Part shown: piece by piece, positions 1 through 64,000 of the stretch
Position numbering within the stretch: position 1 is the first letter of the stretch
How the letters are laid out: the number at the start of each line of letters is the position of its first letter
NCBI GenBank assembly: GCA_043821365.1
Contig: JBDRCX010000006.1
Span: 416,001-480,000, forward strand
Direction: 5' to 3'
DNA: 64,000 bases
Source: Candidatus Micrarchaeota archaeon
GTDB lineage: Archaea; Micrarchaeota; Micrarchaeia; Anstonellales; Bilamarchaeaceae
The notes under the pieces: generated by a model
What the model was told of the DNA's origin: nothing
Database searches by the model: none
The model's input: only the letters and a program-made list of their open reading frames with translations
Made by a program: the position numbers and the translations under genes

Positions 1-2
1 TT

Positions 3-569
3 ATTGTACAGTTTCCAATTCCAAAACACATAAATTATTATGATGTTGTGGAAGCAATTGATCCAAAAAAGGATGTTGATGGGTGGACATCTACGAATAT
101 TGGACAAATGTTTCTTGGTTTTAAGGAACCATTTATGCCAGCAACACCAATGGGAGTAATAAAAATGCTTGAATTTTATGGTGTTGATTTTGTTGGCAAA
201 AACGTCACTGTTATAGGAAGGGGGAATGTTGTTGGGAAACCTTTGGCATTTTTGCTTCTTGCCAGGCATGCAACTGTGACTATATGTCATTCAAAGACAA
301 AAAATCTTTCAGAACACACAAAAAATGCAGATATATTAATTTCAGCAGCAGGAGCACCTGGTTTGGTAAAAGCAGATATGGTGAAAGAAGGTGCATACGT
401 TATTGATGTTGGGACCACCAAAGTTGGCGACAAGATAAAAGGGGATGTTGATTATGAAAATGTTATCAGGAAAGCCAATTGTTCACCAGTTCCACATGGT
501 GTTGGTCCAATGACTGTTGCAATGCTTCTTCACAATACAGTAAAAGCTGCCAAATCAAAATTTTTGTAA
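3..569 (+). CDS. folD: Bifunctional methylenetetrahydrofolate dehydrogenase/cyclohydrolase, 5'-truncated by the window edge
   Basis: Motifs KDVDG, PATPMG, VIGRGNVVGKP, VIDVG, PVPHGVGPMTVAML. The frame is open to position 3 (IVQFPIPKH), so the start lies upstream of the window. Confidence 0.95.
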   Translation: MVQFPIPKHINYYDVVEAIDPKKDVDGWTSTNIGQMFLGFKEPFMPATPMGVIKMLEFYGVDFVGKNVTVIGRGNVVGKPLAFLLLARHATVTICHSKTKNLSEHTKNADILISAAGAPGLVKADMVKEGAYVIDVGTTKVGDKIKGDVDYENVIRKANCSPVPHGVGPMTVAMLLHNTVKAAKSKFL

Positions 570-1028
570 TACTTCTTCTAGTTTCTTTAGTGCATCTGGT
601 TTTCTCTCTTCCTTAGATATTCTTAGCAGAACTTTACTTTCCTCTCCATCTAAGTTGACGAACCAAACCTCAGCAGAACCATCTCTGAAATTTTCACTTA
701 TTCTGGTGGGCAATTCAAAGAAACCCGAATTCTTTATGGTCTCCTTTATTTTATCTAATTGAGTTTTGTTGATTTTTCTTATCTTTGTCCATTGGCCTGA
801 TTCATTTTGATGTCCTTCGTTTGCCATCGTCCAAATTTCTCCGTTCAATCTAATCAATGTGCCTCGTTGGTAGATTGGCCAACCATGTACCTCATGTCTA
901 ATTAATACACTTCCCTCTGGAACTTGCGTACTGCTTTCAGTAAAACGAAAACCTCCAATCTCTAAATGCTCCCCTTCTGAATGTCTTTTGAATTTCTCCT
1001 CCCTACTCTCATGTTTTATTTTAGACAT
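555..1028 (-). CDS. Hypothetical protein (157 aa)
   Basis: Open frame with AGGTG RBS-like element upstream; no recognised motif. Confidence 0.6.
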   Translation of the reverse strand: MSKIKHESREEKFKRHSEGEHLEIGGFRFTESSTQVPEGSVLIRHEVHGWPIYQRGTLIRLNGEIWTMANEGHQNESGQWTKIRKINKTQLDKIKETIKNSGFFELPTRISENFRDGSAEVWFVNLDGEESKVLLRISKEERKPDALKKLEEVLQKF

Positions 1029-1085
1029 ATAGTATCACACCTGTAGGGTATTGCAGCGTCCATAATTAATCCTAGTAGGTATGCA

Positions 1086-1847
1086 TTATGCAGGAGGATA
1101 AAGTCTATTTAGTTCGCCACTGTATCTTTTCAGTAATTTATGTGTTCCCGAACCATACTGCATTGCTTTTTTTCGTCTCATTACTGCACATGCGGGAACC
1201 CCAAGCATCCTGGCAGCTTCTCTAAGGATTCCTTTTTTCAATTCACGTTCATGCATTCTTTCTTCAAGAGGTATTGAGAACATGAATTTTGCAAGTTCTT
1301 TGTTGTAAAATGGAAATCTTGCATCAATACCAAATTTTCTGCAAATTTTTTTTGTCCATGTTATCTCTCTTTGCGGTAATGTTTTGTACTCTTCTTTAAG
1401 CAAGGCTTCAAGATCGTTGCCTTCATCAAGATATTTGTAATATCTTTCATACCCGACAAAAAGCTCCTCTGCCGCAGTTCCAAATAACAAAACGTTATGG
1501 CCTTTTTTTGCAGCTTCTTCAGCTACACAATAAACAGGAACCAGTATGCCCAATCTCAAGAAGTCGAGTTTTAGCATTTCATAGCATTTACCATATGCTT
1601 GCATTACCATTTTTTTATCGATTATAATGGCGTTCAAAGTCATTTCCATTTCCTTTGCTGCTGACCGTGATGATTCCACATCATCACTGTTTGCAACTCC
1701 TGCTGTGAAAAGTTCTATCTGAGAATGTTTTTTTGCAACACTTGCAATTATTGTTGAATCAAGTCCACCTGAAAAAGAAATGGCTGTGCGATCTTCGAGG
1801 CTTTCTTCTATTGCACGGCTAAGTAATTCTGTTAATTCAGGAATCAT
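1086..1847 (-). CDS. Asparagine synthase C-terminal (PP-loop) domain protein, no glutaminase domain
   Basis: SFSGGLDS PP-loop, GTAAEELFVGY, RFPFY, KKAMQYGSG. Start moved to MIPELT (1847) because the longer ORF runs into the tRNA. Confidence 0.85.
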   Translation of the reverse strand: MIPELTELLSRAIEESLEDRTAISFSGGLDSTIIASVAKKHSQIELFTAGVANSDDVESSRSAAKEMEMTLNAIIIDKKMVMQAYGKCYEMLKLDFLRLGILVPVYCVAEEAAKKGHNVLLFGTAAEELFVGYERYYKYLDEGNDLEALLKEEYKTLPQREITWTKKICRKFGIDARFPFYNKELAKFMFSIPLEERMHERELKKGILREAARMLGVPACAVMRRKKAMQYGSGTHKLLKRYSGELNRLYPPA

Positions 1848-1903
1848 AGGATGGAATTTAGTAGTTGGGATTATAAAATATATCTTAATATTTTTAGAAA
1901 AAA

Positions 1904-2044
1904 CGGGCCCGGTGAGATTTGAACTCACGACCTTCGCCTCTCATCTCTTTGGCAAAAAAACCACATTGCCAAAAATTAGGAGAGCGTCACTCTATCCAAA
2001 GTACTCGCGCTTTTTACTAAAAAAGCGCACTGAGCTACGAGCCC
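1904..2044 (-). tRNA. tRNA-Arg(CCT) with two introns (15/16, 29 nt, 2029-2001; 37/38, ~37 nt, 1976-1940)
   Basis: Acceptor GGGCTCG/CGGGCCC, T-arm GTGAG-TTCAAAT-CTCAC, anticodon loop CT-CCT-A. D-loop intron has a BHB-type GCTC/GAGT central helix. The anticodon stem has an A27-A43 mismatch and the 37/38 BHB is relaxed. Confidence 0.85.
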
Positions 2045-2045
2045 A

Positions 2046-3086
2046 TCAATCCTTTATTTTCTTCCTGAATTTAATATAGGTTGCATAATCAATGTACTTT
2101 TTGTTATTAATGTAATCCTTTGTTTTCGGAGCTTTGTCTCTTACTTCATCAATTTTGTCAGTGACCATGATGGCAAACGAATCGCTTCCTGCCCCTGACC
2201 CATATGAAGTAACTAAAATTCTATCTCCTGGTTTTGCTTCATCCAAAACAGCAGAAAGACCTAGCATTGACGCTCCTGAATAAGTATTGCCAATTAAAGG
2301 CGTAAGCAATCCAGTCTTCAATTTTTCTATTGGGATGTCAAATCTTTTCCCTGCTTCAAGTGGAAATCTTCCGTTTGGCTGGTGAAACACTACATGATCA
2401 TAATCTGTCATCTTTGTTCCTGTTTTTTCTAGAAGTCCGTTTGTCGCAGCAATAACATGCTTGAAATAAGCTGGTTTCCCAGTAAATCTTCCACCATGAG
2501 TTGGATAATCTGCGTGTTGTCTTCTCCAGAAATCTGGTGTATCAGTTGTAAATGAAAAAGTTGATTCTATTATGGCAACTGACTCTTTTTTTGGACCAAC
2601 AATAAATGCAGCACCGCCAGAAGCTGCAGAATATTCCAAAGCATCTCCTGGTCTTCCCTGTGCAGTATCAGCTCCTATTGCCATACCATATTGTATCATT
2701 TCAGAGTCTACCATTCCACATACTATCTGCAATCCAGCAGTTCCTGCTTTACATGCAAATTCAAGGTCTGCAGTTGTAAGATTAGGTGTTGCTCCGATGG
2801 CTTCAGCAACAATGGTACCAGTTGGTTTTACTGCATATGGATGCGATTCGCTTCCAACATACAATGCACCTAATTTTTTTGGTTCTATTTCAGCTCGTAA
2901 TATTGCATTTCTTGCAGCTTCAACTGATATTGTTGTGGTGTCCTCATCAACACCTCCAACTGCTTTTTCAATAATTCCAAGGCCCTTTTCTATTCTATTA
3001 GTTTCTTCTCCCCATACCTTTGCTATATCCCCACTTTTAATTCTGTAAACTGGAATATAAGAACCATATCCAACAATGCCTGCCAT
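2046..3086 (-). CDS. hmgS: Archaeal hydroxymethylglutaryl-CoA synthase
   Basis: [15 protein letters not shown] (catalytic Cys), [21 protein letters not shown]. Stop codon lies 2 nt before the tRNA-Arg 5' end. Confidence 0.95.
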
Positions 3087-3115
3087 GAATTTTCACCTCT
3101 AATTAGTATGTTTTT

Positions 3116-3850
3116 TTATTTTTTAACGCTTCTCTTTTTTTTCGTTTCAGTTGGCTTTCTCTTTTTCGATGAAATCATAAATAAATATGCAACTACTAAT
3201 AACACTATAATACCAAGAATAGCAATCAAATACCCATAGTTAATTTCCTTACTCACAACTACAACTGGTTGCGATCCTTTCATAGCCTCTACAACATCAA
3301 AAGTGACTGTTGACCCTTGGGCAGTTCCTATTGAGGCACTGTCTATCTCTGATGGCATTTCAACTGTGTATGTAATATTAACTTTAAGGACTTCAAGTGT
3401 TGTAACTAAATTTTGGTTAGTTTCTTGATCTCTTAGATTGATTGGATTTGGATTATCATTACTTGCATTTGCCTCTCCAATTGCTACTAATATTGATTCT
3501 AATTTTTGACTAAATACGTTTGTTGGTATCCTCTCTATCTCCAAAATATATGTCGTGTGGGGCACTCCATAATCAGCAGAAAATCCATAATAAATTCCAG
3601 AAGAAAATTTTTCAGTTATTGTGACTGTTTTTTTGTCAACATCAACACTACAATCAATATCCATAGTGTTATCACAATATTGTTTCATATTAGTAAATGC
3701 ATTTTTGCTTAATTGCCCTGAAAAAATAGATATGTCCATTGTTTTCTCGATTGTTGCAGCTCCATTTCTGTTCATATCATGTGTATAACTCTGATCAAAA
3801 GAAGCAAATACAATGGAAAAAATCATTAAAGCAAAAATCAATCTTTTCAT
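3116..3850 (-). CDS. Secreted, membrane-anchored surface protein
   Basis: N-terminal signal peptide (MKRLIFALMIFSIVFA), C-terminal TM helix and basic tail. Confidence 0.75.
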   Translation of the reverse strand: MKRLIFALMIFSIVFASFDQSYTHDMNRNGAATIEKTMDISIFSGQLSKNAFTNMKQYCDNTMDIDCSVDVDKKTVTITEKFSSGIYYGFSADYGVPHTTYILEIERIPTNVFSQKLESILVAIGEANASNDNPNPINLRDQETNQNLVTTLEVLKVNITYTVEMPSEIDSASIGTAQGSTVTFDVVEAMKGSQPVVVVSKEINYGYLIAILGIIVLLVVAYLFMISSKKRKPTETKKKRSVKK

Positions 3851-3872
3851 GTTCCTAATTCTCCAAAAAGTT

Positions 3873-4772
3873 TTATAATTGCCCCCTTAATTCATTTATT
3901 ATCTCTTTTATCCCATTTTCCAGTAATTTTGGCTTAAAACCAAGTTCTTTTTCTGCTTTTGAACAGTCGAAAACACGATCATACAATAAAACTCCGATGT
4001 GCTCTTTGCTTAGTGAAGGTGTTTTTCCAGTTAGTTTATACCAGATCTCGTTTATGGTTGCAATTAACATTGCATTTGAAGCTGAAATATTTTCTTTTGG
4101 AGGTTCCACATCTAAATTTTTTGCAGCAATTGTATAAATTTGTTTTTGTGTAAGCGGTTCGCCTGTAAGTAGGTATATACCGTTGCCCTTACATATGGTC
4201 TTTTTGAAAACTTCTGCAACATCATTCACATGGACAAATGGAATGTGGTTTTCCCCATTCCCAACTATTTTCATTTTCCTATTCTTAATCTTTGATAATA
4301 TTCTTTGATAATCTGCAAATTGCGGGCCATATAATGTTCCAATTCTAAGTATTACGTGGTCTTTGTGATTGGCAACAAGTTTTTCTGCTTCAAATTTTGT
4401 TTTTGAATAATCAGAGTCTGGATTTGGTTTAGTTTTTTCATTAGTAGGTTTTTCTGTCAATTCTTTTCCATAAACAGAAATCGAACTTGCAAATATTATT
4501 CTGCTTTTTTTCGGCGCCGCATTAACTAGTCTTCTAGTGAGTTCAACATTTCCTTCTTGCAGTTTTTTTCTATTGTAAGTTTCTACTGACCCTGCAAGAT
4601 GTATAATAACCTCAGCATCTTTTAATATTTTCTTTAACTGTCCTTCCGAAAAATCAGTAATTATTTCGTTTTTCAAGCCACTTGGAGCTAGAACAAGTGG
4701 AATGCCATCTACTTTTTGTAAAACTGATCTTCCCAGTCTACCGCTTGCTCCAGTTATGTATATCTTAACCAT
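3873..4772 (-). CDS. NAD-dependent epimerase/dehydratase (extended SDR)
   Basis: TGASGRLG, HLAG, SSISVYG, YSKTK (YxxxK), FVHVND. Confidence 0.9.
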   Translation of the reverse strand: MVKIYITGASGRLGRSVLQKVDGIPLVLAPSGLKNEIITDFSEGQLKKILKDAEVIIHLAGSVETYNRKKLQEGNVELTRRLVNAAPKKSRIIFASSISVYGKELTEKPTNEKTKPNPDSDYSKTKFEAEKLVANHKDHVILRIGTLYGPQFADYQRILSKIKNRKMKIVGNGENHIPFVHVNDVAEVFKKTICKGNGIYLLTGEPLTQKQIYTIAAKNLDVEPPKENISASNAMLIATINEIWYKLTGKTPSLSKEHIGVLLYDRVFDCSKAEKELGFKPKLLENGIKEIINELRGQL

Positions 4773-6369
4773 ACTTCTTCGCTATCTCCTCTAATCTTTT
4801 ATCTATTCTTTTTTCTGCATCAAGTCGTTCAAATTCATAATCTTTCATATCCATAAATTTCATTCCTGATGATAAATTAGGATGCACTTTTTCAATTTCT
4901 TTAAACATTTTTTGGGCAATTTCACGATAATCTCTATGTCCCTGCATCGCGCTTCTTAATTCAAGTAAATGGTATGCTTCTCTAAGGTTTAAACTCATAT
5001 ACCATCGTATGTTATATGCAAGTGGAACAACATACTGGGCTTCTTTTGGGTATTTCTTTTCTATTTTTTCGTATGCATCTTTTGTTTTGTCCATAACTGC
5101 TCTGAATTCTTTTTCAAATCCAGCCTGAACAATTTCGTGTGGTATTTTATAGCCTAAATACGGTGTCAGTGGTTGTCTTTGTTGTGTTAAAATTCTGTGG
5201 CGATGAAGATCTCTGTAGGCACCATAATTCCCACAAATATCAAATGTATAAAATATATGTTCGAATGCTCTTCCTGGTCTGTGTCTACGATTTTGCCTTT
5301 CACCTACATATGTTTTAATGATTGCATTCTTTTCCTCATTTGTCATATTTTCTACTATTGTTTCGATTTCGTTCATTGGTTTTTGTAAATGAGGGTAAAG
5401 TATTGTTGTGATTGCTTTTTTCTCAGCATTTTTCTCATATTCAACTAATTCTACTCCTTCGCCACCGTTTGCACCAGCATATTTTTGCACCAGTGCATCA
5501 GTTTCGTTTCTAACTTTCTTAAGATAATCCTGCATCAAAATACCAAATTCACCATTAGATCGTTTTACAAATGATGGTATGATATTAGCAAGTTCACCCT
5601 GCATGGCGCTGGCAAGATCCCTTATCTCTGCCAAATCATCCCCAAACATTTTTGTTAGTAAATATTCGTATGCCCGTCCGTCACCAAAAAATCCCATATT
5701 TGTAAGTGTTGATGCAGGTAACAATCCTCTAAGCAAATCACATGTTTTAGCTCTTATTGTGGATTTGTATGCCCTATCTGATGTATCGTCTTCTTTTGGT
5801 GATCTTTTCATCACCCATTCGGATACTTTTGGGATAAGATCTGCATAAGTCTGGAAACAAAAATCACATGTTTCCTGATAAATTTCTGCAAACTCAGAAC
5901 CCATCAATGTTTTTTCGCGAAGATACATCCACTTACCATTTTTTTTCGTGTCAAAATAAACATACCTTGTTGATTTTTCCAAGGGGGAAAGCCCTATTCT
6001 AGCATCTTCAACTATTTTTGTCGCTATAATTGAGACATCTTCCAATGCAATGTGTGCTCCTGCCAATTCAGCAACAGAGTCATCACCATATCCAACTAAA
6101 ACTCTCTCATAAAATTCTTCTGCTTTTGCTGTTTGTACCGGAGTCTGTTGTTTTGGTGATATGTTTAATTTTTCTCTAAGTCCTATCTCAGGTGCAAGCA
6201 TGAATTCGTCAAGTAAAACTCTTCGTAAACTTTTTGTACTTCTGCTATATCTTGAAAATAAAGCCCCCTTGACTACTTCTGGTAGGTTTGTAAGTACGAA
6301 AACTGGTTTGTCTAGATTGCTTACGAATGGTTCAAGTAGTTTCTTCTCGTCATTTGAAAATTCGTCCAT
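4765..6369 (-). CDS. thyX: FAD-dependent thymidylate synthase, long two-domain form
   Basis: EKSTRY and RDLHRHR-x-QRQ ThyX-type motifs in two halves; LELRS-x-QGH. Confidence 0.85.
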   Translation of the reverse strand: MDEFSNDEKKLLEPFVSNLDKPVFVLTNLPEVVKGALFSRYSRSTKSLRRVLLDEFMLAPEIGLREKLNISPKQQTPVQTAKAEEFYERVLVGYGDDSVAELAGAHIALEDVSIIATKIVEDARIGLSPLEKSTRYVYFDTKKNGKWMYLREKTLMGSEFAEIYQETCDFCFQTYADLIPKVSEWVMKRSPKEDDTSDRAYKSTIRAKTCDLLRGLLPASTLTNMGFFGDGRAYEYLLTKMFGDDLAEIRDLASAMQGELANIIPSFVKRSNGEFGILMQDYLKKVRNETDALVQKYAGANGGEGVELVEYEKNAEKKAITTILYPHLQKPMNEIETIVENMTNEEKNAIIKTYVGERQNRRHRPGRAFEHIFYTFDICGNYGAYRDLHRHRILTQQRQPLTPYLGYKIPHEIVQAGFEKEFRAVMDKTKDAYEKIEKKYPKEAQYVVPLAYNIRWYMSLNLREAYHLLELRSAMQGHRDYREIAQKMFKEIEKVHPNLSSGMKFMDMKDYEFERLDAEKRIDKRLEEIAKKYG

Positions 6370-6450
6370 AAGATTTTTCTTATTGAAAGGGTTTATATGG
6401 CTGATAGGTTGTCTTTTAAATTGTTTTAATTTAACTAATTCTGTGGTTTA

Positions 6451-7008
6451 ATGCGAAGGCTTTTTTTATCCGGACCTTCTAAAGTTGCGATGGTCACAGC
6501 CCTTGCAGTAACAGTTGCTAGTTGCGGTGCCACGGCAAGTATGATAAGGGATAGGCCAAGTGAAAAACCACAAACTACTTTTGGTGCACCACTCCATGAA
6601 CAGCATGTTCTTAGTCTTTGGAGTAAGGGAGTTTGTACTTATTCTGGTGGGTATGTCACATATTCCTCAAATAACTCGGGACAAATAGGTGAACTAAAGC
6701 TTGATGTTGATCTTTTCAATCCACAAGAAATTCTATGTTCAGATAAATTCACTGTTATTTTTGATAATGATTTTGCAATTGTAGCACTTGGTTCTGAAAA
6801 GATTCTTGAAGGTGTTCCTTCCTTTGGGGTAGTGTCTGGTTCATTTGTTGCTGCCAACTCGTACAAATTAAGGCTAGGTCTAATCATGGAAGATGGCGGC
6901 ATCAATAAAACGTCTATTGATGGTAATACTCTCACCGTATTTTCAAATAATGGAAATAGTTGGCAACTTGATCTTTCTAATCCTCATGATGGTTGGAGTA
7001 TTTATTAA
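6451..7008 (+). CDS. Hypothetical, possible lipoprotein
   Basis: Basic N-terminus, hydrophobic stretch, lipobox-like VASC; beta-rich body. Confidence 0.55.
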   Translation: MRRLFLSGPSKVAMVTALAVTVASCGATASMIRDRPSEKPQTTFGAPLHEQHVLSLWSKGVCTYSGGYVTYSSNNSGQIGELKLDVDLFNPQEILCSDKFTVIFDNDFAIVALGSEKILEGVPSFGVVSGSFVAANSYKLRLGLIMEDGGINKTSIDGNTLTVFSNNGNSWQLDLSNPHDGWSIY

Positions 7009-7029
7009 TTTGTTTAGGTCATATCTTTC

Positions 7030-7647
7030 ATGGCAAATCCAGTTTTGAAAAAACCAAAGAAAAAAGCTCCAGCAGACATAGTAATACCCCGTATAAGTGA
7101 ACAAGAAACCCGAAAAAGAGCAGCCGCAGGTTTTGATATTGCAGTAACAAGACTGGTGAAAGAAGAATTTAGCCGATCCCCACCTGCTTCAGAAATGGCT
7201 GCATTCAAAAAATTATTTCTAGCAAAACAAAAATCTGATGGGGAGTTCTTTGTTGATGATGTTGTTCAAGAATTTATTGAAAACAATCCGGATTCAGTTA
7301 TTGAAAGATATTATAATCTAGCTGGAAATGCAAGATTTCTTCTAAAAGGAAATCAAGTTGCATTCAATTTAAAAGAACTACAAGGCGCTGTAAAAACCTA
7401 TATGTCCCCGTTGCGTGATTCTGTTATATCTAGCATTGTAAAATTATCAGATCCTGAAAATAGGGGGGTGTCCTTCAGTATTCCTGATATGGATGCTGGG
7501 ATACTGTCAAGTTTTTCTTCAAGACTTTCTACTATTTATGGTATTGGTAAAACTCAAGTTCCAGTTGAAATTAAATGCAGTGGAATGAAATTAACATTTA
7601 ATTCCAAATTACCTCCACCAACACAGTCATTTGATTTTGACAAATGA
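7030..7647 (+). CDS. Hypothetical protein (205 aa)
   Basis: Long open frame filling the gap between neighbouring genes; no motif recognised. Confidence 0.6.
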   Translation: MANPVLKKPKKKAPADIVIPRISEQETRKRAAAGFDIAVTRLVKEEFSRSPPASEMAAFKKLFLAKQKSDGEFFVDDVVQEFIENNPDSVIERYYNLAGNARFLLKGNQVAFNLKELQGAVKTYMSPLRDSVISSIVKLSDPENRGVSFSIPDMDAGILSSFSSRLSTIYGIGKTQVPVEIKCSGMKLTFNSKLPPPTQSFDFDK

Positions 7648-8871
7648 TTACTTCCCAGGTATCAATGTACTTAATACGCCTAATAGCTGCGGTCTTCCAG
7701 CCAATACTTTAGCAACTGGTTTTGCAAAATTCCCATCCATCAAATCTTTCAAATCTCTATCAGTCAATGCATTGAAAACATAATTAAGGTCATCATCACT
7801 GATTTTTTCAGTTACTTTTCTTAATGTCAATCTTTTTGCAACGGTCTTTCCAGGTCCTGATCTCCATTGTTTTTCATATGGCATTAATGCTTGCTTACTG
7901 TAATCTTTTTTCTTATGCGCTTCTATTGCAATTTGAGCTGCCATAAACCCTGTTTCCATTGCAAGACCAATTCCACCACCATGTATTGGGTCAACCTGCT
8001 TTGCCGCAGTTCCAATAACCATGCAGTTGTCTTGCACAAATTCATTTATTGGTGCACCTACTGAAATAACCCCTCCAAAATCAAGGAGAGTACTAGAATC
8101 TTTAAGTTGTTCATTATTTTTTATAAATTCATCAAGCAATGGTTTTGGTGCAGCACCATCAACACCACCTAATTTTTTTCCATTATTGACATTACCTCCA
8201 ATCCCAATGCCAACATTTGCTTTTTTCTCATCTTTTGGAAATATCCAAACATAACCTCTTGGTGCAATTTTGTTGCCAAAATAAAGTTCAATCAGATGAT
8301 CATGTTCATATGGTTTCATCTCATATTCATAACAAGTATCAACATCATAAAGCGAATGAACAGTCTTGAATCCCATCTGCCTTGCCATCAGTGATTCCAT
8401 ACCTTCTGCTGAAACAATAAGAGGTGCATGAAGTTCGTATGGTTCTCTTCCACCATGGGTAACTTTTACTCCATTTGGTTTTCCTTTCCCATCTTTAATG
8501 ATTTCAAATGCACGTGTATACGTTTTTACCTTCGCTCCTTTTTCTACTGCCTTTTCACATAACCATTTATCAAAAACATTTCTATTCAAAACCCAACCTT
8601 TGGTACCAGCATCTCTCCAAACAATTGACTTTCCATTTGGTGCTACAACCTTTGCACCATCAATATGAGTAGAATAACAGCCTTTTGGAAGATCTAACCC
8701 CTGCTTTATCAGTTCTATTGTTCCAAGTCCTTCTCCACATCTTACTGGTACTCCTATTTCTTTTCTTTTATCCACAACAAGAACATCCATTCCTGCTCCT
8801 GCGACAATGCGAGCAAAGCTCGCACCTGCTGGCCCCCCACCAATTACAATAACATCGTGGTCATTTTTCAT
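7648..8871 (-). CDS. ggr: Geranylgeranyl reductase family (DGGGPL reductase)
   Basis: GGGPAG, CGEG, PRGYVWIFP, PIHGGGI. Confidence 0.9.
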   Translation of the reverse strand: MKNDHDVIVIGGGPAGASFARIVAGAGMDVLVVDKRKEIGVPVRCGEGLGTIELIKQGLDLPKGCYSTHIDGAKVVAPNGKSIVWRDAGTKGWVLNRNVFDKWLCEKAVEKGAKVKTYTRAFEIIKDGKGKPNGVKVTHGGREPYELHAPLIVSAEGMESLMARQMGFKTVHSLYDVDTCYEYEMKPYEHDHLIELYFGNKIAPRGYVWIFPKDEKKANVGIGIGGNVNNGKKLGGVDGAAPKPLLDEFIKNNEQLKDSSTLLDFGGVISVGAPINEFVQDNCMVIGTAAKQVDPIHGGGIGLAMETGFMAAQIAIEAHKKKDYSKQALMPYEKQWRSGPGKTVAKRLTLRKVTEKISDDDLNYVFNALTDRDLKDLMDGNFAKPVAKVLAGRPQLLGVLSTLIPGK

Positions 8872-8874
8872 AAG

Positions 8875-9090
8875 TCACACCGTTGCTTCTGGAGGCAGAT
8901 CCTTTGGATTTTTTACTCCTTTATGCATGCAAATAACATTTGCAGGGCAAATTTTCACACAAAGTCCGCAGTCAATGCATTTTTCTGGAAAATGCTTCAT
9001 TCTTGTTCCAACAACTTCTATTGCACTGGTTGGACATACTGAAGAGCAACCAACGCATAAAATACATCCATCATGTTTTATGGTAATCAT
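8875..9090 (-). CDS. 2x[4Fe-4S] ferredoxin, probable GGR electron donor
   Basis: CILCVGCSSVCP and CIDCGLCVKICP; directly upstream of ggr. Confidence 0.93.
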   Translation of the reverse strand: MITIKHDGCILCVGCSSVCPTSAIEVVGTRMKHFPEKCIDCGLCVKICPANVICMHKGVKNPKDLPPEATV

Positions 9091-9186
9091 TGAAAACCCT
9101 CAACGTCTTTAGTTATGGTGTTTTTCATCCCCATCATATATTTTATAATGTTTATTAAAAACCCTCAAAAATTGTTTACGCCAGCA

Positions 9187-9702
9187 TTATTTTTTTAATG
9201 CATCTATAAGTGCAGTACCAAACTTACCTGCGCTCATGGGGCCATCTGCAGTAATGATATTCCCATCTACTACTACATTTTCAGCCAAATATGTTGCACC
9301 ACTCTGTCTAAGTAATACTATTGCATTTCTGTCGGGGTAAACAGTTGCTTTTTTATTTGCTAAAACTCCTGCAGTTGCCAATGCCATTACTCCTAAACAA
9401 ATCCCCCCAACAACTTTGCCTGCACTATTTGCTGCGTTTAATAAATCTCGTACTTCTTTTTTTTCTGCAAGCATCGGTGAATTAGGACCTCCGACGATTA
9501 TAATTCCTTTGAAATATTCGGGATTTGCTTCAAAAACAGCCATATCTGGTTGCAAAACCATCCCCTTTGATCCTGTTGCTTTTGTTCTATTTATGCTTGC
9601 AACGACTATGGTGTACCCATGCTTTTCTAGCATTTCCTTTGGTACTGCAAATTCCTCATCTCTAAACCCATCCTGCGCAACTACCATCAATATTTTAGTC
9701 AT
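9187..9702 (-). CDS. DJ-1/PfpI family protein
   Basis: GFRDEEF, GGICLG (nucleophile Cys), VVDGNIITADGP. Start at MTKIL after a GAGGTG RBS. Confidence 0.9.
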   Translation of the reverse strand: MTKILMVVAQDGFRDEEFAVPKEMLEKHGYTIVVASINRTKATGSKGMVLQPDMAVFEANPEYFKGIIIVGGPNSPMLAEKKEVRDLLNAANSAGKVVGGICLGVMALATAGVLANKKATVYPDRNAIVLLRQSGATYLAENVVVDGNIITADGPMSAGKFGTALIDALKK

Positions 9703-9794
9703 AATTAGCACCTCAATTGGGGTATGGGGTTCCAGCCCCATCAACAAACTAAAATCACATTGAATATTTAAATTGTTTATTACTAATAGCTTTC

Positions 9795-10646
9795 ATGTAC
9801 CTTGTTTCTCCTAATTTCTCAGATTTAATGGAACCAAACATTGAATTTAAGACATTTCCTGATGGGGATAGCTATGCTCGTATAAATGAGATTGACAAGT
9901 GTCAGGGTGAAGATGTTATACTCTTTCACCGTCTGTATCCAAAACAAAATACTGCAATCTTTAATACTACTCAGATTTTACACACATTAAAAAGAGTTGG
10001 CGCAAGGGTTACACTTGTCTCTCCTTATGTTCCATACTCTCGTCAGGATAAGACATTTTTGATGGGAGAATCATTGTCTGCTCAGGTACTTTGCAAACTT
10101 CTCAATGATTTTGGTTCTGTTAAATTAGTAACAGTAGATTGCCATTTCCTGAAAAAAGAAGGAGAATCAGAATATTCTAATTTAAAAATCCAGAACGTCA
10201 GTGCAAACAAACTTCTTGTTGAGCATGCACGTAAAAAATTAGGCTTGGAGCAGCTTGAAATCATTTCACCTGACCAAGGTGCAAATTATCTTATTTCTGA
10301 GTTTGGTGGAAAGAGCATGAACAAAGTTAGGGGGAAATACGACGATGGAAAAGGCGAGGAAGCCTATCGTTCAGTTCAAAAAGTTGAGAGGGAATTCGAG
10401 GTCAAAGGTAAAAATATTCTGATTTTAGATGATATGATTTCAACTGGCGGTACCATGATAAAAGCAGTTGAAAATGTAAAAAAAGGAGGAGCAAACAAGG
10501 TTCTATGCGCTGCAACTCATGGTTTCTTTTTGAATGACTCACTTACAAAATTAAAAAGCATGTGCGACTATGTTTTCACTACAAATTCAATTCCAAATGA
10601 AGTTGCAGAGGTTGATGTTCTTCCTTTGCTGAAATCTCAGTTATAA
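9795..10646 (+). CDS. prs: Ribose-phosphate pyrophosphokinase
   Basis: FPDGD, YSRQDK, ILILDDMISTGGT. Confidence 0.93.
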   Translation: MYLVSPNFSDLMEPNIEFKTFPDGDSYARINEIDKCQGEDVILFHRLYPKQNTAIFNTTQILHTLKRVGARVTLVSPYVPYSRQDKTFLMGESLSAQVLCKLLNDFGSVKLVTVDCHFLKKEGESEYSNLKIQNVSANKLLVEHARKKLGLEQLEIISPDQGANYLISEFGGKSMNKVRGKYDDGKGEEAYRSVQKVEREFEVKGKNILILDDMISTGGTMIKAVENVKKGGANKVLCAATHGFFLNDSLTKLKSMCDYVFTTNSIPNEVAEVDVLPLLKSQL

Positions 10647-10701
10647 TGGATTTTTCATTGTTTTAGTTTTAGTTAAAAAATGCACCGTTTTTATTCTATT
10701 T

Positions 10702-11187
10702 ATGGGAAGACCAGCATTTAGTGAAGAACATGCCAGTGCTATTCATGCAGACCAGCTTGAAAACCTTCTGGATTATGGTTTTACTCATGGTGAAACCAAA
10801 CAAATTATACTTGGAAGACCAACAGTATTGTCTATAAGTGATGAAAACATTCTGGGTAAGCTTCAAAATTTAGAAGCACCTCGTTTTACTACGCACAACA
10901 ATACATTTGCCCTTACAAGAGAGGAAGTAATACAATTCGTACTTAGTTTTCCGCGTGTTCTTGGTCTAGATTGTGAACGTAATGGGAACATGGATAGAAA
11001 ATTACGGTTGATGGCACTTATAACTGATGGAGATAAACAAGCAATGCTTGAAAATGCACAGAGGTTCATTCAAGGTCCTGCAAAAACACTTGCACGAATA
11101 AAACATTTGAAATCAAGCGGAGTTAATTGGAAAACCCCAGGTGCATTGTTTGTTTCTGAAGCTACATTCAGAAGACGATATCACTAA
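10702..11187 (+). CDS. Helical-repeat protein resembling mTERF repeats
   Basis: Repeats IILGRPTVLSISDENILGKLQNL and FVLSFPRVLGLD...KLRLM with P-x2-L-x6-I-x6-L spacing; C-terminal LFVSEATFRRRY. Confidence 0.55.
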   Translation: MGRPAFSEEHASAIHADQLENLLDYGFTHGETKQIILGRPTVLSISDENILGKLQNLEAPRFTTHNNTFALTREEVIQFVLSFPRVLGLDCERNGNMDRKLRLMALITDGDKQAMLENAQRFIQGPAKTLARIKHLKSSGVNWKTPGALFVSEATFRRRYH

Positions 11188-12551
11188 ACCCTACACATCT
11201 CTTTATATTCATCAACTAGTTTCTGTGCGTCTTCTTTTGTTTTTGCCTCAGCAAATATTCTAACATAATTTTCTGTTCCAGATGCTCTTACTATTACCCA
11301 ACTGTCATTGAAATTTATTCTGACACCATCTATGTCAACAAAATCAAGTTTGTTATCCTTCGCATGGGAAAGAATCTTTTCAACAATTTTTATCTTTTTT
11401 TCACTATCTGCCTCAACCTTAATCTTAAAATTGAAATATTCCGGAACTTCTTCAAGCCATTCATCTAGTGGCTTGTCGCATATTGATTCTGCCATCATTG
11501 CTGCAGTAAACATACCATCTTTTGCCAAACTTATCTCTGGCCAAATTACTCCGCCAACTTCTTCCCCTCCTATGATTGCATTTGGTTTGGCAGTACCATC
11601 CTTTGCAGGTTTTATTTTTACCATTTCTTCGCATAAATACGGTGCACCAATGGCAGTGTATCTTACTTTGCTTTCGTATTTCTTTGCAACATCCTCTATT
11701 ATTTTGCTTGTTGCGACTGTGGTAACAACATCTCCCTGCTGATCTTTTTTAGTAAATTTCCAGATTATTGAAAGAGCATAGACCTTATCTCCAATAATAT
11801 ACCTGCCTTCTTTATCAACAAAAATTACTCTATCTCCATCGCCATCCCATGCAATTCCAGCATCAGATTTGCTACTCTTTACCATTGCAATTAGTTGTTT
11901 TACATTAACTTCAGTTGGTTCTGATGGTCTTCCTGGAAATGTTCCGTCCATATGTGAATTTAAGCTTAGAAATTCAACACCCATTTTTCTAAATAAAAGC
12001 GGTGCAATTGTTGCTGCCGTACCGTTCCCACAGTCAATCACTATTTTTGGTTTTTTTATGGATGCTTTTCTTGTACCAATAACACTAAGAATTTCTTGAA
12101 TATGATCTTCAACTGCATTTTCATAAATTGTTATTTTTCCAACTCTATTCCATTCAACAAGTGCTGGTTTTTTTATTAGTTTTTCTATTTCCTCTCCACG
12201 TTCTTTTGATATTGCAATTCCCTTTCCGTCAATAACTTTCAGTGCATTCCACTCGGGGGGGTTGTGTGATGCACTTACTATTATGCATCCATTTGTCTTG
12301 AGTTTTTTAATCATATATTCTGCAGTTGGTGAACTTACAATTCCAATATCTATTACGTCACATCCAACAGATGCCAGACCAGCAACAACTGCTGATTTTA
12401 TTGTCTCACCAGTTAATCTACAATCTCGTGCAACTATCATTTTTCCTTTTTTAAGATAGGTTCCTATTGCTTGTGAAAGTTTTAGCGAGAGTTCTGGTGT
12501 TAATTCATTGAATTTACCACGAACTCCATTTGTTCCAAAATATTTTGCCAT
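11184..12551 (-). CDS. Phosphoglucomutase/phosphomannomutase (alpha-D-phosphohexomutase family)
   Basis: YFGTNGVRG, SASHNP, DGDGDR, GEEVGG, RASGTE. Confidence 0.93.
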   Translation of the reverse strand: MAKYFGTNGVRGKFNELTPELSLKLSQAIGTYLKKGKMIVARDCRLTGETIKSAVVAGLASVGCDVIDIGIVSSPTAEYMIKKLKTNGCIIVSASHNPPEWNALKVIDGKGIAISKERGEEIEKLIKKPALVEWNRVGKITIYENAVEDHIQEILSVIGTRKASIKKPKIVIDCGNGTAATIAPLLFRKMGVEFLSLNSHMDGTFPGRPSEPTEVNVKQLIAMVKSSKSDAGIAWDGDGDRVIFVDKEGRYIIGDKVYALSIIWKFTKKDQQGDVVTTVATSKIIEDVAKKYESKVRYTAIGAPYLCEEMVKIKPAKDGTAKPNAIIGGEEVGGVIWPEISLAKDGMFTAAMMAESICDKPLDEWLEEVPEYFNFKIKVEADSEKKIKIVEKILSHAKDNKLDFVDIDGVRINFNDSWVIVRASGTENYVRIFAEAKTKEDAQKLVDEYKEMCRV

Positions 12552-12556
12552 AGTAC

Positions 12557-13033
12557 CTACTTCTTGTCTTTGTTAATCGCACCTATTTTTTTGTACAATT
12601 CCTCATGCACACTATTAATCTCATTATAATCAAGGCCATTGCATATTATCTCATATCCAGTGCTACCACTTGTACTTATGTTTAATGTCGCAAATCCAAA
12701 CAGTCTTGCTCTAAGTCCTCGTGTTATTGATGAATCAGTTACCATGTTTATGGGGACTTTTTTCTTTCGTGTTGATACTATTCCTGTTTCATAAACTATT
12801 TTCTCATCACTGAAGTAGATTGAAGTTGTATGTGCTTTTAGTTTTGAAAGGATTATCGTCACTATAAGTATTGCAATTCCAAGAACTATCAATGCAATTC
12901 CCACGGTATCCAATATGTTTATTGTGCTTAAATATACTGCACCGCCAGCAATGATAAGAATCACTGCCACAATATCAAGAAAAAAATAATTCTCAATTAA
13001 GCATCCCAATAACTTTGGTTTTATCTTTTCCAT
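12557..13033 (-). CDS. Membrane protein with bacterial PH (bPH_2-like) domain
   Basis: Two N-terminal TM helices followed by TGIV...P...R(L)FG.ATL.I.TSG pattern. Confidence 0.7.
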   Translation of the reverse strand: MEKIKPKLLGCLIENYFFLDIVAVILIIAGGAVYLSTINILDTVGIALIVLGIAILIVTIILSKLKAHTTSIYFSDEKIVYETGIVSTRKKKVPINMVTDSSITRGLRARLFGFATLNISTSGSTGYEIICNGLDYNEINSVHEELYKKIGAINKDKK

Positions 13034-13092
13034 TTTTCTCCCGCTATTATATGCAAATCTACTTTTTAAAACAATCTAGATTATGTTTATTT

Positions 13093-13614
13093 ATGGAAAT
13101 TAAAATCCTTCGCCTTGGTCATCGTCTTCCAAGAGATGAAAGAATCTCTACTCATGTTTGCTTAGTTGCAAGAGCATTCGGTGCAAACTCAATTGTTTAT
13201 TCTGGTCAGCATGATTCTGGTTTGGAAGATAGCATAAAAAAAATTGGTGAACATTGGGGCGGCGAATTACCAATTATCTATGAAAAAAATGCAGTTAAAT
13301 TTGTTAAAAAATGCAGGGAATCTGACTATACTATTGTTCATTTGACCATGTATGGTATGCCTATTCAAGACAAAAGTCTGCAAATTAAAAAACACAAAAA
13401 ATTATTGATCATTGTTGGTTCAGAACAGGTTCCTGGACAAATTTATGAACTTGCTGATTTTAACATTTCAGTAACAAACCAACCTCATAGCGAAGTGGCA
13501 GCACTGGCAATTGTTTTAGATAGAATTTTCGATGGAAAAGAACTTGAAAAACATTTCAATGGAAAAATGAAAATAATCCCATCTGAAAAAGGGAAGAAAA
13601 TCCTCAAAAGTTAG
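13093..13614 (+). CDS. trm56: tRNA (cytidine(56)-2'-O)-methyltransferase
   Basis: RLGHRLPRDERISTHVCLVARAFGA, HLTMYG, QPHSEVAALA. Start moved to MEIKIL. Confidence 0.95.
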   Translation: MEIKILRLGHRLPRDERISTHVCLVARAFGANSIVYSGQHDSGLEDSIKKIGEHWGGELPIIYEKNAVKFVKKCRESDYTIVHLTMYGMPIQDKSLQIKKHKKLLIIVGSEQVPGQIYELADFNISVTNQPHSEVAALAIVLDRIFDGKELEKHFNGKMKIIPSEKGKKILKS

Positions 13615-13644
13615 CTTTTTTAACCTTAAACATGTTATCTTGGT

Positions 13645-14067
13645 ATGAAACTCAAAGCAATTAAATTTTACGGGGTTGATGCTCAGCATCTTAAAGAAGA
13701 TAGATTCACAAACCTTGCAGTTAATTTAAGCATGCAGGAAGGTAAACCTGTTGGCTCTGATTTTCGTTCTGATTTTATTTTCACAGTGATGTATGATCCT
13801 AATATTGCAACAATGAAATTCAGTGGGTATGTGCTTATTGAAGGTACAAAAACAGAAATAAACGAACTCACAACTATTTGGAAAAAACAAAAGGTTCTTC
13901 CAAAAGAGATTACCGAACATCTCATAAACACAATTACTTTCCAAGGACAAACAAATGGTGTTTTGGTTGCCAAAGCATTGTCGCTAACTCCACCATTACT
14001 TTCACCAAAAATACAAGTACAAGTTAAACCATCTTCAGCACAATCAAAGCCTTCAAAGAAGAAATAA
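13645..14067 (+). CDS. Conserved archaeal hypothetical protein (beta-rich, possibly arcadin-1/SecB-like fold)
   Basis: F.F.V.Y.P..A.M.F.G...I.G pattern and LSLTPPLLSP end; family assignment tentative. Confidence 0.55.
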   Translation: MKLKAIKFYGVDAQHLKEDRFTNLAVNLSMQEGKPVGSDFRSDFIFTVMYDPNIATMKFSGYVLIEGTKTEINELTTIWKKQKVLPKEITEHLINTITFQGQTNGVLVAKALSLTPPLLSPKIQVQVKPSSAQSKPSKKK

Positions 14068-14078
14068 TTTTAGTTTAT

Positions 14079-14206
14079 TGTGGGGCAAGCTCCACATCCT
14101 CTATTTTTATATATTTAATTCTGTGAGATTCAAATTAATTCATCAATTACTTTTATGTCTGTTGCTTTACCCTATTCAATGGGGTTCGAGGGGGCACCCC
14201 TCGAAC
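14079..14206. terminator. Two hairpins between convergent genes
   Basis: TGTGGGGC-AA-GCTCCACA (14079-14096) and GTTCGAGGGG-GCA-CCCCTCGAAC (14184-14206), with T-rich runs on the minus strand. Confidence 0.55.
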
Positions 14207-14221
14207 AAACAAAATAAAAAA

Positions 14222-17200
14222 CTAGAATGTTGCTTTAAGCTCCAATGTACCACTGATGTCTAATTGTTCAGTTGTTACTGGGCCAACCTCTTGCAATACT
14301 CTATCTACATTGAAGTTTAATTGGAGGTATGGATCTATCCATGTGCCCCAAAATCCTCTTTTTGAAATTATTACACTGGTACCCACTCCAGTACGCATTT
14401 CACTGCCAGTTGTTAACCATTGCTGATATTGTCTACCTAATAAATCTGCTCTTACTTGTGTTGTTGCATCGGTAAACATTGCTCCTCCTCTTAACTCTAA
14501 TTGATATGCTTGTGCATCAATTGCTTCATCTTCCTGGTACATCCCAGTTATCCACCCATATATGTTTCCAAGTTGCATTCCTCTTTGCGGGTCAAGTGGA
14601 AATGTGTAAAATAATGGTATCCCTGCTTCCAACTGCCAAGTTCCACTTTGTGCAGTTGAAATCTCACCAGTTGGGCTTACTTGGATTGATGGGTCTGAAT
14701 ACATATCTTCACTCCCTGAAAATAATATACCCATTATTAATCTCCTGTCAAGTGTAAGTGGTATTCTAAAACCAAGGTGGGCACCATATGCTACTCTATC
14801 TAAATATCCACCACCAAATACAGTGTCAACTGGAGGAGCAAATACTTTTACTTCGCCCAAACCTGGGAAATAACCGTCTACTTTCAAACGTACTTGGTCA
14901 TTTGCTATCCAGTCTGTTGAAGCTCCAATTATAGGTAATGTGATGTGTTCTCCGCCAGAATCAAGCGGATCTCCGCCTACTTTCTTGTGAACAACTGCTG
15001 CAGTAAGTCTCATCTTTGTAAATGTTGATCCCATCGGTGTCCAATCATATTGTACAAACCCTCCCCCTTCATTCGGAGTGAAATCCCAAAGTGCACCAAC
15101 TTCAAGTCCATGTTGTGCAGCCAACCATCTTCTAAATCCTGCTGCAATAAGTATTTGTTCACCCACTGGCGTACTTACTACTTCCTGGTCTGTTAATTCT
15201 GGATGTTGTGCATCAATTGCATCATCTAATGCAGGATTTGAAGAGTCTTCTATACCCAAATTACCCAACGGTGTGGTTCCGGCTAATCCTTGTTGAACGC
15301 TATATTTTCTATATAATCCAGATGCAACAAATCCACCAAGCATGTCACTTTGTATTCCGTATAATCTTCCACCACTTAAGTCATCGACAAATTGATTTGT
15401 TGGATCTCCACTTCTTCTTATTAATCGTCCACCACCTATACCAACATGTCCATATCCAAGAACAGGTTCTCTAAGTGCATGATTTACAATTGCCACACCT
15501 TGAAGATCATTTGCAGCCATATCTTCTTCTCTGTCACTGAAACCAACAAATGCTTTTATTTCTGTTCTACTAACTTTTATGTACTGGCCTTCTAAATAAA
15601 TTTTATTTCCTGCTTGAGGATCACCATATTTGAAACCATCCCCCGAGATTCTTCCAATCCACAATGATTGGTCTTCAGGTCTGAAATTTCCAAAAGCAGC
15701 TGCACCTCTTCGTCCTCTTGTTTCTTCATAATCAACATAACCCCCCCAACCTGCTTTTTGGAATGCAGCTCCAGCACCTTGGAACTGTTCCCATTCGGTT
15801 TCTGGTTCACCTGTGAATGGGCCAGAGAATAAGAATGCACCGTCAAGTTGTGCTATGACATCTCCTTCTTGCACTCTTCCTCCTGTATATAATCTTTGCA
15901 TCGGTCTTTCTATTGTCTGCCAGTATAATGATTCGGCAGTTTCTTTAGGCAAAGTTACTGTGTCTATTTCCACAAAGCTTCCATTTGCAAATCTTTGGAA
16001 TAAGTGAGCTGTAAGTGCAACATCACCTGGAACTACTGTTCCATCTGTACCAACAGTGTCTCTTGCCTGTGTTCTTTTGAAATAAATTAATGTGTCAGCT
16101 CCTGCAGGTGCCATACCTGAGAAATAGGTACCAACTGCTGATACTCTTGGGTCAGTTCCTGTTCCTGCTTCTTCACCCTGTGCTACTACTGGTGGCTCTT
16201 CTATAACTTGTATGTCTCCAGTAAATGTGTTGATATTATACGGTGTACTACCTTCAGGTGCGATCCTCAATTGTTGCAATTCCAAATACCCGACATGCTT
16301 TTTCTCTCCAGACACTACTCCTTCAGTATCAGTTGCAGTTTGCGCAGTTATTTCATATCTTTGTTTTGCAGTTGTTACTTGTCCTTCTCTTGTAAACTCT
16401 TCAGTAAATTCTACGCTTCCCTGCTGTGTTTCTGATGATTGTCTTCCTGCATCGCCAAGATCAGTTTCAACTCTATGCATCTCATACTCAGTTGTGCTCG
16501 CTATTCGCATTCCAATTAATTCTCCAACATCTGGGAATTGGTCTGGTGCAAGGAAACCAAGATTATTCATTAAAAGTGGCAATCGTGTCCATGGGAATGG
16601 GATTGTAGTACGTACATTTACCATTGATTCATCAAAAAAGACACCCATTGTTCTGAACAAATCTGCTGAAGCTGCTGGATCATCGACTATTCTTGGGGCC
16701 TGAGTTATAGTAAGGCCATATTTCTGTGTCCATGTTTCATATATTCTTTTTGGTACTCTTATTATCATCTGTGCAGCTGGTATCATCACTTCGCCGTAAT
16801 CTGCTTCTGGCGGCATTCGTATTCTGACATCTTTTGTCGGCTCTCTACGATCAGATTGCATTGCAGTTATATCTGGGAATAATTTCTCGAGTTTTTTTGG
16901 CAGGTCCTCATAATATGCTTGTAGTAATCTGTAGTGATCCCCAACAATAAACATTTGGCTGTACTGAGTTATTGCTTTTGTTATGGCGATTATTGATGCT
17001 TCATCATATCTTTCAAGAAGAGTATCAGTTGTTTTTGCATAAGCAAGTGCTGCATATCCTGCTGGAAGCCCGCTATATCCCACTATCAATGAACATACTC
17101 TAGCCATCTCTTCTGGGTTTCCAAATTGCGTACTTAGGTCTTTGTATTTACTTTGCAATGCTTGATATAATGCATATTTACTTTGTAATGGTAATCCTGC

Positions 17201-19096
17201 AAAAGTTTGTATTGCAGTTTGTGCAGTTGCAATTCTTGAACTCTGCATATATCTTTCTCCTTCTGTTGCTGCTGGCTGTGCAGTTAAATTGCTTAGATGT
17301 ACTCCCAATGTATCTGTGAATGTTTGGCTAAATGTAAGGAATTTAGGATCGCCTGCAATCGTTTCATACATTCTAACCATATCTGCCACTGGGTCATCAC
17401 TTTGAATAGCAATATACTGTCTCATAAATCTGACTGCCACGCTCTTTTTCAATGCTTGCCATTCATCACTTCCACGTGTTAATCCGCTGAATGCAGCAAG
17501 ACTGTCAGTTATTGCTTCAACTTGGGTTGTTAGAAGTATGTTTAATTGAGTTACTCGTTGTGCACGCAAATCAGCAGTACTTGTACCTGCAGCATCCTGT
17601 GCTCCAAGTGTTCTTAGGTCAGTATCCAATGTTTCAATAGCTGCAGGAACTGCTGTATTTGCCTGTCTTGTTGTCTCAAGAAGAGCATGCAATTTGTCTC
17701 TATCGATATTATGTTTTCTCATAAATGTTTTTGCAAAGACCCCAATTCTGGAATCCAATGCATAACTATCAACTTGACTAAGGTAACTTTCTAATCGTGG
17801 TATGAATATTCTCGCTCCAATCACTTCATAGAAACTTCCAGTACCTGCTATCAAATTGTTTATTCTTCTTGCTCTTATTGCAGTTACTTTTTCTATTTGT
17901 TCAAGTTCGTCTTCAGTTGGTATTTGGCTATTCAATATATCTAATTTTTTCTGGTTAGGACTTGCCTGAAGTTCGTCTCTCCATGTTTTAATATGTGCTG
18001 CAAGCATTTCTTCTGGTGTTGTTGCACCTGCTGCTGGCAATGTGATGCCTTTTTCCCGTAAGAATTCTTCAATATCGCTTACACGCGTTAAAAGATCATC
18101 AACAGTTATTACTTTCTTTGGAACAAGGCTAAGCATATATGCACTAGTTGCTGTTGTCAAACCAGTCCCATGTATTCTTGCAAGTGTTGTCATATCTGTT
18201 TGTGAAACTTGAAGCTGAGCCATAACTGGAAGTAAGTGTTCATTAAACAATTCGCCAACTTGTTCTGGAGTTAAATTTTCAACAGTGGTTTTTTTATCTG
18301 TTGCATAGCCAGTAAGTATGGCTGCTATTTTTGGATCTTGTGTATTTACTGCAGCAAAAAATTCCTTCATATACTCTGCAGGAAACACTCCCCCATTTCC
18401 AGTAACATCTGCATTTATTCTTCTCCATAAATCAACTGCTATTTCTTTTCTTGCTTCTCTTTCTCTTGCTCTTATAAGTCCAACAAAAAGGCTTGCATTT
18501 GTCTGTGCAGAAGCAAGTGTTTCTGGAGAACTTCCAATCAGATCTCCTCTTCCGGCAAGATTAACAATAGGTACAACAACATTGTCAAACATCGTTTCGT
18601 TGTACTCACTTTGCAATGCTTGTATCCCTGGGCGTCCTGCTTTTATCGCAGTATGAATTTTATCAAATATTACTATAAGTTGATCAAGATCTATTGTTCC
18701 TGTTATCTCACCAACTGATCTTATTATTGGTCCAGTTGGTTCTGGTCTTAATTGTGTTAAAAATTCCTGTCTAAGTAATTCAAGAAATGCAGGAGATCTG
18801 TCTTGTAAAATTTCTAAGACCCGTGCTTTTTTAGCAGGATCTCCTGTTAACATAAATTGTTTGAATGTAGTGATACCTTCTTCTGCCTTTCTTTTCAGTG
18901 CCGCTTCAGGCGGGGCGCGCCTTCTTTCTGCCATAGCAGTATTAACTCCAAAGTTGTTTATATTTATTCCGTTAAAGAAAGTAAAAGTTCCAAGTGCTAT
19001 TGCTGCAGCGAATTTTCCAAAAACAGCACGTTTTCTTCTTAATGAAGGTTCTCTTACCTCCCTCTGGTCTTCTCGAAATAATCTTGGCCCACCCAT
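14222..19096 (-). CDS. Giant protein (1624 aa): signal-like N-terminus, helical middle, beta-strand-rich C-terminal region ending in Phe
   Basis: RRKR + AAAIALGTFTFF + TAMA; C-terminal amphipathic strands ending ...ISGTLELKATF. Confidence 0.85.
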   Translation of the reverse strand: MGGPRLFREDQREVREPSLRRKRAVFGKFAAAIALGTFTFFNGININNFGVNTAMAERRRAPPEAALKRKAEEGITTFKQFMLTGDPAKKARVLEILQDRSPAFLELLRQEFLTQLRPEPTGPIIRSVGEITGTIDLDQLIVIFDKIHTAIKAGRPGIQALQSEYNETMFDNVVVPIVNLAGRGDLIGSSPETLASAQTNASLFVGLIRAREREARKEIAVDLWRRINADVTGNGGVFPAEYMKEFFAAVNTQDPKIAAILTGYATDKKTTVENLTPEQVGELFNEHLLPVMAQLQVSQTDMTTLARIHGTGLTTATSAYMLSLVPKKVITVDDLLTRVSDIEEFLREKGITLPAAGATTPEEMLAAHIKTWRDELQASPNQKKLDILNSQIPTEDELEQIEKVTAIRARRINNLIAGTGSFYEVIGARIFIPRLESYLSQVDSYALDSRIGVFAKTFMRKHNIDRDKLHALLETTRQANTAVPAAIETLDTDLRTLGAQDAAGTSTADLRAQRVTQLNILLTTQVEAITDSLAAFSGLTRGSDEWQALKKSVAVRFMRQYIAIQSDDPVADMVRMYETIAGDPKFLTFSQTFTDTLGVHLSNLTAQPAATEGERYMQSSRIATAQTAIQTFAGLPLQSKYALYQALQSKYKDLSTQFGNPEEMARVCSLIVGYSGLPAGYAALAYAKTTDTLLERYDEASIIAITKAITQYSQMFIVGDHYRLLQAYYEDLPKKLEKLFPDITAMQSDRREPTKDVRIRMPPEADYGEVMIPAAQMIIRVPKRIYETWTQKYGLTITQAPRIVDDPAASADLFRTMGVFFDESMVNVRTTIPFPWTRLPLLMNNLGFLAPDQFPDVGELIGMRIASTTEYEMHRVETDLGDAGRQSSETQQGSVEFTEEFTREGQVTTAKQRYEITAQTATDTEGVVSGEKKHVGYLELQQLRIAPEGSTPYNINTFTGDIQVIEEPPVVAQGEEAGTGTDPRVSAVGTYFSGMAPAGADTLIYFKRTQARDTVGTDGTVVPGDVALTAHLFQRFANGSFVEIDTVTLPKETAESLYWQTIERPMQRLYTGGRVQEGDVIAQLDGAFLFSGPFTGEPETEWEQFQGAGAAFQKAGWGGYVDYEETRGRRGAAAFGNFRPEDQSLWIGRISGDGFKYGDPQAGNKIYLEGQYIKVSRTEIKAFVGFSDREEDMAANDLQGVAIVNHALREPVLGYGHVGIGGGRLIRRSGDPTNQFVDDLSGGRLYGIQSDMLGGFVASGLYRKYSVQQGLAGTTPLGNLGIEDSSNPALDDAIDAQHPELTDQEVVSTPVGEQILIAAGFRRWLAAQHGLEVGALWDFTPNEGGGFVQYDWTPMGSTFTKMRLTAAVVHKKVGGDPLDSGGEHITLPIIGASTDWIANDQVRLKVDGYFPGLGEVKVFAPPVDTVFGGGYLDRVAYGAHLGFRIPLTLDRRLIMGILFSGSEDMYSDPSIQVSPTGEISTAQSGTWQLEAGIPLFYTFPLDPQRGMQLGNIYGWITGMYQEDEAIDAQAYQLELRGGAMFTDATTQVRADLLGRQYQQWLTTGSEMRTGVGTSVIISKRGFWGTWIDPYLQLNFNVDRVLQEVGPVTTEQLDISGTLELKATF

Positions 19097-19210
19097 TTGT
19101 TATCCTCTCTGATCCCCTTATAATTATCTGTGGGCAAAAGGATTAAAAGGTGTGTCACAACCTGAGGCTAATCATGTTCCTAGGATCTGAACCTCCTAAT
19201 CTAACAAAAA

Positions 19211-21409
19211 TCAAAAACCATCAATCAAAATTCGTGGAGGTTTCTCAGCTCTAATCCCTATGCTTTCTCCCCATTTTCCAATGTCTTCATTTGGATTTGT
19301 TTCTCTCCATCTATAAAGTGCCATTGCACTTAAAGTTAAAGTAAGATTTTGAGGATCAACTCTTATTTTCTGTGCATTACCAAGCCCAAGTTTTTCTTGT
19401 AATTTGGCGATATCTCCTCCAAGTCTGGTGCTGCCACCAACTCTTTCATTTAAAAATTCCTGAACTGCTTTTGCATATACTCTTAATGTTCTGCTATTTG
19501 TTTCATCTGTCATCTGTGTAATTTCTCCTCGTTTAGTGAAACTTCTATATTTTACTAACATAAATCTTTTGAATTCAGGATCTGCACAAAGTTCGTTGAA
19601 AGAACCTGCAAATGCTTTTTTATTATCTTGTGCAGATACAGTCTCTCTCATTTCAATTATTCTTGCAGGATTTCTTGCTGTAATTGCAGCTATCATCTCA
19701 TCTGCTTTTGTTTGCACTGGTTCTTCCATTCTTTCTAGTGGAATTTCTATTCTTGGTCTTCTATCTGCTATTCCAAATGCAACTTGTGCTATTTGTCTTG
19801 CTATTTCTTCTTTTCCTGCTTTGTTTGGGTGTAAATGGTCTCCTGAATCAAATTCAGGTTTTAATCTTCTTCCCTGAGCAAGAATTGAAAGATCAATAAC
19901 AGTTACTCCATCCTCTCTTTTGGCCAAAAGCCATTTGTTATATTCATCTGTTTTTTGTTGATTTCTTTGCGACCATGTTCCATAACCTTCCCATGGTGTA
20001 ACAGTAAGAAGTACTACTCTCAGTCCTGCGCCTTTTGCCATTGCTATCATTTCATCAATGTTTCCTTGTATTTCGTTTAGTGGCCTACCACCAGCAATAT
20101 CATTTACTACCCCACCCTGTATGACGACTGTGTATCCCTTGTCTATTATGTCTCTTTTAAATCTTCTTTTCATTTGATAAGTTCCTTCTCCGGAATGCGC
20201 AGTTGTTTCAACTACTGCATCAGAAGTTTGCGATCGTAATAATTTTTGTAGTTCTTTACCAAGTATTCCATCTGCTGCAGATGAACTTCCTATTATGCCA
20301 ACATAAACTGCTGGTCTTCTTGGTGATGGTTGTGCTTCTTCGATGGCAACTGGTGTTCTCCAGATTGGTATATCATCTGATCTTTTTGCTCTTCCACTTG
20401 TTGGGTGAGTGAGGTACCATCTTCTCATATGCAGTTGTGCAGCCATTATAGTATCACTATCAATTGGTCTTTCCATTGCTGTTTTTCTTGCCAGCGGTCT
20501 TGCTTCTATTATTGCTCTTACCTTTTCCAATTGGGTTATCTCTTGTCTATAGTTCTGATCCATCCCACCGAAATTTGTCAAGTAATATCTAATATACAAA
20601 TCAGCAGCTTGCAATATTTTTGCATCTGTTCTTTTGTCTATTCTTTTTCCAGATTCAATATGTTGTAATAAATTCCCAAGCTCTGGGTGAGTCTCTGCTT
20701 CCTGTGCTGCTGCAGTTGTCAAATAAAGTTCAAATGCAGGTATTTTTCTCAATTCACTAAAAAGTGCTACAGTTATTTCTTTTTGCGCTGTTGTTCTTGC
20801 TGTTCCTCTTTGTCCTTTTGCCAAGACTTTGTCAATAGCTGTTCTGTTTGTAAATAAAGTAGTTGTTGCTGTTTCTCTATCTGATGAAGTTATTTGTTTT
20901 AATATAAATCTTTGATTGATTGTTGGGCCTCTTATTCTAGTTCGTGAACTTGCTGTTCTCACAGGTTCAGCTCGCCTTTCTGGTTCTGTTCTAGTTGGCT
21001 GGGCGTCTTCTATAACTGGTTCTATTCTTACAGGTGGTTTGTCCCGTACCTCTGGTTCTACTCTAGGTACTGAACGTTCCTCGATAGGTGGGGTAAATAC
21101 TCTTGGTTCTACTCTTACTGGCTTATCTTCTGGTACTACAACTGGCTCTGTTCTCACAGGTTCAGCTACTTTTATTTGTGCTTTAAGTTGTTGTGCTAAT
21201 GTTGTTGTTGCTCTTATTGCAACTATTTCTGATTTTTTATCAGAGTCACTTGAATATGCTTTGAAAGCCTCTCCTAATACTCTGCTTATTTTTGCTTTTA
21301 CTGCATCATCGCTTTCTTCCCTAGTTATTCTTGTTGATGATGTGTAAACTGTACCATCAGAAAATTTTATTATTATGGCATTAGTCCCATTCAATCTAGC
21401 TGTTGCCAT
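19211..21409 (-). CDS. 732-aa protein with Pro/Glu/Arg-rich linker and SGNH/GDSL hydrolase domain
   Basis: IIGSSSA (block I), HSGEG (II), GGVVND (III), DHLHP (V). Confidence 0.8.
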   Translation of the reverse strand: MATARLNGTNAIIIKFSDGTVYTSSTRITREESDDAVKAKISRVLGEAFKAYSSDSDKKSEIVAIRATTTLAQQLKAQIKVAEPVRTEPVVVPEDKPVRVEPRVFTPPIEERSVPRVEPEVRDKPPVRIEPVIEDAQPTRTEPERRAEPVRTASSRTRIRGPTINQRFILKQITSSDRETATTTLFTNRTAIDKVLAKGQRGTARTTAQKEITVALFSELRKIPAFELYLTTAAAQEAETHPELGNLLQHIESGKRIDKRTDAKILQAADLYIRYYLTNFGGMDQNYRQEITQLEKVRAIIEARPLARKTAMERPIDSDTIMAAQLHMRRWYLTHPTSGRAKRSDDIPIWRTPVAIEEAQPSPRRPAVYVGIIGSSSAADGILGKELQKLLRSQTSDAVVETTAHSGEGTYQMKRRFKRDIIDKGYTVVIQGGVVNDIAGGRPLNEIQGNIDEMIAMAKGAGLRVVLLTVTPWEGYGTWSQRNQQKTDEYNKWLLAKREDGVTVIDLSILAQGRRLKPEFDSGDHLHPNKAGKEEIARQIAQVAFGIADRRPRIEIPLERMEEPVQTKADEMIAAITARNPARIIEMRETVSAQDNKKAFAGSFNELCADPEFKRFMLVKYRSFTKRGEITQMTDETNSRTLRVYAKAVQEFLNERVGGSTRLGGDIAKLQEKLGLGNAQKIRVDPQNLTLTLSAMALYRWRETNPNEDIGKWGESIGIRAEKPPRILIDGF

Positions 21410-21413
21410 CTTA

Positions 21414-24400
21414 TCACTCCGCTCTCTGTCCTGCTCTTCTTGCAGCTGCTTTTATTCTACTTCCTAAAAATGCTGGAGACTTATCTTCATCCAATGTTAT
21501 CGTTAATTGTCCACCTTCAGCAAATGTGAGTTTTATTCCACCTCTTTCATAAAGTTGTTTATCCTGTGAAACTGTTTTTGCCCTCAATATCTCAGCATAA
21601 ATCTCCCTTGTAATTTCTCTAGTTGCATGTGCTAATGCGTCTGCATCTGAAACTCCAGGTGCTTTGTATCTCTGGATTAATGCAGCTATGTCTGGGTCTG
21701 CCTTTTGTCTTTCTGTTGAAGCTTCAATATCTTGTGCAATTTTAAGTCCTTCCATACTGTCCATGAAGCCTGTTAGTTCTTGATCACTTACTGTTGAGAC
21801 GTCTGTTCTTGGAGCTGCAGTTCTTACTGGTGTTAATGTTGCCCATTTTGGATAATGTCTTCTGAGTTCTTCCTCATCTCTTACTTGCTGGCTTGGTTTC
21901 TGTCCGCTTTGTTGTGCTCTATGTCTTCTAGCTGCTTCTGGAGTTCTTGGCACTCTCTCATTTGCCCTCATCAATTTTCTACTTTCAAACTGTCCCATTA
22001 AACTATCTAAATATGTTGTAAGTGCCTGTTGTTCTGTTGGAAGGCTGGATTTATTCAGTTCCAAATATCTGAGTACAGCAACTAAATTTATTCCATATCC
22101 AATATCTCTCTTCCCTTCAATCCAAGTCATGATCAAAGGATTTTTCTGAGCAAATGTTAACAGATCCCTGTGTTCAAGAATTTGTGGATCAATGTCACCG
22201 TAAGATGCTCGTAATATCCAACCTTCTCGTTGTGCTTCTGCCTTGAGGTTAAATGGAGGCAATTTTCCTCTTTCTCTTTCTGGTGTTCCATCAAATAATT
22301 GTTTTCTCTCTCTTGTTTTTGTTACAATCCACGTTGCAAATTCTGTAAGGTCACCATAAACTGCTTCGTTTGCATCAAGTGTTAAACTATCAAGAGCTCT
22401 TAGGGCATCTGGGTCACCTTTATAGAGTGTTAAGATTTCTCTTACTGTTGTTTCTAATGCAGGGTTTCTAGTCATTGCTTCTCTATCCAAATATCCAAGA
22501 ATAGCATTGTGTGACAATCCCCTTGTTTGCCCTTCTTGTTCTTCAGGTATTTCCAAAACCCAACCTTTTTCTCTTAAGAATACGTACATTCCTTCTTCTA
22601 AGGTTTGTTCGCCTTGCAATCCTGTTCTTATTCCAGCTATTACTCCTGGTTTTGATAATTCTATTATTGCATCTCTTGAATATACTACTGGTAGACTTCC
22701 GTTATGTACTAAATTCCAAAGAGCAACAAATGCATCCCTATCTTGATTTAGGAACATGTGGACTTTGTCACTGAATGCTCCTTCTGCGGTTGCACTAGTT
22801 GATAAACTTAAAAGGAATGATGCTTGCGTAACATCTCTTGGTGGTTTTTTACCACCTGAGGCCATCTCATTAAGTGATAGAAATTCTTCAACAACTACTG
22901 AAAGTTTTTTCTCATCAATTTCTGCTTTTAATCTTAGTCTTTCTATCACACCAGTTCCAGCCAACATGCTAGCTGCCATTTGTGCATTTCCGTATGGTAC
23001 TTTTCCACTTTTCATTAATGTCCACAATACATCGTAGACATCGGCATTTTGTGTGAAAACTTCAAACTCTCTTTGATGGTCAGTTACTCCACAATCATAA
23101 AGAAAGGAGCTTACTATTGCACTGCCAAAAGTGAAAGCATATCCTTTGTCAACCCAATCCCCTGTTTTTCTTAAGTCAACAAGATCCATCATCTCTAAAT
23201 CAATTCCAGTATCTCGTTTCTTTATTCTTGCTCTTCCTATAAGTTGATCATAGCTTATTCCCCATGGTTCTATTATTGCTCTTAGTTTTCCTTCATATTT
23301 TCTATCAGGATCATCGTTGCCATTTATTCTTGTAACATAATCATTTATGTCATCTATTTGTCCTGACATCTCTCTAACATCATCTAACACTCTGTCAACC
23401 ATGGCAGGGTGTATATACCCTCCCTCTCGTTGCATTGCTTCTTCTAAGTTTTGTGGTCTGCGTTCATCTCCTTTTGGATAAATATATGGGAGCATGTCTA
23501 CGAACATTCTAACATTTGGGTCTTTGATTATTGCCTTTGCATTGTCTTCTGATATGTCAACATCGAATTTTTCTTTTATCAGTCTTCTTCCTTCTGTAAT
23601 GGATTTTGTTTGGAATAAGCATTCTGATATTGTACCATAGGTCCATTCTATTGGCCCCTGCTCTGGATCACCTGTGATCTTTCTACCCCACCAATATTCC
23701 ATAAGTGCTACATCTGCTGCCCATAAGCCAAATTGAGCTACAACTAATGCTGTTCCCCATGCACGTTTTGACCCTTCAACTAATTCTCCTGATCGTATTG
23801 CATCTTCTCTGATTGCCATTCCTCTACGTCTGAGGGGACCCAATCTTCCTCCTCTGCCCCAACCTCTTACTGGTAAAATGTAATCTAATGCACTTATCAA
23901 TCCTGTTGGAACTCTTCCTTTGGCCCAATGCCAAGCATCAACACCTGCTGATCCATACTCTGGCACTGCTACTTCAGGGTTACTTCTATAATTTGTTAAT
24001 GCTTCAGCATATTTTCCTAGTGCATTAAAGTTGTCGCTAAATCCTCTCACTTCAGTTGCAAAATCAGCCAATTCACTGTCAATTCCTCTTATTTCTTCTA
24101 TTGCTTGTTCTACTTTTGTTCTTTGTTGTCTTGGATTTTTACTATTCCACTCTTCCAATGCTAGGTCAAGTTTTGCATCTGATAGTGCTTCCCTGTATGC
24201 TGCTTCTTTACGTCCTAGTGCTTCCATCACTGGTTCGCTTTTTAAAACACCAAGCAATATTTCATCTGCATTTCCACCTCTAGCAACTCTTTCAAGCACT
24301 CTTTGTTGTGCAACTTGTGCAGCTTGTGAATCTGCAGATAAATCTGCTATTGTTCTTTCAGTGTAGTATTGAAGTCCTCTTGCTTCTCCTTCAATAATAG

Positions 24401-27400
24401 GCTCTCTCATTTTTCCTTCAGTCAATAATCTTGCAAACATTTCTGCTTTTGCTGTTTCTCCAAATCTAGTTGCCAACATTCCTTCAGTTGCAACTAGTGG
24501 TTGGTTTCTAGCATCTTGTATCTGTTGAGTTGCTTCGTATATTGTTCTTTCTGCTCCTTCTAATCTTGTGTTATACCCTTCCAAAGTTTTCAATGGCTTT
24601 CTTATTGCTTTATCCCATGCAGTTCTTGCAGTTCCTAATGGAGCCACATCAATTCCTTGAGATCCAAGAGTTCCAAGATCTTCATGTACAGAACCCAATT
24701 CTCTCTGGATTCTTTGTAATGATTCTCCAATTCTTTGTGTTGTTCTAAGTAATTCTCTTGGACTTGTTCTTTGTAAGTTTGTCTCTCTTAAAAATGCAAT
24801 CTCATCTACCACAGTTCCAAGTCTTTCTTGTATATATCCTAGACTTGCATCAAGTGCTTCTATTCTTGCTATCTGGTTTGTTAGTTCTGCTGCACGGGGG
24901 TTTGTTGCATCCAATCCTCTAAGTTCTGTTCGCAATACCTCGATTTCACCATAGCTTTCACGCTCAGCTGTTAATGCACCATGCTGTTCAATTGCTGTTT
25001 CTACTGCTTTATCTGCCCCTCTCAAGTAACTTTCTCTTGGTGATGTTTCTGCACGTGCGAGTTTTGGTCTTAGTGTTTCTATCTGCCCCTCAACTTCCAC
25101 TCTTGTTCTTTGTGCACTAGCTTCTGCTGCTCGTGCTTGTTCAACCATCCTAATTACTGGGGCTTCTAATGTATCTAAAATAAGGCCAGTTTCTGTTTCT
25201 GTAAATAGTTTTCCTTCCTCTCTAACTCCTAATCTCCTATAATGTTCTTCCAATGTTGTTCCTGTTCTTCTTATTGTTTCTGCTGCAGTACCTTCTGAGC
25301 TTCTTATTGCTCTTTGAATGTCAACATTTCCTTCTGCTGCTTCTCTAAGTACGTTTCTAACATTCTCTCTAGCATACATCTTTTGCATGATTCTTGCCAA
25401 TTCTGTTCTTAAAGCTGATGGAACATCTCTGCTTGTTGATCTTTCGTAAAGTGTCCTGAATAATTCAACTACTCTCAAATTTGCTAGTTCAACTGCTTGT
25501 GCATCGGTAATATCCATTGTAACTCTTTCTGCAGATGGTCTGGCAGTGTCAAGTATTCTTTCAAGCCCCATGCTTGCTTCAGTTGCAAAATCTTGTGGTG
25601 CAGTTACTCCTTCTCTTGCTCTTACTTCTGCTTCTACTGCTCTTGCACTTCTTCCTTCTCTATAACCTCTATATGAATCAAGAACTCGTCCTGGCACATT
25701 CAACCTACTTCTTCCACCAGTTGGTGGTCTTACTTGGCCTCCACCATCTACAGGGCCTCCGCCTCCCGGTGGATCAGTACTTGCTCTTATTTGTGTTCTT
25801 GTAACTCCTTCTATTGGAGCTCCTCGTTCACCCATAGTCGGAGGCCTTCCCATCATTTGTATTGGTTCTCCACCAACTACTTGTAATTCATAAACTTCCA
25901 TTGCCTGAACTTCAACTTGTAAAATTTCTTTTGGAACAACTGCTTCCAAATCTGTAAGTGCTTTTCTAAATGCAGCTTCAGATGCAGGATTTAATCCTCT
26001 ATCATATGATAATCTTACAAAATCATTACTTACAAGTCTATCAACTATTCTTGCAACTTCTGGATTTTGCGATCGTATTTGTTCCAATCTTGCTGTTGCA
26101 AGTGCTTCTCCATGAACAAGGTCACCAACAAAATCACGTAGTGTAACTCCTCTTGTTGCAAGCCAATTTGCTGCTTCATATAATGGTCCTGTATTTCTTG
26201 GACCTGGTGTTGTCGGAGGTGGTCTTTCAAATCCTCTTATTGCTGCTCTCATTGCTTCTTCTGCTTGTAAAAATGTTACTGATGTGTCTGGTGCGCGAAG
26301 TGCTTCTGTCATTGCAGGATTTCTTGCTAAATCACCAAGAACAGTTCTAGCATGTTCTGGTATTCTAGCCATCATGCTTTCTTTTACAATTGGGTCAGCT
26401 CTTGTGTATGCTCTTAAAAATTCCAATAATTTTGCCGGGCTTCTTAACTCAGCAACTCTTGCAGCTTCAGGAACCCTTGTTGGTTCAATTTCAATTGCAG
26501 GTCTTTCTATTGCTGGTGCAAGTTCTTCTACAACTGCCTCAAGATCCACTGCTTTTGCTCTTGCAGTTTCAGCACTTCTTACTCTTGCTGCTCTATATCG
26601 TGCACCTCCCATATGCGCCCACGGGAAAAGTGCAACCATTCCAGTAAATACTGCTTCTTTGTACTGTCCACTTTGCCATGCTCTATAGGATTCATATCCC
26701 ATATACCCAGTCATTCCAATTCCAATTCCAACATTGGCCATAGTTATTGCTCTTGCTCTTCCTAACATTCTTGTTGCAGTGGCAAGCTGACCAAGTCTCT
26801 CTGCTTCTACTGCTCCTCTTCCAAGAGAACCAACCCAACTTCCAAGACCAACAGTTACAACTGTCAGTCCCATCATAGCCCAACTTGTTGCTGATACTGC
26901 TCCTTCAACATGGTATTCAGTATAAGCATGATCTGCCTGCTGTGCAAGTATCATCGGAATTCCAATTTCTGGTTGGAGTACTGTTACCCCTAATGCAACA
27001 ACTGTATAAGCTGCATTTCCTGCAAATCCAATTATCCCTGACCATTTTTCCATTTGTTCTACTATTACTTTAGCCTCTGCTAATTTTTGTTCTCCTAAAT
27101 CACTTTGTCCTGTTCTGTATGCTCCTGCAGCACTTAAACACGCCTCTCTTACTTGATCTTGCCTTCCTGCATAATCTTGATTAGCTATGCTTTGACTAGT
27201 GTTTCTTGCTGGAATGCTGAACATAGCTATATCTATCATTCTTGCTGCCTCAAGTCTCTTACCATGCATTTTTATTCTGTCAGTTCTTCCTGGAGTTTCA
27301 TCTCCAAATAATATTTCCCTCAGTGCCTGTTTGTGGATTAATAAATATTTGACATACTGATCATCTCTTCCAGCTACTATCTCTCTTCTTCTATCATTTA

Positions 27401-30400
27401 TAATATCTGAAAGTGTTTCATGTCCAAATGCTGATGCCATCATTTCAGCGTCAGAATCAATACTAACGGTTACAAAAATATCTGTTTCAGTTCCATATCT
27501 TTTCATTGCACTGATTCTCAGGTTTATTCCGTTGCTATATGCTAGCATTGCTCTTTCTCCATCTCCTATTACTATGAGGTCTAGTGCTTTTTGTAATTCA
27601 GCTTCACTTCTATCAAGGAGTCCTCTGGTTTCATATGTTGCTCCTTCAAACAAATCATCAAGAGGGCCTGAAGTTTGTGCAGCCATTGATCGGTATGCAG
27701 GACTAATCTTCAATTCGCCATTCACAGTTGCATAAGCAGTAACTAATCTCTCTTCTTTTCTAAAATCTGCCATGAGTGTGCGATAGTCTTCTAAGAGGCT
27801 TTCTTCAACTCCTCCTCGGTGTCTTACCTGCTCTATTCTTGCTACTAATTCTGCTCTTCTTCTTTCTAATACAAGTAATCTATCTCTAACTTGAGTTGGT
27901 ATAGTTGGTTCTACAGTTTGCGTTACTGTTTCTGCAGGTTTTATGAGTGTTGGTTTACCTACGGTTCTCCATCCACCGCCTGGCATATCAACTGTATCTA
28001 CGCTACTGTAGTCATATCTTGCAGGACTCACAACATCCTGCCTTCTCATCACTTGCCCATCTTGCCATACATAACCATGCACTTTTTTCACATGGGTTGG
28101 TGGTTCATCATACATTCCATAAACAGTTGAAGTTGCGACTTGTAATGCATCTAGTGATTCAACAAGTTGGTCATACGTTTGTGATCTTGATGTTGCTTGT
28201 ACCACTCTTCCAAATCTCAGATTGTATGCAGTTACTGCGGTGTTAAAACCCTCAATATTTCCCTGTCTTGCAGCTACTTCGATATCTCTTAAAATATCCT
28301 TCAATGGTCTTCCTGCTTCCAATAAAGGATCTCTTGGTTCTGCTCCCTCTCTTGTATCATATGCTCTTAGATCTGCCATATCCAAGTAAACTTTCTTTCC
28401 TGCTTGGTCTTCCCCAATTAAAATTTTTCCTGCAGCAGTTTGTTCATTTACGGCCCTCTCCCCTCTATAAACACCTAATATCTCTTGATATCCCTGCATA
28501 AGATTGTGGGTGTTTTCAACTAAAATAATTCCTTCAATAAGTTTATCTGCAGCAGTTCTGTGTTGTGTTGCAGTTATTGATATTGTTTCTAATCTAATTG
28601 CTTCAAGCATTTTTGCTCTACCGCTAACAATACCCGGAACTGTGCTTCTTGCAAAAATATCATATCTTCCGCCTTCTTTTCTTGCTTCTACTGCAGGCGT
28701 ATCTCCTTCTGCAGGAATTGCACGTATCTCAATTCCATAAAAATCAGCTACCTGTGACAAAAGTATTTTTGCACCTTCAAAATCTTTTCTTTCTGCTCTT
28801 TTTCTTGCAGTTTGAATTGCGAATGTTATATCTTCTCTTCCAAATTCTCTTGTTGATGCCAATCCTTCTAATCTTACGGATTCTCTTTGTATGTTTAGGC
28901 TGTATGCTCTATTGAAACTGTCCATAAAAACAGCTTCAATCTCAGTCCCATCAACTTGTTCTTCACCTGCAACAATGGCACCAAGTGCTCGTTCCATTCC
29001 ACGAACAACTGAAACATCTGATCTTGCTAATGAATGTATTTGTCCTCCTCTCCTTGTTGCAATTACCTCTACACCATCAATGTACATTGTAAGTAGCATA
29101 AGAACTTTTGCAGCTTGTTCTGCTTTTCCTTCTCTTGCAAGTCTCTCACCCTGAGCCAAACTGTCTCGAATAACTTTTCGTTGCATTACCATGCCAGACC
29201 CCCAGTCTGACAATAGTTCATTCAAGCGTCCAGAATCAACTTTGAAACTATGGTAAACTAAACTTGCATTGAATTCTTGTAATGCATTTCCACCACCAAT
29301 TTCAATAGCAAGAGCTGCTTCCATTTCTTTTGATCCATCCCATCTTCTGCCATTTGTTTGGATCATATCAATGTAAGTCTTAACCATGCTAAGCAATCTA
29401 CGTGCTCCAAGTGGGTCTGTTTCAAGTCTTTCTAATATTTTTTGTGCAGCTTCTCTTATTCTATCATTTTGTTCTCCTCTTTTTTCTGGTGGATAATCTG
29501 CAACTAATCGATCTGTTTCTGCTTTGATATTTCCAAATTGCAATTCTGCTGTCATTCTAGCAAGCATACCGGGGCTAGGTGTTCTCTTATTTCTTATGAT
29601 GTCCATCACTTCGCCATATGAGGTTGGAAGATATTCTCTAAGTCTGTCAAGTGATGTTTTATCCAACTGACCAACCATTATACAAAGTGCTGCAAGTGTT
29701 CTGTTATTATCATCAATTGCTCTTAGTGCCTGGAGACCAAACCATGCCGGAGTTCCTTCTTCTATTCTACTTTCACGTCCTGTTCCTCTTAGTACCTGCG
29801 CACTTTGTCTTAGAATTTCAATTCTCTCTCGGCCCATTGGCACATCAGTTCTTCCAGAAAGTGCAAAATAACCAGCAGTTAATCTGTTTATCTCATCATA
29901 GGTTGCAAGTGCTGTTGGATGTCTTGTTAATCTTTTTGTAAGTTCTTGTGTTTCATCTCTCCATCTATAATACTGATCCATTGCAGCAGCTGCACTTGCC
30001 TCTCTCATCTCTCTTGCTGGCACTAAAGATGCCACCATTCCTTCCAAATATACAAGTGTTTTCTCTCTCACCTGTCTCCTAATGTCAGCAAAATTATGTT
30101 CAAATTGTGCAAGTGTTCTTGTATCCTCTTGCTGTTGTTGTGCAGTATACTCTTCTCTTGCTTGTAATTGTGCCGCTTTGCTGGTTACGAATACAGTTGC
30201 GCTTCTAAATTCTTCAGCAGTTGCACTGTCATCAAAAATAAATATATCAAAATTTTGAGTAACTAATACAAATCCTTTCAATGTAGCTCTTGCTAACAAA
30301 TCCTGTTCTCCCCCAAGTTCAAGAATAGCAAGTTCAGCTGAATCTTGCAACATGGTAAATGTTTGTTCTGGTCCACTTGGCCCAATAAAATAGGTGTCTG

Positions 30401-30818
30401 GCAATCCAGCTTGTATTATTTTTGAACTACGTACAAACACATCTCCAAGCATCTGCAACTGTTCTTGTGCTACTGTTAATTGTCTCCATGCTTTTTCAAT
30501 ATCTCCTTCTCTTTTTGCCTGTTGTATGAATGCCCTAATGTGATCTATTTCATTGTCAAATCGTTCTCTGAATATTGGAACTGATTCAAGTTTCATTTTT
30601 TCAAGTATGCCTAGCAATCGCTTTGCTTCTCTGTCTATTTGGGCTGCTCTTGTTGGTACTGGCCTGCTTGAAATAGTTGCAGAATATTCTCGCAATTCTC
30701 TAATTGCAGTTTGTGTTTCTTGAAGTGCTCTATCTAAGCTTTGTAATTCTGTTCTATCATAACTTTTACGTGGTATAATTCCACTTCTATGTCGGGGATC
30801 TTCGGTTCTTTGTGCCAT
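21414..30818 (-). CDS. Giant protein (3134 aa): helical/coiled-coil rod with Gly-rich hydrophobic helices and C-terminal repeat module
   Basis: 9.4 kb uninterrupted ORF with AAGGTGAT RBS. Hydrophobic cluster at ~26600-27045 and a TM-like helix at ~23685-23765. Confidence 0.9.
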   Translation of the reverse strand: MAQRTEDPRHRSGIIPRKSYDRTELQSLDRALQETQTAIRELREYSATISSRPVPTRAAQIDREAKRLLGILEKMKLESVPIFRERFDNEIDHIRAFIQQAKREGDIEKAWRQLTVAQEQLQMLGDVFVRSSKIIQAGLPDTYFIGPSGPEQTFTMLQDSAELAILELGGEQDLLARATLKGFVLVTQNFDIFIFDDSATAEEFRSATVFVTSKAAQLQAREEYTAQQQQEDTRTLAQFEHNFADIRRQVREKTLVYLEGMVASLVPAREMREASAAAAMDQYYRWRDETQELTKRLTRHPTALATYDEINRLTAGYFALSGRTDVPMGRERIEILRQSAQVLRGTGRESRIEEGTPAWFGLQALRAIDDNNRTLAALCIMVGQLDKTSLDRLREYLPTSYGEVMDIIRNKRTPSPGMLARMTAELQFGNIKAETDRLVADYPPEKRGEQNDRIREAAQKILERLETDPLGARRLLSMVKTYIDMIQTNGRRWDGSKEMEAALAIEIGGGNALQEFNASLVYHSFKVDSGRLNELLSDWGSGMVMQRKVIRDSLAQGERLAREGKAEQAAKVLMLLTMYIDGVEVIATRRGGQIHSLARSDVSVVRGMERALGAIVAGEEQVDGTEIEAVFMDSFNRAYSLNIQRESVRLEGLASTREFGREDITFAIQTARKRAERKDFEGAKILLSQVADFYGIEIRAIPAEGDTPAVEARKEGGRYDIFARSTVPGIVSGRAKMLEAIRLETISITATQHRTAADKLIEGIILVENTHNLMQGYQEILGVYRGERAVNEQTAAGKILIGEDQAGKKVYLDMADLRAYDTREGAEPRDPLLEAGRPLKDILRDIEVAARQGNIEGFNTAVTAYNLRFGRVVQATSRSQTYDQLVESLDALQVATSTVYGMYDEPPTHVKKVHGYVWQDGQVMRRQDVVSPARYDYSSVDTVDMPGGGWRTVGKPTLIKPAETVTQTVEPTIPTQVRDRLLVLERRRAELVARIEQVRHRGGVEESLLEDYRTLMADFRKEERLVTAYATVNGELKISPAYRSMAAQTSGPLDDLFEGATYETRGLLDRSEAELQKALDLIVIGDGERAMLAYSNGINLRISAMKRYGTETDIFVTVSIDSDAEMMASAFGHETLSDIINDRRREIVAGRDDQYVKYLLIHKQALREILFGDETPGRTDRIKMHGKRLEAARMIDIAMFSIPARNTSQSIANQDYAGRQDQVREACLSAAGAYRTGQSDLGEQKLAEAKVIVEQMEKWSGIIGFAGNAAYTVVALGVTVLQPEIGIPMILAQQADHAYTEYHVEGAVSATSWAMMGLTVVTVGLGSWVGSLGRGAVEAERLGQLATATRMLGRARAITMANVGIGIGMTGYMGYESYRAWQSGQYKEAVFTGMVALFPWAHMGGARYRAARVRSAETARAKAVDLEAVVEELAPAIERPAIEIEPTRVPEAARVAELRSPAKLLEFLRAYTRADPIVKESMMARIPEHARTVLGDLARNPAMTEALRAPDTSVTFLQAEEAMRAAIRGFERPPPTTPGPRNTGPLYEAANWLATRGVTLRDFVGDLVHGEALATARLEQIRSQNPEVARIVDRLVSNDFVRLSYDRGLNPASEAAFRKALTDLEAVVPKEILQVEVQAMEVYELQVVGGEPIQMMGRPPTMGERGAPIEGVTRTQIRASTDPPGGGGPVDGGGQVRPPTGGRSRLNVPGRVLDSYRGYREGRSARAVEAEVRAREGVTAPQDFATEASMGLERILDTARPSAERVTMDITDAQAVELANLRVVELFRTLYERSTSRDVPSALRTELARIMQKMYARENVRNVLREAAEGNVDIQRAIRSSEGTAAETIRRTGTTLEEHYRRLGVREEGKLFTETETGLILDTLEAPVIRMVEQARAAEASAQRTRVEVEGQIETLRPKLARAETSPRESYLRGADKAVETAIEQHGALTAERESYGEIEVLRTELRGLDATNPRAAELTNQIARIEALDASLGYIQERLGTVVDEIAFLRETNLQRTSPRELLRTTQRIGESLQRIQRELGSVHEDLGTLGSQGIDVAPLGTARTAWDKAIRKPLKTLEGYNTRLEGAERTIYEATQQIQDARNQPLVATEGMLATRFGETAKAEMFARLLTEGKMREPIIEGEARGLQYYTERTIADLSADSQAAQVAQQRVLERVARGGNADEILLGVLKSEPVMEALGRKEAAYREALSDAKLDLALEEWNSKNPRQQRTKVEQAIEEIRGIDSELADFATEVRGFSDNFNALGKYAEALTNYRSNPEVAVPEYGSAGVDAWHWAKGRVPTGLISALDYILPVRGWGRGGRLGPLRRRGMAIREDAIRSGELVEGSKRAWGTALVVAQFGLWAADVALMEYWWGRKITGDPEQGPIEWTYGTISECLFQTKSITEGRRLIKEKFDVDISEDNAKAIIKDPNVRMFVDMLPYIYPKGDERRPQNLEEAMQREGGYIHPAMVDRVLDDVREMSGQIDDINDYVTRINGNDDPDRKYEGKLRAIIEPWGISYDQLIGRARIKKRDTGIDLEMMDLVDLRKTGDWVDKGYAFTFGSAIVSSFLYDCGVTDHQREFEVFTQNADVYDVLWTLMKSGKVPYGNAQMAASMLAGTGVIERLRLKAEIDEKKLSVVVEEFLSLNEMASGGKKPPRDVTQASFLLSLSTSATAEGAFSDKVHMFLNQDRDAFVALWNLVHNGSLPVVYSRDAIIELSKPGVIAGIRTGLQGEQTLEEGMYVFLREKGWVLEIPEEQEGQTRGLSHNAILGYLDREAMTRNPALETTVREILTLYKGDPDALRALDSLTLDANEAVYGDLTEFATWIVTKTRERKQLFDGTPERERGKLPPFNLKAEAQREGWILRASYGDIDPQILEHRDLLTFAQKNPLIMTWIEGKRDIGYGINLVAVLRYLELNKSSLPTEQQALTTYLDSLMGQFESRKLMRANERVPRTPEAARRHRAQQSGQKPSQQVRDEEELRRHYPKWATLTPVRTAAPRTDVSTVSDQELTGFMDSMEGLKIAQDIEASTERQKADPDIAALIQRYKAPGVSDADALAHATREITREIYAEILRAKTVSQDKQLYERGGIKLTFAEGGQLTITLDEDKSPAFLGSRIKAAARRAGQRAE

Positions 30819-30850
30819 TATATCACCTTGTAAGAATTATTTTTCCAAAG

Positions 30851-30931
30851 GAAAAAATGTTTGTGCATTTTTACACCGTCGAAAATTTCTTTGAAATTTT
30901 TGAAAAGTAAAAATGTCCTCATTTTTACACC
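30851..30931. promoter_or_regulatory. Palindromes and 12-bp direct repeat upstream of the 3134-aa gene
   Basis: GTAAAAATG-TCCT-CATTTTTAC (30907-30928); CATTTTTACACC at 30866-30877 and 30920-30931. Confidence 0.45.
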
Positions 30932-31252
30932 TTAGGAATACATTTTACAAATAAATACAAAATCCCGCAATCTTCGTGTGCGGGTTTCGTCATCAACGTT
31001 TTTTGTTTCAGTTACGTTTTTTTGCCATGATTCTAATGCATGACAAAATCTTCTTATCCTAACAACGTGGGGGTACATTGCATCAGGTTTTGTTTTTGAT
31101 GCATCCCACTTTGTGAGAAAATATTCAAGAGTAGAAATAGTTTTTTCAACACGTCTAATTGTTTCCTGTTCAACAGATGTAACGTCTGTTTTCTTTGGTA
31201 TACTAACAACCTTTTTTGGTTTAGCCTTAATGGCAGTTTTTTTCTTCGCCAT
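30932..31252 (-). CDS. Small basic helical hypothetical protein (~106 aa)
   Basis: GGGTG RBS before MAKKK; TTTATAAA TATA-like box upstream. Confidence 0.7.
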   Translation of the reverse strand: MAKKKTAIKAKPKKVVSIPKKTDVTSVEQETIRRVEKTISTLEYFLTKWDASKTKPDAMYPHVVRIRRFCHALESWQKNVTETKNVDDETRTRRLRDFVFICKMYS

Positions 31253-31361
31253 GATACGCACCCGCAATTAAATTATACCTCTGGTTATTTATAAATCTGC
31301 CTACCGTCTGATGGATGCGAATCAGGCTAAGTTGTTATTTAAAAATTAGAAAAATAAAGAA

Positions 31362-34300
31362 TTAGTTTGTTTGTTTTACAAATCTCAAAACTTCACGACC
31401 AAGTATTATTGGTGCTTTGTCATCATCTACTTGTACTTCCAAACCACTTTCAGTTGTTGTCACTGTTAATCCATTTGCTTTTAAGTAAGCACTTTGTGTT
31501 GAGTTTGTTGTTGCCCTTGTAAGTCTTGTAAACCAGTCTGCTCTGATTGCCTGCATGAATTGCTCCTTATCGCCGCCATACTTCGAAACAAGAACTTCCT
31601 GTACCGTTGCACCGTTTGGTCCAGATGCATCAAAGAGTTTTTGGACTGCTTCATCTAATCTTGCACCAAATATGCTGTTCTGGAAAAATGTTTGGCCTTC
31701 TGCGCTAAGTACTTCAGTAGTCACCACACTCTGAGCAGTCGGTTCGCTTATTTGTACTATTAACCCAGTTCCTTTTGCCCATTCCACTCTTGATCCTTGT
31801 GGATATCCAAATGGATCGTAATCGCCTAACTGCCCTCCGTCTCTTTTATGTTGAACTAACAATTGAACAAATTCATCTGATCTTTCAACATTAAGTCTGT
31901 ATGGTGATGCAGTTTGTTTGAATCCTAGGAGGAATTCTTTTACATCAGTTTGTACTACACAAACATCCAATGAAGCTTCGTGGAGTCCTAATCCACTAAG
32001 TTCTTTTTCAACTGTGTGCCTTTGGAATTCAACTGTGGTATTTCTTACCCAATCTGCTTGGGTACCCCGTAGTGTCTGTGTCATTGCTTCATCAAATATA
32101 TCTTGTGGAACTTCTTCCATCACAGGATTTATTACAACTGCAGGTGTTCTTGCACCTGCAACTCTTACGATGTTGTCTCTTAGCATACTAAGGAAACTGT
32201 CTCTATGTTCTTCTTCAACATGGTATTTAGCTTCCCCAACTTTACCCATAGCAAGTCTTATTTCTGATGTTTGTTTTCCTTGAGACAATAAAAATTGTAC
32301 ATTGTTAAGATCAGTCACTCTGCTTGTTTCCATTATCTGGAATTCAAGTTCACTTATCAAGAATCCTTCTCTCACCCAACGTGCTCTGTTTACTTGATCA
32401 TTCAAATATTCATAGCTTATTGTTTTGCCATCTTGTTCTTCTGCCATTAATCTTGCAACAAATTGGTCTGATCTACCAGTGTTCAATCGTAATCCATCAC
32501 TTATTGCATTATAATCAAGTTCAATTGTACAACAAACTTGCATACCTGGTTTCCATTTATCTGCTTCAACTGGCTGATATGCTTCTACATCCTCAACTGT
32601 TTTTATCCCGAGTTTGCCACAACTTGCAGGAAGTGGAGTTGCACTTGTGCTGCAATTCACTGGTCTTTCGTCAAGTTTCTTTACTTCAGCAACAACTTTC
32701 ATTGTTTTACGTTCTTGCATGAATGTCAAAACATCTTGATTTGTTGCAAGCCATCTTAATCTTGCTTCAACTCCAGTGCTATCTGCTTCGCCCTGAAGTG
32801 TTTTTCCAATTCCATATGCTCTTTTGTAATATTCTGAACCTCTTTCTGTTAATCTACCTGGAATATCATAACTGTCATGTATAACCCTTCTAATTTCTTT
32901 TTCTGTTGCCAATGGCAATCCCCAAGTCCATGGTCTGTACCAATCTTTGCTTTGAGTATAAACAGGACCTCCAAATGCCTGCACAATTGGTGCTGGCCAG
33001 GTTAATGGGTTAAGTAATTTTACTTCTTGTGCTCCAAGAGTAAAACTTAATGCACCAGTAGCCAATATACCCTTTACTACTAATCCAGCAACTCCTCTTG
33101 ACCATCTTGGCCATACTGTTGGGTAATATGATCCTTGTCCTTGATCTGTATAATCTCTTGCCATCACTTTTCCTTTTGGATTTTCAGTAAGATGTTCTAA
33201 TTCAGTTCCAAAACTATGGTTCCACAACCATCTTCCTTTTGCTCTCCATCCTCTTCCGCTTATTGTATGATAGGCAAGTTTATGTTTGAACTTTGCCCAA
33301 CCACCTTCTCCTCTTGCTGGAATGCTATCTATATCTGATGCAGCTTCCCAGACTCTTACTGCTTCCAAACGCTGTGCATCTGATAAACCAACTATTGTTT
33401 CGTAATTTCTTCTTTCCATTCTCTCAACAACAAGCAAAGCAGCCCGTCTTAATGGGAATGCGTGGTTGTTTTTTGTTTCAGTTAGTTGAGCATCTATAAA
33501 TTCTCGAGTAATATCAAAATTTCTTAATGCAGTAGCCATTCTTCTGAATCTTGTTCTTGTTGCTTCTGGCAGATTTGTACGATCCACCTCTCTTTCAAAA
33601 GCATCTAGTTTTCCATTGAATTCATCCACCCTATCCTGCAACAAAGGTGCATAATCTACTCGTACTGGGGTAGGTGCGATAGGTTGGCCTTGAATTTGTT
33701 GTTGTGGTGCAGGTGTTCTCAAATATTGTACCATCTCTTCTCTTTCAGTTAGAAGTTCCTGTACTCTATCAAGATGCGCAGTAACTGCAACATTTGGTAA
33801 TCGTTCTGCTATTCTATCTGCAACCCCTCTAAGGTCAGCACCACTTTCGCGGTGTTCTATAAGTAAAGCACGAAAATGATCAATTAACTGTCTTGAAACC
33901 GCATCTGTGCTTCCTTCCAAACTAAATCTTCTCAATTCAGCTTGTGCTTCTCTTAGTTCACCCTCTGCCATTTGTAATTGTTCTCTTGCCACTGTTTCAT
34001 CAGCACTTGCTTCTCTTAGTTCTGTTATGTGGTGGTGAATATGATCATCCCTTATTCTTGCAGTACCATTAATTTGTGCTTGGAGATCTGAATATCTTTG
34101 CCTTGCCTCATTCAATTCTCTTCTAGATTCTCGTTTTTCTTGTTCAGTACTACGTTCATTTCCTTGGATTTGAGAATCCCTTCTTTCTGTCTGTTGCAAT
34201 TCTCTTCTTACAGTATCAACATAATCACCAATTTCTCTTTCAGCAGTTTCTCTTCGTTCTGCTGCCATTCTTATTGTGTCGCCTAGGTCTCCTATGACTT

Positions 34301-35186
34301 CATGTAGTGTTCGAACTGCCAAACTTCTTTCTTCTAGTCCTCTATCTGCGTGTTCACTATATCCAAAACCAGGCATGTTCAATGTTGGGTTATTTGCATT
34401 TGTTGGTGTACTAAGAATATCATTTACCAATGTGCCAAAATCATTAACAGCTCTTTCAAGTGGTTCAGCTGATCTTCTGTATAAATAGGTTGCTGCATAT
34501 GAAGGATCCAAAATACTTCCTCCTGCTCTTTCTTTTGAATCAGTAAATGTTTTTCTTGTTGAAAATTCCTTTAGCACCATTCCTATAAATTCCCCTTCTC
34601 TCCCAGGATGTTTATGTTGTGCAACACTTTCCAAAAATCTCAGAAATGCTTCTGACGGATTTGTCTGTCCTTCTGGCCATCCATCCCATATTTGTGGGCA
34701 TCTTACCATTGTTGAATGTAAAATATCTAGATCAAGTGTGGTCAGATTCCCTATCATATGCCTTCTATTACTTCTTGCAATGTTCAATTGTGCTGCTAAT
34801 TCTACTCTTCTTCTCTGTACATCAATTGCATGGGTACTATCACTTTCTTCCAGAGGAGTTCTTACTGCTCCATGTTCTATTGCCTGTACAAATTGTTCAC
34901 TACAAATAATTTCTCTGATTAACATGTCAAGTGTTCCAGTTACATCTCTTCTGCTTTGTCCCCTTCTAATTGCTTCTACAAATGCTTTGTTAAAACTAGA
35001 ACTATGATCTCCACTTGCTGTTCTTGCGTCTGGTGTTTCTCCTGCTCTCTGCCTTGCTCTTTCAATTGCTTCAGTTTCCTCTGCTCTCTGCCTTAATTTT
35101 CTCTGTCTCTTTGCTTCTGTTGGTATCAATGGAACGTAACTCTTTACCCCTTCCCATCCTCTACTTGCTAATGTACTTCCAGCCAT
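31362..35186 (-). CDS. Large protein (~1274 aa): coiled coil, TM helix, internal repeats, C-terminal module shared with the 3134-aa protein
   Basis: Start moved to MAGSTL after AGGTGGG RBS; TM GVAGLVVKGILATGALSFTLG. Confidence 0.88.
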   Translation of the reverse strand: MAGSTLASRGWEGVKSYVPLIPTEAKRQRKLRQRAEETEAIERARQRAGETPDARTASGDHSSSFNKAFVEAIRRGQSRRDVTGTLDMLIREIICSEQFVQAIEHGAVRTPLEESDSTHAIDVQRRRVELAAQLNIARSNRRHMIGNLTTLDLDILHSTMVRCPQIWDGWPEGQTNPSEAFLRFLESVAQHKHPGREGEFIGMVLKEFSTRKTFTDSKERAGGSILDPSYAATYLYRRSAEPLERAVNDFGTLVNDILSTPTNANNPTLNMPGFGYSEHADRGLEERSLAVRTLHEVIGDLGDTIRMAAERRETAEREIGDYVDTVRRELQQTERRDSQIQGNERSTEQEKRESRRELNEARQRYSDLQAQINGTARIRDDHIHHHITELREASADETVAREQLQMAEGELREAQAELRRFSLEGSTDAVSRQLIDHFRALLIEHRESGADLRGVADRIAERLPNVAVTAHLDRVQELLTEREEMVQYLRTPAPQQQIQGQPIAPTPVRVDYAPLLQDRVDEFNGKLDAFEREVDRTNLPEATRTRFRRMATALRNFDITREFIDAQLTETKNNHAFPLRRAALLVVERMERRNYETIVGLSDAQRLEAVRVWEAASDIDSIPARGEGGWAKFKHKLAYHTISGRGWRAKGRWLWNHSFGTELEHLTENPKGKVMARDYTDQGQGSYYPTVWPRWSRGVAGLVVKGILATGALSFTLGAQEVKLLNPLTWPAPIVQAFGGPVYTQSKDWYRPWTWGLPLATEKEIRRVIHDSYDIPGRLTERGSEYYKRAYGIGKTLQGEADSTGVEARLRWLATNQDVLTFMQERKTMKVVAEVKKLDERPVNCSTSATPLPASCGKLGIKTVEDVEAYQPVEADKWKPGMQVCCTIELDYNAISDGLRLNTGRSDQFVARLMAEEQDGKTISYEYLNDQVNRARWVREGFLISELEFQIMETSRVTDLNNVQFLLSQGKQTSEIRLAMGKVGEAKYHVEEEHRDSFLSMLRDNIVRVAGARTPAVVINPVMEEVPQDIFDEAMTQTLRGTQADWVRNTTVEFQRHTVEKELSGLGLHEASLDVCVVQTDVKEFLLGFKQTASPYRLNVERSDEFVQLLVQHKRDGGQLGDYDPFGYPQGSRVEWAKGTGLIVQISEPTAQSVVTTEVLSAEGQTFFQNSIFGARLDEAVQKLFDASGPNGATVQEVLVSKYGGDKEQFMQAIRADWFTRLTRATTNSTQSAYLKANGLTVTTTESGLEVQVDDDKAPIILGREVLRFVKQTN

Positions 35187-35309
35187 AATCCCACCTACTT
35201 CTAATAATTTTTCTATCGTTATTGTGTCTAATAGTGTTTTTAAAAGTATCACTGTGTTTATGGAGGTTGTGCTTTAGATAATATATTATACATATGCCAC
35301 ATGATAAAA

Positions 35310-36671
35310 TTAGCCAACTATATTCCCAACAATTTTTTCAGGAATAAATCTTTCCAAATCTTCATATTTCTGTCCAATTCCAACATAAATTATTGGTATC
35401 CCTGTTGCTTTATTTATTGAAAGCATTGTTCCGCCTTTTGGATCACAATCTAATTTTGTCAATATGACTGCATCAATTCCTATTTCTTTATTAAAAGTAG
35501 ATATTTGATCTATTATTGCATTTCCAGCTATGCTTTCACCTATATAAATCTTCAAATCAGGCTGAATTACTCTGGTCATTTTTTTTACTTCATTTATCAA
35601 ACTGATATTTGTATCCTGTCTTCCTGCGGTGTCTATTAGAACTGCATCTATCGCGTGTGCTTTTGCATAATTCACCGCATCGTATGCAACTGAAGTCGGA
35701 TCGCTTCCATACTCTCTTTTTATTATTTTTACTCCAAGACGATCTGCATGGATAGACATCTGTTCAATTGCTGCTGCCCTAAAAGTATCTGCTGCTGCAA
35801 ACACAACTTTTTGTTTGTTGTCCATCAAAAGTTTTGCAACCTTTGCTATTGTTGTTGTTTTTCCAGCCCCATTAATTCCAATAAGCATTATTTTTACTGG
35901 TTTGTCTGAACTTTGCATTTTTTCTAAAATGTCAAAGTCTTTATCATTTGTTAAAATTTCAATTAGAATTTGCTTTATTGAATCACTGACAAATGATTGG
36001 AGTTTGTTTTTTGGTATCTTTGCACCTACGATTTTTTCAGTTAATTCGTTTTTTATACTCTCTGCAACTCCAATATCAACATCTGCTTCAAGCAATTCCA
36101 ATTCAAATTCTTCAAGCATTTGTTTTACATCTGATTCACTTATTTCAACTTCTCTAGTTATTATGCTTTTTACTGTGCTTACTATGCCCAGCTTGATCCT
36201 TTCCTTTGGTTTTTCCTCTTTTTTTGGCAATTCGATTGTTTTTTCCTGGACTTTGGGTTGCTCAATTTTATGAGGTTTTGGTTCGTCTATTATTTCTATT
36301 TTTTGTTCTGGTTTTATCTCAGGTTTTTTTTCTTTTGGTTCAATTTTTTCATTTATCGGTTCTCTTTGAATTATTTTTTTGACTGGCTTTTCTTCGATTT
36401 TTGAAATTGGTTTTTCTCCTACTTTATCTGGTGGTTTCTCTTCAATTTTTTTAGAAATAGGTTTCTCTTTTTTTTCTACAGTTGCTTTTATTGGCTCTTT
36501 TTTCTTTTCAACTGGTTTTTCAATTTGTTTCTTTGGTTTAACTCGTTGTTCTTCAGTTTTTAGTTCTTTTTCAATTTTCTCTTCTGGTGGTTTTTCCTCT
36601 ATTTCATCTTCTTTCTTTTTGGTAAGGCCATCGATAAAGCCACCAATTTTCTTTTTAAGAAAATCAAACAC
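35310..36671 (-). CDS. ftsY: Signal recognition particle receptor FtsY
   Basis: GINGAGKTTT, DTFRAAA, DTAGR, TKLD, KGG. GTG start (MFDFLKKK) after GGTG; long K/E/P-rich N-terminal region. Confidence 0.97.
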   Translation of the reverse strand: MFDFLKKKIGGFIDGLTKKKEDEIEEKPPEEKIEKELKTEEQRVKPKKQIEKPVEKKKEPIKATVEKKEKPISKKIEEKPPDKVGEKPISKIEEKPVKKIIQREPINEKIEPKEKKPEIKPEQKIEIIDEPKPHKIEQPKVQEKTIELPKKEEKPKERIKLGIVSTVKSIITREVEISESDVKQMLEEFELELLEADVDIGVAESIKNELTEKIVGAKIPKNKLQSFVSDSIKQILIEILTNDKDFDILEKMQSSDKPVKIMLIGINGAGKTTTIAKVAKLLMDNKQKVVFAAADTFRAAAIEQMSIHADRLGVKIIKREYGSDPTSVAYDAVNYAKAHAIDAVLIDTAGRQDTNISLINEVKKMTRVIQPDLKIYIGESIAGNAIIDQISTFNKEIGIDAVILTKLDCDPKGGTMLSINKATGIPIIYVGIGQKYEDLERFIPEKIVGNIVG

Positions 36672-36689
36672 AAAAACACCACGAAAAAA

Positions 36690-36762
36690 GGACCGGCAGA
36701 AACAACGTTTCTGTGGTCCAGAAAAAAGCATTGCTTTTTTCTAGGAGATTCGAAAAGAATCT
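36690..36762. repeat. Cluster of three hairpins between pfdA and ftsY
   Basis: GGACCGGCAGAAAC-AAC-GTTTCTGTGGTCC; AGAAAAAAGC-ATT-GCTTTTTTCT; AGATTC-GAAAA-GAATCT. Confidence 0.6.
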
Positions 36763-36774
36763 TGGTTCTTTTCA

Positions 36775-37221
36775 TCAGATGTAGTCTTCTCTTATGTTGC
36801 CATCGACTCTTTTGTTAATCTGATTTTGTATTTGGAGTTCCTGAAGTTGGCCTGTAGCTTCTCTTAATTTAACTGCGATTTTGTTGAACTCTTCGGTTAG
36901 TTTTTCAACTGCTTTTTTTGTTGCTTCTACTCTTTTTTTGATTTCAGCAGTAGCATCGTCTTTGTTCATTTCAACAAGGTATTCTGCACCTATTGGTACA
37001 AGAATTTTTGTTTCTGCTATATGTCCTTTTACTAATGCGCCACCACCTATTGGTATCAAAACCTTATTTTCTGCCATGTTCTCTGCTGTTTTCAATGCAT
37101 TGGTAAGATCAATTGTTGTTAGGCTAACCCTCTCTGTTTCTCTTTTTATGAGATTTATCTGTTCCTTGTAAACAGCTAATTCATAGCTCAATTGTGCTTG
37201 AAGATCTGATGCAGATGCCAT
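36775..37221 (-). CDS. pfdA: Prefoldin alpha subunit
   Basis: Coiled coil with LIPIGGG...VPIGAEYLVE beta hairpins; position in the conserved operon. Confidence 0.93.
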   Translation of the reverse strand: MASASDLQAQLSYELAVYKEQINLIKRETERVSLTTIDLTNALKTAENMAENKVLIPIGGGALVKGHIAETKILVPIGAEYLVEMNKDDATAEIKKRVEATKKAVEKLTEEFNKIAVKLREATGQLQELQIQNQINKRVDGNIREDYI

Positions 37222-37223
37222 AT

Positions 37224-37397
37224 CTATCCCTTCTCCACTTTATCAATATTAATTTTATTCCTTGTTACTCCGTTTTGTGAACCGAAAAGTGCGTATGTCT
37301 TATCCTTTGCATCAAGCTCACTTTTGGCTTCGACTTTTTTTGTAAACTGCCTTTCTCCACCCTTCAGTTCTATTTTTCCACTAACATTAAACAACAT
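37224..37397 (-). CDS. rplX: 50S ribosomal protein L18Ae/LX (57 aa; absent from the ORF track)
   Basis: Translated by hand: MLFNVSGKIELKGGERQFTKKVEAKSELDAKDKTYALFGSQNGVTRNKINIDKVEKG; lies between eIF6 and pfdA. Confidence 0.9.
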   Translation of the reverse strand: MLFNVSGKIELKGGERQFTKKVEAKSELDAKDKTYALFGSQNGVTRNKINIDKVEKG

Positions 37398-37409
37398 ATG
37401 ATTACCTCT

Positions 37410-38069
37410 TTATTTTACCATATTAAGTGCTTCTTCCAATCTGCCTATCTCATAGGCAGTAGTGTTCTCCCCAACAATGTAACCATTCTTGTTGACAACA
37501 GCACCGTAAGAAACAAATCCTGTTCCTGTATTCATAGTTCCTTTGTTTCCATCTACTTTAAATATGTCCTTCATTTTTTTTAATTCATCATCAGTTGACT
37601 TGAAATGTGCCAAATATCCTGAATTTGTTGCTATGCATGAGCTTCCAACAGTTGAGAACCCAGCTATGGTTGTTGGGACGAGTTCAACTCCAAGTACATC
37701 TGCAATTTTTTTTGCATCTTCTTTTTCGATATTCGGGTTTATTATGCCCCCATTATCATTAACTGCAATATTATTTCCATGTGCATTGTATTTGTCAGTT
37801 GATATGTGAACATTAAGGCCAATCTTTTTCAGAACTGCAACTTCCTCTTCTTTTACTATGTTCGGAAGTATTATTCCATTTGAATTCATTGCAATATATA
37901 TGCCAAGAAGATTTGAATCCCCCATCCCAATTTTCACTGTTTTTGTCTTAAGTCTCTCCTGTATCATATCCTCTATCTTCTTCATGCTATCAATTGGTAG
38001 CATGGTTATTTCATTATTTGATTTTATGAACATCCCAATCCAGGGATTTCCATAATAAGCGATTTTCAT
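37410..38069 (-). CDS. eif6: Translation initiation factor 6
   Basis: YGNPWIG, GNNIAVND, VGS...ATN.G, GTMNTG, TTAYEIGRLEEAL. Start moved to MKIAYY. Confidence 0.95.
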   Translation of the reverse strand: MKIAYYGNPWIGMFIKSNNEITMLPIDSMKKIEDMIQERLKTKTVKIGMGDSNLLGIYIAMNSNGIILPNIVKEEEVAVLKKIGLNVHISTDKYNAHGNNIAVNDNGGIINPNIEKEDAKKIADVLGVELVPTTIAGFSTVGSSCIATNSGYLAHFKSTDDELKKMKDIFKVDGNKGTMNTGTGFVSYGAVVNKNGYIVGENTTAYEIGRLEEALNMVK

Positions 38070-38114
38070 TTCACTGGCCTCCAATTGTTCGATGTCGAAC
38101 AACGGACCACAGAA

Positions 38115-38504
38115 CTATTTGCTGTTCTGTTGGTCACCTTTTGGCTCGACTTTTTTTTCTTCGGTTTTTGGTTTTTCCTCTTTCTTTGCCTCTGGTTTTT
38201 TCTCGTCACCTTTTGGTTTTTCCTCTTTTTTAGGTTCTTCGATCTTTTCATCAGATAAATAGGCATTTATTTTTCCATCATCTTTGATAAGCCTAACTTT
38301 GATTTTGCGTGGCGGCTTCTGGATACTTCTTGTCCATATAAATTTGTTTAATTTTTCACTGATGATGATCTTTTCGCCATCTGCTTTCATGTGCCTTGTG
38401 ATAAATGCTCTTAATATCTTAACTGCCTTTGGAGCTCTTTTATTCCTTTTTGCTTCGTAAGCATCCCCAAGAGGAACAATATAAATTCTTTCAAGTTTTG
38501 TCAT
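38115..38504 (-). CDS. rpl31e: 50S ribosomal protein L31e with K/E-rich tail
   Basis: ERIYIVPL, KRAPKAVK, WTRSIQKPP. Confidence 0.95.
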   Translation of the reverse strand: MTKLERIYIVPLGDAYEAKRNKRAPKAVKILRAFITRHMKADGEKIIISEKLNKFIWTRSIQKPPRKIKVRLIKDDGKINAYLSDEKIEEPKKEEKPKGDEKKPEAKKEEKPKTEEKKVEPKGDQQNSK

Positions 38505-38513
38505 ATGATCACC

Positions 38514-38672
38514 CTAATCCTTTATCCTGAGTTTATCTGTTCTCCAATCTCTTCTTCTTCTGTTGTGACTAACTCTTCGTTTTGTTCTAATTATCACGAA
38601 TGCAGGAATTCTTTTTATTTCTTTATTGGCACTTGCCAATTTTTTTTTCTTTTCCAAACCTTTTTTTCCCAT
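38514..38672 (-). CDS. rpl39e: 50S ribosomal protein L39e (52 aa; absent from the ORF track)
   Basis: Translated by hand: MGKKGLEKKKKLASANKEIKRIPAFVIIRTKRRVSHNRRRRDWRTDKLRIKD. Confidence 0.93.
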   Translation of the reverse strand: MGKKGLEKKKKLASANKEIKRIPAFVIIRTKRRVSHNRRRRDWRTDKLRIKD

Positions 38673-38682
38673 ATAAACACCT

Positions 38683-38970
38683 TTATTTTTTATGAAATGT
38701 TATTGTTGTTTTGGTTTCATTTTGTTCTTTTATTGCCCTAAGAAGTGAAAGCAACTCTGTTTCAGTTATCTTCCTTTCAGCACGTTTAAAGTACATAAGA
38801 ACATTCTTTGCAGCAGTGAGGTAAAGTTCCTCATTTGCCACAGCAACATTCATCATCCTATTGTATGCACCTTCATCCAAAGCCATACGAAGGGTTGCTT
38901 TGAGCTGCTCTTGTGTTTTTCTTGCCTCGAGCTTTCTTTTTTTTACCTGCTCAAGATCTTCATCACTCAT
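38683..38970 (-). CDS. PDCD5/TFAR19-like dsDNA-binding protein
   Basis: LRMALDEGAYNRMMNV, KITETELLSLL; position between S19e and L39e. Confidence 0.88.
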   Translation of the reverse strand: MSDEDLEQVKKRKLEARKTQEQLKATLRMALDEGAYNRMMNVAVANEELYLTAAKNVLMYFKRAERKITETELLSLLRAIKEQNETKTTITFHKK

Positions 38971-38971
38971 G

Positions 38972-39379
38972 TTATGCGCACTCTTTGGCAGTGGTATCAA
39001 GTAACTTTCTTCCTTCTGGTGAAAGTGCCCTACCACTCTTTTCCTTTGCTAACAGACCTGCTTTTTCAAGTTCCTGCATTGCTTTTCTTATCATAGAACC
39101 ACCTGCAGGCACATGTTTTCCGGGTCTGACTCCTCTTCTTTTTCTTCCACCATAGTGTCTTCGTAGTCTTTGTACACCGACTGTTCCATTGACGTAGAAC
39201 TGCCGTAATATGGAAGCGCATCTAAGGTACCAGAAATTATCTGTCTGTGGTGGTCTTGCAGCATGTGCGCCGCTTTTTACCAATCCCACATAAGATGGTT
39301 TGTGGATTTTCAATTCCTTTAGTCTTTCAGCTGTTTTCTCTATTAGTTTATTTGCATCAACATCGAATACCGTGACCAT
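38972..39379 (-). CDS. rps19e: 30S ribosomal protein S19e
   Basis: VKSG, WYLRCASILR, YGGRKRRG, IRKAMQELE. Confidence 0.97.
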   Translation of the reverse strand: MVTVFDVDANKLIEKTAERLKELKIHKPSYVGLVKSGAHAARPPQTDNFWYLRCASILRQFYVNGTVGVQRLRRHYGGRKRRGVRPGKHVPAGGSMIRKAMQELEKAGLLAKEKSGRALSPEGRKLLDTTAKECA

Positions 39380-39579
39380 TTGTTCACCTCTACTTGCAAC
39401 CCATTATACTGACGAAAATTGGATACTTTTGCAGGGATGAATTTAGACCTAACGCTATTAAAATCTATCTGTTTTCTCTTTGAACTCAAAAACAAACTTT
39501 CATTTATTTTCTATAAACTACTTCTTTGGAACCAAGAAAAACAATGGTTAATTAAAACACTACTACCAGTTTTAATAGT

Positions 39580-40233
39580 ATGAAATCTATTTTTCCTGGA
39601 GTTTTTCAATCAGATAAATTCATTCTCACTCTAAATGCTGACAAGGGCCACAAAGTCTACAACGAGAGGACTATCAAAGAAGGAGAGAAAGAGTATAGGG
39701 TTTGGGATCCATTCAGAAGTAAGCTTTCTGCTGCAATAAAAAATGGGCTCAAAACATTTCCGTTTGTAAATGATGCAAAAATTCTCTACCTTGGTGCATC
39801 AACAGGTACAACAATTTCACATGTTTCTGATATTGTAGGGGAAAAAGGTGAAATTTATTCTGTTGAAATTTCTTCTCAATGTCTTCGTTCATTAATCCAA
39901 CTTTCCGATAGAAGGAACAATATCATTCCAATACAAGGTGATGCACGACAACCCCAAGAATATTCTGAAGTTGGGGAAGTCGATGTAATCTATCAGGATG
40001 TTGCACAACCTGATCAAGATGCTCTTCTAATAAAAAATGCAAAAATGTTTCTAAAAAAAAATGGGATCGCAATGATTTGCATAAAAAGTCAGAGTATCGA
40101 TGTAACAAAAGATCCTAAGGTTATTTTTGCAGAAGTGATTAAAAGATTGGAAACTGTTTTTGACATAGTGGAGAAAATAAAATTAGAACCATTTGACAAG
40201 GATCATCTGTTCGTTGTTCTTCGTTTGAGATAA
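39580..40233 (+). CDS. flpA: Fibrillarin (C/D box 2'-O-methyltransferase)
   Basis: YRVWDPFRSKL, LYLGASTGTTISHVSD, YQDVAQPDQ. Confidence 0.97.
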   Translation: MKSIFPGVFQSDKFILTLNADKGHKVYNERTIKEGEKEYRVWDPFRSKLSAAIKNGLKTFPFVNDAKILYLGASTGTTISHVSDIVGEKGEIYSVEISSQCLRSLIQLSDRRNNIIPIQGDARQPQEYSEVGEVDVIYQDVAQPDQDALLIKNAKMFLKKNGIAMICIKSQSIDVTKDPKVIFAEVIKRLETVFDIVEKIKLEPFDKDHLFVVLRLR

Positions 40234-40286
40234 CTATTTAAACTATTTGTGTTAAATGGGAATTAAGATTACTTAGTGGTGAAACT

Positions 40287-40715
40287 TTGAACACATTAGC
40301 TATGACACTAGGATTTGGTGCTGGTTTTAGTTCTACTAGATCCCCAGATCGTACTATTGCAAAGAGAGATGCCAATCCCAAACTTTTACATCCTGTTAGT
40401 GACCGTGTGGAAATACTTAGATTGCATGCACGAGCAGCACGAATATTTGCTGATGAAGAAATAAGTGCAATAATGCACGGAAGCACTGAAACATCCTACT
40501 CAAATTGGTGGAATAATGGGAGAAAAGGAAAAAACCCGATCTTTCCAATAGATGTTGATATAGTTGTTGCTGCAATAAAAAATCTATCAATTAGTGAAGT
40601 TCGTGAATACAAGGCTAATCTTTTCATTATCTGCAGAGTTAATCGTTCATGTCCTGTTGATTTTGTTGAAGCTAGAGATGCAGCAAATGAAAGGCTAGCT
40701 GAAATTGGCTTCTAA
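40287..40715 (+). CDS. Hypothetical protein (142 aa)
   Basis: Open frame filling an intergenic gap; no motif recognised. Confidence 0.5.
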   Translation: MNTLAMTLGFGAGFSSTRSPDRTIAKRDANPKLLHPVSDRVEILRLHARAARIFADEEISAIMHGSTETSYSNWWNNGRKGKNPIFPIDVDIVVAAIKNLSISEVREYKANLFIICRVNRSCPVDFVEARDAANERLAEIGF

Positions 40716-41131
40716 AATTTTTGCAGGCTAAGTTTGGTCTTGCTATCTTTTTCTCTATTTATCCTTGTGCTTATTGGAAGAAGTACTATTTCACATGTTG
40801 GTTTGATAATAGCACTAATCAGATGTCCTGATTTTGTTGAAAAGTCTTCTTTACCAATCACAATGTGTATGTGGACCATTGGTTCATTATTTAGCATTGC
40901 CACATTACCATTCAAAGAAATAATCTCAAGAGATCCTTCAAATTTTTTTACATTGTATTTTTTATCTTCAGGATCCCAATGCCCAATCTCTGTTTTACAA
41001 GCTGCACCAATACCAGTAATCAAAGCACTTTCAACTTCTTCTATTTTACAAATTGACTGAAGAGATTCTATTATCTCCTCTCCATCATCCAATCGTATTG
41101 CTATTTCTTTTCCAGTATTTCGATACTGCAT
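40712..41131 (-). CDS. PPC/DUF296 domain protein
   Basis: RLDDGEEI, GIGA, EIISLNGN, HIHIVIG, GHL, TCEI. Confidence 0.9.
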   Translation of the reverse strand: MQYRNTGKEIAIRLDDGEEIIESLQSICKIEEVESALITGIGAACKTEIGHWDPEDKKYNVKKFEGSLEIISLNGNVAMLNNEPMVHIHIVIGKEDFSTKSGHLISAIIKPTCEIVLLPISTRINREKDSKTKLSLQKF

Positions 41132-41556
41132 CAGACCAGTTCCTCAGCTAAAAATAATCTTTCGCAGAAATGGCATCGATATTCATCCTTATCTCTGACA
41201 AAATGTTTCTGGCCACTCTCATTTGTAATGCAATTTGGATTTGGGCATTTTCCATGGTCTTTAACTTCTTTTGGAAGTTGTGCATCGTATTTTTTTTCAA
41301 CTTCTCCGCCTTTTACAATGTTTACTGTTGCACCTGGTGAAACAAGAGCAATCAGGTTTGCAGTTTCCTGTGAAACCATTTTTCCCTCAATTTTTACTAT
41401 ATCTTTTGTTTTCATTCTTTTGCTTGGTACGTTCAATACAATTGCAACTCTATGTGGATATTTTTCGCCTATGTCTAGAAGTTTTATTACTTTTCCAGCC
41501 TTTCCAGCTTTTATATGATCAACAACAGTTCCCATCTCAATTCTGTCTACTTGCAT
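41131..41556 (-). CDS. pyrI: Aspartate carbamoyltransferase regulatory subunit
   Basis: GTVVDHI, KDIVKIE, CPNPNCIT, CHFCE. Confidence 0.95.
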   Translation of the reverse strand: MQVDRIEMGTVVDHIKAGKAGKVIKLLDIGEKYPHRVAIVLNVPSKRMKTKDIVKIEGKMVSQETANLIALVSPGATVNIVKGGEVEKKYDAQLPKEVKDHGKCPNPNCITNESGQKHFVRDKDEYRCHFCERLFLAEELV

Positions 41557-41611
41557 GTTTTCACCTCATAAAAATTCTTATTTTTATTAAGACAAAATTG
41601 GTTCAATTTTG

Positions 41612-42496
41612 TCACCTCAGTGCGTACTCCAAAACTGCCTGCCTTATTGGTATTCCGTAATGTGCCTGTTCAAAGTATTTAGCCTGTTTCATACTGTCTA
41701 TTGTCGATTCTATCTCATTTATTTTTGGCAGTGGGTGTAGTATGATCAAATCTTCTTTTGCATTTTTCAGATCATCTTTCTTAATTGCAAATTTTTCAGT
41801 CACTCTTTTTGCTTCATAAGGATCTGCAAATCTTTCTTGCTGTATCCTACACACATACAACACATCTGCTTCTGAATATTCTGGCTCGTTTTTTGTCTTA
41901 TACTTAAATTTGAATGTTTTATTTATTTCATCAAGGTAACTCTGTTCCATCTCAAGTCCAGAGGGCGCAACTAAAGTTACATTCGCTCCAAACATGGCAA
42001 GTCCATAAACAAGAGATCTCATTGTCCTTGCATACTTCAAATCACCAAGCAAAGTCACATTCAATCCAGTGATTCTTCCCTTGCCTTTTTTTATCGAAAA
42101 AAGGTCAATCAAAGTTTGTGTTGGGTGTTGGTTTGCACCATCTCCTCCATTGATAACTGGTTTATCTATAGAATCAGCTGCAAATCTTGCCGAGCCTTCT
42201 TTTGGATGCCTTACTGCAAGAACATCAGCATATCCTGCAACAGTTTTAATAGTGTCAATATAACTTTCACCTTTTTTCAAAGAGCTTGTTTCAGGAAGAA
42301 AATCAACATATCTCATGTTGTTTCGTAATGCTGCAGCTTGGAAAGATAGTTTTGTTCTTGTTGATGCTTCGAAAAAAAGGCTTGCAAGGATCTTTCCTTT
42401 CAGGTCAACTGTTTTGCCATTTAAAATTTTGTCTGCATTATCAAGTATCTCTTCTATATCTTTTTTGCTAAGGTCTCTTATAGAAATTAGGTCCAT
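41612..42496 (-). CDS. pyrB: Aspartate carbamoyltransferase catalytic subunit
   Basis: FFEASTRT, HPTQTL, GDLKYART, RIQQER, HPLP. Confidence 0.97.
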   Translation of the reverse strand: MDLISIRDLSKKDIEEILDNADKILNGKTVDLKGKILASLFFEASTRTKLSFQAAALRNNMRYVDFLPETSSLKKGESYIDTIKTVAGYADVLAVRHPKEGSARFAADSIDKPVINGGDGANQHPTQTLIDLFSIKKGKGRITGLNVTLLGDLKYARTMRSLVYGLAMFGANVTLVAPSGLEMEQSYLDEINKTFKFKYKTKNEPEYSEADVLYVCRIQQERFADPYEAKRVTEKFAIKKDDLKNAKEDLIILHPLPKINEIESTIDSMKQAKYFEQAHYGIPIRQAVLEYALR

Positions 42497-42592
42497 GATT
42501 GCACCTCTCCTTTTCTTTTTCAGATATAAACTATAAAAGCCATTCGGTTCAATAAAGAAAATCTTATAAAGCTAGTTTGCTCTATCGTTCTC

Positions 42593-45500
42593 ATGAAACT
42601 CCATATAATTCTTTTGACAATGATGTTGTTTGGGTTAGCGTTTGCTGCGACCCAAGGACCTCCACCTGGTTCTCCAACCCCTGTCTCTTCATGCGGTACT
42701 CTCTCTCCGGCAGGTTATTACCAACTTACTACTAATTTAGATGCAGAGGCACTAGTTAGCGGTGAGACCTGTATCAATATTACTGAGCCATATACTTATC
42801 TTGATCTGGATGGTTATACTTTATCAGGTTCAATTGCACAGAGTAATAGTTCTTCCATCTATATAACCGCAAGTAATGCTACTGTTGCCAATGGTATGAT
42901 AACAAATAGTAGGAATGGTATCAGTGTAGAGCATGTAGAAAATATTACTTTGTATAATATTACTTTTTCACCTTTCAATACAAGTGGGTATGATGGTGTG
43001 GATGCAAGAAACATTACATACAGTGTTTTTGATCGTCTTAATTTCTCATTAGGTAGTCGTGGTGTGTTTCTTGGTGGAGATTCATCCAATGTTGACATTA
43101 CAAATTCAGTAGCAGACCAAGTTTATGTTGCCTTTGTAAGTGATTCTAGTGCCATTGATATACTTTTTGAAAATAACACGGTGCATAATTCTGATTATGG
43201 TTTTAGTGTTGGTTCTACCATTGTCACTTTCATTAACAATACAGTTACTAATTCTTACCTTGCCATGCAACTCTACGATGGTGATTTTTACACTCTCTAT
43301 AAAACAAATTTCACTGGAAATTATCAAGCTTTTTCAGTCTCTTCTACTGTGGCATCTAGTATTAATCACGATATCGGAGACTCAACTATAGATGGTAAAA
43401 ATATCTATTATGATCCCAACTGCCAATCTGATCTTGACTTTGATTCAGGTTCTAATGCCGGCATGATCTGGTTTGTTGATTGTGATTATGACCTCACAGT
43501 TCATGATCTATCTTTGGAATATACGCCCCAACCAATACTTCTTGTAGATTCCAATGGTTCTCTGATTAATATTAGTAATATTACAATAAATAATTCAGAA
43601 GGCAGAGCTTCTGGACATGATTCTGCATCAGTATTTATCTCCCTACCTTCATCATCTCAAACTACTGTTATTCTTGATTCATCAGTTATTGGGAATAGTG
43701 ATTATCTAAACACTGGCAACGCAATTATTGTGGATGGTTTGGGTAGTTCGATTTCTCTTTATATCACTGATAATACAATTAGGTCCTATGAGACAGGGTT
43801 ATCACTTTCTGAAGTATTCCCTTCTCTTTCTTCAATTTCTGATAATACTTTTTGGAATAACTTCTATCACATACAACTTGATTATGTTGTTGGTTTGTCC
43901 TTCAATCATAATGCCATATATAATGACGGTTCATTTCCAATGATATTGCCAGACTTTATCAATGGTAGACCCTCATCAACAAGATTCCCATCGAATCAGC
44001 TTACAATGGCAGATGAGTGGCATAGTATCGGTACTATACCTCCGATAAACTGTGCTGATTTATCAAATCTTTACAGAGGTTCAATTGGAGTTGTTGGGGA
44101 TGGCGCAAGTCTTTTTATAAATGACACAAATATTTCTGGTCTAGATACTGGTTACTTTTTTGGTGGGGCTATAGTATCAAGTACCATTTCAAATCTCGAA
44201 GTTAGTAATGTTAATGATGCCATAATTTTGATAAACGCTTTGGATGTTGATCTTTCAAATGTCATTACATCTACACGTCCAACTCAACCGATGACAGATT
44301 ACCAATGTAATCACTTCATTGATCTCATTTTTAAGAACGCATATAATGTTACACTTGATCATGTTGTTTTTGATAATTCTGAAATATCCGGAGATCTACT
44401 CTATTATACACCTGGGTATTATGATTGTACTAACGAGTATTGTCTACCCCCTATCAATTATGATGGTTTCATTACTTTTGACGATACTGCATTGCCTGCA
44501 GTAGCACCATATGGGACGTGGATGGGAGAAATAATCAACATAAGTATGTATGTATCACTTCCAAACCAAACAAGTTCTGGTGTAAAAAATACAACAACTC
44601 CAATCAACTTTACCATGCATTATATTCCATCTGGCGTTGTCGAATCAAGCATAAAAGCATATGAGCATAATAGTTCTGATTGGATCGATCTTCTTGCCTA
44701 TTCCTACCTTGATGAGGTAAATAATCAAGTTGATTTGATGATGCCAAATCTTAGTAGTGTTTTTGCTTTATTTGCAAATTCTACAGATGATGATGGGTGT
44801 ACTGGCAAATGTTGTAATGGCGGTTGTGAAGATCCAGAAATATCAATAGAAGTTGACAGTTCATGTGATGGCAATATTGTTACCATAACAATAGATGGCG
44901 AACCAGTTGAAGGTGTTGCAGTACTTGTTGATGGTGATTTTATTGGTTACACGGATTCAAACGGACAAGTCAAATTTGATGGTTGCGGAAAAGAAGTGAT
45001 TGTAAGAGGATCAGATAGATACTATGATACTAACAGTAACTATGAGTATTATGGTAATTCTCTAACCTATTATGATGTTACTGACTATCAACCTACCTAT
45101 GACAAATTCAAACTGATTGATTGTGACCAATGTGGTGAGGAAGAAACAGGGTGCAACTATGATGAAGATTGCGAAGAAAACGAATCCTGTGAACAAGGAG
45201 AATGTGTTCCTGTTGATTGTGATTGCGGTGTTATAGACAATCATGAATGTTATGATTATGAATGCTGTGCAGACAGTGAATGTGGGCCAAACGAAGTTTG
45301 TACCTCCAATACTTGCACTGAACAAGAAGACGAATGTGCAACTGATGCTGATTGTGCAGATAATGAAGTTTGTACTAATGGCAACTGCGAAGCACTTCAA
45401 GGATGTGGTCTAATTCAAAATCATCAACTATTACTATATGAATGTGGTGATGAACCAAACTGTCCAATTTGTCCTCTTGGAGTTTGTTTAGATCATATTT

Positions 45501-45892
45501 GCTATGAAGGAGATATAACGTGCGAATCAGGAAGAGTCGGAGACGAAAGTAATTGTGACACATCTTTGGATGAAGAACCATGTGCATTATGCGATTACAC
45601 AATAACTGATCCTCTTGGTAATACCTACAATGGTGTAACGGATTCCCAAGGAAATATTGCGGTTCCATTAAAGTATGAGGGAACGTACAAGGTTGCTTTG
45701 CTAAAAGCTGGGGCAGTTGTAAAAACTACTGACATAATTTCTGGTCCAAAACCTCAATTAATAGATGAACCAGAACCATCAGCAGGAAGCGATTCTAGTT
45801 TACTCTCGCTTTGGTGGGTCCCAATAGTTCTTCTGTTAGGTGGAGCTTTGGCATACTTTGCTCTACACGATAAAAAACGAAAGCGCAAGTAA
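42593..45892 (+). CDS. Cell-surface protein (1099 aa): signal peptide, parallel beta-helix repeats, Cys-rich repeats, C-terminal anchor
   Basis: MKLHIILLTMMLFGLAFA; N/T/S-rich NosD/PbH1-like repeats; C-x2-D-x-DC repeats; WWVPIVLLLGGALAYF + KKRKRK. Confidence 0.85.
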   Translation: MKLHIILLTMMLFGLAFAATQGPPPGSPTPVSSCGTLSPAGYYQLTTNLDAEALVSGETCINITEPYTYLDLDGYTLSGSIAQSNSSSIYITASNATVANGMITNSRNGISVEHVENITLYNITFSPFNTSGYDGVDARNITYSVFDRLNFSLGSRGVFLGGDSSNVDITNSVADQVYVAFVSDSSAIDILFENNTVHNSDYGFSVGSTIVTFINNTVTNSYLAMQLYDGDFYTLYKTNFTGNYQAFSVSSTVASSINHDIGDSTIDGKNIYYDPNCQSDLDFDSGSNAGMIWFVDCDYDLTVHDLSLEYTPQPILLVDSNGSLINISNITINNSEGRASGHDSASVFISLPSSSQTTVILDSSVIGNSDYLNTGNAIIVDGLGSSISLYITDNTIRSYETGLSLSEVFPSLSSISDNTFWNNFYHIQLDYVVGLSFNHNAIYNDGSFPMILPDFINGRPSSTRFPSNQLTMADEWHSIGTIPPINCADLSNLYRGSIGVVGDGASLFINDTNISGLDTGYFFGGAIVSSTISNLEVSNVNDAIILINALDVDLSNVITSTRPTQPMTDYQCNHFIDLIFKNAYNVTLDHVVFDNSEISGDLLYYTPGYYDCTNEYCLPPINYDGFITFDDTALPAVAPYGTWMGEIINISMYVSLPNQTSSGVKNTTTPINFTMHYIPSGVVESSIKAYEHNSSDWIDLLAYSYLDEVNNQVDLMMPNLSSVFALFANSTDDDGCTGKCCNGGCEDPEISIEVDSSCDGNIVTITIDGEPVEGVAVLVDGDFIGYTDSNGQVKFDGCGKEVIVRGSDRYYDTNSNYEYYGNSLTYYDVTDYQPTYDKFKLIDCDQCGEEETGCNYDEDCEENESCEQGECVPVDCDCGVIDNHECYDYECCADSECGPNEVCTSNTCTEQEDECATDADCADNEVCTNGNCEALQGCGLIQNHQLLLYECGDEPNCPICPLGVCLDHICYEGDITCESGRVGDESNCDTSLDEEPCALCDYTITDPLGNTYNGVTDSQGNIAVPLKYEGTYKVALLKAGAVVKTTDIISGPKPQLIDEPEPSAGSDSSLLSLWWVPIVLLLGGALAYFALHDKKRKRK

Positions 45893-45922
45893 TTTATTCT
45901 TTTTATTTTATTATCTCTGTCT

Positions 45923-46486
45923 ATGCTTATTATTTTTGAAGGAATTGATGGTTGTGGTAAAGAAACCCAAATAAAACTGCTAAAGGAAAAATTAGGGGCA
46001 GTGGTGTTGAAATATCCCACAACTAATAACAAAAAAATCAATGATTATCTAGAGAAAAAAATCACAATAGAACCAAAAGAACTATTTATGCTATTTCTTT
46101 CAGATATAGAAGAAGATCAAGGAAATATCAAAAAAGCACTTACTGAAAACAAATATGTTATTCTTGATCGTTATATATTTTCTACAATTGCCTATGAACT
46201 TGATAGCTTTACATATCCAGAAGCAAAAAAACTCGTTGAAGAAAAAAACCTTCTGAAACCAGACATGGTTATTCTACTTGACATTGATGAAAAAACTTCA
46301 CAGGAGAGAAAAAGCAGGCAAAAACAACTAGATCGTTATGAAGAAAATGCAGTTTATCTGAAAAAAGTTCGTGAAACTTTCCTGAAACTCTTTGGGGAAA
46401 GATTTTTAACTTCGACTTGGCATAAAATTGATGCTCGTAAAGATATTCAATCCATTCATTTCGAACTAATAAAAATTTTAGAATAG
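45923..46486 (+). CDS. tmk: Thymidylate kinase
   Basis: FEGIDGCGKETQ, ILDRYIFS, PDMVILLD. Confidence 0.95.
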   Translation: MLIIFEGIDGCGKETQIKLLKEKLGAVVLKYPTTNNKKINDYLEKKITIEPKELFMLFLSDIEEDQGNIKKALTENKYVILDRYIFSTIAYELDSFTYPEAKKLVEEKNLLKPDMVILLDIDEKTSQERKSRQKQLDRYEENAVYLKKVRETFLKLFGERFLTSTWHKIDARKDIQSIHFELIKILE

Positions 46487-46564
46487 CCTCTTTTTTCAGG
46501 CATAATTCTTTCTGCGGAAATAAGGTGTCCACTAGTATTTATACAAGGTCTCAGTAGAGATTGC

Positions 46565-47200
46565 ATGCATGCCAATAAAGAGCAGCTTGCAGAAATCGTG
46601 GGCATATTCCTAGGTGATGGTAGTATCTATGCTAACAAACAGCACGGTATTGTTCAAATTGTGATCACTGGCCATTTACAACACGATTTCGAATATTTGG
46701 TCCATTATGTTAAACCAATGTTGGAAAAGAATCTATCTGCAAAATTTAAAATAAAACGGCACCGTTTGAATGCAATCCAAATCTATAACCAAACTAAAAG
46801 TACTGCTTCAAAACTTAATGAACTTGGCATCCCAACTGGAAATAAAGTCGTCAATAACATTCAAATTCCTTCTTGGATTTTTGGTTCCAAAAAATACCTA
46901 AGAGCATGCATAAGAGGCTTAATTGATACTGATGGTTCAGTATGTCCAATCACTGGCAGGAATTACCCTTATATATGGTTTAAGTGTAGAATTCCAAAAC
47001 TAAGAAAATCTTTTTCAAAGGCCTTGGAGCTGTTAAATTATAAAATTGCCAAATGGTCTATTAGGCCAGATGGGGTTGGTCAGACGTATATCGGTCAAAA
47101 ATCACTTATCCATAGATATTATAAAGAAATCGGCTCTAGAAATACCTACCATATGCATAGACTTAGTTCGCTCCGTTCGTCTAGACCGGTCAAACACTAA
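46565..47200 (+). CDS. Free-standing two-motif LAGLIDADG (DOD/intein-type) endonuclease-like protein
   Basis: LAEIVGIFLGDGS and CIRGLIDTDGS; no intein splicing motifs. The 3' end overlaps tRNA-Glu. Confidence 0.88.
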   Translation: MHANKEQLAEIVGIFLGDGSIYANKQHGIVQIVITGHLQHDFEYLVHYVKPMLEKNLSAKFKIKRHRLNAIQIYNQTKSTASKLNELGIPTGNKVVNNIQIPSWIFGSKKYLRACIRGLIDTDGSVCPITGRNYPYIWFKCRIPKLRKSFSKALELLNYKIAKWSIRPDGVGQTYIGQKSLIHRYYKEIGSRNTYHMHRLSSLRSSRPVKH

Positions 47201-47307
47201 CAGTTCTAAATTGTAAGTGGCCTATGGATAGTGGACTTTCATGCGCCTTTTTTAATCAAAAAGCGCGGAGAACTCCATCGACCTGGGTTCAAATCCCAGA
47301 CGGAGCA
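47170..47307 (+). tRNA. tRNA-Glu(TTC) with two introns (D-loop, ~47194-47224; 37/38, 31 nt, 47242-47272)
   Basis: Acceptor GCTCCGT/ACGGAGC, anticodon stem GTGGA/TCCAT, T-arm CTGGG-TTCAAAT-CCCAG, BHB CTTT/GGAG at 37/38. D-loop intron borders are approximate. Confidence 0.88.
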
Positions 47308-47308
47308 T

Positions 47309-47411
47309 TTTGGTTTGTTTAGGGGGGTACGCCCCCCAGACTAATCCAGTATCCAAATCATGAGCCGAAGGCAATCATACCACCAAATCGCGAAGCGATC
47401 ACCAAACCAAA
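47309..47411. repeat. Palindromic cassette with 9-bp terminal inverted repeats (MITE/REP-like)
   Basis: TTTGGTTTG ... CAAACCAAA; internal GGGGGG-TACG-CCCCCC, GCC-GAA-GGC and ATCGC-GAA-GCGAT hairpins. Confidence 0.55.
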
Positions 47412-47543
47412 GTATTAATAAGTGAGACTGTGTTTATGTTGTAATAAACAGAAAATTCTGATTTTAGTTATTGTAATCAATTCTCCCTAAAAAAGAGTAT
47501 CGAAATAATCGAAATCGAATTTCTTTTAGGGTGAATTTAAAAA

Positions 47544-48692
47544 ATGAAATTTAGTGAAATGAATATAGATAAGAAGATAGTGGCAGCTTTGGATGAAATT
47601 GGTTATACCGACGCCACCGAAGTACAGGAAAAAACAATTCCTCTAATTATACAAGGGGAGTCTGTTGTTGTAAGAAGTCAAACAGGAACAGGTAAAACTG
47701 CTGCATTTGGTATTGGACTAATTGATGTTATATCAAAAGACCGAACAAAAAAATGTTTAATTCTTGCACCAACAAGAGAACTTGCAATTCAGATAACAAC
47801 TGAAATACGGTCAATTGCAACCAAATATCGTATGAGTGTTTTTGCTGTTTATGGTGGTGCTGGTATGGGCCATCAAATTGCTGCATTAAGACGGGGATAT
47901 GACATTGTGGTGGCAACACCAGGTAGACTGTTGGATCATGTTCAACGGGGAACCATAAGATTATCCACAATCAATTGTGTTGTTCTTGATGAAGCAGATA
48001 GAATGCTTGATATGGGCTTCAAACCAGACATAGACAGAATACTCAAACAAATAAATCCAGATAGACAGGTCATGCTTTTTTCTGCAACTCTGGAACCTGC
48101 AATTAGGAAAATTATTCAAGATTATATCAAAACTCCTGAAATAATAGAAATCGGTCCAGTTGGGAAAGTGCAAAAAATTGATGAGGAATTCATCAAATTA
48201 AGCAGAGCAGAAAAACTCGATCGACTCAAACAAATACTTACAAGCGAACCAAACTCACGTACGATTGTTTTTGTCGCTTCAAAATGGCAGGTGGAAGCAG
48301 TTTGCCACAAATTAAATCGAGATGGAGTAAATGCAAAATATTTGCATGGTGGCAAAAGCCAAACACAAAGAGAAAGAACATTACGTGAATTTCAAGAAGG
48401 AAGATTCAGAATACTCATTGCTACTGATGTTGCAGCAAGGGGGTTGCATGTTGAAGATATTTCTCATGTGATAAATTACGATCAGGCAGATAGTGACGAG
48501 ATGCATACTCATCGTATTGGCAGAACTGGTCGTATGGGTAAAAATGGTCGTGCTATTACTTTTGTTGAAACAGATCCACTTCCAAAAAGAAGAAGTGGAT
48601 CAAATCGTGGTGGCTCAAGTCATCGCAGTCCAAGACCTGTTAGAAGCGATAATAGAAGAAACAGACCAAGAGATCGAAGACATAGAAGATAA
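47544..48692 (+). CDS. DEAD-box RNA helicase
   Basis: Q motif, TGTGKT, PTRELA, DEAD, SAT, ARGL, HRIGRTGR; basic C-terminal tail. Confidence 0.97.
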   Translation: MKFSEMNIDKKIVAALDEIGYTDATEVQEKTIPLIIQGESVVVRSQTGTGKTAAFGIGLIDVISKDRTKKCLILAPTRELAIQITTEIRSIATKYRMSVFAVYGGAGMGHQIAALRRGYDIVVATPGRLLDHVQRGTIRLSTINCVVLDEADRMLDMGFKPDIDRILKQINPDRQVMLFSATLEPAIRKIIQDYIKTPEIIEIGPVGKVQKIDEEFIKLSRAEKLDRLKQILTSEPNSRTIVFVASKWQVEAVCHKLNRDGVNAKYLHGGKSQTQRERTLREFQEGRFRILIATDVAARGLHVEDISHVINYDQADSDEMHTHRIGRTGRMGKNGRAITFVETDPLPKRRSGSNRGGSSHRSPRPVRSDNRRNRPRDRRHRR

Positions 48693-48718
48693 TTTTCGTG
48701 GAGTAAAAATAATGAAAA

Positions 48719-48888
48719 GTGGGCTTCAGATTGAACTGCGATTTGTTCAATGCAATTTACTTTTCTACGGATAATCACGAGCAAAGCGAGTGCAACAAAA
48801 AGTTTTGATCCACGTAATTGTTGCAAAGCAACAATTTGCGCCTTGAACAAGTTCAAGGCCGACTTTTTCCAAAAGTTGGGTGGGCTTC
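48719..48888. repeat. Hairpin cassette flanked by 9-bp direct repeats GTGGGCTTC
   Basis: DRs at 48719-48727 and 48880-48888; hairpins TTGAAC..GTTCAA, AATTGTTGC-AAA-GCAACAATT, GCCTTGAAC-AA-GTTCAAGGC, and CTTTTTCCAAAAG. Confidence 0.55.
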
Positions 48889-48961
48889 CGCTTAAAAGCT
48901 ACGCTTTCAAGATCGCCCATTTCTCCTAAGTCAAACTAGGTACTAACAACTAAAATAAAAT

Positions 48962-49224
48962 GAGAAATGGGCTTCCCGGTTAGCCCTGGCAAATATACAA
49001 GGAGCCACTATCATCGGCTCAATCCTGGATCTTACAAGCACGGCACAATACGCTTAGGGCTGCACCTTCCGGCCTGACCCGGTTCACATATCATCCCGCC
49101 ATATAAGGCAGGACGTCAACACTTAAGATAATGGGCATGAATACTTGACAAAACGCCCCGGGCATTTGATCCGTCTAAGAGGATTTACGGTACGGGAGCC
49201 CCTAATTCCCATCTAGCCCATCTC
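48962..49224 (-). ncRNA. ffs: Archaeal SRP (7S) RNA
   Basis: Helix 8 GGGTCAGGCC-GGAA-GGTGCAGCC; Alu helices GGGA/TCCC and CCGT/ACGG with complementary loops; terminal helix GGGCT/AGCCC (core 48969-49219). Confidence 0.92.
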
Positions 49225-49244
49225 AAATATGCTAAGAAAAGTTC

Positions 49245-49934
49245 TTAATGATGTATCAAACTAGCCAAAGCTTCCATTGCAATTCTTGTTGTTCTCACAT
49301 CCCTGTTGATTTCAACTATCATTACAAGAGTTTGTTTATCTCCGTCTGCTTTTAGTTTATCTATTGCCATCACTATACTGTCTTCAAATAAAGCATGAAC
49401 TACAATCGATCCTATGTCAAGACCTTTTTTTCCTGCATCTATAAGTTTCTGAAATGCTGTTTTCCTTACTTCTGGATCTGGATGATATTCTACAAGATCA
49501 GCAAGAGCAATACTATGTGAATCGCCATCCATTCTACCAACACTAAAACCTAACATTTCCAATGCTAATTTTTTAACGTCATTATATTTAGATGACTCAA
49601 ATGCCTCAGCAATGGCATCAAAGTCTTGGTTTGCTATTAGTATTTTCATTGCTTCAATCCTAACCTCTTTATATTTGCAACAATATGCAAGTTCAATCAA
49701 ATCTTCTTTTGATGTAATCTGTTTGAGTGCATTCATTCTTTTTTCTCTATTACTTGATTGTAATGCAGTTGCAAAATGTATTGCACTTTCTCCATAATTT
49801 AATGTTTTAGCGAATCTTCTAAAAACTTCCAATGAAAACCTCAACCTACCATCTCTAGTATGCGTTCCAAATGTTAATTTCATTGGATTGTGTACTCGTA
49901 AAACTCCCCCCATTCCAATAGGATCCCTAGACAT
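49245..49934 (-). CDS. HEAT-like helical repeat protein
   Basis: Repeats such as KYKEVRIEAMKIL, KYNDVKKLALEML, PDPEVRKTAFQKL. Confidence 0.65.
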   Translation of the reverse strand: MSRDPIGMGGVLRVHNPMKLTFGTHTRDGRLRFSLEVFRRFAKTLNYGESAIHFATALQSSNREKRMNALKQITSKEDLIELAYCCKYKEVRIEAMKILIANQDFDAIAEAFESSKYNDVKKLALEMLGFSVGRMDGDSHSIALADLVEYHPDPEVRKTAFQKLIDAGKKGLDIGSIVVHALFEDSIVMAIDKLKADGDKQTLVMIVEINRDVRTTRIAMEALASLIHH

Positions 49935-50010
49935 AACATATCACTTTGACATAATATGTTAATAATTATAACATTCTTTTTTAAATATAACGTTCAACTT
50001 TCTACAACAA

Positions 50011-50574
50011 TTAGATTGCATATCTTACTCGTTTTTCAATATTTTTAACTCTAACTAAAACTTCTTTTGCGTTGGAATAATTCGTGTATCCTTCCAAAAA
50101 CGCATCCTTTTCCTTTATTGTTTTTAACATAGTAAAAACATCTACTGCTTTGTCTTCAACATCACCCGAAACAAACCCGAGTCCAAAATCAATCACATAA
50201 AAGGAACCTACGGTTCCTTTTGAACCTCCCTTTTTTATAAGATTTGCTGGCGTATAATCGCCATGGATGATATCTGCTTGGTGAAGCCTAGCCAAAATCA
50301 CCCCTGCTTCTACTGCTTCTTCTTTATTCATTTTTGGTCTGGCACCCTCAACAAAACTCATGGTTATTTCAAATTCATTAACTTCAAGAACAGTTGGACA
50401 ATTCACCCCAGCTAGTTTAGCTTTGTTAAGCAATTTAGCTTCGCTTCGTGTTCTTTCGATTCTAAGTTTTCTATCTAATTCTCTAACTCTGTAGTTTTTT
50501 GGAATCCTACTTTTCAATACTGCTTCTTTCTCAATGATTTTTATTCTACTAACTTTAGCTTCTGCTCCTCTCAT
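50011..50574 (-). CDS. bud32: KEOPS kinase Bud32
   Basis: MRGAEA, RTRSEAKLL, HGDYTPAN, IDFGL. Start moved to the ATGA overlap with the upstream gene. Confidence 0.93.
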   Translation of the reverse strand: MRGAEAKVSRIKIIEKEAVLKSRIPKNYRVRELDRKLRIERTRSEAKLLNKAKLAGVNCPTVLEVNEFEITMSFVEGARPKMNKEEAVEAGVILARLHQADIIHGDYTPANLIKKGGSKGTVGSFYVIDFGLGFVSGDVEDKAVDVFTMLKTIKEKDAFLEGYTNYSNAKEVLVRVKNIEKRVRYAI

Positions 50575-51305
50575 TTTCTCACTCTGAATAAAAACCAGGA
50601 CAAAACCATAAGCAGAAGAAGCATTATTCCCCAACCAATGACAATTCCAGGCTGAATCAATATGCTACCAAGAACCAAGAGCACAATGACAAAACCAAAC
50701 CAAATCCCTTTATTCCACCACATCACTTTGCTGCCATCCAGTGGAAATGCTGGAATCATGTTGAATAAAGCAAGCATAAGGTTTATTGCTGCACCAAACT
50801 GCCAAACACTAAGTGCACCATAAACTATTCCAAAACCATGGAAACTATCTCCCCATGGTGCAAGAAAACTATAATACTGGGTTATTGGTGCGATTCTTTG
50901 CAAAACAACAAATATTATCAAAAGAAATATGTTAACAACAGGACCTGCTAAAGATATTATTCCATTTTCTTTTTTTGTTATTCTATTTGCATAAATATAT
51001 ACTGCACCTGGAGCTGCAAATAATATCCCAAAGACAGATGTAATAAGCATAAATACCAGTCCCTGTACCCACATCTGGAACTGGGCCCTTGCCCCATAAT
51101 GTATTGCAACAAGTTTATGTCCCATTTCATGGAGTATAAATCCACTTCCCATGGTCACTAAGATAGGCAGTAAAAATAATAGAAATTCTTTTGGATATGC
51201 TATTGCACCATCCAACCCTGCAAAAACAATCGCAAGCGCTAATGTTATTGCAAGTACGCTTATTACCACTTGGATTGCTTCGTTTTTACTAATGAGACTT
51301 TGCAT
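50571..51305 (-). CDS. Site-2 protease (M50 family)
   Basis: HEMGH, SLAGP, NMIPAFPLDG; multiple TM helices. Confidence 0.93.
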   Translation of the reverse strand: MQSLISKNEAIQVVISVLAITLALAIVFAGLDGAIAYPKEFLLFLLPILVTMGSGFILHEMGHKLVAIHYGARAQFQMWVQGLVFMLITSVFGILFAAPGAVYIYANRITKKENGIISLAGPVVNIFLLIIFVVLQRIAPITQYYSFLAPWGDSFHGFGIVYGALSVWQFGAAINLMLALFNMIPAFPLDGSKVMWWNKGIWFGFVIVLLVLGSILIQPGIVIGWGIMLLLLMVLSWFLFRVRK

Positions 51306-51307
51306 TT

Positions 51308-51742
51308 TTATTCCACCAATTTTTCTTCGTAAACAAGGCGTATTTTTGCAGGACCTATCAGTCCTATATAACTTTCTACAATACCAACAACCTCATTCCC
51401 ATTATCAAGTATTATTTTTACCTGTTCATTTTTTCTGGCTGCAGCTGCAGCTCTTCCAATTCTTCCCAATATGCTTGGTAGTCCTGCATTGCTAACAACG
51501 GAAACAGTATCACCTGCTTTAACTCCTCTAATCTCAGGATATACTGCAGCTATCCCTATTGATAATACTGTACCAAAAGCCACCATTTTTAAAGCACCAA
51601 TAATTGTTGCTTCTGGAGTTAGTGCAAAAATTAGCAACGTGGTGCATATGGTAACTAACATCAATTTTAGGAAAATTCCAATTCTTATTTTCTCACCTAT
51701 ACATTGTTGTTGCAGAAGTTTTGAATTTCTGAACACTTTCAA
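51308..51742 (-). CDS. Membrane protein with C-terminal OB-like (NfeD-like) domain; start uncertain
   Basis: Two TM helices then a beta-rich domain. Confidence 0.55.
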
Positions 51743-53840
51743 TATCTTCCTTCTTTATACTTGGGAATATTGTTTTGAATGAATGCTCAAAATGCCTTGC
51801 TGCCACTTTCTTTGTTCCTTCACGGATGGCCACCATCCCCGCTTCTCTTGTAAGATTCTCCACATCTGCTCCCGTATATCCATCAGTAAGCTTTGCAAGA
51901 TCTTTAAGACTAACGTCCTTATCTAATGGCATCTTTGCTGTACAAATCTTAAATATTTCCAATCTTGCTGGTTCGTCGGGTGGAACAATTTCAACTAATC
52001 TGTCAAATCTTCCAGCCCTTAATAATGCAGGATCAAGCATATCTGGTCTATTTGTTGCTGCAATAACAACAACATTTTTCAGACTTCTCAATCCATCCAT
52101 TTCAGTTAGGAGTGTGTCTACTATCCTTTCAGTTACCATCACTCCGGATTCTCCACTTCCTGTTCTTCTTACTGCAATTGCATCTATCTCATCAATAAAA
52201 AGAATACATGGTGCTGCCATTCTTGCTTTTTTGAAAATTTCCCTTACTGTTTTTTCTGATTCACCAACATACTTTGTCAATACTTGTGCGCCGCTTATTG
52301 AAATGAAATTAGCTTCACTTTCATTTGCAACTGCTTTTGCAAGCATTGTTTTTCCTGTTCCAGGAGGCCCCCATAAAAGTATCCCTTTTACTGGGCGTAT
52401 CCCCATCTTCTCAAAGACTTCTGGTTTTTTCAAAGGAAGTTCAACTGCTTCCTGTATCTCTCTCTTTATTTGAATTAATCCACCAATATCATTCCATTTT
52501 ATGTTTGGTTTTTCAACATAAACTTCTCTCAAGGCTGATGGTTGGATCTCATGCATTGCATTGAGAAAATCTTCTCTTGTTACAAGTAGGGTTTCAAGTA
52601 CCTCTGGGGATAATGTTTCATCCTCTATATTTATGAGTGGCAATACTCTCCTAAGTGCCTTAATGGCTGCCTCTTTCGTAAGTAGCGATAAATCCGCACC
52701 CGTATATCCATGAGTAACATTTGCTATTTCTTTTAATCTTACATTCTTATCAAGAGGCATTGTTCTTGTATGTATTGTTATGATCTCTCCTCTTCCAATT
52801 TTATCAGGTACACCTATCTCAATTTCTCTATCAAATCTTCCTGGCCTTCTTAATGCAGGATCAATGGAATCTGGCCTATTTGTTGCTGCAATAACTATGA
52901 CTTCTCCCCTTGCCTTTAACCCATCCATTATGGTAAGTAGTTGCGAAACCATTCTTTTTTCAACTTCACCAGTAACTTCTTCACGTTTGGGTGCAATTGC
53001 ATCTATCTCATCAATGAAAATAATTGATGGTGAACTTTCCTGGGCCTCTGCAAATAATTTTCTCAACCTTTCTTCGCTTTCTCCAACATATTTACTTATA
53101 ATCTCCGGTCCTCCAACATAAAAGAAATTAGCATCAGATTCATTTGTAACGGCCTTTGCCAAAAGTGTTTTTCCTGTTCCTGGAGCTCCATAAAGAAGAA
53201 TTCCTTTTGGCGGATCAATGCCAAGCCTTTCAAATAATTCAGGATGTCGAAGAGGAAGTTCAATCATCTCCCTTACTTTTTGTATGGTATCCTTCATACC
53301 ACCTACATCATCATAAGTTATATTTGGGACATTTTTCACTTCTTTCATTGGTTCTTTGTTTATTTTTACTTCTGTATCCTCACTCACCATAACTGGTCCC
53401 TGCGGAAATACCTGGGCCACTATAAGTGGTATTGAGGTGCCAAAGATACCAACTGGAAGTAAATTTCCTTTCAAAAGTGCTTTACCAATAAGTCTTTTTT
53501 TCACATATTGATCAAAGCCAACAGAATACCTTACTGGTTCCTGTGGTGCAAGGACAATTTTTTTTGCAACTTTTGTCTGGATGGTGTCTAATCTTACTTT
53601 TTCTCCAAGTCCAACTCCAACATTTTGGCGTAGGATACCATCCATTCTTATCATGTCTAATCCTTCATCATCTGGGTGGGCCTGCCAAACAATGGCTAAA
53701 GCTGATTTCTTCCCTGAAAGTTTTATTATGTCTCCTGTGGAAACACCCAACTCTTTCTTTGCTTTTGAATCAATTCTGGCTATGCCTCTACCAATATCAT
53801 TTTGAAAAGCTTCAGCTACTTTAAGCATAACTCCTGCCAT
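51693..53840 (-). CDS. cdc48: Cdc48/VCP AAA+ ATPase
   Basis: N-domain plus two AAA modules ([13 protein letters not shown] and [13 protein letters not shown]). Confidence 0.97.
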
Positions 53841-53843
53841 ATT

Positions 53844-54812
53844 TTACACCCTGGTGATCTTTCCATCCACTTCTTTTATCGCAACTTTACTATTTAATAA
53901 CAATTCTTTTTTAAGGTCGATAATTGTTGAAAGGTCAATATCATCTGCAATTTCAACATTAAAAAATCTTAATGCATTTTCCCTATTGAGAATTTTCTCT
54001 TCTTCTCCTATTTTCACAACTAAATTGCCATCATCCTGTTTGATTTCTTTTATCTCACCAATTGTCATATTTTTTAATCTACGTAAAAGTATGCGTGTGC
54101 TCTCATCAATTCTAACATTTCCATTCATTATCATGGCATTTTCTATAATTATCTCATCCTTTGGCTCAATCTTTTTTGCCCTATCCATACCGCCAAAAAT
54201 CACACACCTTCTCTCTGTTTTGCCATCTGAAATGAAAAAAGAAAATCCATCTGTAGTCCTTCCGTCAGCTACGAATTTGTCATAACCTTCTATGCTGCTT
54301 ATCATACCTCTTAGATGTGCATATTCCCCTTCATCAAGTTCAGAAAGTTCAGAGAATTCTGCTTTATTCAGAATCTTGATTTTTCCACTATAACCAAAAT
54401 GTAATTCGCCATTTCTTTCATATACTCCAGTAACTTTAATCTCATCATTAACTCTGATCTCTTTTGACAGTTCAATATCATCATTCCATAGTATCAGTGG
54501 TTTTGTTGCTGTTTTGTCATCAACTTCAATTACTCTTGATTTCTTTCCAGATGAATATTCTGCAATTGGCCAAATTTTCTTTATTCTAGCATTGAAACCT
54601 ATTCTTTTCTCTCCTTTTGGTATATCTGCTAATTTGTAGAACTTTTCTTCGTTTTTTAGCAAACCATTCTCCTTTGCAATTAGCCTTACGGCCACTTCAC
54701 GAGTTAACAGTCCATGAAATGATTTTATCTTTTCTTCTATAAGCTCCTCAAGTTTTTGTTCAGTCATTGATTTGCGGAGCTCGTCTTCCAAATCCATGAA
54801 AGGTATTCTCAA
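53844..54812 (-). CDS. OB-fold replication protein A-like ssDNA-binding protein
   Basis: IEEKIKSFHGLL N-terminus; two OB folds (LILWND, ISDGK...VIFG). Confidence 0.8.
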   Translation of the reverse strand: MRIPFMDLEDELRKSMTEQKLEELIEEKIKSFHGLLTREVAVRLIAKENGLLKNEEKFYKLADIPKGEKRIGFNARIKKIWPIAEYSSGKKSRVIEVDDKTATKPLILWNDDIELSKEIRVNDEIKVTGVYERNGELHFGYSGKIKILNKAEFSELSELDEGEYAHLRGMISSIEGYDKFVADGRTTDGFSFFISDGKTERRCVIFGGMDRAKKIEPKDEIIIENAMIMNGNVRIDESTRILLRRLKNMTIGEIKEIKQDDGNLVVKIGEEEKILNRENALRFFNVEIADDIDLSTIIDLKKELLLNSKVAIKEVDGKITRV

Positions 54813-54849
54813 GTAAGCGATTTAAACCACATAGTTTCATAAGCTAATC

Positions 54850-55353
54850 ATGAAGAAAACAATCCATGTTCTGTTAACCGGAGGAACCATAGATTCATAT
54901 TTCAACCCGGCAAAAGATGGTACGGATATTGGTCGAAAAGCTTTTACGCCAGATTATTTAACTAAATTGAAGTTACATCTTAATTTCGAATACAAATATT
55001 TATTTCTCAAAGATAGTAGGGATATCCGTTACAAGGATAGGCAGGGACTTCTTAAGGCAGTACAAGATTCTCCACATGATTTGATACTCATAACCCATGG
55101 CACATTCACTATGCCAGATACTGGTCAATATCTTAAGGATAATCTCAAAGGAAGTAACAAAACCATCGTATTGACTGGTTCAATGATACCTCTAAAAGGA
55201 TTTGACTTTTCTGATGCAGCATTTAATCTTGGTTATGCAATTGCAAATCTTCAAATCCTTTCACCTGGTGTCTATATCTGTATGAATGGAAAAGTCTTTG
55301 ATCCAGAAAAAGTCGATAAAAATAAACTAAAGGCACGATTTGAGGAAATTTAA
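54850..55353 (+). CDS. Short asparaginase-family protein (N-terminal domain only)
   Basis: TGGTID, KDS, THGTFT, LTGS, DAAFNLG. Confidence 0.88.
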   Translation: MKKTIHVLLTGGTIDSYFNPAKDGTDIGRKAFTPDYLTKLKLHLNFEYKYLFLKDSRDIRYKDRQGLLKAVQDSPHDLILITHGTFTMPDTGQYLKDNLKGSNKTIVLTGSMIPLKGFDFSDAAFNLGYAIANLQILSPGVYICMNGKVFDPEKVDKNKLKARFEEI

Positions 55354-56349
55354 ATGCACAGAATGACTAATTTTGAGTATTCATTTTTGGTTGATGAACT
55401 CTCCATACTTACTGGCAAGCATTTTGATAGAATAAGGAAATTAGACGATGGTATCTACAGAATTAAGATCTCAAATCACGAAATTCTATGCGAATTAGGT
55501 ACAAGAATTCATTTTACAAATTATATTGAAAAATCAGAACAAACAGACAAATTCACCGAGAAAGTTGCAAAAGAACTTGACAATGCAAAACTCAAAGAAA
55601 TAAAACAAATAAACAAGGACCGCATTGTTATGTTTGATTTTGACAAGGGCCAGCTTATTTTCGAAATGTTTGGCGAAGGAAATGCCATTCTTGTTAACAA
55701 TAACATAACAGTAACTGCAGTTAGATATGAATCATGGTCAGGTCGTGAAATAAAACCTGGATTGCCATATCTCCCACCAAAAAATATCCCTTCTGAAAAA
55801 CTTGAATTATCCGAAAGATATGTTATTGTATCACTGATGAAACTCCCAATGGGAAAAGACTATGTTATTGAAGCTTTAACAAGAGCAAAAATCAATGAGA
55901 AAACAAGCGGTATTTCTTTGACTACAAATGAAAAAACCAATCTTGAAAAAGAACTGAAAAAAATCTATGCAGAAACATCTCCAATTGTTTTCTATGATGA
56001 TGAAAAAGTAGTTGATTTTGGTTTAATCAATCTTTCCAAATACCAAACTTCTTCTAATAAAAAATTCAAGACATTAAGTGAAGCGGCAGATGAATATTAT
56101 TCAAAAGTTGAAAAATCAAATCCAAAACTCGAAAAACTTATTTCAAGACTTGAAAAACAACAAGAACGTCTCGAAGACCTAATCCAAGAAGAAAAGAATT
56201 TCAAGGAAAACGGGGATCTTGTTTATGCTAAATATCAGAGTATTGAAACTTTGATAAATCTAGCTAAAGAAGGAAAATTCGAAGAATTAGAGATAAGATA
56301 TAAAGCTAAAATAGATAAAAAAGAGAAAAGTTTGGAAGTTGATCTTTAA
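55354..56349 (+). CDS. rqcH: NFACT/Rqc2-family protein, N-terminal part only (331 aa)
   Basis: DRIVMFDF, FEMFGEGNAIL, REIKPG..Y.PP, LSEAADEYY, short coiled coil; no C-terminal NFACT-R domain. Confidence 0.8.
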   Translation: MHRMTNFEYSFLVDELSILTGKHFDRIRKLDDGIYRIKISNHEILCELGTRIHFTNYIEKSEQTDKFTEKVAKELDNAKLKEIKQINKDRIVMFDFDKGQLIFEMFGEGNAILVNNNITVTAVRYESWSGREIKPGLPYLPPKNIPSEKLELSERYVIVSLMKLPMGKDYVIEALTRAKINEKTSGISLTTNEKTNLEKELKKIYAETSPIVFYDDEKVVDFGLINLSKYQTSSNKKFKTLSEAADEYYSKVEKSNPKLEKLISRLEKQQERLEDLIQEEKNFKENGDLVYAKYQSIETLINLAKEGKFEELEIRYKAKIDKKEKSLEVDL

Positions 56350-56759
56350 TATTCCGATTCATTTGTAATCAGATAATCCTTCAAAATAGCTACGGCTCTT
56401 TTATGCTTATCAACTGTAAGTGCAACTATTAAGTGGACATTGTCTTTTGTAAGTACGGTGCTTGTCTTTACTCCAACTCCTTCTTTTGTTAAATTATCTG
56501 TGAATTTTTTTAGTTCACCTGGTTTTTCACTGATCTTTATCACTATTGCTTCTGGATCTTCTACCTTGTATCCAGCTGCCTCTATCACTTGCTTTCCTCT
56601 TGCAACATCATTAAGTCCGATTGTAATTACTGCTTTTGCTGAGATTACATCAACATTTATTGCTTCTATATTGATTTTTGATTTTGCTAATACATATGAA
56701 ATGTCGGCCAGAAGTCCAACTTTATCATCCGCAACTATTGTAACACTTTTCACGTCCAC
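56346..56759 (-). CDS. Tandem ACT-domain protein
   Basis: DDKVGLLADIS...INIE and EKPGELKKF. Confidence 0.85.
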   Translation of the reverse strand: MDVKSVTIVADDKVGLLADISYVLAKSKINIEAINVDVISAKAVITIGLNDVARGKQVIEAAGYKVEDPEAIVIKISEKPGELKKFTDNLTKEGVGVKTSTVLTKDNVHLIVALTVDKHKRAVAILKDYLITNESEY

Positions 56760-56763
56760 ACCT

Positions 56764-57069
56764 CTAGATCTTATAAATTTGAATATATGGTATATTGTTT
56801 ATATACATAACGTCTTTTTTGTTTACTAATTTCATCGCAACTGCAACTTCAACTGCTTTTTTCCCAACTAAATTTACTGAGGTAAAAGTTAGTAATTCTG
56901 ATCTCAGTTGCTCTTCTTTTACTCTTTCTCCAACATAAAATCCACGATACTTATCAAGATCCATATGAGTATTCTCATCTTCTAAAACTCTACCAATAAT
57001 ATCTGAATCGCATGCTGCAACTATCTTACCTTGATTATTTTTGTGGATTTTTAAGTAAAGACTCATCAA
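56764..57069 (-). CDS. DUF424-family protein
   Basis: IVAACD.DIIG, FYVGE, NLVGKKAV, IPYIQI. Confidence 0.85.
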   Translation of the reverse strand: MMSLYLKIHKNNQGKIVAACDSDIIGRVLEDENTHMDLDKYRGFYVGERVKEEQLRSELLTFTSVNLVGKKAVEVAVAMKLVNKKDVMYINNIPYIQIYKI

Positions 57070-57111
57070 GCAGATTACTCACTACTGATTTTAATTTCTA
57101 TCTAACAGAAA

Positions 57112-57738
57112 TTATTTCTTCGTTGAAATACTCAGTAATATTGCGAACATTCCACTTCCGGCTAATACAAAAAAGAAATTTGCTATTTTCAACTTAAAGA
57201 AACTCTCATCAACTATTCTTCTTGTTTCTGATAGGCTTCCGCGTTGTGAAACTACTTGGTTGTATAATCTATTCACACTCGATTTTAGTTTTTCAATCTC
57301 TCCAGTTTGTTCTTCCATCTCACTTACCCCTTCTTCCATCTCAACCATTGCTTCACGGATCAAATCAATTGATTGTCTCATATTCCCCATCTGCAATTGT
57401 ATAACTTGTCCAAATATCCCCATCTTGCTAATGGCATTTGTAACTCCCTCTGTTCCATTTGCAGCTAATCCTGCTGCATGTCCTACTTTTTCAAAAGCAT
57501 CCTTGAATTTATAGAAAGTGGCATTCGCACTATCTATTTCGTTATTTACAATAAGCAATGAAGCTTCTGCTTCTTGAAGATCGCCATCAAGATCATCAAT
57601 GTTCATCAATATTGCTGTTTTAGTTTGGTCTATGCTATCATTTACTAAAAACCCTGCAAGTAGGATCAGTATTATTCCTGCCTGCACAATTTTGAGCGTG
57701 TTCTTTTTTATCTCACTTAAATAGTCCATTTTCAGCAT
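57112..57738 (-). CDS. Membrane protein with two terminal TM helices and a coiled coil
   Basis: Hydrophobic segments at both ends; heptad-rich middle. Confidence 0.7.
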   Translation of the reverse strand: MLKMDYLSEIKKNTLKIVQAGIILILLAGFLVNDSIDQTKTAILMNIDDLDGDLQEAEASLLIVNNEIDSANATFYKFKDAFEKVGHAAGLAANGTEGVTNAISKMGIFGQVIQLQMGNMRQSIDLIREAMVEMEEGVSEMEEQTGEIEKLKSSVNRLYNQVVSQRGSLSETRRIVDESFFKLKIANFFFVLAGSGMFAILLSISTKK

Positions 57739-57810
57739 TCTCCATCTTAATTAAAAAACATGTGCCATGTTTTGTAATTTTTCTTATGCGACTAGAATTT
57801 AAAATGTTGA

Positions 57811-58335
57811 GTGATAACTTATTTGGTTATGAAACAGGCAGCATACCAAAGACAATTGGTGCTATATTTACAAAACAACTGTAATGGCCAGGCATATGAC
57901 TTTGCTAAACAATATGTAACTGAATTTCCTGATGATATGGTGGCTCATTTTTTACTTGCTAAATCTGCTATTGCTTCAGGTAATTTTACTGAAGCAACTC
58001 TTGCTGCTAGAAAAGCATTCAATCTTTCAAAAAATGAAGCAGATATGATAATGTGTGTGATCCATGCATGTGTAGCTTATTATAAACTTGGAGAATATGA
58101 AAAAGGTTTTGAACTTCTTAAGGCAACAGAACGCATAAGAGTATGTGAAGAAACAGAGCAATTATTTTTCCTTTTCAGTCTTTTAGTGAATAATGATAGA
58201 GAAGCTGAAAAACATTTCACAGTTATGTTTAATTTGAATGAACCTGCTGCTAAAGAATTCCTAACGACAATAGCAGAAGGAGAAGACCTTGATTTTGAAA
58301 GAATAATGAAAAATATTGATAGGATAACCTACTGA
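57811..58335 (+). CDS. TPR-like protein
   Basis: AHFLLAKSA, AYYKLGEYEKGFELL. Confidence 0.7.
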   Translation: MITYLVMKQAAYQRQLVLYLQNNCNGQAYDFAKQYVTEFPDDMVAHFLLAKSAIASGNFTEATLAARKAFNLSKNEADMIMCVIHACVAYYKLGEYEKGFELLKATERIRVCEETEQLFFLFSLLVNNDREAEKHFTVMFNLNEPAAKEFLTTIAEGEDLDFERIMKNIDRITY

Positions 58336-58605
58336 TTATTTTTTTTGTTGTTTTGCGGGAGCTGCTTTTCCTCCCCTTGATGTAGCTGATCCCCCTCTTC
58401 TTGATAGTCCTCGTTTTGAAAGGAATGCAGCTACTTTAGAACGTGCATCTCCTGGATTTTTAGAATTAGCAAGAATGCTTTTTATCTCTGGTCTCCCCAT
58501 CATTTGATCTACAGACATGCCTCTTGGAACAAGGGCGGATGATATTTCTTCTCTTACTGCTTCTCTTGTTGCATCTCCTTTTCGCATTTCTTTTTCAGGA
58601 CACAT
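58336..58605 (-). CDS. Small basic hypothetical protein
   Basis: 89-aa open frame; no motif recognised. Confidence 0.5.
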   Translation of the reverse strand: MCPEKEMRKGDATREAVREEISSALVPRGMSVDQMMGRPEIKSILANSKNPGDARSKVAAFLSKRGLSRRGGSATSRGGKAAPAKQQKK

Positions 58606-58725
58606 AAAGAACTATCATCTTCTGGATATTAATATTTAACGAAAATGCAGGGGAACTGAACTTTGTTTAATGCTCCTTCAATTTATAACAAGTTTTTTGG
58701 TTCTTTTTTTCTAAAAAAGAACAAT

Positions 58726-59008
58726 TGCAGGAGGAAGGAAATTCATCCGCTTAGCGACCCAGTTTTGGGCCGCTACAAAAACCGAGTGGTTTTTGTGGCA
58801 GTAAAAACGGTCGATCGTTTTTACACGCCTTTTACTCAAAGGCGGACTGTGTCCCTTCGAAGGCGCTGAGCGAACAGATCTCCCAGATTACAATCAATAT
58901 GAGAGCTATCGTGATCGTTTCAGCCATAACCAAATAGTTTTGGTCCACCTTTTTCCAAAAGGTGGGGCCTCTTGAGTCTGTCACGTTTGACCGCTTCGCT
59001 ACTCCTGC
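58726..59008 (-). pseudogene. tRNA-Leu(CAA) locus with two long introns (37/38, 91 nt, 58970-58880; 59/60, 108 nt, 58847-58740) and a degenerate T-loop
   Basis: Acceptor GCAGGAG/CTCCTGC+A, D-arm GCG..CGT, anticodon stem ACAGA/TCTGT, long variable arm, T-stem GAAGG/CCTTC. The spliced T-loop would read GACACAT, not TTCRAAT. Confidence 0.75.
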
Positions 59009-59097
59009 ATGAGTATGTAATATCTTCCTGAAGAAATGCCTCAGGATTAGGATGGCGAATATTGAACTTGTTCAATAACTTCGCTACTCCTGCATGA
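58994..59097. repeat. 19-bp direct repeat containing the first 15 nt of tRNA-Leu
   Basis: CTTCGCTACTCCTGCATGA at 58994-59012 and 59079-59097, 66-nt spacer. Confidence 0.9.
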
Positions 59098-59128
59098 ACA
59101 CAATAGTGATAGGAGAAGAAAATAAAAA

Positions 59129-59401
59129 TTAATACTCTACTTTGACAGTTCCTTTTTTGATCTTACAAACACATAAAAGTCTGTCTTCTGGATCTGTTCC
59201 AAAAGTTTCCAAACCTGCTTTCTCTACGTCATTTGGTTCTTCTAAATTCTCTTTTCCTTCAACTACTTTGCATTTACAAGATCCACAGCTCCCACTTTTA
59301 CATGCAAAAAGAATCGATGTTTTTCCGTCTAATTCTGAGAGTACACTCCCGTCTGGAACTTCAACAGTTTGATCATCATTTTTTACTTCAACTTTAGCCA
59401 T
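59129..59401 (-). CDS. [2Fe-2S] ferredoxin
   Basis: FACKSGSCGSCKC and RLLCVC. Start moved to MAKVEV. Confidence 0.92.
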   Translation of the reverse strand: MAKVEVKNDDQTVEVPDGSVLSELDGKTSILFACKSGSCGSCKCKVVEGKENLEEPNDVEKAGLETFGTDPEDRLLCVCKIKKGTVKVEY

Positions 59402-59671
59402 AATATCACAACTCATATTTTCTCTTTAATATACAAACGTCACAAACTTCGTTTTCCTATAATATCGTTCGGCACATGTTTAACTTGTGCTCACGAGTCA
59501 TATTATTGTTCTTCAGAAAGATTTAATAATATCAGTTTAATTTTTCTACAATTTCGTCGAAAATCGTATTTATTTCTTTGCAAATGAAAGGAAACTACGT
59601 TGTCCTTGAACGTCAAAACGTTCAAGACAGTCAAGAAACAATGTTTCTTGCCATTCCTTTCCAACCTTCCG

Positions 59672-60253
59672 TTATTTCCTTGCAAATACAAGGTATGCAG
59701 TGTGCATCAAACCAAAGTGCTTTGGTCTAAATCCAAAATCTCGTGCTTCATATTCCCTAACAATTGACTCTATGGTAAAAACTTCACTGAAAACTTTTTC
59801 AGCAGTGAGATGAAGTGTTTTTGCTTGTTCTGATTGCAAACAATGTGCTGCAAGGTAACCATTTTTTCTCAATGCTTTGTGAACCATGTCAACTGCTTTT
59901 TCTGCATCTGGTATGTCACAGAATACAAGGTCAAAACTCTCATCCTTTTCATCTATGCCAGAAAGTATATCTCTGAATTTGAAAGTCACGTTTGTTAATC
60001 CTGCACGTTCAACATTGGCTTCTGCAATTTTGAAAAATTCCTCTCTCTTCTCATAGCTTATTACTTCCTTTGCTATATTTGCCATCTGCACTGTCATAAA
60101 TCCAGTACCAGATCCAAGTTCAATTACTTTCGAATCTTTTCCAAGTCCAGTGTAAGAAATAATCAACCCAGAATCCTTTGGTATTGTGACTGCTGGTCCT
60201 CCTCGTTTTAGTTTTTTCAGTAATGGTGGAAAATGAAAATTTGGTTTGTCCAT
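59672..60253 (-). CDS. trmI: tRNA (adenine-N1)-methyltransferase TrmI/Gcd14-like, lacking the N-terminal beta domain
   Basis: LKRGGPAVTIPKDSGLI, VIELGSGTG, SYEKREEF, HTAYLVFARK. Confidence 0.85.
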   Translation of the reverse strand: MDKPNFHFPPLLKKLKRGGPAVTIPKDSGLIISYTGLGKDSKVIELGSGTGFMTVQMANIAKEVISYEKREEFFKIAEANVERAGLTNVTFKFRDILSGIDEKDESFDLVFCDIPDAEKAVDMVHKALRKNGYLAAHCLQSEQAKTLHLTAEKVFSEVFTIESIVREYEARDFGFRPKHFGLMHTAYLVFARK

Positions 60254-60278
60254 TCAAAACCCTCCACGCCGCTCTTCG

Positions 60279-60350
60279 TGGGGTTCGTTATGGACGGCGT
60301 TCCGTCCATGATGTGCTCGTGAACGTTGCGTTCGCGACATTGGATCCCCA
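60279..60350. repeat. GC-rich multi-hairpin cassette in the trmI leader
   Basis: TGGGGTTC..GATCCCCA closing stem; ATGGACGG-CGTT-CCGTCCAT; CGTGAACG-TTG-CGTTCGCG. Confidence 0.6.
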
Positions 60351-60413
60351 TCATATGCGCTAATTCTTGGTTATAAATACTAACCTATTTAATACGCTTC
60401 AGATTATTTTCAT

Positions 60414-60746
60414 TTGATGGTAAAATCAGATGCATTAAGAAAACGGTACATTCTTTTCGAATTGAAAGGAGTAGTTCTTGATAACGACCAACTAAAAAAA
60501 GCCATTCAATTAGAGGCATTGAAGTTTTTCGGAGAATTTGGAATGTCCTATGCAGCATTAAAATTAGTTCAATTTGATACAACCACTAAACTTGGTATTC
60601 TCAGATGTGAACGTAGTTATTTGGAAAAAGTTCTTGGATTTTTAGCACTTGTTAATTCCTTAAATGGAAAAGAAGCAAGGTTGATTTCAAGAAAATCAAG
60701 TGGAACTATCAAATCCTTAGGCCAGAGAAGACTCAATCCAGCGTAA
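60414..60746 (+). CDS. pop5: RNase P protein Pop5/Rpp14
   Basis: LRKRYILF, FFGEFG, GILRC.R, SSGTIKS. Confidence 0.9.
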   Translation: MMVKSDALRKRYILFELKGVVLDNDQLKKAIQLEALKFFGEFGMSYAALKLVQFDTTTKLGILRCERSYLEKVLGFLALVNSLNGKEARLISRKSSGTIKSLGQRRLNPA

Positions 60747-61019
60747 ATAAGCAGGTAATCCCCCACTAACATTTAGTTTGATAATTTCAGGCATTTCGTA
60801 TGGGTGATTCTTCTTGATGAATTTTTCTAATTTTTTGTAATTTTTATTTGCAGTTTTTATAACGAGTAGAAATTCCTTTCCTTCGCATAATTTGCCTTTC
60901 CATTCGTAGTGAGATGATTCTATTTTGATTATATTAATACATCTTGCAAGTTTCTCTTTGATAATTTTTTTGGCTATTGTCTGCGCATTTTTTGGGTAGG
61001 TTGTAAGAACAACAATCAT
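60717..61019 (-). CDS. cutA: Divalent-cation tolerance protein CutA
   Basis: LARCINI, YEWKGK, HPYEMPEI, YLRWI. Confidence 0.93.
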   Translation of the reverse strand: MIVVLTTYPKNAQTIAKKIIKEKLARCINIIKIESSHYEWKGKLCEGKEFLLVIKTANKNYKKLEKFIKKNHPYEMPEIIKLNVSGGLPAYLRWIESSLA

Positions 61020-61068
61020 ATCTTCACATCTTGAAAAACGAAGTTTTTTGAATATCGTGATCTACAGA

Positions 61069-62265
61069 TCACGGCTTTTTGAAAACAATTTCTATAACAT
61101 CCCGATGTTTCAGGGCATGTTCTTTCCCAACTGCCTGTTTTGTTTTGTAATCTATTGCCTTGATAAATCCATTTCCAATGTCTGAATGTAATTTGAATGC
61201 AAATTCAATTGCAGTTGTGCTTTTTGGCATAAGAAAACAATCTGGCAAAGTTCTTCCTTGATTGTCAACTAGATTTCCTCCACCGGGGAAAATTGCAATA
61301 TACTGTAAAAAGTCAAAAACTGCAGCATTAAGGCATTTTTGTATTCCTGTGCCTTCATACTTGTCACAAACAAGCTTCATTATGTCCATTGCTTTTTTCT
61401 GATCTTGATTCAACTCTGCTTTGACTGTAAATGTTTTGTCTCCAGGTATATAATCAATAAATTTAGCCTTTGCCGCTCCCTTTAATGTTATTTCTGCTTC
61501 GGCAGAGCATGGAATTACAAGATATTCTGGAAATGTTTTTTTGAGTTTTTCATAATTTTCAAAACCAGCTGAAAGATCACATTTATTTGCTGCAATTATT
61601 ATTGGTTTTCCAATCTGCCTTATTTTTTTACACACCGCAAATCTTTCTTCTTCATCCCAGTCTGCAAGGCTTTTCTCCTCTAATTTCAGTTCCTTCAATA
61701 CCTTGACAATAATATCCTTTGTCATCCCCAATCCACTAAATTGGGTTGTTAGCATCTCTTCATTTTTTTTATTTAATTTTGCCTCACGAGTAAGTTTAGT
61801 CCAATTGTTATCCAATATCCCCTTTATCCAATAGTCTAATTCTTGTTCTAAAAATCTAACATCATTGCAAGGATCATAACTTCCAATTTGAACTCGTTCG
61901 CCCATTTCATTTGTTGACCCACTTGCATCTACAATATGGATAAGTATATCTGCCTGCCTCAGATCATCCAAAAATTTATTACCAAGTCCTTTTCCCTCAT
62001 GCGCACCTGGGACTAAACCAGCAACATCCAAAAGTTCCACTGGTGCAAATCTTCTTGAATTGATGCAAAACCCTGTTCGTGGATTGCATTGTTTCCCGAA
62101 TTCCTTGTCTACACATTCAACTTCAACGTAGGCAACTGCTCGGTTTGGTTTTATTGTTGTGAATGGCCTTGACGAACGTTCTACTGGCACAGAAGTTGCT
62201 GCCATAAAAAAGGTTGATTTTCCTGTCGAAGGTTTTCCAACTATGCCTATTAACATATTGATCAC
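61069..62265 (-). CDS. ychF: YchF/Ygr210-related OBG-family NTPase with TGS domain
   Basis: GKPSTGKST, PFTTI, DVAGLV, ANKCD, LPDCFL..AIEFAFKLHSDIG. Confidence 0.9.
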   Translation of the reverse strand: MINMLIGIVGKPSTGKSTFFMAATSVPVERSSRPFTTIKPNRAVAYVEVECVDKEFGKQCNPRTGFCINSRRFAPVELLDVAGLVPGAHEGKGLGNKFLDDLRQADILIHIVDASGSTNEMGERVQIGSYDPCNDVRFLEQELDYWIKGILDNNWTKLTREAKLNKKNEEMLTTQFSGLGMTKDIIVKVLKELKLEEKSLADWDEEERFAVCKKIRQIGKPIIIAANKCDLSAGFENYEKLKKTFPEYLVIPCSAEAEITLKGAAKAKFIDYIPGDKTFTVKAELNQDQKKAMDIMKLVCDKYEGTGIQKCLNAAVFDFLQYIAIFPGGGNLVDNQGRTLPDCFLMPKSTTAIEFAFKLHSDIGNGFIKAIDYKTKQAVGKEHALKHRDVIEIVFKKP

Positions 62266-62278
62266 AAATTAGCCAAAA

Positions 62279-62791
62279 TTACTTTTTATCAGCTAGATAT
62301 TCCTTATTCAATCGAATATATTCTTCAATGTTTCTTTTTATTCTATTTTTGTGTTCTTCAGTTACTTGTTTTACTACTTTTCCAGGAATTCCCATAACAA
62401 TTGAGTTATTCGGTATCTGAGTTCCCTCAGTAATAACACTTCCAGCTCCTATTATGCAATTTTTCCCAATTTTAGATTTTGAAAGCAAGATGGCACCCAT
62501 GCCTATTATGCAATTTCCTTCTATTTCACAAGAATGCAGAACAGCATTATGGCCAACAGCAACATCATCTCCAATAGTAATAGGGATTCCCTGTTGAGTA
62601 TGAAGAACACAACCATCTTGTATGCTTACATTGTTTCCGATTTTTATTGCACCGATATCTGCCCTTACAGTTGCTTTATACCATACACTAGAACCATGGC
62701 CAATTTCAACATCACCAATTATCTCAGCACTTGATGCAATAAAGTTTTCTCCTCTTAAAATTGGTTTTTTACCTTGGAATTCATAAATCAT
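62279..62791 (-). CDS. Gamma-carbonic anhydrase family (left-handed beta-helix)
   Basis: SSVWYKATVRAD, IQDGCVLH, VGHNAVLHSC. Confidence 0.92.
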   Translation of the reverse strand: MIYEFQGKKPILRGENFIASSAEIIGDVEIGHGSSVWYKATVRADIGAIKIGNNVSIQDGCVLHTQQGIPITIGDDVAVGHNAVLHSCEIEGNCIIGMGAILLSKSKIGKNCIIGAGSVITEGTQIPNNSIVMGIPGKVVKQVTEEHKNRIKRNIEEYIRLNKEYLADKK

Positions 62792-62810
62792 TTTGTCACC
62801 TTATACAAAA

Positions 62811-63968
62811 CTACTTCTTCAAAATAACAATACTTTCCCTTGTTTTTACCTTTTGTGGTCTTATGTCTGCAATTCTTTCTGCACCTACTATTATCTCGGT
62901 TTTTCTAAACCCAATTCTTTCTGCTATTTGTGCAAAAATCTCATCAACAAGTACGTGTGTTTCATGAATAACAGAATTCGAAACAGTTATGTGTGCTTCC
63001 CCATTATCATTCAAAACTCTATACATTTCATTTATTGCAAGTTCCATGTCTCTGAAGTAAGTACCTATGATTGGTATTGTTCTTCCAATCTCTCCAACTT
63101 CCTCCGGCATCTCCCCAACATCCATCTGCTTTCCGATAAAAGATCGTACTGCCCGCATCCTAACTTCTGATGCTTCTGCTTTGCTCATATTAAGCAAGCT
63201 CAATTCCAAACCATAGACTTTCGAATAATCAATATTGTTCAAATAAGGCGGAGAAGTTGCTATCAAATCAATTGACTCGCTTTCAATATCACTTCCTCTT
63301 GCATCACCGAGATAAACCTGCGATCCATGGCCTTGTTTTTGGGTTTCAAGATCGCGTAACATTTTTTTTACTCTTCTTCTAAAAATCTCACGTGCTGGCA
63401 ATGCCCTCTTATTCTTCATTATCTTTAGTACTCCGCCATCTTTCAGAACTATGCTTGCTTGAGGCAAAACAGACAAAAGCGCAAGAAGAAGCAAATTTCT
63501 AACTCTGTCACCTTCTTTTTCAATTGCTTCACGCAACACTAAAATTTCATTGTGATTTCTTTTTGGAAATGCCGCTCTTACATCGAAGAGTTCAAAGTTC
63601 CAACGTATGTCTGATGGTGTTGGTTGCAATCTTTTTTCTAAAAATAGTCTTGCATTTTCAATGTCTTCTGAGGAATAATCATCTGTTTTTGTTTTTGATA
63701 TGAAAACTGCAAGAGTGGATGCATCCATTCCCATGGATTGAATCCCAAGATTCTTTGCAGTGAGTAAGGTTGTTCCAACTCCGCAAAACGGATCCAAAAT
63801 ACTTTTTGGTTGGCCGAATTTTTTTATTGAATATTCAACTATTTCAGGTGCAAAACCTTCTTTGTACCAAAACCAACCATGTATTGGTTTTTCTTTGCTG
63901 AATTCAAATGTCATATACGGGCCAAGTTCAGGCTTATTTATGATCTGCATTTTTGCGCCTCTTTGCAA
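62811..63968 (-). CDS. Amino-DNA methyltransferase (likely m4C, alpha-type motif order)
   Basis: Motif I LDPFCGVGT at the N-terminus; motif IV TSPPY at the C-terminus. Confidence 0.85.
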   Translation of the reverse strand: MQRGAKMQIINKPELGPYMTFEFSKEKPIHGWFWYKEGFAPEIVEYSIKKFGQPKSILDPFCGVGTTLLTAKNLGIQSMGMDASTLAVFISKTKTDDYSSEDIENARLFLEKRLQPTPSDIRWNFELFDVRAAFPKRNHNEILVLREAIEKEGDRVRNLLLLALLSVLPQASIVLKDGGVLKIMKNKRALPAREIFRRRVKKMLRDLETQKQGHGSQVYLGDARGSDIESESIDLIATSPPYLNNIDYSKVYGLELSLLNMSKAEASEVRMRAVRSFIGKQMDVGEMPEEVGEIGRTIPIIGTYFRDMELAINEMYRVLNDNGEAHITVSNSVIHETHVLVDEIFAQIAERIGFRKTEIIVGAERIADIRPQKVKTRESIVILKK

Positions 63969-64000
63969 GAGCTACTGCTTCTTTAGACAGTTTATCCGCA

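Follow-up and report, generated by a model that had tools for sequence, protein, structure and literature searches.

A lineage-specific six-gene block in a host-dependent micrarchaeon, with giant helical proteins and a predicted barrel-tailed exported protein, as a candidate envelope or host-contact apparatus

Six genes form a block without a counterpart among described systems in a 64,000-nucleotide window (GCA_043821365.1, JBDRCX010000006.1:416001-480000; positions are counted from its first letter) of the genome of a host-dependent tiny archaeon of the Bilamarchaeum group, Micrarchaeota (genome G000, 87% complete). Tentatively, and with a likelihood a little short of even, the block is read here as a lineage-specific envelope or host-contact apparatus, whose product is probably a structure within or spanning the cell envelope. 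The attachment of DPANN archaea to their hosts, their uptake of resources and the make-up of the disputed outer layer of Micrarchaeota are questions for which there have so far been no candidate genes, and the block supplies several, namely a predicted barrel-tailed exported protein, an adjoining putative chaperone paralogue, two giants with a common module and an esterase. If the barrel is real and membrane-embedded, Archaea would have their first protein of this class, one whose assembly needs no BamA; otherwise the block still represents an undescribed lineage-specific surface system of a widespread groundwater symbiont.

The initial annotation had placed five minus-strand reading frames of 1274, 106, 3134, 732 and 1624 aa (here P5 to P1) directly after the archaeal S19e...FtsY genes, and both their existence and their position hold. 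Related genomes contain intact orthologues of each, and open frames of 1.3-9.4 kb in DNA of 36-40% GC are beyond chance. The genes upstream of P5 encode S19e, a dsDNA-binding protein, L31e, eIF6, prefoldin and FtsY. The start of P5 was taken as the ATG at 35186, which yields 1274 aa, while the frame is open up to a GTG at 35252; the public record of this protein begins at residue 23, and that of P4 at MAKKK. The intergenic gaps along the block measure 123, 109, 113, 4 and 114 nt, and only the P3-P2 pair, separated by 4 nt, looks coupled; TATA-like and SD-like motifs were recognized by eye in the remaining gaps. P0013, on the opposite strand, belongs to the block as its sixth gene, and the inverted repeat between P0013 and its convergent neighbour P1 looks like a terminator (Table 1).

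Table 1. Genes of the block and features within them, with positions in the window
Feature	Coordinates	Strand	Description
P5	31362..35186	-	1274-aa helical protein, first after ftsY; without signal peptide or Pfam family; orthologues of 26-56% identity in 8 genomes
P5 moderately hydrophobic helix	33030..33104	-	Residues ~717-741 in the 1296-aa frame; conserved mid-helix Lys; marginal membrane segment
P5 C-terminal ~125-aa module	31365..31736	-	Common to P3 and P5
P4	30932..31252	-	106-aa Lys-rich helical protein; best-conserved gene in the block
P3	21414..30818	-	3134-aa giant helical protein; without signal peptide or Pfam family
P3 N-terminal ~420 aa	29559..30818	-	Kept in P3-like giants located after a P4-like gene
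P3 central cluster	26604..27056	-	About four Gly-rich hydrophobic helices, residues ~1255-1405
P3 second helix	23691..23765	-	Weakly hydrophobic, aromatic, residues ~2352-2376; Trp/Arg-rich stretch before it
P3 C-terminal ~125-aa module	21423..21806	-	Common to P3 and P5
P2	19211..21409	-	732-aa protein with SGNH domain; without signal peptide
P2 SGNH/GDSL hydrolase domain	19775..20317	-	Block I Ser and block V His conserved in 8/8 orthologues
P1	14222..19096	-	1624-aa protein, predicted to be exported
P1 signal peptide	18929..19096	-	Basic n-region, 16-aa h-region, NINNxGxNxAMA motif ending at residue 56; read by eye from sequence
P1 Ala/Leu-rich region	16520..18928	-	Residues 57-859, probably helical
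P1 Gly/aromatic beta-rich region	14225..16519	-	Residues 860-1624; 36 predicted strands
GC-rich inverted repeat beside T-run	14185..14205	.	In the 154 nt that separate P1 from the convergent SecB-like gene; seen in sequence
P0013	13645..14067	+	140-aa SecB-like fold protein, convergent to P1; lineage-specific second copy

All eight inspected relatives whose locus is not truncated (G024, G015, G022, G002, G014, G010, G050 and G005) preserve the order P5-P4-P3-P2-last gene, the presence of FtsY upstream being confirmed in G000 only. The arrangement of the six genes is thus constant across the genus, and P4-P3-P2-P1 also follow one another in another genus of the family (G227). Within the genus, 19 of 24 genomes contain relatives of P1; relatives of P3 occur in 28 of 39 genomes and those of P4 in 29 of 30. 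Downstream, the SecB-like gene is followed by Trm56, bPH_2 and PGM both in G000 and on one metagenome contig. The block is syntenic among relatives and lineage-specific, and its genes do not each fall into a known unrelated family; vertical inheritance within the family Bilamarchaeaceae, to which the block is specific, is the best explanation. That an integrated virus, a plasmid or another mobile island accounts for the block is extremely improbable. The genes are giant orphans and their GC content (0.39-0.40) slightly exceeds that of the flanks (0.34-0.37), but this shift arises because of Lys-to-Arg usage, and the block order and the downstream neighbours are kept across species whose proteins have diverged to 25-30%. 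The absence of integrase, transposase and phage genes noted initially was borne out by family searches of the block, in which neither capsid nor terminase appeared and the sole PHROG match was a lipase; no tRNA or repeat boundary was seen.

P1 had been described as an exported protein with an OMP-like beta-rich end, which stands as a prediction: a signal peptide can be read, and the model of the tail resembles outer-membrane-type barrels. The signal features and the AMA motif are present in every inspected family member, short and long, and the first ~360 aa of the helical region are common to the ~2800-aa "long" last gene of other species (hhalign probability 99.3%). According to the model, the C-terminal part is predicted to form a porin-like or larger amphipathic beta-barrel after a helical region of ~800 aa. 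This AF2 model covers residues 860-1624, was built from a 9-sequence alignment and has a mean pLDDT of 56.8, which rises to 77-91 in the last ~265 aa (14225-15022), where long amphipathic antiparallel strands lead to a final Phe. The best 50 Foldseek and best 50 VIA matches are all outer-membrane-type barrels, nearly all of them bacterial and two of them mitochondrial Tom40. The best VIA matches are chitoporin (7vtz, Z 16.1, 276 aligned residues) and SprA (Z 15.9), and the best Foldseek match is Deinococcus SlpA (E 1e-6); against real barrels, the TM-scores stay low, at 0.2-0.4. The ESM Atlas agrees on a barrel, both by shape and by sequence features.

The last ~12 strands of P1 have one hydrophobic and one polar face, and the first strands are polar on both. 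Of the 12 complete family members, 10 end in Phe, Trp or Tyr, preceded by a strand of alternating hydrophobic and polar residues. No Pfam or NCBIfam family matches P1, and no homology to an established OMP family was seen. An exhaustive profile search of 1.84 billion proteins returned 29 relatives, all of them full-length or fragmentary and in the size range of P1; the same search gave no bacterial sequence relative of the barrel. In G000, the Omp85/BamA model PF01103 had no match at E<=1, with controls that responded, and no other clear barrel protein was found except one small candidate.

The model of P0013 (pLDDT 85, pTM 0.74) can be assigned the SecB fold with confidence. Its best 18 Foldseek matches are all SecB or the SecB-like Rv1957, and with VIA the scores are Z 10.9 (rmsd 2.5 Å, 118 residues) and 9.7, followed by an uncharacterised protein (Z 8.4) and others at Z <=5.7. 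The four-stranded sheet and two helices are those of SecB and of Rv1957 from the M. tuberculosis HigBA TAC system (1fx3, 1qyn, 5jtl, 5mtw; TM 0.5-0.58). By sequence, P0013 is missed by SecB models, Pfam SecB (PF02556) giving no match and PDB sequences likewise detecting nothing. Its genomic setting is a further point of resemblance, as the neighbouring gene encodes a large protein that has to pass the membrane in an unfolded state. The family is found in 384 of 401 Micrarchaeia genomes, usually in one copy and in Bilamarchaeaceae in at least two; the extra copy adjoins a P1-like gene in several genera and was duplicated along with P1 in G018. Since nearly all Micrarchaeia searched carry the family, its basic role is broader than the block. 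SecA, the bacterial partner of SecB, is to our knowledge absent from archaea, which leaves no SecA to receive a client of P0013, and toxin-antitoxin systems also use SecB-fold proteins, so that the fold alone is no proof of an export role. The sole SecA_DEAD match in G000 is a 502-aa open frame, probably a helicase, and the same model also finds matches in each of the four archaeal control genomes. Classic clients of bacterial SecB include outer-membrane proteins.

P3 and P5 had been regarded as two paralogous rod proteins with transmembrane helices and a shared C-terminal module. The module of ~125 aa is homologous between them (hhalign probability 96.4%, E 1e-9), and its HMM, searched in this genome, matches the P3 and P5 families only; homology is demonstrable nowhere else, and the supposed transmembrane helices of P5 and of C-terminal P3 are marginal, with hydropathy maxima of 1.3-1.75 (19 residues, seven orthologues) in P5 and 0.8-1.5 in the second helix of P3. 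The Gly-rich helix cluster of P3 is kept in its orthologues and in a 4444-aa paralogue (BLAST E 4e-4 to the latter), and the C-terminus of P3 is kept among orthologues without polymorphism. No N-terminal hydrophobic leader was detected in either protein. P5 is poor in Lys and rich in Arg, and the giants share their low Lys content with the surface proteins of the same genome.

The identification of P2 as an SGNH esterase is supported by a match to PF13472 (E 1e-17, 65.5 bits; cut-off 32.9) and by its conserved catalytic Ser and His. Five of eight orthologues have the block III Asn, and a sixth has one at a shifted alignment position; the block V Asp occurs in seven of eight. The domain is preceded by a conserved, beta-hairpin-like N-terminal motif, a Pro/Glu/Val/Arg-rich linker and a helical region, and it is followed by a helical tail. 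P4 belongs to a multicopy family of which a single genome can carry up to 10 members, and at 23 of 23 paralogue loci the gene lies directly upstream of a same-strand partner gene. The partners vary from 366 to >4500 aa and are often giant; their domains include a HicA_toxin at the C-terminus of a 1665-aa protein, Metallophos in the 4444-aa paralogue of G000 and a weak SprT-like match.

In an envelope or host-contact apparatus, P1 would be exported through Sec by means of its predicted signal peptide and might be kept export-competent by the neighbouring SecB-fold paralogue P0013, acting as a dedicated chaperone. P3 and P5, which have no signal peptide, could be anchored via their Gly-rich or moderately hydrophobic helices, and their C-terminal module may be a common docking or sorting element. 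P2 would be the source of an acyl-esterase activity, and P4 a small partner of the N-terminal domain in the giant encoded next. Jointly, the six proteins would form a link from the cytoplasmic membrane either to a host cell or to the outermost layer, with the P1 barrel either placed in the archaeon's own outer layer or inserted into the membrane of the partner. Such an assembly might act as the contact, penetration or feeding conduit proposed in the initial annotation. A bacterial target, also suggested there, finds no support: the known Micrarchaeota hosts that are named in PMC8784108 and PMC11329633 are archaeal, and no bacterial sequence is related to that of the barrel.

Against a structure in or across the envelope stand the properties of the barrel model (few aligned sequences, modest mean pLDDT, low TM-scores, first strands polar on both faces), a genome without Omp85/BamA and with one small candidate besides the P1 barrel, and the marginal hydrophobic helices of P5 and C-terminal P3. 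The same is true of the S-layer: G000 encodes a canonical S-layer protein (S_layer_C, PF05124), and in the cultivated micrarchaeon ARM-1, cryo-ET revealed an S-layer over one membrane with no second bilayer (PMC11329633), although thin-section TEM of ARM-1 was interpreted as showing an inner and an outer membrane (PMC8784108). A surface coat or adhesin, in which the P1 tail would be a soluble or S-layer-embedded sheet or pore and the block proteins would decorate an envelope of one membrane and an S-layer, would suit the S-layer gene, the cryo-ET of ARM-1 (PMC11329633), the lack of a detected Omp85 in G000, the low overall model confidence and TM-scores and the upstream strands with two polar faces. 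We nevertheless consider it doubtful, given that the best-modelled last ~12 strands are amphipathic with the hydrophobic face outward, that the aromatic terminal residue occurs in both P1 family types and that the structural neighbours are all membrane barrels, with no soluble sheet protein among them. At the other extreme, it is distinctly improbable that P1 carries a genuine lipid-embedded barrel of bacterial type, with a dedicated SecB-fold chaperone and BamA-free assembly, which lies either in a second archaeal membrane or in the membrane of the host and serves as the pore of a contact apparatus that P3 and P5 connect to the cytoplasm of the symbiont.

Polymorphic toxins and giant substrates of type 1 or two-partner secretion provide models for effector delivery, in which P3, P5 and perhaps P2 would be secreted or injected cargo and P4 their adaptor or chaperone, with the C-terminal module signalling export and P1 forming the outer conduit. 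The multicopy P4-like genes, each before a variable partner, some of these partners with enzyme or toxin-type domains, a 302-aa open frame similar to an orphan cassette, the common module of two giants that have no signal peptides and their Lys-poor composition, as in surface proteins of G000, all point in this direction. Effector delivery is still an unlikely function of the block, whose locus is fixed among housekeeping genes and includes neither an ATPase nor an ABC exporter; P3 has a conserved, non-polymorphic C-terminus, no immunity-like gene follows P3 or P5, and P1 has no POTRA or Omp85 part. Even less probable is an internal scaffold, with P3 and P5 as a cytoplasmic, cytoskeleton-like frame tied to the membrane and P1 as the sole extracellular part, for which the HMW proteins of the Mycoplasma attachment organelle offer a comparison. 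It would be consistent with long helical proteins with marginal hydrophobic segments and with the lack of signal peptides in P3, P5 and P2, but their Lys-poor composition is nearer to that of exported than of cytoplasmic proteins, the Gly-rich hydrophobic cluster is conserved and there is no sequence or domain link to cytoskeletal families.

Among known systems, Deinococcus SlpA (8agd, 7zgx, 8ae1) and the OmpM tethers of diderm Firmicutes (8bym) resemble P1 in that a single chain joins an N-terminal export signal to a long helical stalk and, at its C-terminus, a barrel of the outer-membrane type, and OmpM1 is also among the matches of the P1 tail (TM up to 0.34; SlpA 0.15-0.2). However, the sequences are not similar (7-12% identity), Pfam searches detected no SLH domain in P1, the organism is an archaeon without peptidoglycan or BamA, and the giant genes beside P1 have no counterpart in those systems. 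The barrel gene beside a ~3000-aa giant recalls TpsB/CdiB with TpsA/CdiA of two-partner secretion and contact-dependent inhibition, as do the paralogous giants with toxin-type domains and the orphan-cassette-like frame elsewhere in G000; P1, in contrast, is devoid of Omp85 and POTRA parts, P3 and P5 have neither a signal peptide nor a TPS domain (Pfam), and an immunity gene is missing. From polymorphic toxins, P3 and P5 differ in having a C-terminal module that is conserved across species and no small gene after it. SPEARE and other giant surface proteins of DPANN (Nanohaloarchaeota) belong to host-dependent archaea, are lineage-specific, have been proposed to act in host contact and combine recognizable protease, adhesion and nuclease domains in one chain. 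The present system, by comparison, is spread over several genes, and only the SGNH domain, the barrel-like tail and the SecB-like partner are recognizable.

In these genomes, the P4-type family of small partners is a marker for an entire set of giant and toxin-domain proteins. The LXG toxins with their Lap partners (type VII) and the Eag chaperones (type VI) show the same arrangement, a small helical protein encoded directly upstream of a large variable one in pairs that recur within a genome, but there is no sequence or family link to P4, and type VI and type VII machinery is absent. As a separate observation, the second open frame after the 4444-aa gene encodes 302 aa that are 44% identical to the C-terminus of the 4444-aa protein, and it resembles an orphan toxin cassette.

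All five open reading frames of the initial annotation are confirmed, each on the minus strand, and a sixth, SecB-like gene converges on the last of them. Tentatively, the six genes are best read as a lineage-specific envelope or host-contact apparatus, the most likely of the explanations considered. Named in transcription order, P5, P4, P3, P2 and P1 form a block with intergenic gaps of 123, 109, 113, 4 and 114 nt, preceded by genes for S19e, a dsDNA-binding protein, L31e, eIF6, prefoldin and FtsY, and followed by the 140-aa gene, aTrm56, a bPH_2 protein and phosphoglucomutase. A GC-rich inverted repeat with a T-run, resembling a two-way terminator, lies between P1 and the SecB-like gene.

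Locations of the block genes and of further features; plain numbers refer to the window, C to contigs of the source genome (G000) unless another genome is named
Feature	Location	Strand	Length
P5	31362-35186	-	1274 aa
P4	30932-31252	-	106 aa
P3	21414-30818	-	3134 aa
P2	19211-21409	-	732 aa
P1	14222-19096	-	1624 aa
SecB-like gene, convergent to P1	13645-14067	+	140 aa
GC-rich inverted repeat with T-run	14185-14205		
Rfam tRNA match	47170-47307	+	138 nt
SRP RNA	48967-49221	-	
Further SecB-fold family member (L035)	C6:376086-376460	+	
Second P4 and giant module, outside the window (L032)	C6:529001-549000		
Orphan with P1-like opening (L034)	C6:331131-334400	+	1089 aa
Small candidate barrel (L069:923-1606)	C2:190423-191106	-	228 aa
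P4 partner with HicA_toxin domain	G360, L055:8868-13862	-	1665 aa
Tandem P4-partner array (L049)	G023:C20:1-12000		
Rearranged block (L027/L028)	G050:C2		
Rearranged block (L023)	G014:C35		
Rearranged block (L029)	G018:C10		

The source genome comprises 1.2 Mb in six contigs. Since the closest relatives of P4 and P1 carry the species name Candidatus Bilamarchaeum dharawalense (Micrarchaeota/Microcaldota, order Anstonellales), we infer that it belongs to the same genus, whose description, from groundwater, does not mention the block genes (PMC8561730). Metagenomes of groundwater and biofilm, produced by two studies, contain DNA of the P1 gene; no RNA dataset is listed as containing it.

The block is vertically inherited and family-specific, and is not an island. 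Open reading frames were called in 20-36 kb around relatives from eleven genomes of the genus, and the synteny sought for the five genes was found: P5, P4, P3, P2 and the last gene keep the same order in each of the eight genomes whose locus is not truncated (P5-like 1253-1360, P4-like 102-124, P3-like 2825-3186 and P2-like 717-893 aa), the identity of the preceding gene as FtsY being confirmed in the source genome only. G227, a genome of a different genus, keeps four genes in order, namely P4, a P3-like gene (3373 aa), a P2-like gene (737 aa) and a P1-like gene. The last gene occurs in two versions, a short, P1-like type of 1575-1807 aa and a long type of ~2800-2874 aa, whose similarity to P1 is confined to the signal peptide and the first ~360 aa (hhalign probability 99.3%). 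P4 is the best-conserved block gene (42-75% identity), and the giants diverge to 25-30%. Relatives of the barrel profile are found in 11 of the 23 genera of the family, and a search for P1 in 16 genomes from other families of the order found nothing. Rearranged blocks contain two tandem P3-like genes of 2825 and 2898 aa (G050), three plus-strand ORFs between the P2-like and last genes (G014), or a tandem pair of P1-like genes with one SecB-like gene apiece (G018).

P1, P3 and P5 are poor in Lys but not free of it; they contain 3.4-3.7% Lys and 6-10% Arg (genome medians 8.5% and 3.9%), and the slightly higher GC of the block results from this amino-acid usage. Genome-wide, a 4444-aa protein is likewise Lys-poor and Arg-rich, and surface proteins with signal peptides are even lower in Lys (0.9-1.8%); Lys is abundant, by contrast, in P4 and the SecB-like protein (13-14%).

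P1, predicted to be exported, has at its N-terminus basic residues and a hydrophobic core of 16 residues, followed by a motif, NINNxGxNxAMA, which ends at residue 56 and is kept in short- and long-type members. Residues 57-859 are rich in Ala and Leu, and residues 860-1624 in Gly and aromatics. The AlphaFold2 model of this tail, built from a 9-sequence alignment and of low mean pLDDT (56.8), contains 36 long antiparallel strands, with the last ~265 residues at pLDDT 77-91. The best 50 Foldseek and best 50 VIA matches are all outer-membrane-type barrels, bacterial with few exceptions, two of which are Tom40 entries of mitochondria. They include Deinococcus SlpA (Foldseek E 1e-6), chitoporin (Z 16.1, 276 aligned residues, rmsd 6.0), SprA (Z 15.9), MtrB, TonB-dependent receptors, ushers and LptD, with low TM-scores of 0.2-0.4. 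By shape, the ESM Atlas retrieves MtrB/PioB, BBP2 and TonB-dependent receptors; by sequence features it places P1 in the barrel class at 0.87, which is a lead only, and the tail of a long-type member at 0.90-0.92. Of the modelled strands, the last ~12 combine a hydrophobic with a polar face, and the first five are polar on either side. Phe, Trp or Tyr is the terminal residue in 10 of 12 complete family members.

When 1.84 billion representative proteins were searched exhaustively with a profile, only 29 came up, all of them full-length or fragments in the P1 size range, and no bacterial porin family was among them. A word-indexed search of 5.8 billion proteins with the P1 tail gave only 4 matches. 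From the model, the structure matches and the sequence searches, there is therefore moderate support for a tail of the outer-membrane-type barrel fold class, and the P1 family is new. The OMP-like, beta-rich end proposed earlier thus holds as a predicted fold class at moderate confidence, whereas assignment of P1 to any bacterial OMP family lacks support. Recent bacterial transfer was rejected as the source of the barrel, as the exhaustive search gave no bacterial sequence relative.

Two further proteins of the source genome recall parts of P1. The 1089-aa orphan has an opening motif and hydrophobic leader like those of the P1 N-terminus, is Lys-poor (3.4%), lacks a Pfam match and does not end in an aromatic residue. 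Another candidate barrel, a small one, is a 228-aa protein with a signal peptide, amphipathic strand-like segments and the tail Ser-Lys-Thr-Phe; it matches nothing in Pfam and is scattered across the family (4 of 50 genomes).

P1 was rejected as the main S-layer protein because a canonical archaeal one (PF05124, E 4e-14) is encoded elsewhere in the genome. Omp85 was not found there. In the cultivated micrarchaeon ARM-1, thin sections were read as showing an inner and an outer membrane (PMC8784108), whereas cryo-ET revealed an S-layer, as well as an unexplained 21-nm barrel-like docking structure in the envelope (PMC11329633). Given the missing Omp85, the encoded S-layer protein and these differing readings, three placements of the P1 barrel are kept open, namely the archaeon's own outer layer, a host membrane, or no membrane.

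The SecB-like gene adjoins the last gene in every genome inspected and is duplicated along with the P1-like gene in G018. Its family has no match among Pfam and PDB sequences; the AlphaFold2 model is confident (pLDDT 85.1, pTM 0.74), with four long strands and two helices. The best 18 Foldseek matches are all SecB or the SecB-like chaperone Rv1957, and VIA gives Z 10.9 (rmsd 2.5 A, 118 residues) and 9.7, followed by one uncharacterised protein at 8.4 and all others at or below 5.7. This SecB-fold family, of which no description was found in the literature on archaeal SecB-like proteins, occurs in 384 of 401 genomes of the class (185 of the 186 good-quality ones), usually in one copy and in two to four in Bilamarchaeaceae; another member lies elsewhere in the source genome. 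The SecB-like gene of the block is an additional copy of one that nearly all the Micrarchaeia searched possess, and such a copy also adjoins a P1-like gene in six genomes of other genera (G323, G158, G321, G166, G154 and G295) and on two independent metagenome contigs. Bacterial SecB holds outer-membrane protein precursors unfolded for export. Judging from fold and linkage, the paralogue would act as an export chaperone of P1. SecA was not found in the source genome, so the mechanism would have to differ from the bacterial one.

Within the genus, 29 of 30 genomes carry P4-like genes, as do 40 of 80 in the family as a whole, with up to ten copies per genome; outside the family, the P4 profile gave one clear match (G086) and three borderline ones. 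A word-indexed search of 5.8 billion proteins with P4 gave only 4 matches. In all 23 further loci, a same-strand partner directly follows the P4-like gene, either a giant (1043 to >4500 aa, several N-terminal classes) or a member of a 366-450-aa family in tandem arrays. From this fixed place upstream of variable partners, P4 has the appearance of a small adaptor or chaperone serving the N-terminal domain of the protein encoded next. When P4 (alignment A2) was co-folded with residues 1-260 of P3 (alignment A3), the score was 0.78 and that of a control with an unrelated chain 1 was 0.62, figures that favour neither binding nor its absence. Some partners bear HicA_toxin, Metallophos or weak SprT-like matches. 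Through this partner family, P4 links the block with a broader range of giant and toxin-domain genes.

In the source genome, a P4 paralogue (104 aa, 37% identity) directly precedes the 4444-aa gene, whose product carries Metallophos; a 178-aa ORF and a 302-aa ORF, the latter 44% identical to the giant's C-terminus, follow in a layout resembling a toxin with an orphan cassette. The HicA_toxin domain (PF07927, E 1.6e-6, above cut-off) is terminal in its 1665-aa partner. Tandem arrays of two or three repeats occur at L049, L054 and L068, where one partner has a weak SprT-like protease match (E 8e-5, under cut-off).

P3 and P5 had been described as two paralogous rod-plus-TM proteins with a common C-terminal module. 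The module stands: homology is demonstrable in the last ~125 residues only (hhalign probability 96.4%, E 1e-9), and the two copies are plainly alike in several species. Its HMM matches nothing else in the source genome; apart from the module, profile comparisons of P5 or P3 with P2, P1 and the long type found nothing. In the P1 family, the module turned up only as an isolated match in one member (G018). The rod-plus-TM description is not secure, as the single helix of P5 bears a conserved Lys and the later P3 helix is weakly hydrophobic. P3 also has a conserved central cluster (residues 1255-1405) of about four Gly-rich hydrophobic helices, common to the 4444-aa paralogue. P3 and P5 have neither a signal peptide nor a known domain (Pfam, NCBIfam), and for P5 the ESM Atlas gave no usable match. 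P1, P3, P4 and P5 had no significant match in Pfam, NCBIfam, PHROGs or PADLOC, weak ones (Tox-REase-7, GAS2, Rad50, LmuB) all falling under their cut-offs. The assignment of P2 as an SGNH esterase is supported by a domain score above the Pfam cut-off and by the nucleophile Ser and catalytic His, kept in all eight orthologues; among solved structures, Bacteroides GDSL-like acylhydrolases, whose substrate is unknown, come closest. P2 lacks a signal peptide.

The conduit interpretation of the initial annotation survives in part, in that an envelope or host-contact apparatus is favoured; nothing supports the bacterial host. Delivery of effectors is an unlikely alternative. A surface coat without a true membrane barrel is just as unlikely.

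An internal scaffold is more doubtful still. A mobile element is highly improbable, prophage and mobile island having been rejected as the identity of the block; as annotated, no integrase, transposase or phage family (nor tRNA) occurs in its region. Elsewhere in the window, the Rfam tRNA match is probably an intron-containing archaeal tRNA; ARAGORN calls no tRNA anywhere in the window. The SRP RNA is best scored by the bacterial large SRP model (76 bits), though the genome is archaeal.

Follow-up and report, generated by a model that had tools for sequence, protein, structure and literature searches.

A homologous C-terminal domain on two giant proteins of a Micrarchaeota gene cluster, a putative extracytoplasmic docking module

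A cluster of giant genes next to ftsY

We analyzed a 64,000-nucleotide stretch of DNA (the window; positions 416,001-480,000 of its contig) from a 1.2-Mb archaeal genome that is 87% complete. The ftsY gene in the window is 71% identical to that of ‘Candidatus Bilamarchaeum dharawalense’ LFW-283_2, the closest named relative, a Micrarchaeote from groundwater that belongs to the order Anstonellales (PMC8561730). The cluster under study lies on the minus strand and runs, in order, from ftsY (35310-36731) through gene S, a 106-aa gene, gene G, and an SGNH hydrolase gene to the gene for a secreted β-rich protein, and some of the largest genes of the genome sit within it. S (P0002; 31362..35252) encodes 1296 aa from a GTG at 35252; an ATG at 35186, which would yield 1274 aa, is the likely start. 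The 106-aa gene (30932..31252) occupies the interval between S and G, in the same gap as in the relatives inspected. G (P0001; 21414..30818) encodes 3134 aa, with its stop codon at 21414-21416 and the coding region ending at 21417. It is followed by the SGNH/GDSL hydrolase-like gene (P0004; 19211..21409), assigned by a match to Pfam PF13472 (E 1.1e-17) and by synteny, and by the last gene of the cluster (P0003; 14222..19096), whose 1624-aa β-rich product begins with a hydrophobic export segment. The arrangement from ftsY through S, the small gene, and G to the hydrolase is conserved in relatives of the same genus, where the gene after the hydrolase has at least the N-terminal 75-190 residues in common with the β-rich protein. 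S orthologues are present in 17 and G orthologues in 13 of the 24 other genomes of the genus. No known-family match was found for S, G, or the β-rich protein; Pfam and NCBIfam searches of S and G gave no family above noise, and literature searches found no description of the proteins of this cluster.

S and G follow a common layout that consists of a long helical N-terminal part, a basic stretch rich in tryptophan and arginine (W/R-rich), a hydrophobic segment, a variable region, and a C-terminal domain (CTD). As read from the sequences, the W/R-rich stretches cover residues 650-677 of S (33222..33305, minus strand) and residues 2296-2325 of G (23844..23933, minus strand), the latter kept only in close relatives. 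An earlier note on this DNA had paired the two proteins by a W/R-rich segment followed by a transmembrane helix. Both indeed have such a stretch followed by a hydrophobic segment, but the profile similarity of that region is insignificant (P 0.05, Prob 1%).

Neither S nor G has an N-terminal signal peptide, a point on which the earlier note was right, and both N-termini are hydrophilic. Residues 721-739 of S (33036..33092, minus strand; Kyte-Doolittle 1.75) probably form a signal-anchor membrane helix. In 14 of the 15 members of the S family, 3-8 lysines and arginines lie upstream of the hydrophobic segment versus 0-3 downstream; by the positive-inside rule, this bias would place the N-terminus inside and the C-terminus outside. 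In G, four hydrophobic helices cluster within residues 1262-1401, and their loops alternate in charge, which would return the chain to the cytoplasm. Residues 2355-2373 (23700..23756, minus strand; Kyte-Doolittle 1.49 here and 0.66-1.5 in orthologues) are a possible, though uncertain, fifth membrane helix with an Arg-rich upstream flank, and the Arg-rich stretch together with this segment would then carry the last 760 residues outside. In both proteins, an internal hydrophobic segment preceded by a stretch rich in arginine or lysine would thus act as the signal anchor and the C-terminal regions would lie outside the cytoplasmic membrane, a topology based on the bias in charge and on segments of moderate hydrophobicity. 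N-glycosylation sequons show no enrichment downstream of the segment, with observed/expected ratios of 1.12-1.25 before it and 0.67-0.77 after it, and lend this topology no support, although the bearing of these counts depends on whether the organism glycosylates.

S and G end in a homologous domain

The CTD is a domain of about 110 residues, demonstrably homologous in the two proteins, that spans residues 1182-1294 of S (31371..31709, minus strand) and residues 3011-3128 of G (21435..21788, minus strand). Taken alone, the window pair provides marginal evidence: BLASTP of S against G matched the terminal stretch alone, with an E-value of 0.005 at full length and 3e-4 when the comparison was limited to the C-terminal halves. 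Since this case was thin, we gathered orthologues of S and G from the same genus, and these settle it. The independent test used HMMs of the C-terminal 90 residues, each built from one family without the window proteins and without members of the other family. The S-family HMM matches the extreme C-termini of the G family at E-values of 4e-20 to 3e-13, while the G-family HMM matches those of the S family at 3e-17 to 1e-9. The window proteins are the most divergent pair in this test (E 0.008 for G and 1.4e-4 for S, both from small searches) and are matched at the correct positions. Comparison of the first family alignments with hhalign gave a Prob of 96.7% (E 4e-10), which rose to 99.8% (E 1e-29) when the alignments held 44 domains of S and 24 of G, and equated S 1182-1294 with G 3011-3128. 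A profile from a combined alignment (A1) finds the CTD of S at E 4.3e-28 and that of G at E 1.7e-18, values that are not independent because A1 includes both window proteins. The new family has the A1 signature ..E.YR.LT...R..GxTVxGxG..xV....A...L..I..F, and by profile match both S and G belong to it.

The conserved terminal motif or domain that the earlier note had proposed for both proteins is therefore borne out by the cross-family HMMs and by hhalign, a comparison it had itself suggested and which proved significant with the family alignments. All of the strings it quoted are present where it placed them. The terminal motif that it flagged (residues 3093-3119 of G, nt 21462-21542, and 1260-1285 of S, nt 31398-31475) corresponds to the β-hairpin of the CTD described below.

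The wider proposal of a shared C-terminal architecture holds for the resemblance in layout and for the homologous CTD, but not for the remainder: full-length hhalign of the S and G families detects nothing significant beyond the CTD. The pairing of HRDLLTFAQ with NQDVLTFMQ reaches a Prob of 1%, hhalign instead placing NQDVLTFMQ opposite DPNVRMFVD, and the pairing of ITEGRR with ATEKEI was never recovered. A motif after the hydrophobic segment, at residues 805-847 of S (32712..32840, minus strand) and 2410-2442 of G (23493..23591, minus strand), is suggestive of a further common part. This colinear match of 33 columns recurs at one place in three runs with values that depend on the alignment (Prob 59%, E 9e-5; Prob 16%, E 1.6e-3; E up to 2e-3), and falls below 1% Prob, not significant, in the full-length run.

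Directly before its CTD, S carries a pair of duplicated internal domains, repA (residues 897-998) and repB (residues 1085-1178; 31719..32564 for the two together, minus strand). The repB HMM finds repA weakly, with an i-E of 7e-6, and the reverse also holds, at the same places across the S family; neither HMM has a match in G. Internal repeats shared by S and G were considered and rejected, as the colinear weak hhalign matches of S 930-985 with G 2525-2584 reach only P 0.02-0.03. A conserved hairpin and helix at the N-terminus of the SGNH protein was likewise rejected as an end of the CTD (HMM insignificant, hhalign Prob 0.8%).

AlphaFold predicts the CTD with high confidence (S 1177-1296 with a 24-sequence alignment; pLDDT 93.9, pTM 0.85). 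In the model, five helices lead into a β-hairpin (S 1262-1267 and 1270-1275), after which a sixth helix closes the domain. In a longer model of 557 residues (S 740-1296; pLDDT 87.5), residues 1172-1179 (31716..31739, minus strand) fall below a pLDDT of 50 between two confident parts. We read this stretch as a flexible linker and the CTD of S as a separate unit borne on it.

Neither the sequence searches nor the fold searches tied the domain to a described family. Pfam and NCBIfam searches assign it to none, with a stray match in one of the 24 aligned domains (DUF3106, E 0.006), and a sequence profile search of the PDB returned nothing below E 0.25. The best Foldseek hits of the CTD have E-values of 0.34 against the PDB and 0.047 against BFVD, and VIA-align against 48,161 chains gives a best Z of 5.1 (rmsd 3.4 over 72 residues), within the range of noise. 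Fold searches with the 557-residue model were also at noise level, the best being small winged-helix-like matches (Z 5.2-5.5) to model residues 241-328.

The CTD alignments contain no invariant or near-invariant column, and the mean column identity is 22-25%. The conserved positions are mostly hydrophobic, with an arginine and glycines in addition around the hairpin, a pattern in keeping with a binding module; in our reading the CTD is not an enzyme, given its lack of conserved polar residues. The same lack counts against a polymorphic-toxin-like arrangement in which the CTD would be a toxic tip and the 106-aa gene after S would encode its immunity protein. A giant gene followed by a small conserved gene would fit such a system, as would the fact that the small gene belongs to a multi-copy family (2-10 per genome) and its weak Pfam match to Tox-REase-7, which at E 0.0056 lies below the cutoff. 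However, it is the hydrolase gene and not the small gene that follows G, the small gene recurs in a second copy ahead of a different giant gene that has no CTD, and the CTD also occurs inside the β-rich protein, so that we consider a toxin extremely improbable.

Distribution, exchange, and possible roles of the CTD

A search with an HMM of the C-termini, as the earlier note had suggested, did uncover further carriers. A six-frame search of this genome places the CTD in S and G only. Within the genus, 29 of 39 genomes carry it, mostly in two copies each and sometimes in three. One weak match was found among 59 genomes from 22 other genera of the family, and none in 77 genomes from 11 other families of the order. 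Among 1.84 billion representative proteins there are 83 matches, and these, short fragments aside, are with few exceptions either S-like (repA-repB-CTD, sometimes with two CTDs in tandem) or G-like (2300-2950 aa). Ten partial matches in a bacterial cadherin-like repeat protein (P0078) were rejected as a false positive of the profile. The CTD is confined to this gene cluster and this genus.

The number and position of the copies vary. Four proteins (P0006, P0042, P0048, and P0055) have CTDs in tandem, and one genome encodes two G paralogues with a CTD on each. Two full-length orthologues of the β-rich protein (P0063 and P0085, 27-31% identical) contain one or two CTD-like copies internally, and the β-rich genes of genomes G018 and G053 likewise carry CTD-like inserts. 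The β-rich protein of the window itself retains no more than a shortened remnant near residues 1268-1330, and its lack of an intact CTD is a point against the docking role considered below. Both this protein and P0085 begin with a hydrophobic export segment, which argues that the CTD works outside the cytoplasm in the β-rich orthologues. Its presence inside an exported protein lends independent support to an outside location of the domain.

In a tree of 77 CTDs, the S and G copies are mixed rather than separated. The tree requires eight switches between S and G, at least four to five of them forced by well-supported branches, and the G domains of genomes G004 and G007 nest in an S clade that contains the S of G004 itself. 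With 124 columns and long branches, the tree does not reconstruct the history of the domain, but we read it as evidence that the CTD has been exchanged between S and G genes more than once. Some lineages show higher S-G similarity within a genome (39% versus about 20% in one example), a hint of such exchange; the corresponding permutation test (p 0.0002) owes its result to G014 and G002, two genomes that are nearly identical. Similarity is not raised in the clade of the window, an observation that also goes against docking.

We propose that the CTD is a putative docking module that acts outside the cell membrane and ties the proteins of the cluster together, a reading to which we assign a probability of roughly 45%. 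S and G would be membrane-anchored giants of one cluster, each presenting its CTD on a flexible linker. Through binding to other CTD copies, or to one common site on a partner from the cluster, the domain would hold S, G, and the β-rich protein in one assembly. This reading takes account of an autonomous domain on a linker, of carriers limited to one cluster, of tandem and inserted copies, and of the exchange between S and G. Restriction to one gene cluster in particular favors a cluster-specific docking module over a general sorting signal. Of the two alternatives named in the earlier note, a sorting or an assembly domain, we therefore keep assembly as the best reading and drop sorting on account of the fold, the carriers, and the internal and tandem copies.

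The same features could be read as those of a surface-exposed binding tip, with stalk-like S and G (and loops of the β-rich protein) presenting the CTD to an external ligand such as the surface of a partner cell. The position of the domain at the end furthest from the hydrophobic segment and on a flexible linker, its fast divergence, and its confinement to one lineage would all suit this role, and cell-attached symbionts occur among the Micrarchaeota (PMC8975820). On the other hand, the Anstonellales are reported to have a rich metabolism and perhaps to depend less on a host (PMC12892359), the exchange of the CTD between S and G fits mutually matching partners at least equally well, and the fold searches returned no adhesin-like match for the CTD. 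We regard a binding tip as unlikely.

An envelope anchor is a less probable alternative still. Here the CTD would bind the S-layer or a glycan of its own cell and fix several cluster proteins to one layer, in the manner of SLH domains. One small domain found on membrane-anchored proteins and inside a secreted β-rich protein, and occurring in tandem, could be explained in this way. Envelope anchors such as SLH and LysM are, however, usually common to many surface proteins, whereas the CTD has two to three carriers per genome, all from one cluster, and the other surface proteins lack it. There is no SLH match in S, G, or the 24 aligned CTDs, nor a match to another wall-binding family, and fast divergence and exchange between S and G are also at odds with an anchor, so that it seems distinctly unlikely.

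Returning to docking, the CTD is the first concrete link between three proteins of the cluster, namely S, G, and the β-rich protein, and it argues that they act jointly and outside the cytoplasm. A more specific and rather improbable version of docking is that the CTD serves as a “handshake” that joins S and G in the cytoplasmic membrane to the secreted protein, whose end is predicted to be a barrel of the outer-membrane type. On this view the products of the cluster would make up a single apparatus that spans the envelope of the archaeon or reaches a second membrane, its own or that of a partner cell, and the CTD in orthologues of the barrel protein would be the matching socket. A lineage-restricted domain with no assigned function is by itself of moderate interest, and its value rises with the question of a barrel-like protein in an archaeon. 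At 110 residues and with a well-folding model, the CTD offers a small experimental handle on what this apparatus is.

Comparison with known systems

The earlier note had likened the CTD to the C-terminal sorting signals of the type IX secretion system (T9SS) of Bacteroidota (Por_Secre_tail, TIGR04183 / PF18962), which resemble it as conserved domains of ~70-110 residues found at the very C-terminal end of large surface proteins. The T9SS domain folds as a β-sandwich, its cargo carries an N-terminal Sec signal, and tens of proteins per genome are served by a dedicated machine. By contrast, the CTD of S and G is predicted to have six helices and a single hairpin, follows no N-terminal signal, and has two to three carriers. 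TIGR04183 has no match in the whole genome at E ≤ 1, and no Por_Secre_tail match occurs in S, G, or the 24 aligned CTDs. The likeness thus fails at the level of profile, fold, N-terminal signal, and number of carriers.

In archaeosortase substrates (PGF-CTERM and its kin), the C-terminal motif leads into a membrane helix and then a basic tail. S and G differ in that they end in a soluble amphipathic helix, with neither a terminal hydrophobic segment nor a basic tail, and a search of the genome for archaeosortase A (TIGR04125) gave no match at E ≤ 1, a result that leaves absence unproven in a genome that is 87% complete. A sorting or secretion signal read, and perhaps removed, by a dedicated machine of either kind would agree with the extreme C-terminal position of the CTD in S and G and with their lack of an N-terminal signal peptide. 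Given the helical fold, the two carriers per genome, the internal and tandem copies, and the results of these searches, we judge such a signal to be very improbable.

SLH domains, found in S-layer proteins and in OmpM/SlpA tethers, offer another likeness, as small helical modules common to surface proteins and to proteins that end in a β-barrel; they occur widely, in sets of three, and bind polymers of the wall. The docking domains of modular synthetases resemble the CTD as short terminal modules that pair successive giants encoded side by side, but they act between enzymes in the cytoplasm. One of them, from a rhabdopeptide NRPS (PDB 6ewt), appears at rank 7 among the weak Foldseek matches of the CTD, at noise level (E 0.7, 48 columns).

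The closest working analogy is the dockerin-cohesin pair of cellulosomes, in which a small, often C-terminal, linker-borne module plugs its carrier into an assembly. Dockerins are duplicated calcium-binding loop-helix repeats that occur on many enzymes and bind a distinct cohesin partner; the sequence and fold searches with the CTD found no match to them, and the partner of the CTD may be the CTD itself. The CTD is not a member of the dockerins or of any other named family. Instead, it represents a new domain family restricted to one genus and yet of a familiar functional kind, that of a terminal module common to the parts of one surface system.

Copies of the S/G domain

The domain of about 110 residues shared by the C-termini of the membrane-anchored proteins S and G also occurs, in one or two copies, within orthologues of the cluster's secreted beta-rich protein (G018:C10:8772-11834, plus strand, in a related genome, and the full-length database orthologues P0063 and P0085). 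One of these copies aligns with about residues 1268-1330 of the window's own beta-rich protein, which retains only a short remnant of the domain there. In one member of the genus (G050:C2:8689-26941), S is followed by two G-like giants of 2827 and 2913 aa, both of which terminate in the S/G domain. The N-terminal ~60 residues of the SGNH hydrolase-like protein (window 21230-21409, minus strand) show no significant similarity to this domain; they comprise a strand-turn-strand unit and a helix, kept in all orthologues inspected and followed by a Pro/Arg/Glu-rich linker.

Internal features of S and G

The S open reading frame begins with a GTG at 35252, and its first ATG lies at 35186 (MAGSTL...), which would give a product of 1274 aa, the size assumed in the initial note (candidate start region, window 35186-35252, minus strand). 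Reciprocal HMM matches reveal an internal duplication, repA (residues 897-998) and repB (residues 1085-1178), each of about 95-100 residues (window 31719-32564, minus strand). The two HMMs detect each other weakly, at the same places throughout the S family, and by HMM comparison both repeats are absent from G. Four cysteines at residues 867, 878, 907, and 908 (window 32529-32654, minus strand) form the pattern C-x10-C-x28-CC just C-terminal of the hydrophobic segment of S. They are kept in 11-12 of 13-15 S-family members, and their pattern suggests disulfides or a metal site.

The middle of G contains a cluster of hydrophobic, Gly-rich helices (residues 1262-1401; window 26616-27035, minus strand), which is kept in all G orthologues covering these residues. 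On a reading of the sequence, its loops alternate in charge, in keeping with a chain that crosses the membrane four times.

A small protein gene beside giant genes

Between S and G lies a conserved gene for a basic, helical protein of 106 aa (window 30932-31252, minus strand), whose family is multi-copy, with 2-10 copies per genome within the genus. A second copy in the same genome, outside the window (G000:C6:546919-547230, minus strand), sits directly upstream of a giant open reading frame of 4461 aa (G000:C6:533576-546958) that is devoid of the S/G domain. In G050, one family member is located between the two G paralogues. The small protein and a giant gene look like a recurrent pair, in which the former is perhaps a chaperone or regulator.

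Follow-up and report, generated by a model that had tools for sequence, protein, structure and literature searches.

The window, by which we mean the whole 64,000-nucleotide stretch of DNA analyzed here, comes from a Micrarchaeota genome whose genus we judge, after the two closest homologues, to be that of Candidatus Bilamarchaeum. A free-standing LAGLIDADG endonuclease gene (hereafter the ORF) lies between tmk and a tRNA-Glu gene, in the order tmk, ORF, tRNA-Glu. The features of the locus, all on the plus strand, are as follows.

45923-46486, plus strand: tmk (thymidylate kinase), the host gene 5′ of the ORF, followed directly by tRNA-Glu in ORF-less relatives
46397-46410, plus strand: BRE/TATA-like stretch inside the 3′ end of tmk, the probable ancestral promoter of tRNA-Glu
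46509-46529, plus strand: near-palindromic promoter box with the core GCGGAAAT, common to the radA operon, nreA and other free-standing LAGLIDADG genes
46538-46543, plus strand: TATA box, recognized by its sequence and by its fixed spacing from the box core in relatives; its spacing would fit a leaderless start at the ATG
46565-47200, plus strand: gene for a free-standing, monomeric, two-motif LAGLIDADG endonuclease of 211 amino acids (Pfam LAGLIDADG_3 and LAGLIDADG_2)
47117-47126, plus strand: TATA-like stretch in the 3′ end of the ORF, about 50 nucleotides before the tRNA, a weak candidate for the tRNA's own promoter
47170-47193, plus strand: exon 1 of tRNA-Glu(UUC) (nucleotides 1-21), which doubles as codons for ORF residues 202-210
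47194-47225, plus strand: 21/22 intron of 32 nucleotides with a relaxed bulge-helix-bulge (BHB), containing the ORF stop codon; within the genus, in ORF-bearing alleles only
47226-47241, plus strand: exon 2 of tRNA-Glu, from the 3′ strand of the D-stem to A37, with the anticodon TTC
47242-47272, plus strand: 37/38 intron, 31 nucleotides, canonical
47273-47307, plus strand: exon 3 of tRNA-Glu, then a T-rich run

The ORF and the tRNA-Glu gene, which Rfam places at 47170-47307, overlap by 31 nucleotides, and the TAA stop codon (47198-47200) occupies nucleotides 5-7 of the 21/22 intron. The first-pass annotation had described an ORF that runs into the 5′ exon of tRNA-Glu and ends in its intron, and the coordinates and the Rfam tRNA agree with that description. 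The spliced tRNA has 75 nucleotides and the anticodon UUC, and is identical at 73 of the 75 positions to an intron-less allele of a relative (L060). With default settings, ARAGORN reported no tRNA anywhere in the window; the Pyl identity that it assigned at a relaxed threshold was rejected, as both Rfam and the intron-less allele give Glu(UUC). An ORF ending before 47170 in close homologues would have marked the overlap as a read-through artefact, and this is not what is seen: both orthologues also overlap the tRNA. The overlap alone is nevertheless unremarkable, because tmk reads into tRNA-Glu itself in two ORF-less relatives (L048 and L052). Only the last codon and the stop codon of the ORF lie inside the intron, and there are no intein domains and no group I match, so the gene is neither intron- nor intein-encoded. 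Searches for domains, Rfam families and tRNA stubs detected no intein, group I intron or upstream tRNA half around the ORF, as had been noted from the sequence. Elsewhere in the window, an SRP RNA lies at 48967-49221 on the minus strand; its best-scoring model is the one for the bacterial large SRP.

The domain search and the structure model reveal two LAGLIDADG helices and a two-domain saddle fold. The model has a pLDDT of 95 and matches PI-PfuI, I-Tsp061I and I-DmoI (TM about 0.65-0.72). D18, D123 and K94, corresponding to one acidic catalytic residue per motif and a basic pocket residue, are invariant in 81 of 81 homologues. Among the three orthologues dN/dS is 0.08-0.14 at dS 0.8-1.3, similar to tmk. 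The ORF is intact and, judged from these ratios, under purifying selection, and by sequence and model the protein looks like an active nuclease. Broken copies of the family also exist, at C6:37299-37944 of the same genome and at L140 and L153.

It is evident from the relatives that the ORF is optional at a fixed site between tmk and tRNA-Glu, with empty alleles in other genomes. It occupies the site in 3 of the 40 genus genomes searched. The tRNA-Glu gene is readable in 24 genomes, 3 with and 21 without the ORF, and in most of the ORF-less alleles the end of tmk either lies less than 30 nucleotides from tRNA-Glu or overlaps it. The 21/22 intron is present in all three ORF-bearing alleles and in none of the 21 ORF-less ones; the three carriers form one clade on the tmk tree, nested among ORF-less alleles, so this contrast represents one event and not three. 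Across the wider family, a 5′-half intron is found in 48 of the 69 ORF-adjacent Glu/Gln tRNAs versus 6 of the 33 ORF-less alleles, the latter including two intron-bearing controls added by hand (L215 and L249). When only Woesearchaeota-labelled records are counted, the numbers are 14/24 versus 6/33. The controls were drawn from Woesearchaeales by 3′-end pattern and are taxonomically narrower than the ORF set; Fisher P values overstate the link with introns for this reason and because related loci are not independent. The 69 loci are the classified subset of the ORF loci, 11 further ORF loci and some controls being unclassified. Twenty-one of the 69 tRNAs next to an ORF have no 5′-half intron. 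An ORF-less intron thus accompanies the endonuclease gene, though not obligatorily, and the tie between the nuclease and tRNA introns proposed in the first-pass annotation has comparative support both within the genus and in the wider family. None of the 43 Woesearchaeales control tRNA loci carries a cassette, from which it follows that empty targets abound and that the element has not swept.

The 37/38 intron behaves differently. The two sister alleles that carry the ORF lack it, whereas it is common where there is no ORF; it is therefore independent of the cassette. The 37/38 introns of the genus (window 47242-47272; L044-L067) contain a repeated T-run/A-run hairpin that is also found in 15/16 introns and between genes. 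It resembles a repeat family of the MITE or REP type from which tRNA introns are supplied. The spot just upstream of tRNA-Glu holds what resembles a TnpB/IS200-IS605 right end in one genome (G007, L050) and another gene in a second (G004, L049), which indicates that the site attracts several kinds of insert.

We found six free-standing LAGLIDADG genes in the genome of the window, four of which end at the 5′ end of a tRNA gene: Glu, Phe, Arg(UCG) and, for a frameshifted copy, initiator Met. The binomial probability of this is about 3×10−5, assuming about 46 tRNAs among about 1250 genes. The remaining two lie in a duplicated pth2 start and before rtcB. In the genus, all 22 other free-standing matches adjoin a tRNA: 17 precede it and share its strand, and 5 follow it and are encoded on the other strand. 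The 3′ end of the ORF faces the tRNA in every one of the 22. The same holds among GTDB relatives, for which the best 80 loci were taken. Except for one at a contig edge, all of these (79) end at a tRNA gene, nearly always Glu or Gln, a branch that was sampled most deeply because the search was seeded with the window protein. The survey for LAGLIDADG-tRNA adjacency that the first-pass annotation had proposed thus gave tRNA-linked loci throughout. The commonest stop codons of these ORFs are the tRNA's own TAG at nucleotides 13-15 (35 of the 69 classified loci) and the one at nucleotides 8-10 (13 of 69).

On a quick protein tree of the relatives gathered by that search, the tRNA label changes 9 times versus at least 39 times in shuffles, and the window protein groups with an Aenigmarchaeota record, not with the paralogues of its own genome. 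Protein phylogeny in this tree follows tRNA identity, across host phyla. The labels "Methanosarcinales", "Thermoplasmatales" and "Omnitrophota" were not taken as proof of transfer; L149 and L151, which carry a Woesearchaeota-like radA operon, may be mislabelled or misbinned. Viral contigs yielded intein matches only, and no free-standing copy. These results suggest a widespread family at tRNA genes that is probably selfish, and the adjacency and the target-faithful clades lend comparative support to the earlier proposal of homing to tRNA loci. We found no paper on a tRNA-linked LAGLIDADG family or on the promoter box described below, in a search mostly outside subscription journals; the one paper found that links DPANN archaea with LAGLIDADG proteins concerns rRNA group I introns (PMC6125680).

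Several family members are arranged in other ways. Five copies in the iMet- and Phe-linked clades (L017, L018, L023, L027 and L034) follow their tRNA and are encoded on the other strand, while close relatives are located upstream of it; two of these tRNAs contain a T-loop intron, on their ORF-facing side. In the window's own genome, a possible 5′ stub of tRNA-Arg lies upstream of the LAGLIDADG gene that enters tRNA-Arg(UCG) (L078, G000:C6:~311600, minus strand). A free-standing HTH-LAGLIDADG gene (L076, G000:C6:318905-319909) separates a short stub of the pth2 start, with a radA-type box at its end, from a full-length pth2 whose start differs. The reading frame of rtcB (L077, G000:C6:~673620-676547) is broken after its PDGH codons by a 28-nucleotide hairpin insertion that resembles a BHB-type mRNA intron, and a box-less free-standing LAGLIDADG gene lies directly upstream (C6:672775-673617).

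At 13 of the 69 loci the first 20 nucleotides of the tRNA occur a second time (at least 15 of 20 identical) upstream of the ORF, usually right before its TATA box. In these relatives the ORF is preceded by a stub (from nucleotide 1 to about nucleotide 25) and followed by a complete tRNA. At six of the seven stub loci whose downstream tRNA has a D-loop intron, the stub passes the intron site by 3-4 nucleotides, intron-free, and then breaks, so that the breakpoints fall within about 4 nucleotides of position 21/22. Intron-less new copies often differ from the stub in the D-arm (L173, L179, L183, L184 and L189). The stubs kept by these 13 relatives suggest insertion in the D-arm by an element that provides a new tRNA start of its own. 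In the simplest reading of the sequences, the stub would be the recipient's original tRNA start, and the element would have entered at about nucleotide 24-25, bringing with it an intron-carrying 5′ end. The end of the ORF and the start of the tRNA would then be one inherited unit, which explains the overlap. Upstream of the window ORF and its two orthologues no stub was detected (shuffle P = 0.47-0.8; P = 0.8 for the window), so at this locus the replacement start is inferred from the family. Duplicated 5′ stubs are also found 100-180 nucleotides upstream of ORF-less Woesearchaeales tRNA-Glu/Gln genes (L206, L210, L218, L224, L228, L240 and L247). Several of these loci share a conserved spacer motif, and they could be cassettes that have lost the ORF or a small non-autonomous element.

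The promoter box lies about 16 nucleotides (fixed at 16-17) before the TATA box in 19 of the 22 genus ORFs. A matrix trained solely on the genus ORF sites was scanned over the window's own genome, and its top ranks were, in order, the window ORF, the pth2 ORF, the radA operon, a small ORF and a degenerate match lacking a TATA box. The next rank was a frameshifted LAGLIDADG gene that protein searches had missed, and nreA ranked lower. The frameshifted gene thus found via its promoter box precedes the initiator tRNA (L073, G000:C6:37299-37944, minus strand). Of 30 genus genomes, 29 have the box ahead of the radA operon. Ahead of nreA, 18 of the 30 have a site that scores 10 or more, as does 1 of 30 controls. 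In seven other genomes whose ORFs have a different box, all seven ORF boxes match the radA box of the same genome, with the same spacing. At four stub-type loci in Pacearchaeota, the ORF promoter has no match in the 800 nucleotides upstream of radA, which may sit deeper in an operon there.

A conserved box at fixed spacing before the repair genes radA and nreA is a trait of a DNA-damage regulon, and we infer that the genes carrying it are damage-induced, from their company and by analogy with Sulfolobus (PMC6061795). Other roles of the box were considered and rejected. It is missing before both orc1/cdc6 genes of the window's own genome, unlike what Sulfolobus-style Orc1 autoregulation predicts. 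It is not an element end or insertion site, since it precedes radA and nreA regardless of cassettes; and it is not a tRNA promoter, being absent before ORF-less tRNA-Glu and following the ORF even where this is opposite to the tRNA. Two small ORFs are also associated with the box. The box precedes a 43-codon ORF with a long leader (L072, G000:C6:~707350-707610, minus strand), a probable member of the radA regulon. In the interval from the box to radA there is an 86-amino-acid ORF that matches no NCBIfam entry (L071:444-701, G000:C6:187043-187303); comparable short ORFs lie ahead of radA in relatives from Micrarchaeota and Woesearchaeota.

The first-pass annotation had taken the TTTATA at 46538 for the only TATA-like box of the locus and had proposed one transcript for the ORF and the tRNA. 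The former does not stand, for there are two more such stretches, at 46397-46410 and 47117-47126. The stretch in tmk is kept in 24 of 28 relatives even at a GC3 of 0.7-0.85, and lies 81-114 nucleotides before tRNA-Glu in ORF-less alleles. The stretch at 47117-47126 could also stem from the Tyr-Tyr-Lys codons there. In many ORFs of the family, TATA-like hexamers peak 40-60 nucleotides before the tRNA, the same distance as in ORF-less tRNA genes, and codons may cause part of this peak. A single transcript for the ORF and the tRNA is possible but not required. If the two are co-transcribed, removal of the ORF stop codon by RNase P, as the first-pass annotation also envisaged, is plausible; according to the structure model, the 201-codon message that would remain ends close to the end of the folded domain. 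A full-length but low-scoring candidate for the archaeal RNase P RNA (37.5 bits, cut-off 84) is found in the same genome (L253, G000:C6:111852-112172), as is a gene for pelota.

Comparison of these loci points to a free-standing homing-endonuclease cassette that parasitizes tRNA-Glu and is shielded by its own intron, which we regard as the probable explanation. The enzyme would cut the uninterrupted D-arm (about nucleotides 10-35, centred near 21-25) of an ORF-less tRNA-Glu allele met during DNA exchange. RadA-dependent repair would then copy in the promoter, the ORF and the intron-bearing replacement 5′ end of the tRNA. The intron would split the target and make the donor allele immune, and the host splicing endonuclease, whose gene is present in the same genome, would remove it and restore the tRNA. 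Several of the intron-less alleles next to an ORF have D-arm substitutions relative to their stub, and immunity is assumed there. The radA-type box would time expression to when recombination is on, and the overlap would arise incidentally, through the linkage of the ORF to the tRNA start it brings along. The least certain step is a damping of expression: cleavage by RNase P of a joint transcript, if there is one, would yield an mRNA without a stop codon and without about 10 C-terminal codons.

The same observations bear on other explanations. The protein could be a domesticated, WhiA-like DNA-binding or repair protein of the host damage regulon, its link with tRNA a historical relic. It has the box in common with radA and nreA, its dN/dS is as low as that of tmk, the long purifying selection (dS about 1) would fit a host function too, and WhiA is among the fold matches (ranks 29 and 38). 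However, mobile elements also capture host damage boxes, as bacterial integrases under LexA control illustrate. WhiA has lost its catalytic residues, whereas the catalytic aspartates are invariant here. The window protein also lacks the vertical, near-universal presence of a WhiA-like gene within its lineage: the site is occupied in few genus genomes, the target-faithful clades span phyla, and frameshifted copies exist. We thus consider this reading rather unlikely. A role as an RNA maturase that aids splicing or processing of the adjoining non-canonical intron is very improbable. Group I maturases are known among LAGLIDADG proteins, the fold matches include bI3 and an I-AniI-type entry, and the ORF co-occurs with the 21/22 intron. 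On the other hand, many D-loop introns have no ORF and many ORFs no intron, a DNA-repair box is ill-suited to such a role, and the enzyme that cuts BHB introns is the splicing endonuclease of the host; the related enzyme of ARMAN-2 handles relaxed, non-canonical motifs alone (PMC3239211). The suggestions of a domesticated regulator or a maturase in the first-pass annotation are therefore both weakened by patchy presence, invariant catalytic residues and broken copies.

It is also conceivable, though distinctly unlikely, that a homing element targets the junction of flank and tRNA or a nearby site, and that the D-loop intron hitch-hikes without conferring immunity. The intron is missing from about 30% of the tRNAs next to an ORF, genomes of this kind are rich in introns in any case (PMC3239211), the five downstream copies in the genus lie on the strand opposite to their tRNA, and the IS-like end in G007 and the other gene in G004 occupy the same spot. 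However, the sequences flanking the tRNA upstream show no relationship from host to host, which would leave no conserved junction to target, and neither the stub breakpoints close to the intron site nor the strong enrichment of introns next to the ORF favors this reading. Chance adjacency or a read-through artefact in a compact genome has a negligible probability. The entry of host tmk into the same tRNA in two relatives is in its favor, but it is refuted by the adjacency at 79 of 79 and 22 of 22 loci and by the overlap conserved in both orthologues.

More broadly, and more tentatively, DPANN-type archaea might harbor a radiation of free-standing LAGLIDADG cassettes, in which each clade would cut the D-arm of one tRNA, survive via an intron-immunized replacement start and be wired into the lineage-specific radA regulon; we put this somewhat short of probable. 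If true, such cassettes would actively drive both the acquisition and the dissemination of non-canonical introns in archaeal tRNA genes, and likewise of tRNA 5′ fragments. The debate over why introns arise at unusual positions of archaeal tRNA genes is an old one (PMC3239211, PMC3293823), to which the cassette would contribute both a selective reason, immunity to the adjoining nuclease, and a vehicle, homing. The idea is testable with one purified protein and two short natural DNA substrates. Collaborative homing, known from phages, would also operate on cellular chromosomes. The shared box suggests a previously undescribed DNA-repair regulon of Micrarchaeota that is used by selfish genes, and the family could be a large source of compact meganucleases with predictable targets.

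Several known systems share part of this arrangement. The archaeal monomeric LAGLIDADG enzymes I-DmoI, I-Tsp061I and PI-PfuI have the same fold, and both of their catalytic acidic residues are kept here, but they sit in rRNA introns or inteins, whereas the window gene lies outside any intron and has its own promoter. The Sulfolobus Orc1-2 element ANTTTC is likewise promoter-proximal and shared by damage-response genes (PMC6061795), and the left arm of the box described here is often similar to it; in contrast, this box is longer, near-palindromic and lineage-specific. Phage collaborative (trans) homing by F-CphI at psbA (PMC3984707) also combines a free-standing endonuclease with an ORF-less intron in the presumed target. 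That intron is of group I, while the present case involves an archaeal chromosome, a LAGLIDADG protein and a protein-spliced BHB tRNA intron, and the ORF overlaps the target gene and comes with a replacement 5′ end. SegB of phage T4 is another free-standing homing endonuclease in a tRNA region, where it recognizes a conserved tRNA motif and drives the inheritance of itself and of tRNA genes (PMC2330249). It is a GIY-YIG enzyme of a phage that uses a T-loop motif of many tRNAs, whereas each clade here is tied to one tRNA type with a presumed D-arm target. The free-standing endonuclease genes at atp9, atp6 and cox1 in fungal mitochondria (PMC7487136) share the insertion at a conserved gene and the duplication of one end, but these are organelle protein genes without an intron shield or a repair-regulon promoter. 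The tRNA-Thr(GGU) locus of Caldiarchaeum subterraneum (Sugahara et al. 2012, PMC3293823) has the same order of 5′ fragment, insert and complete tRNA with an extra intron (24/25); its insert, known from one population, was read as a recombinase or plasmid remnant, and differs from the present cassette in having no LAGLIDADG gene and no overlap with the tRNA.
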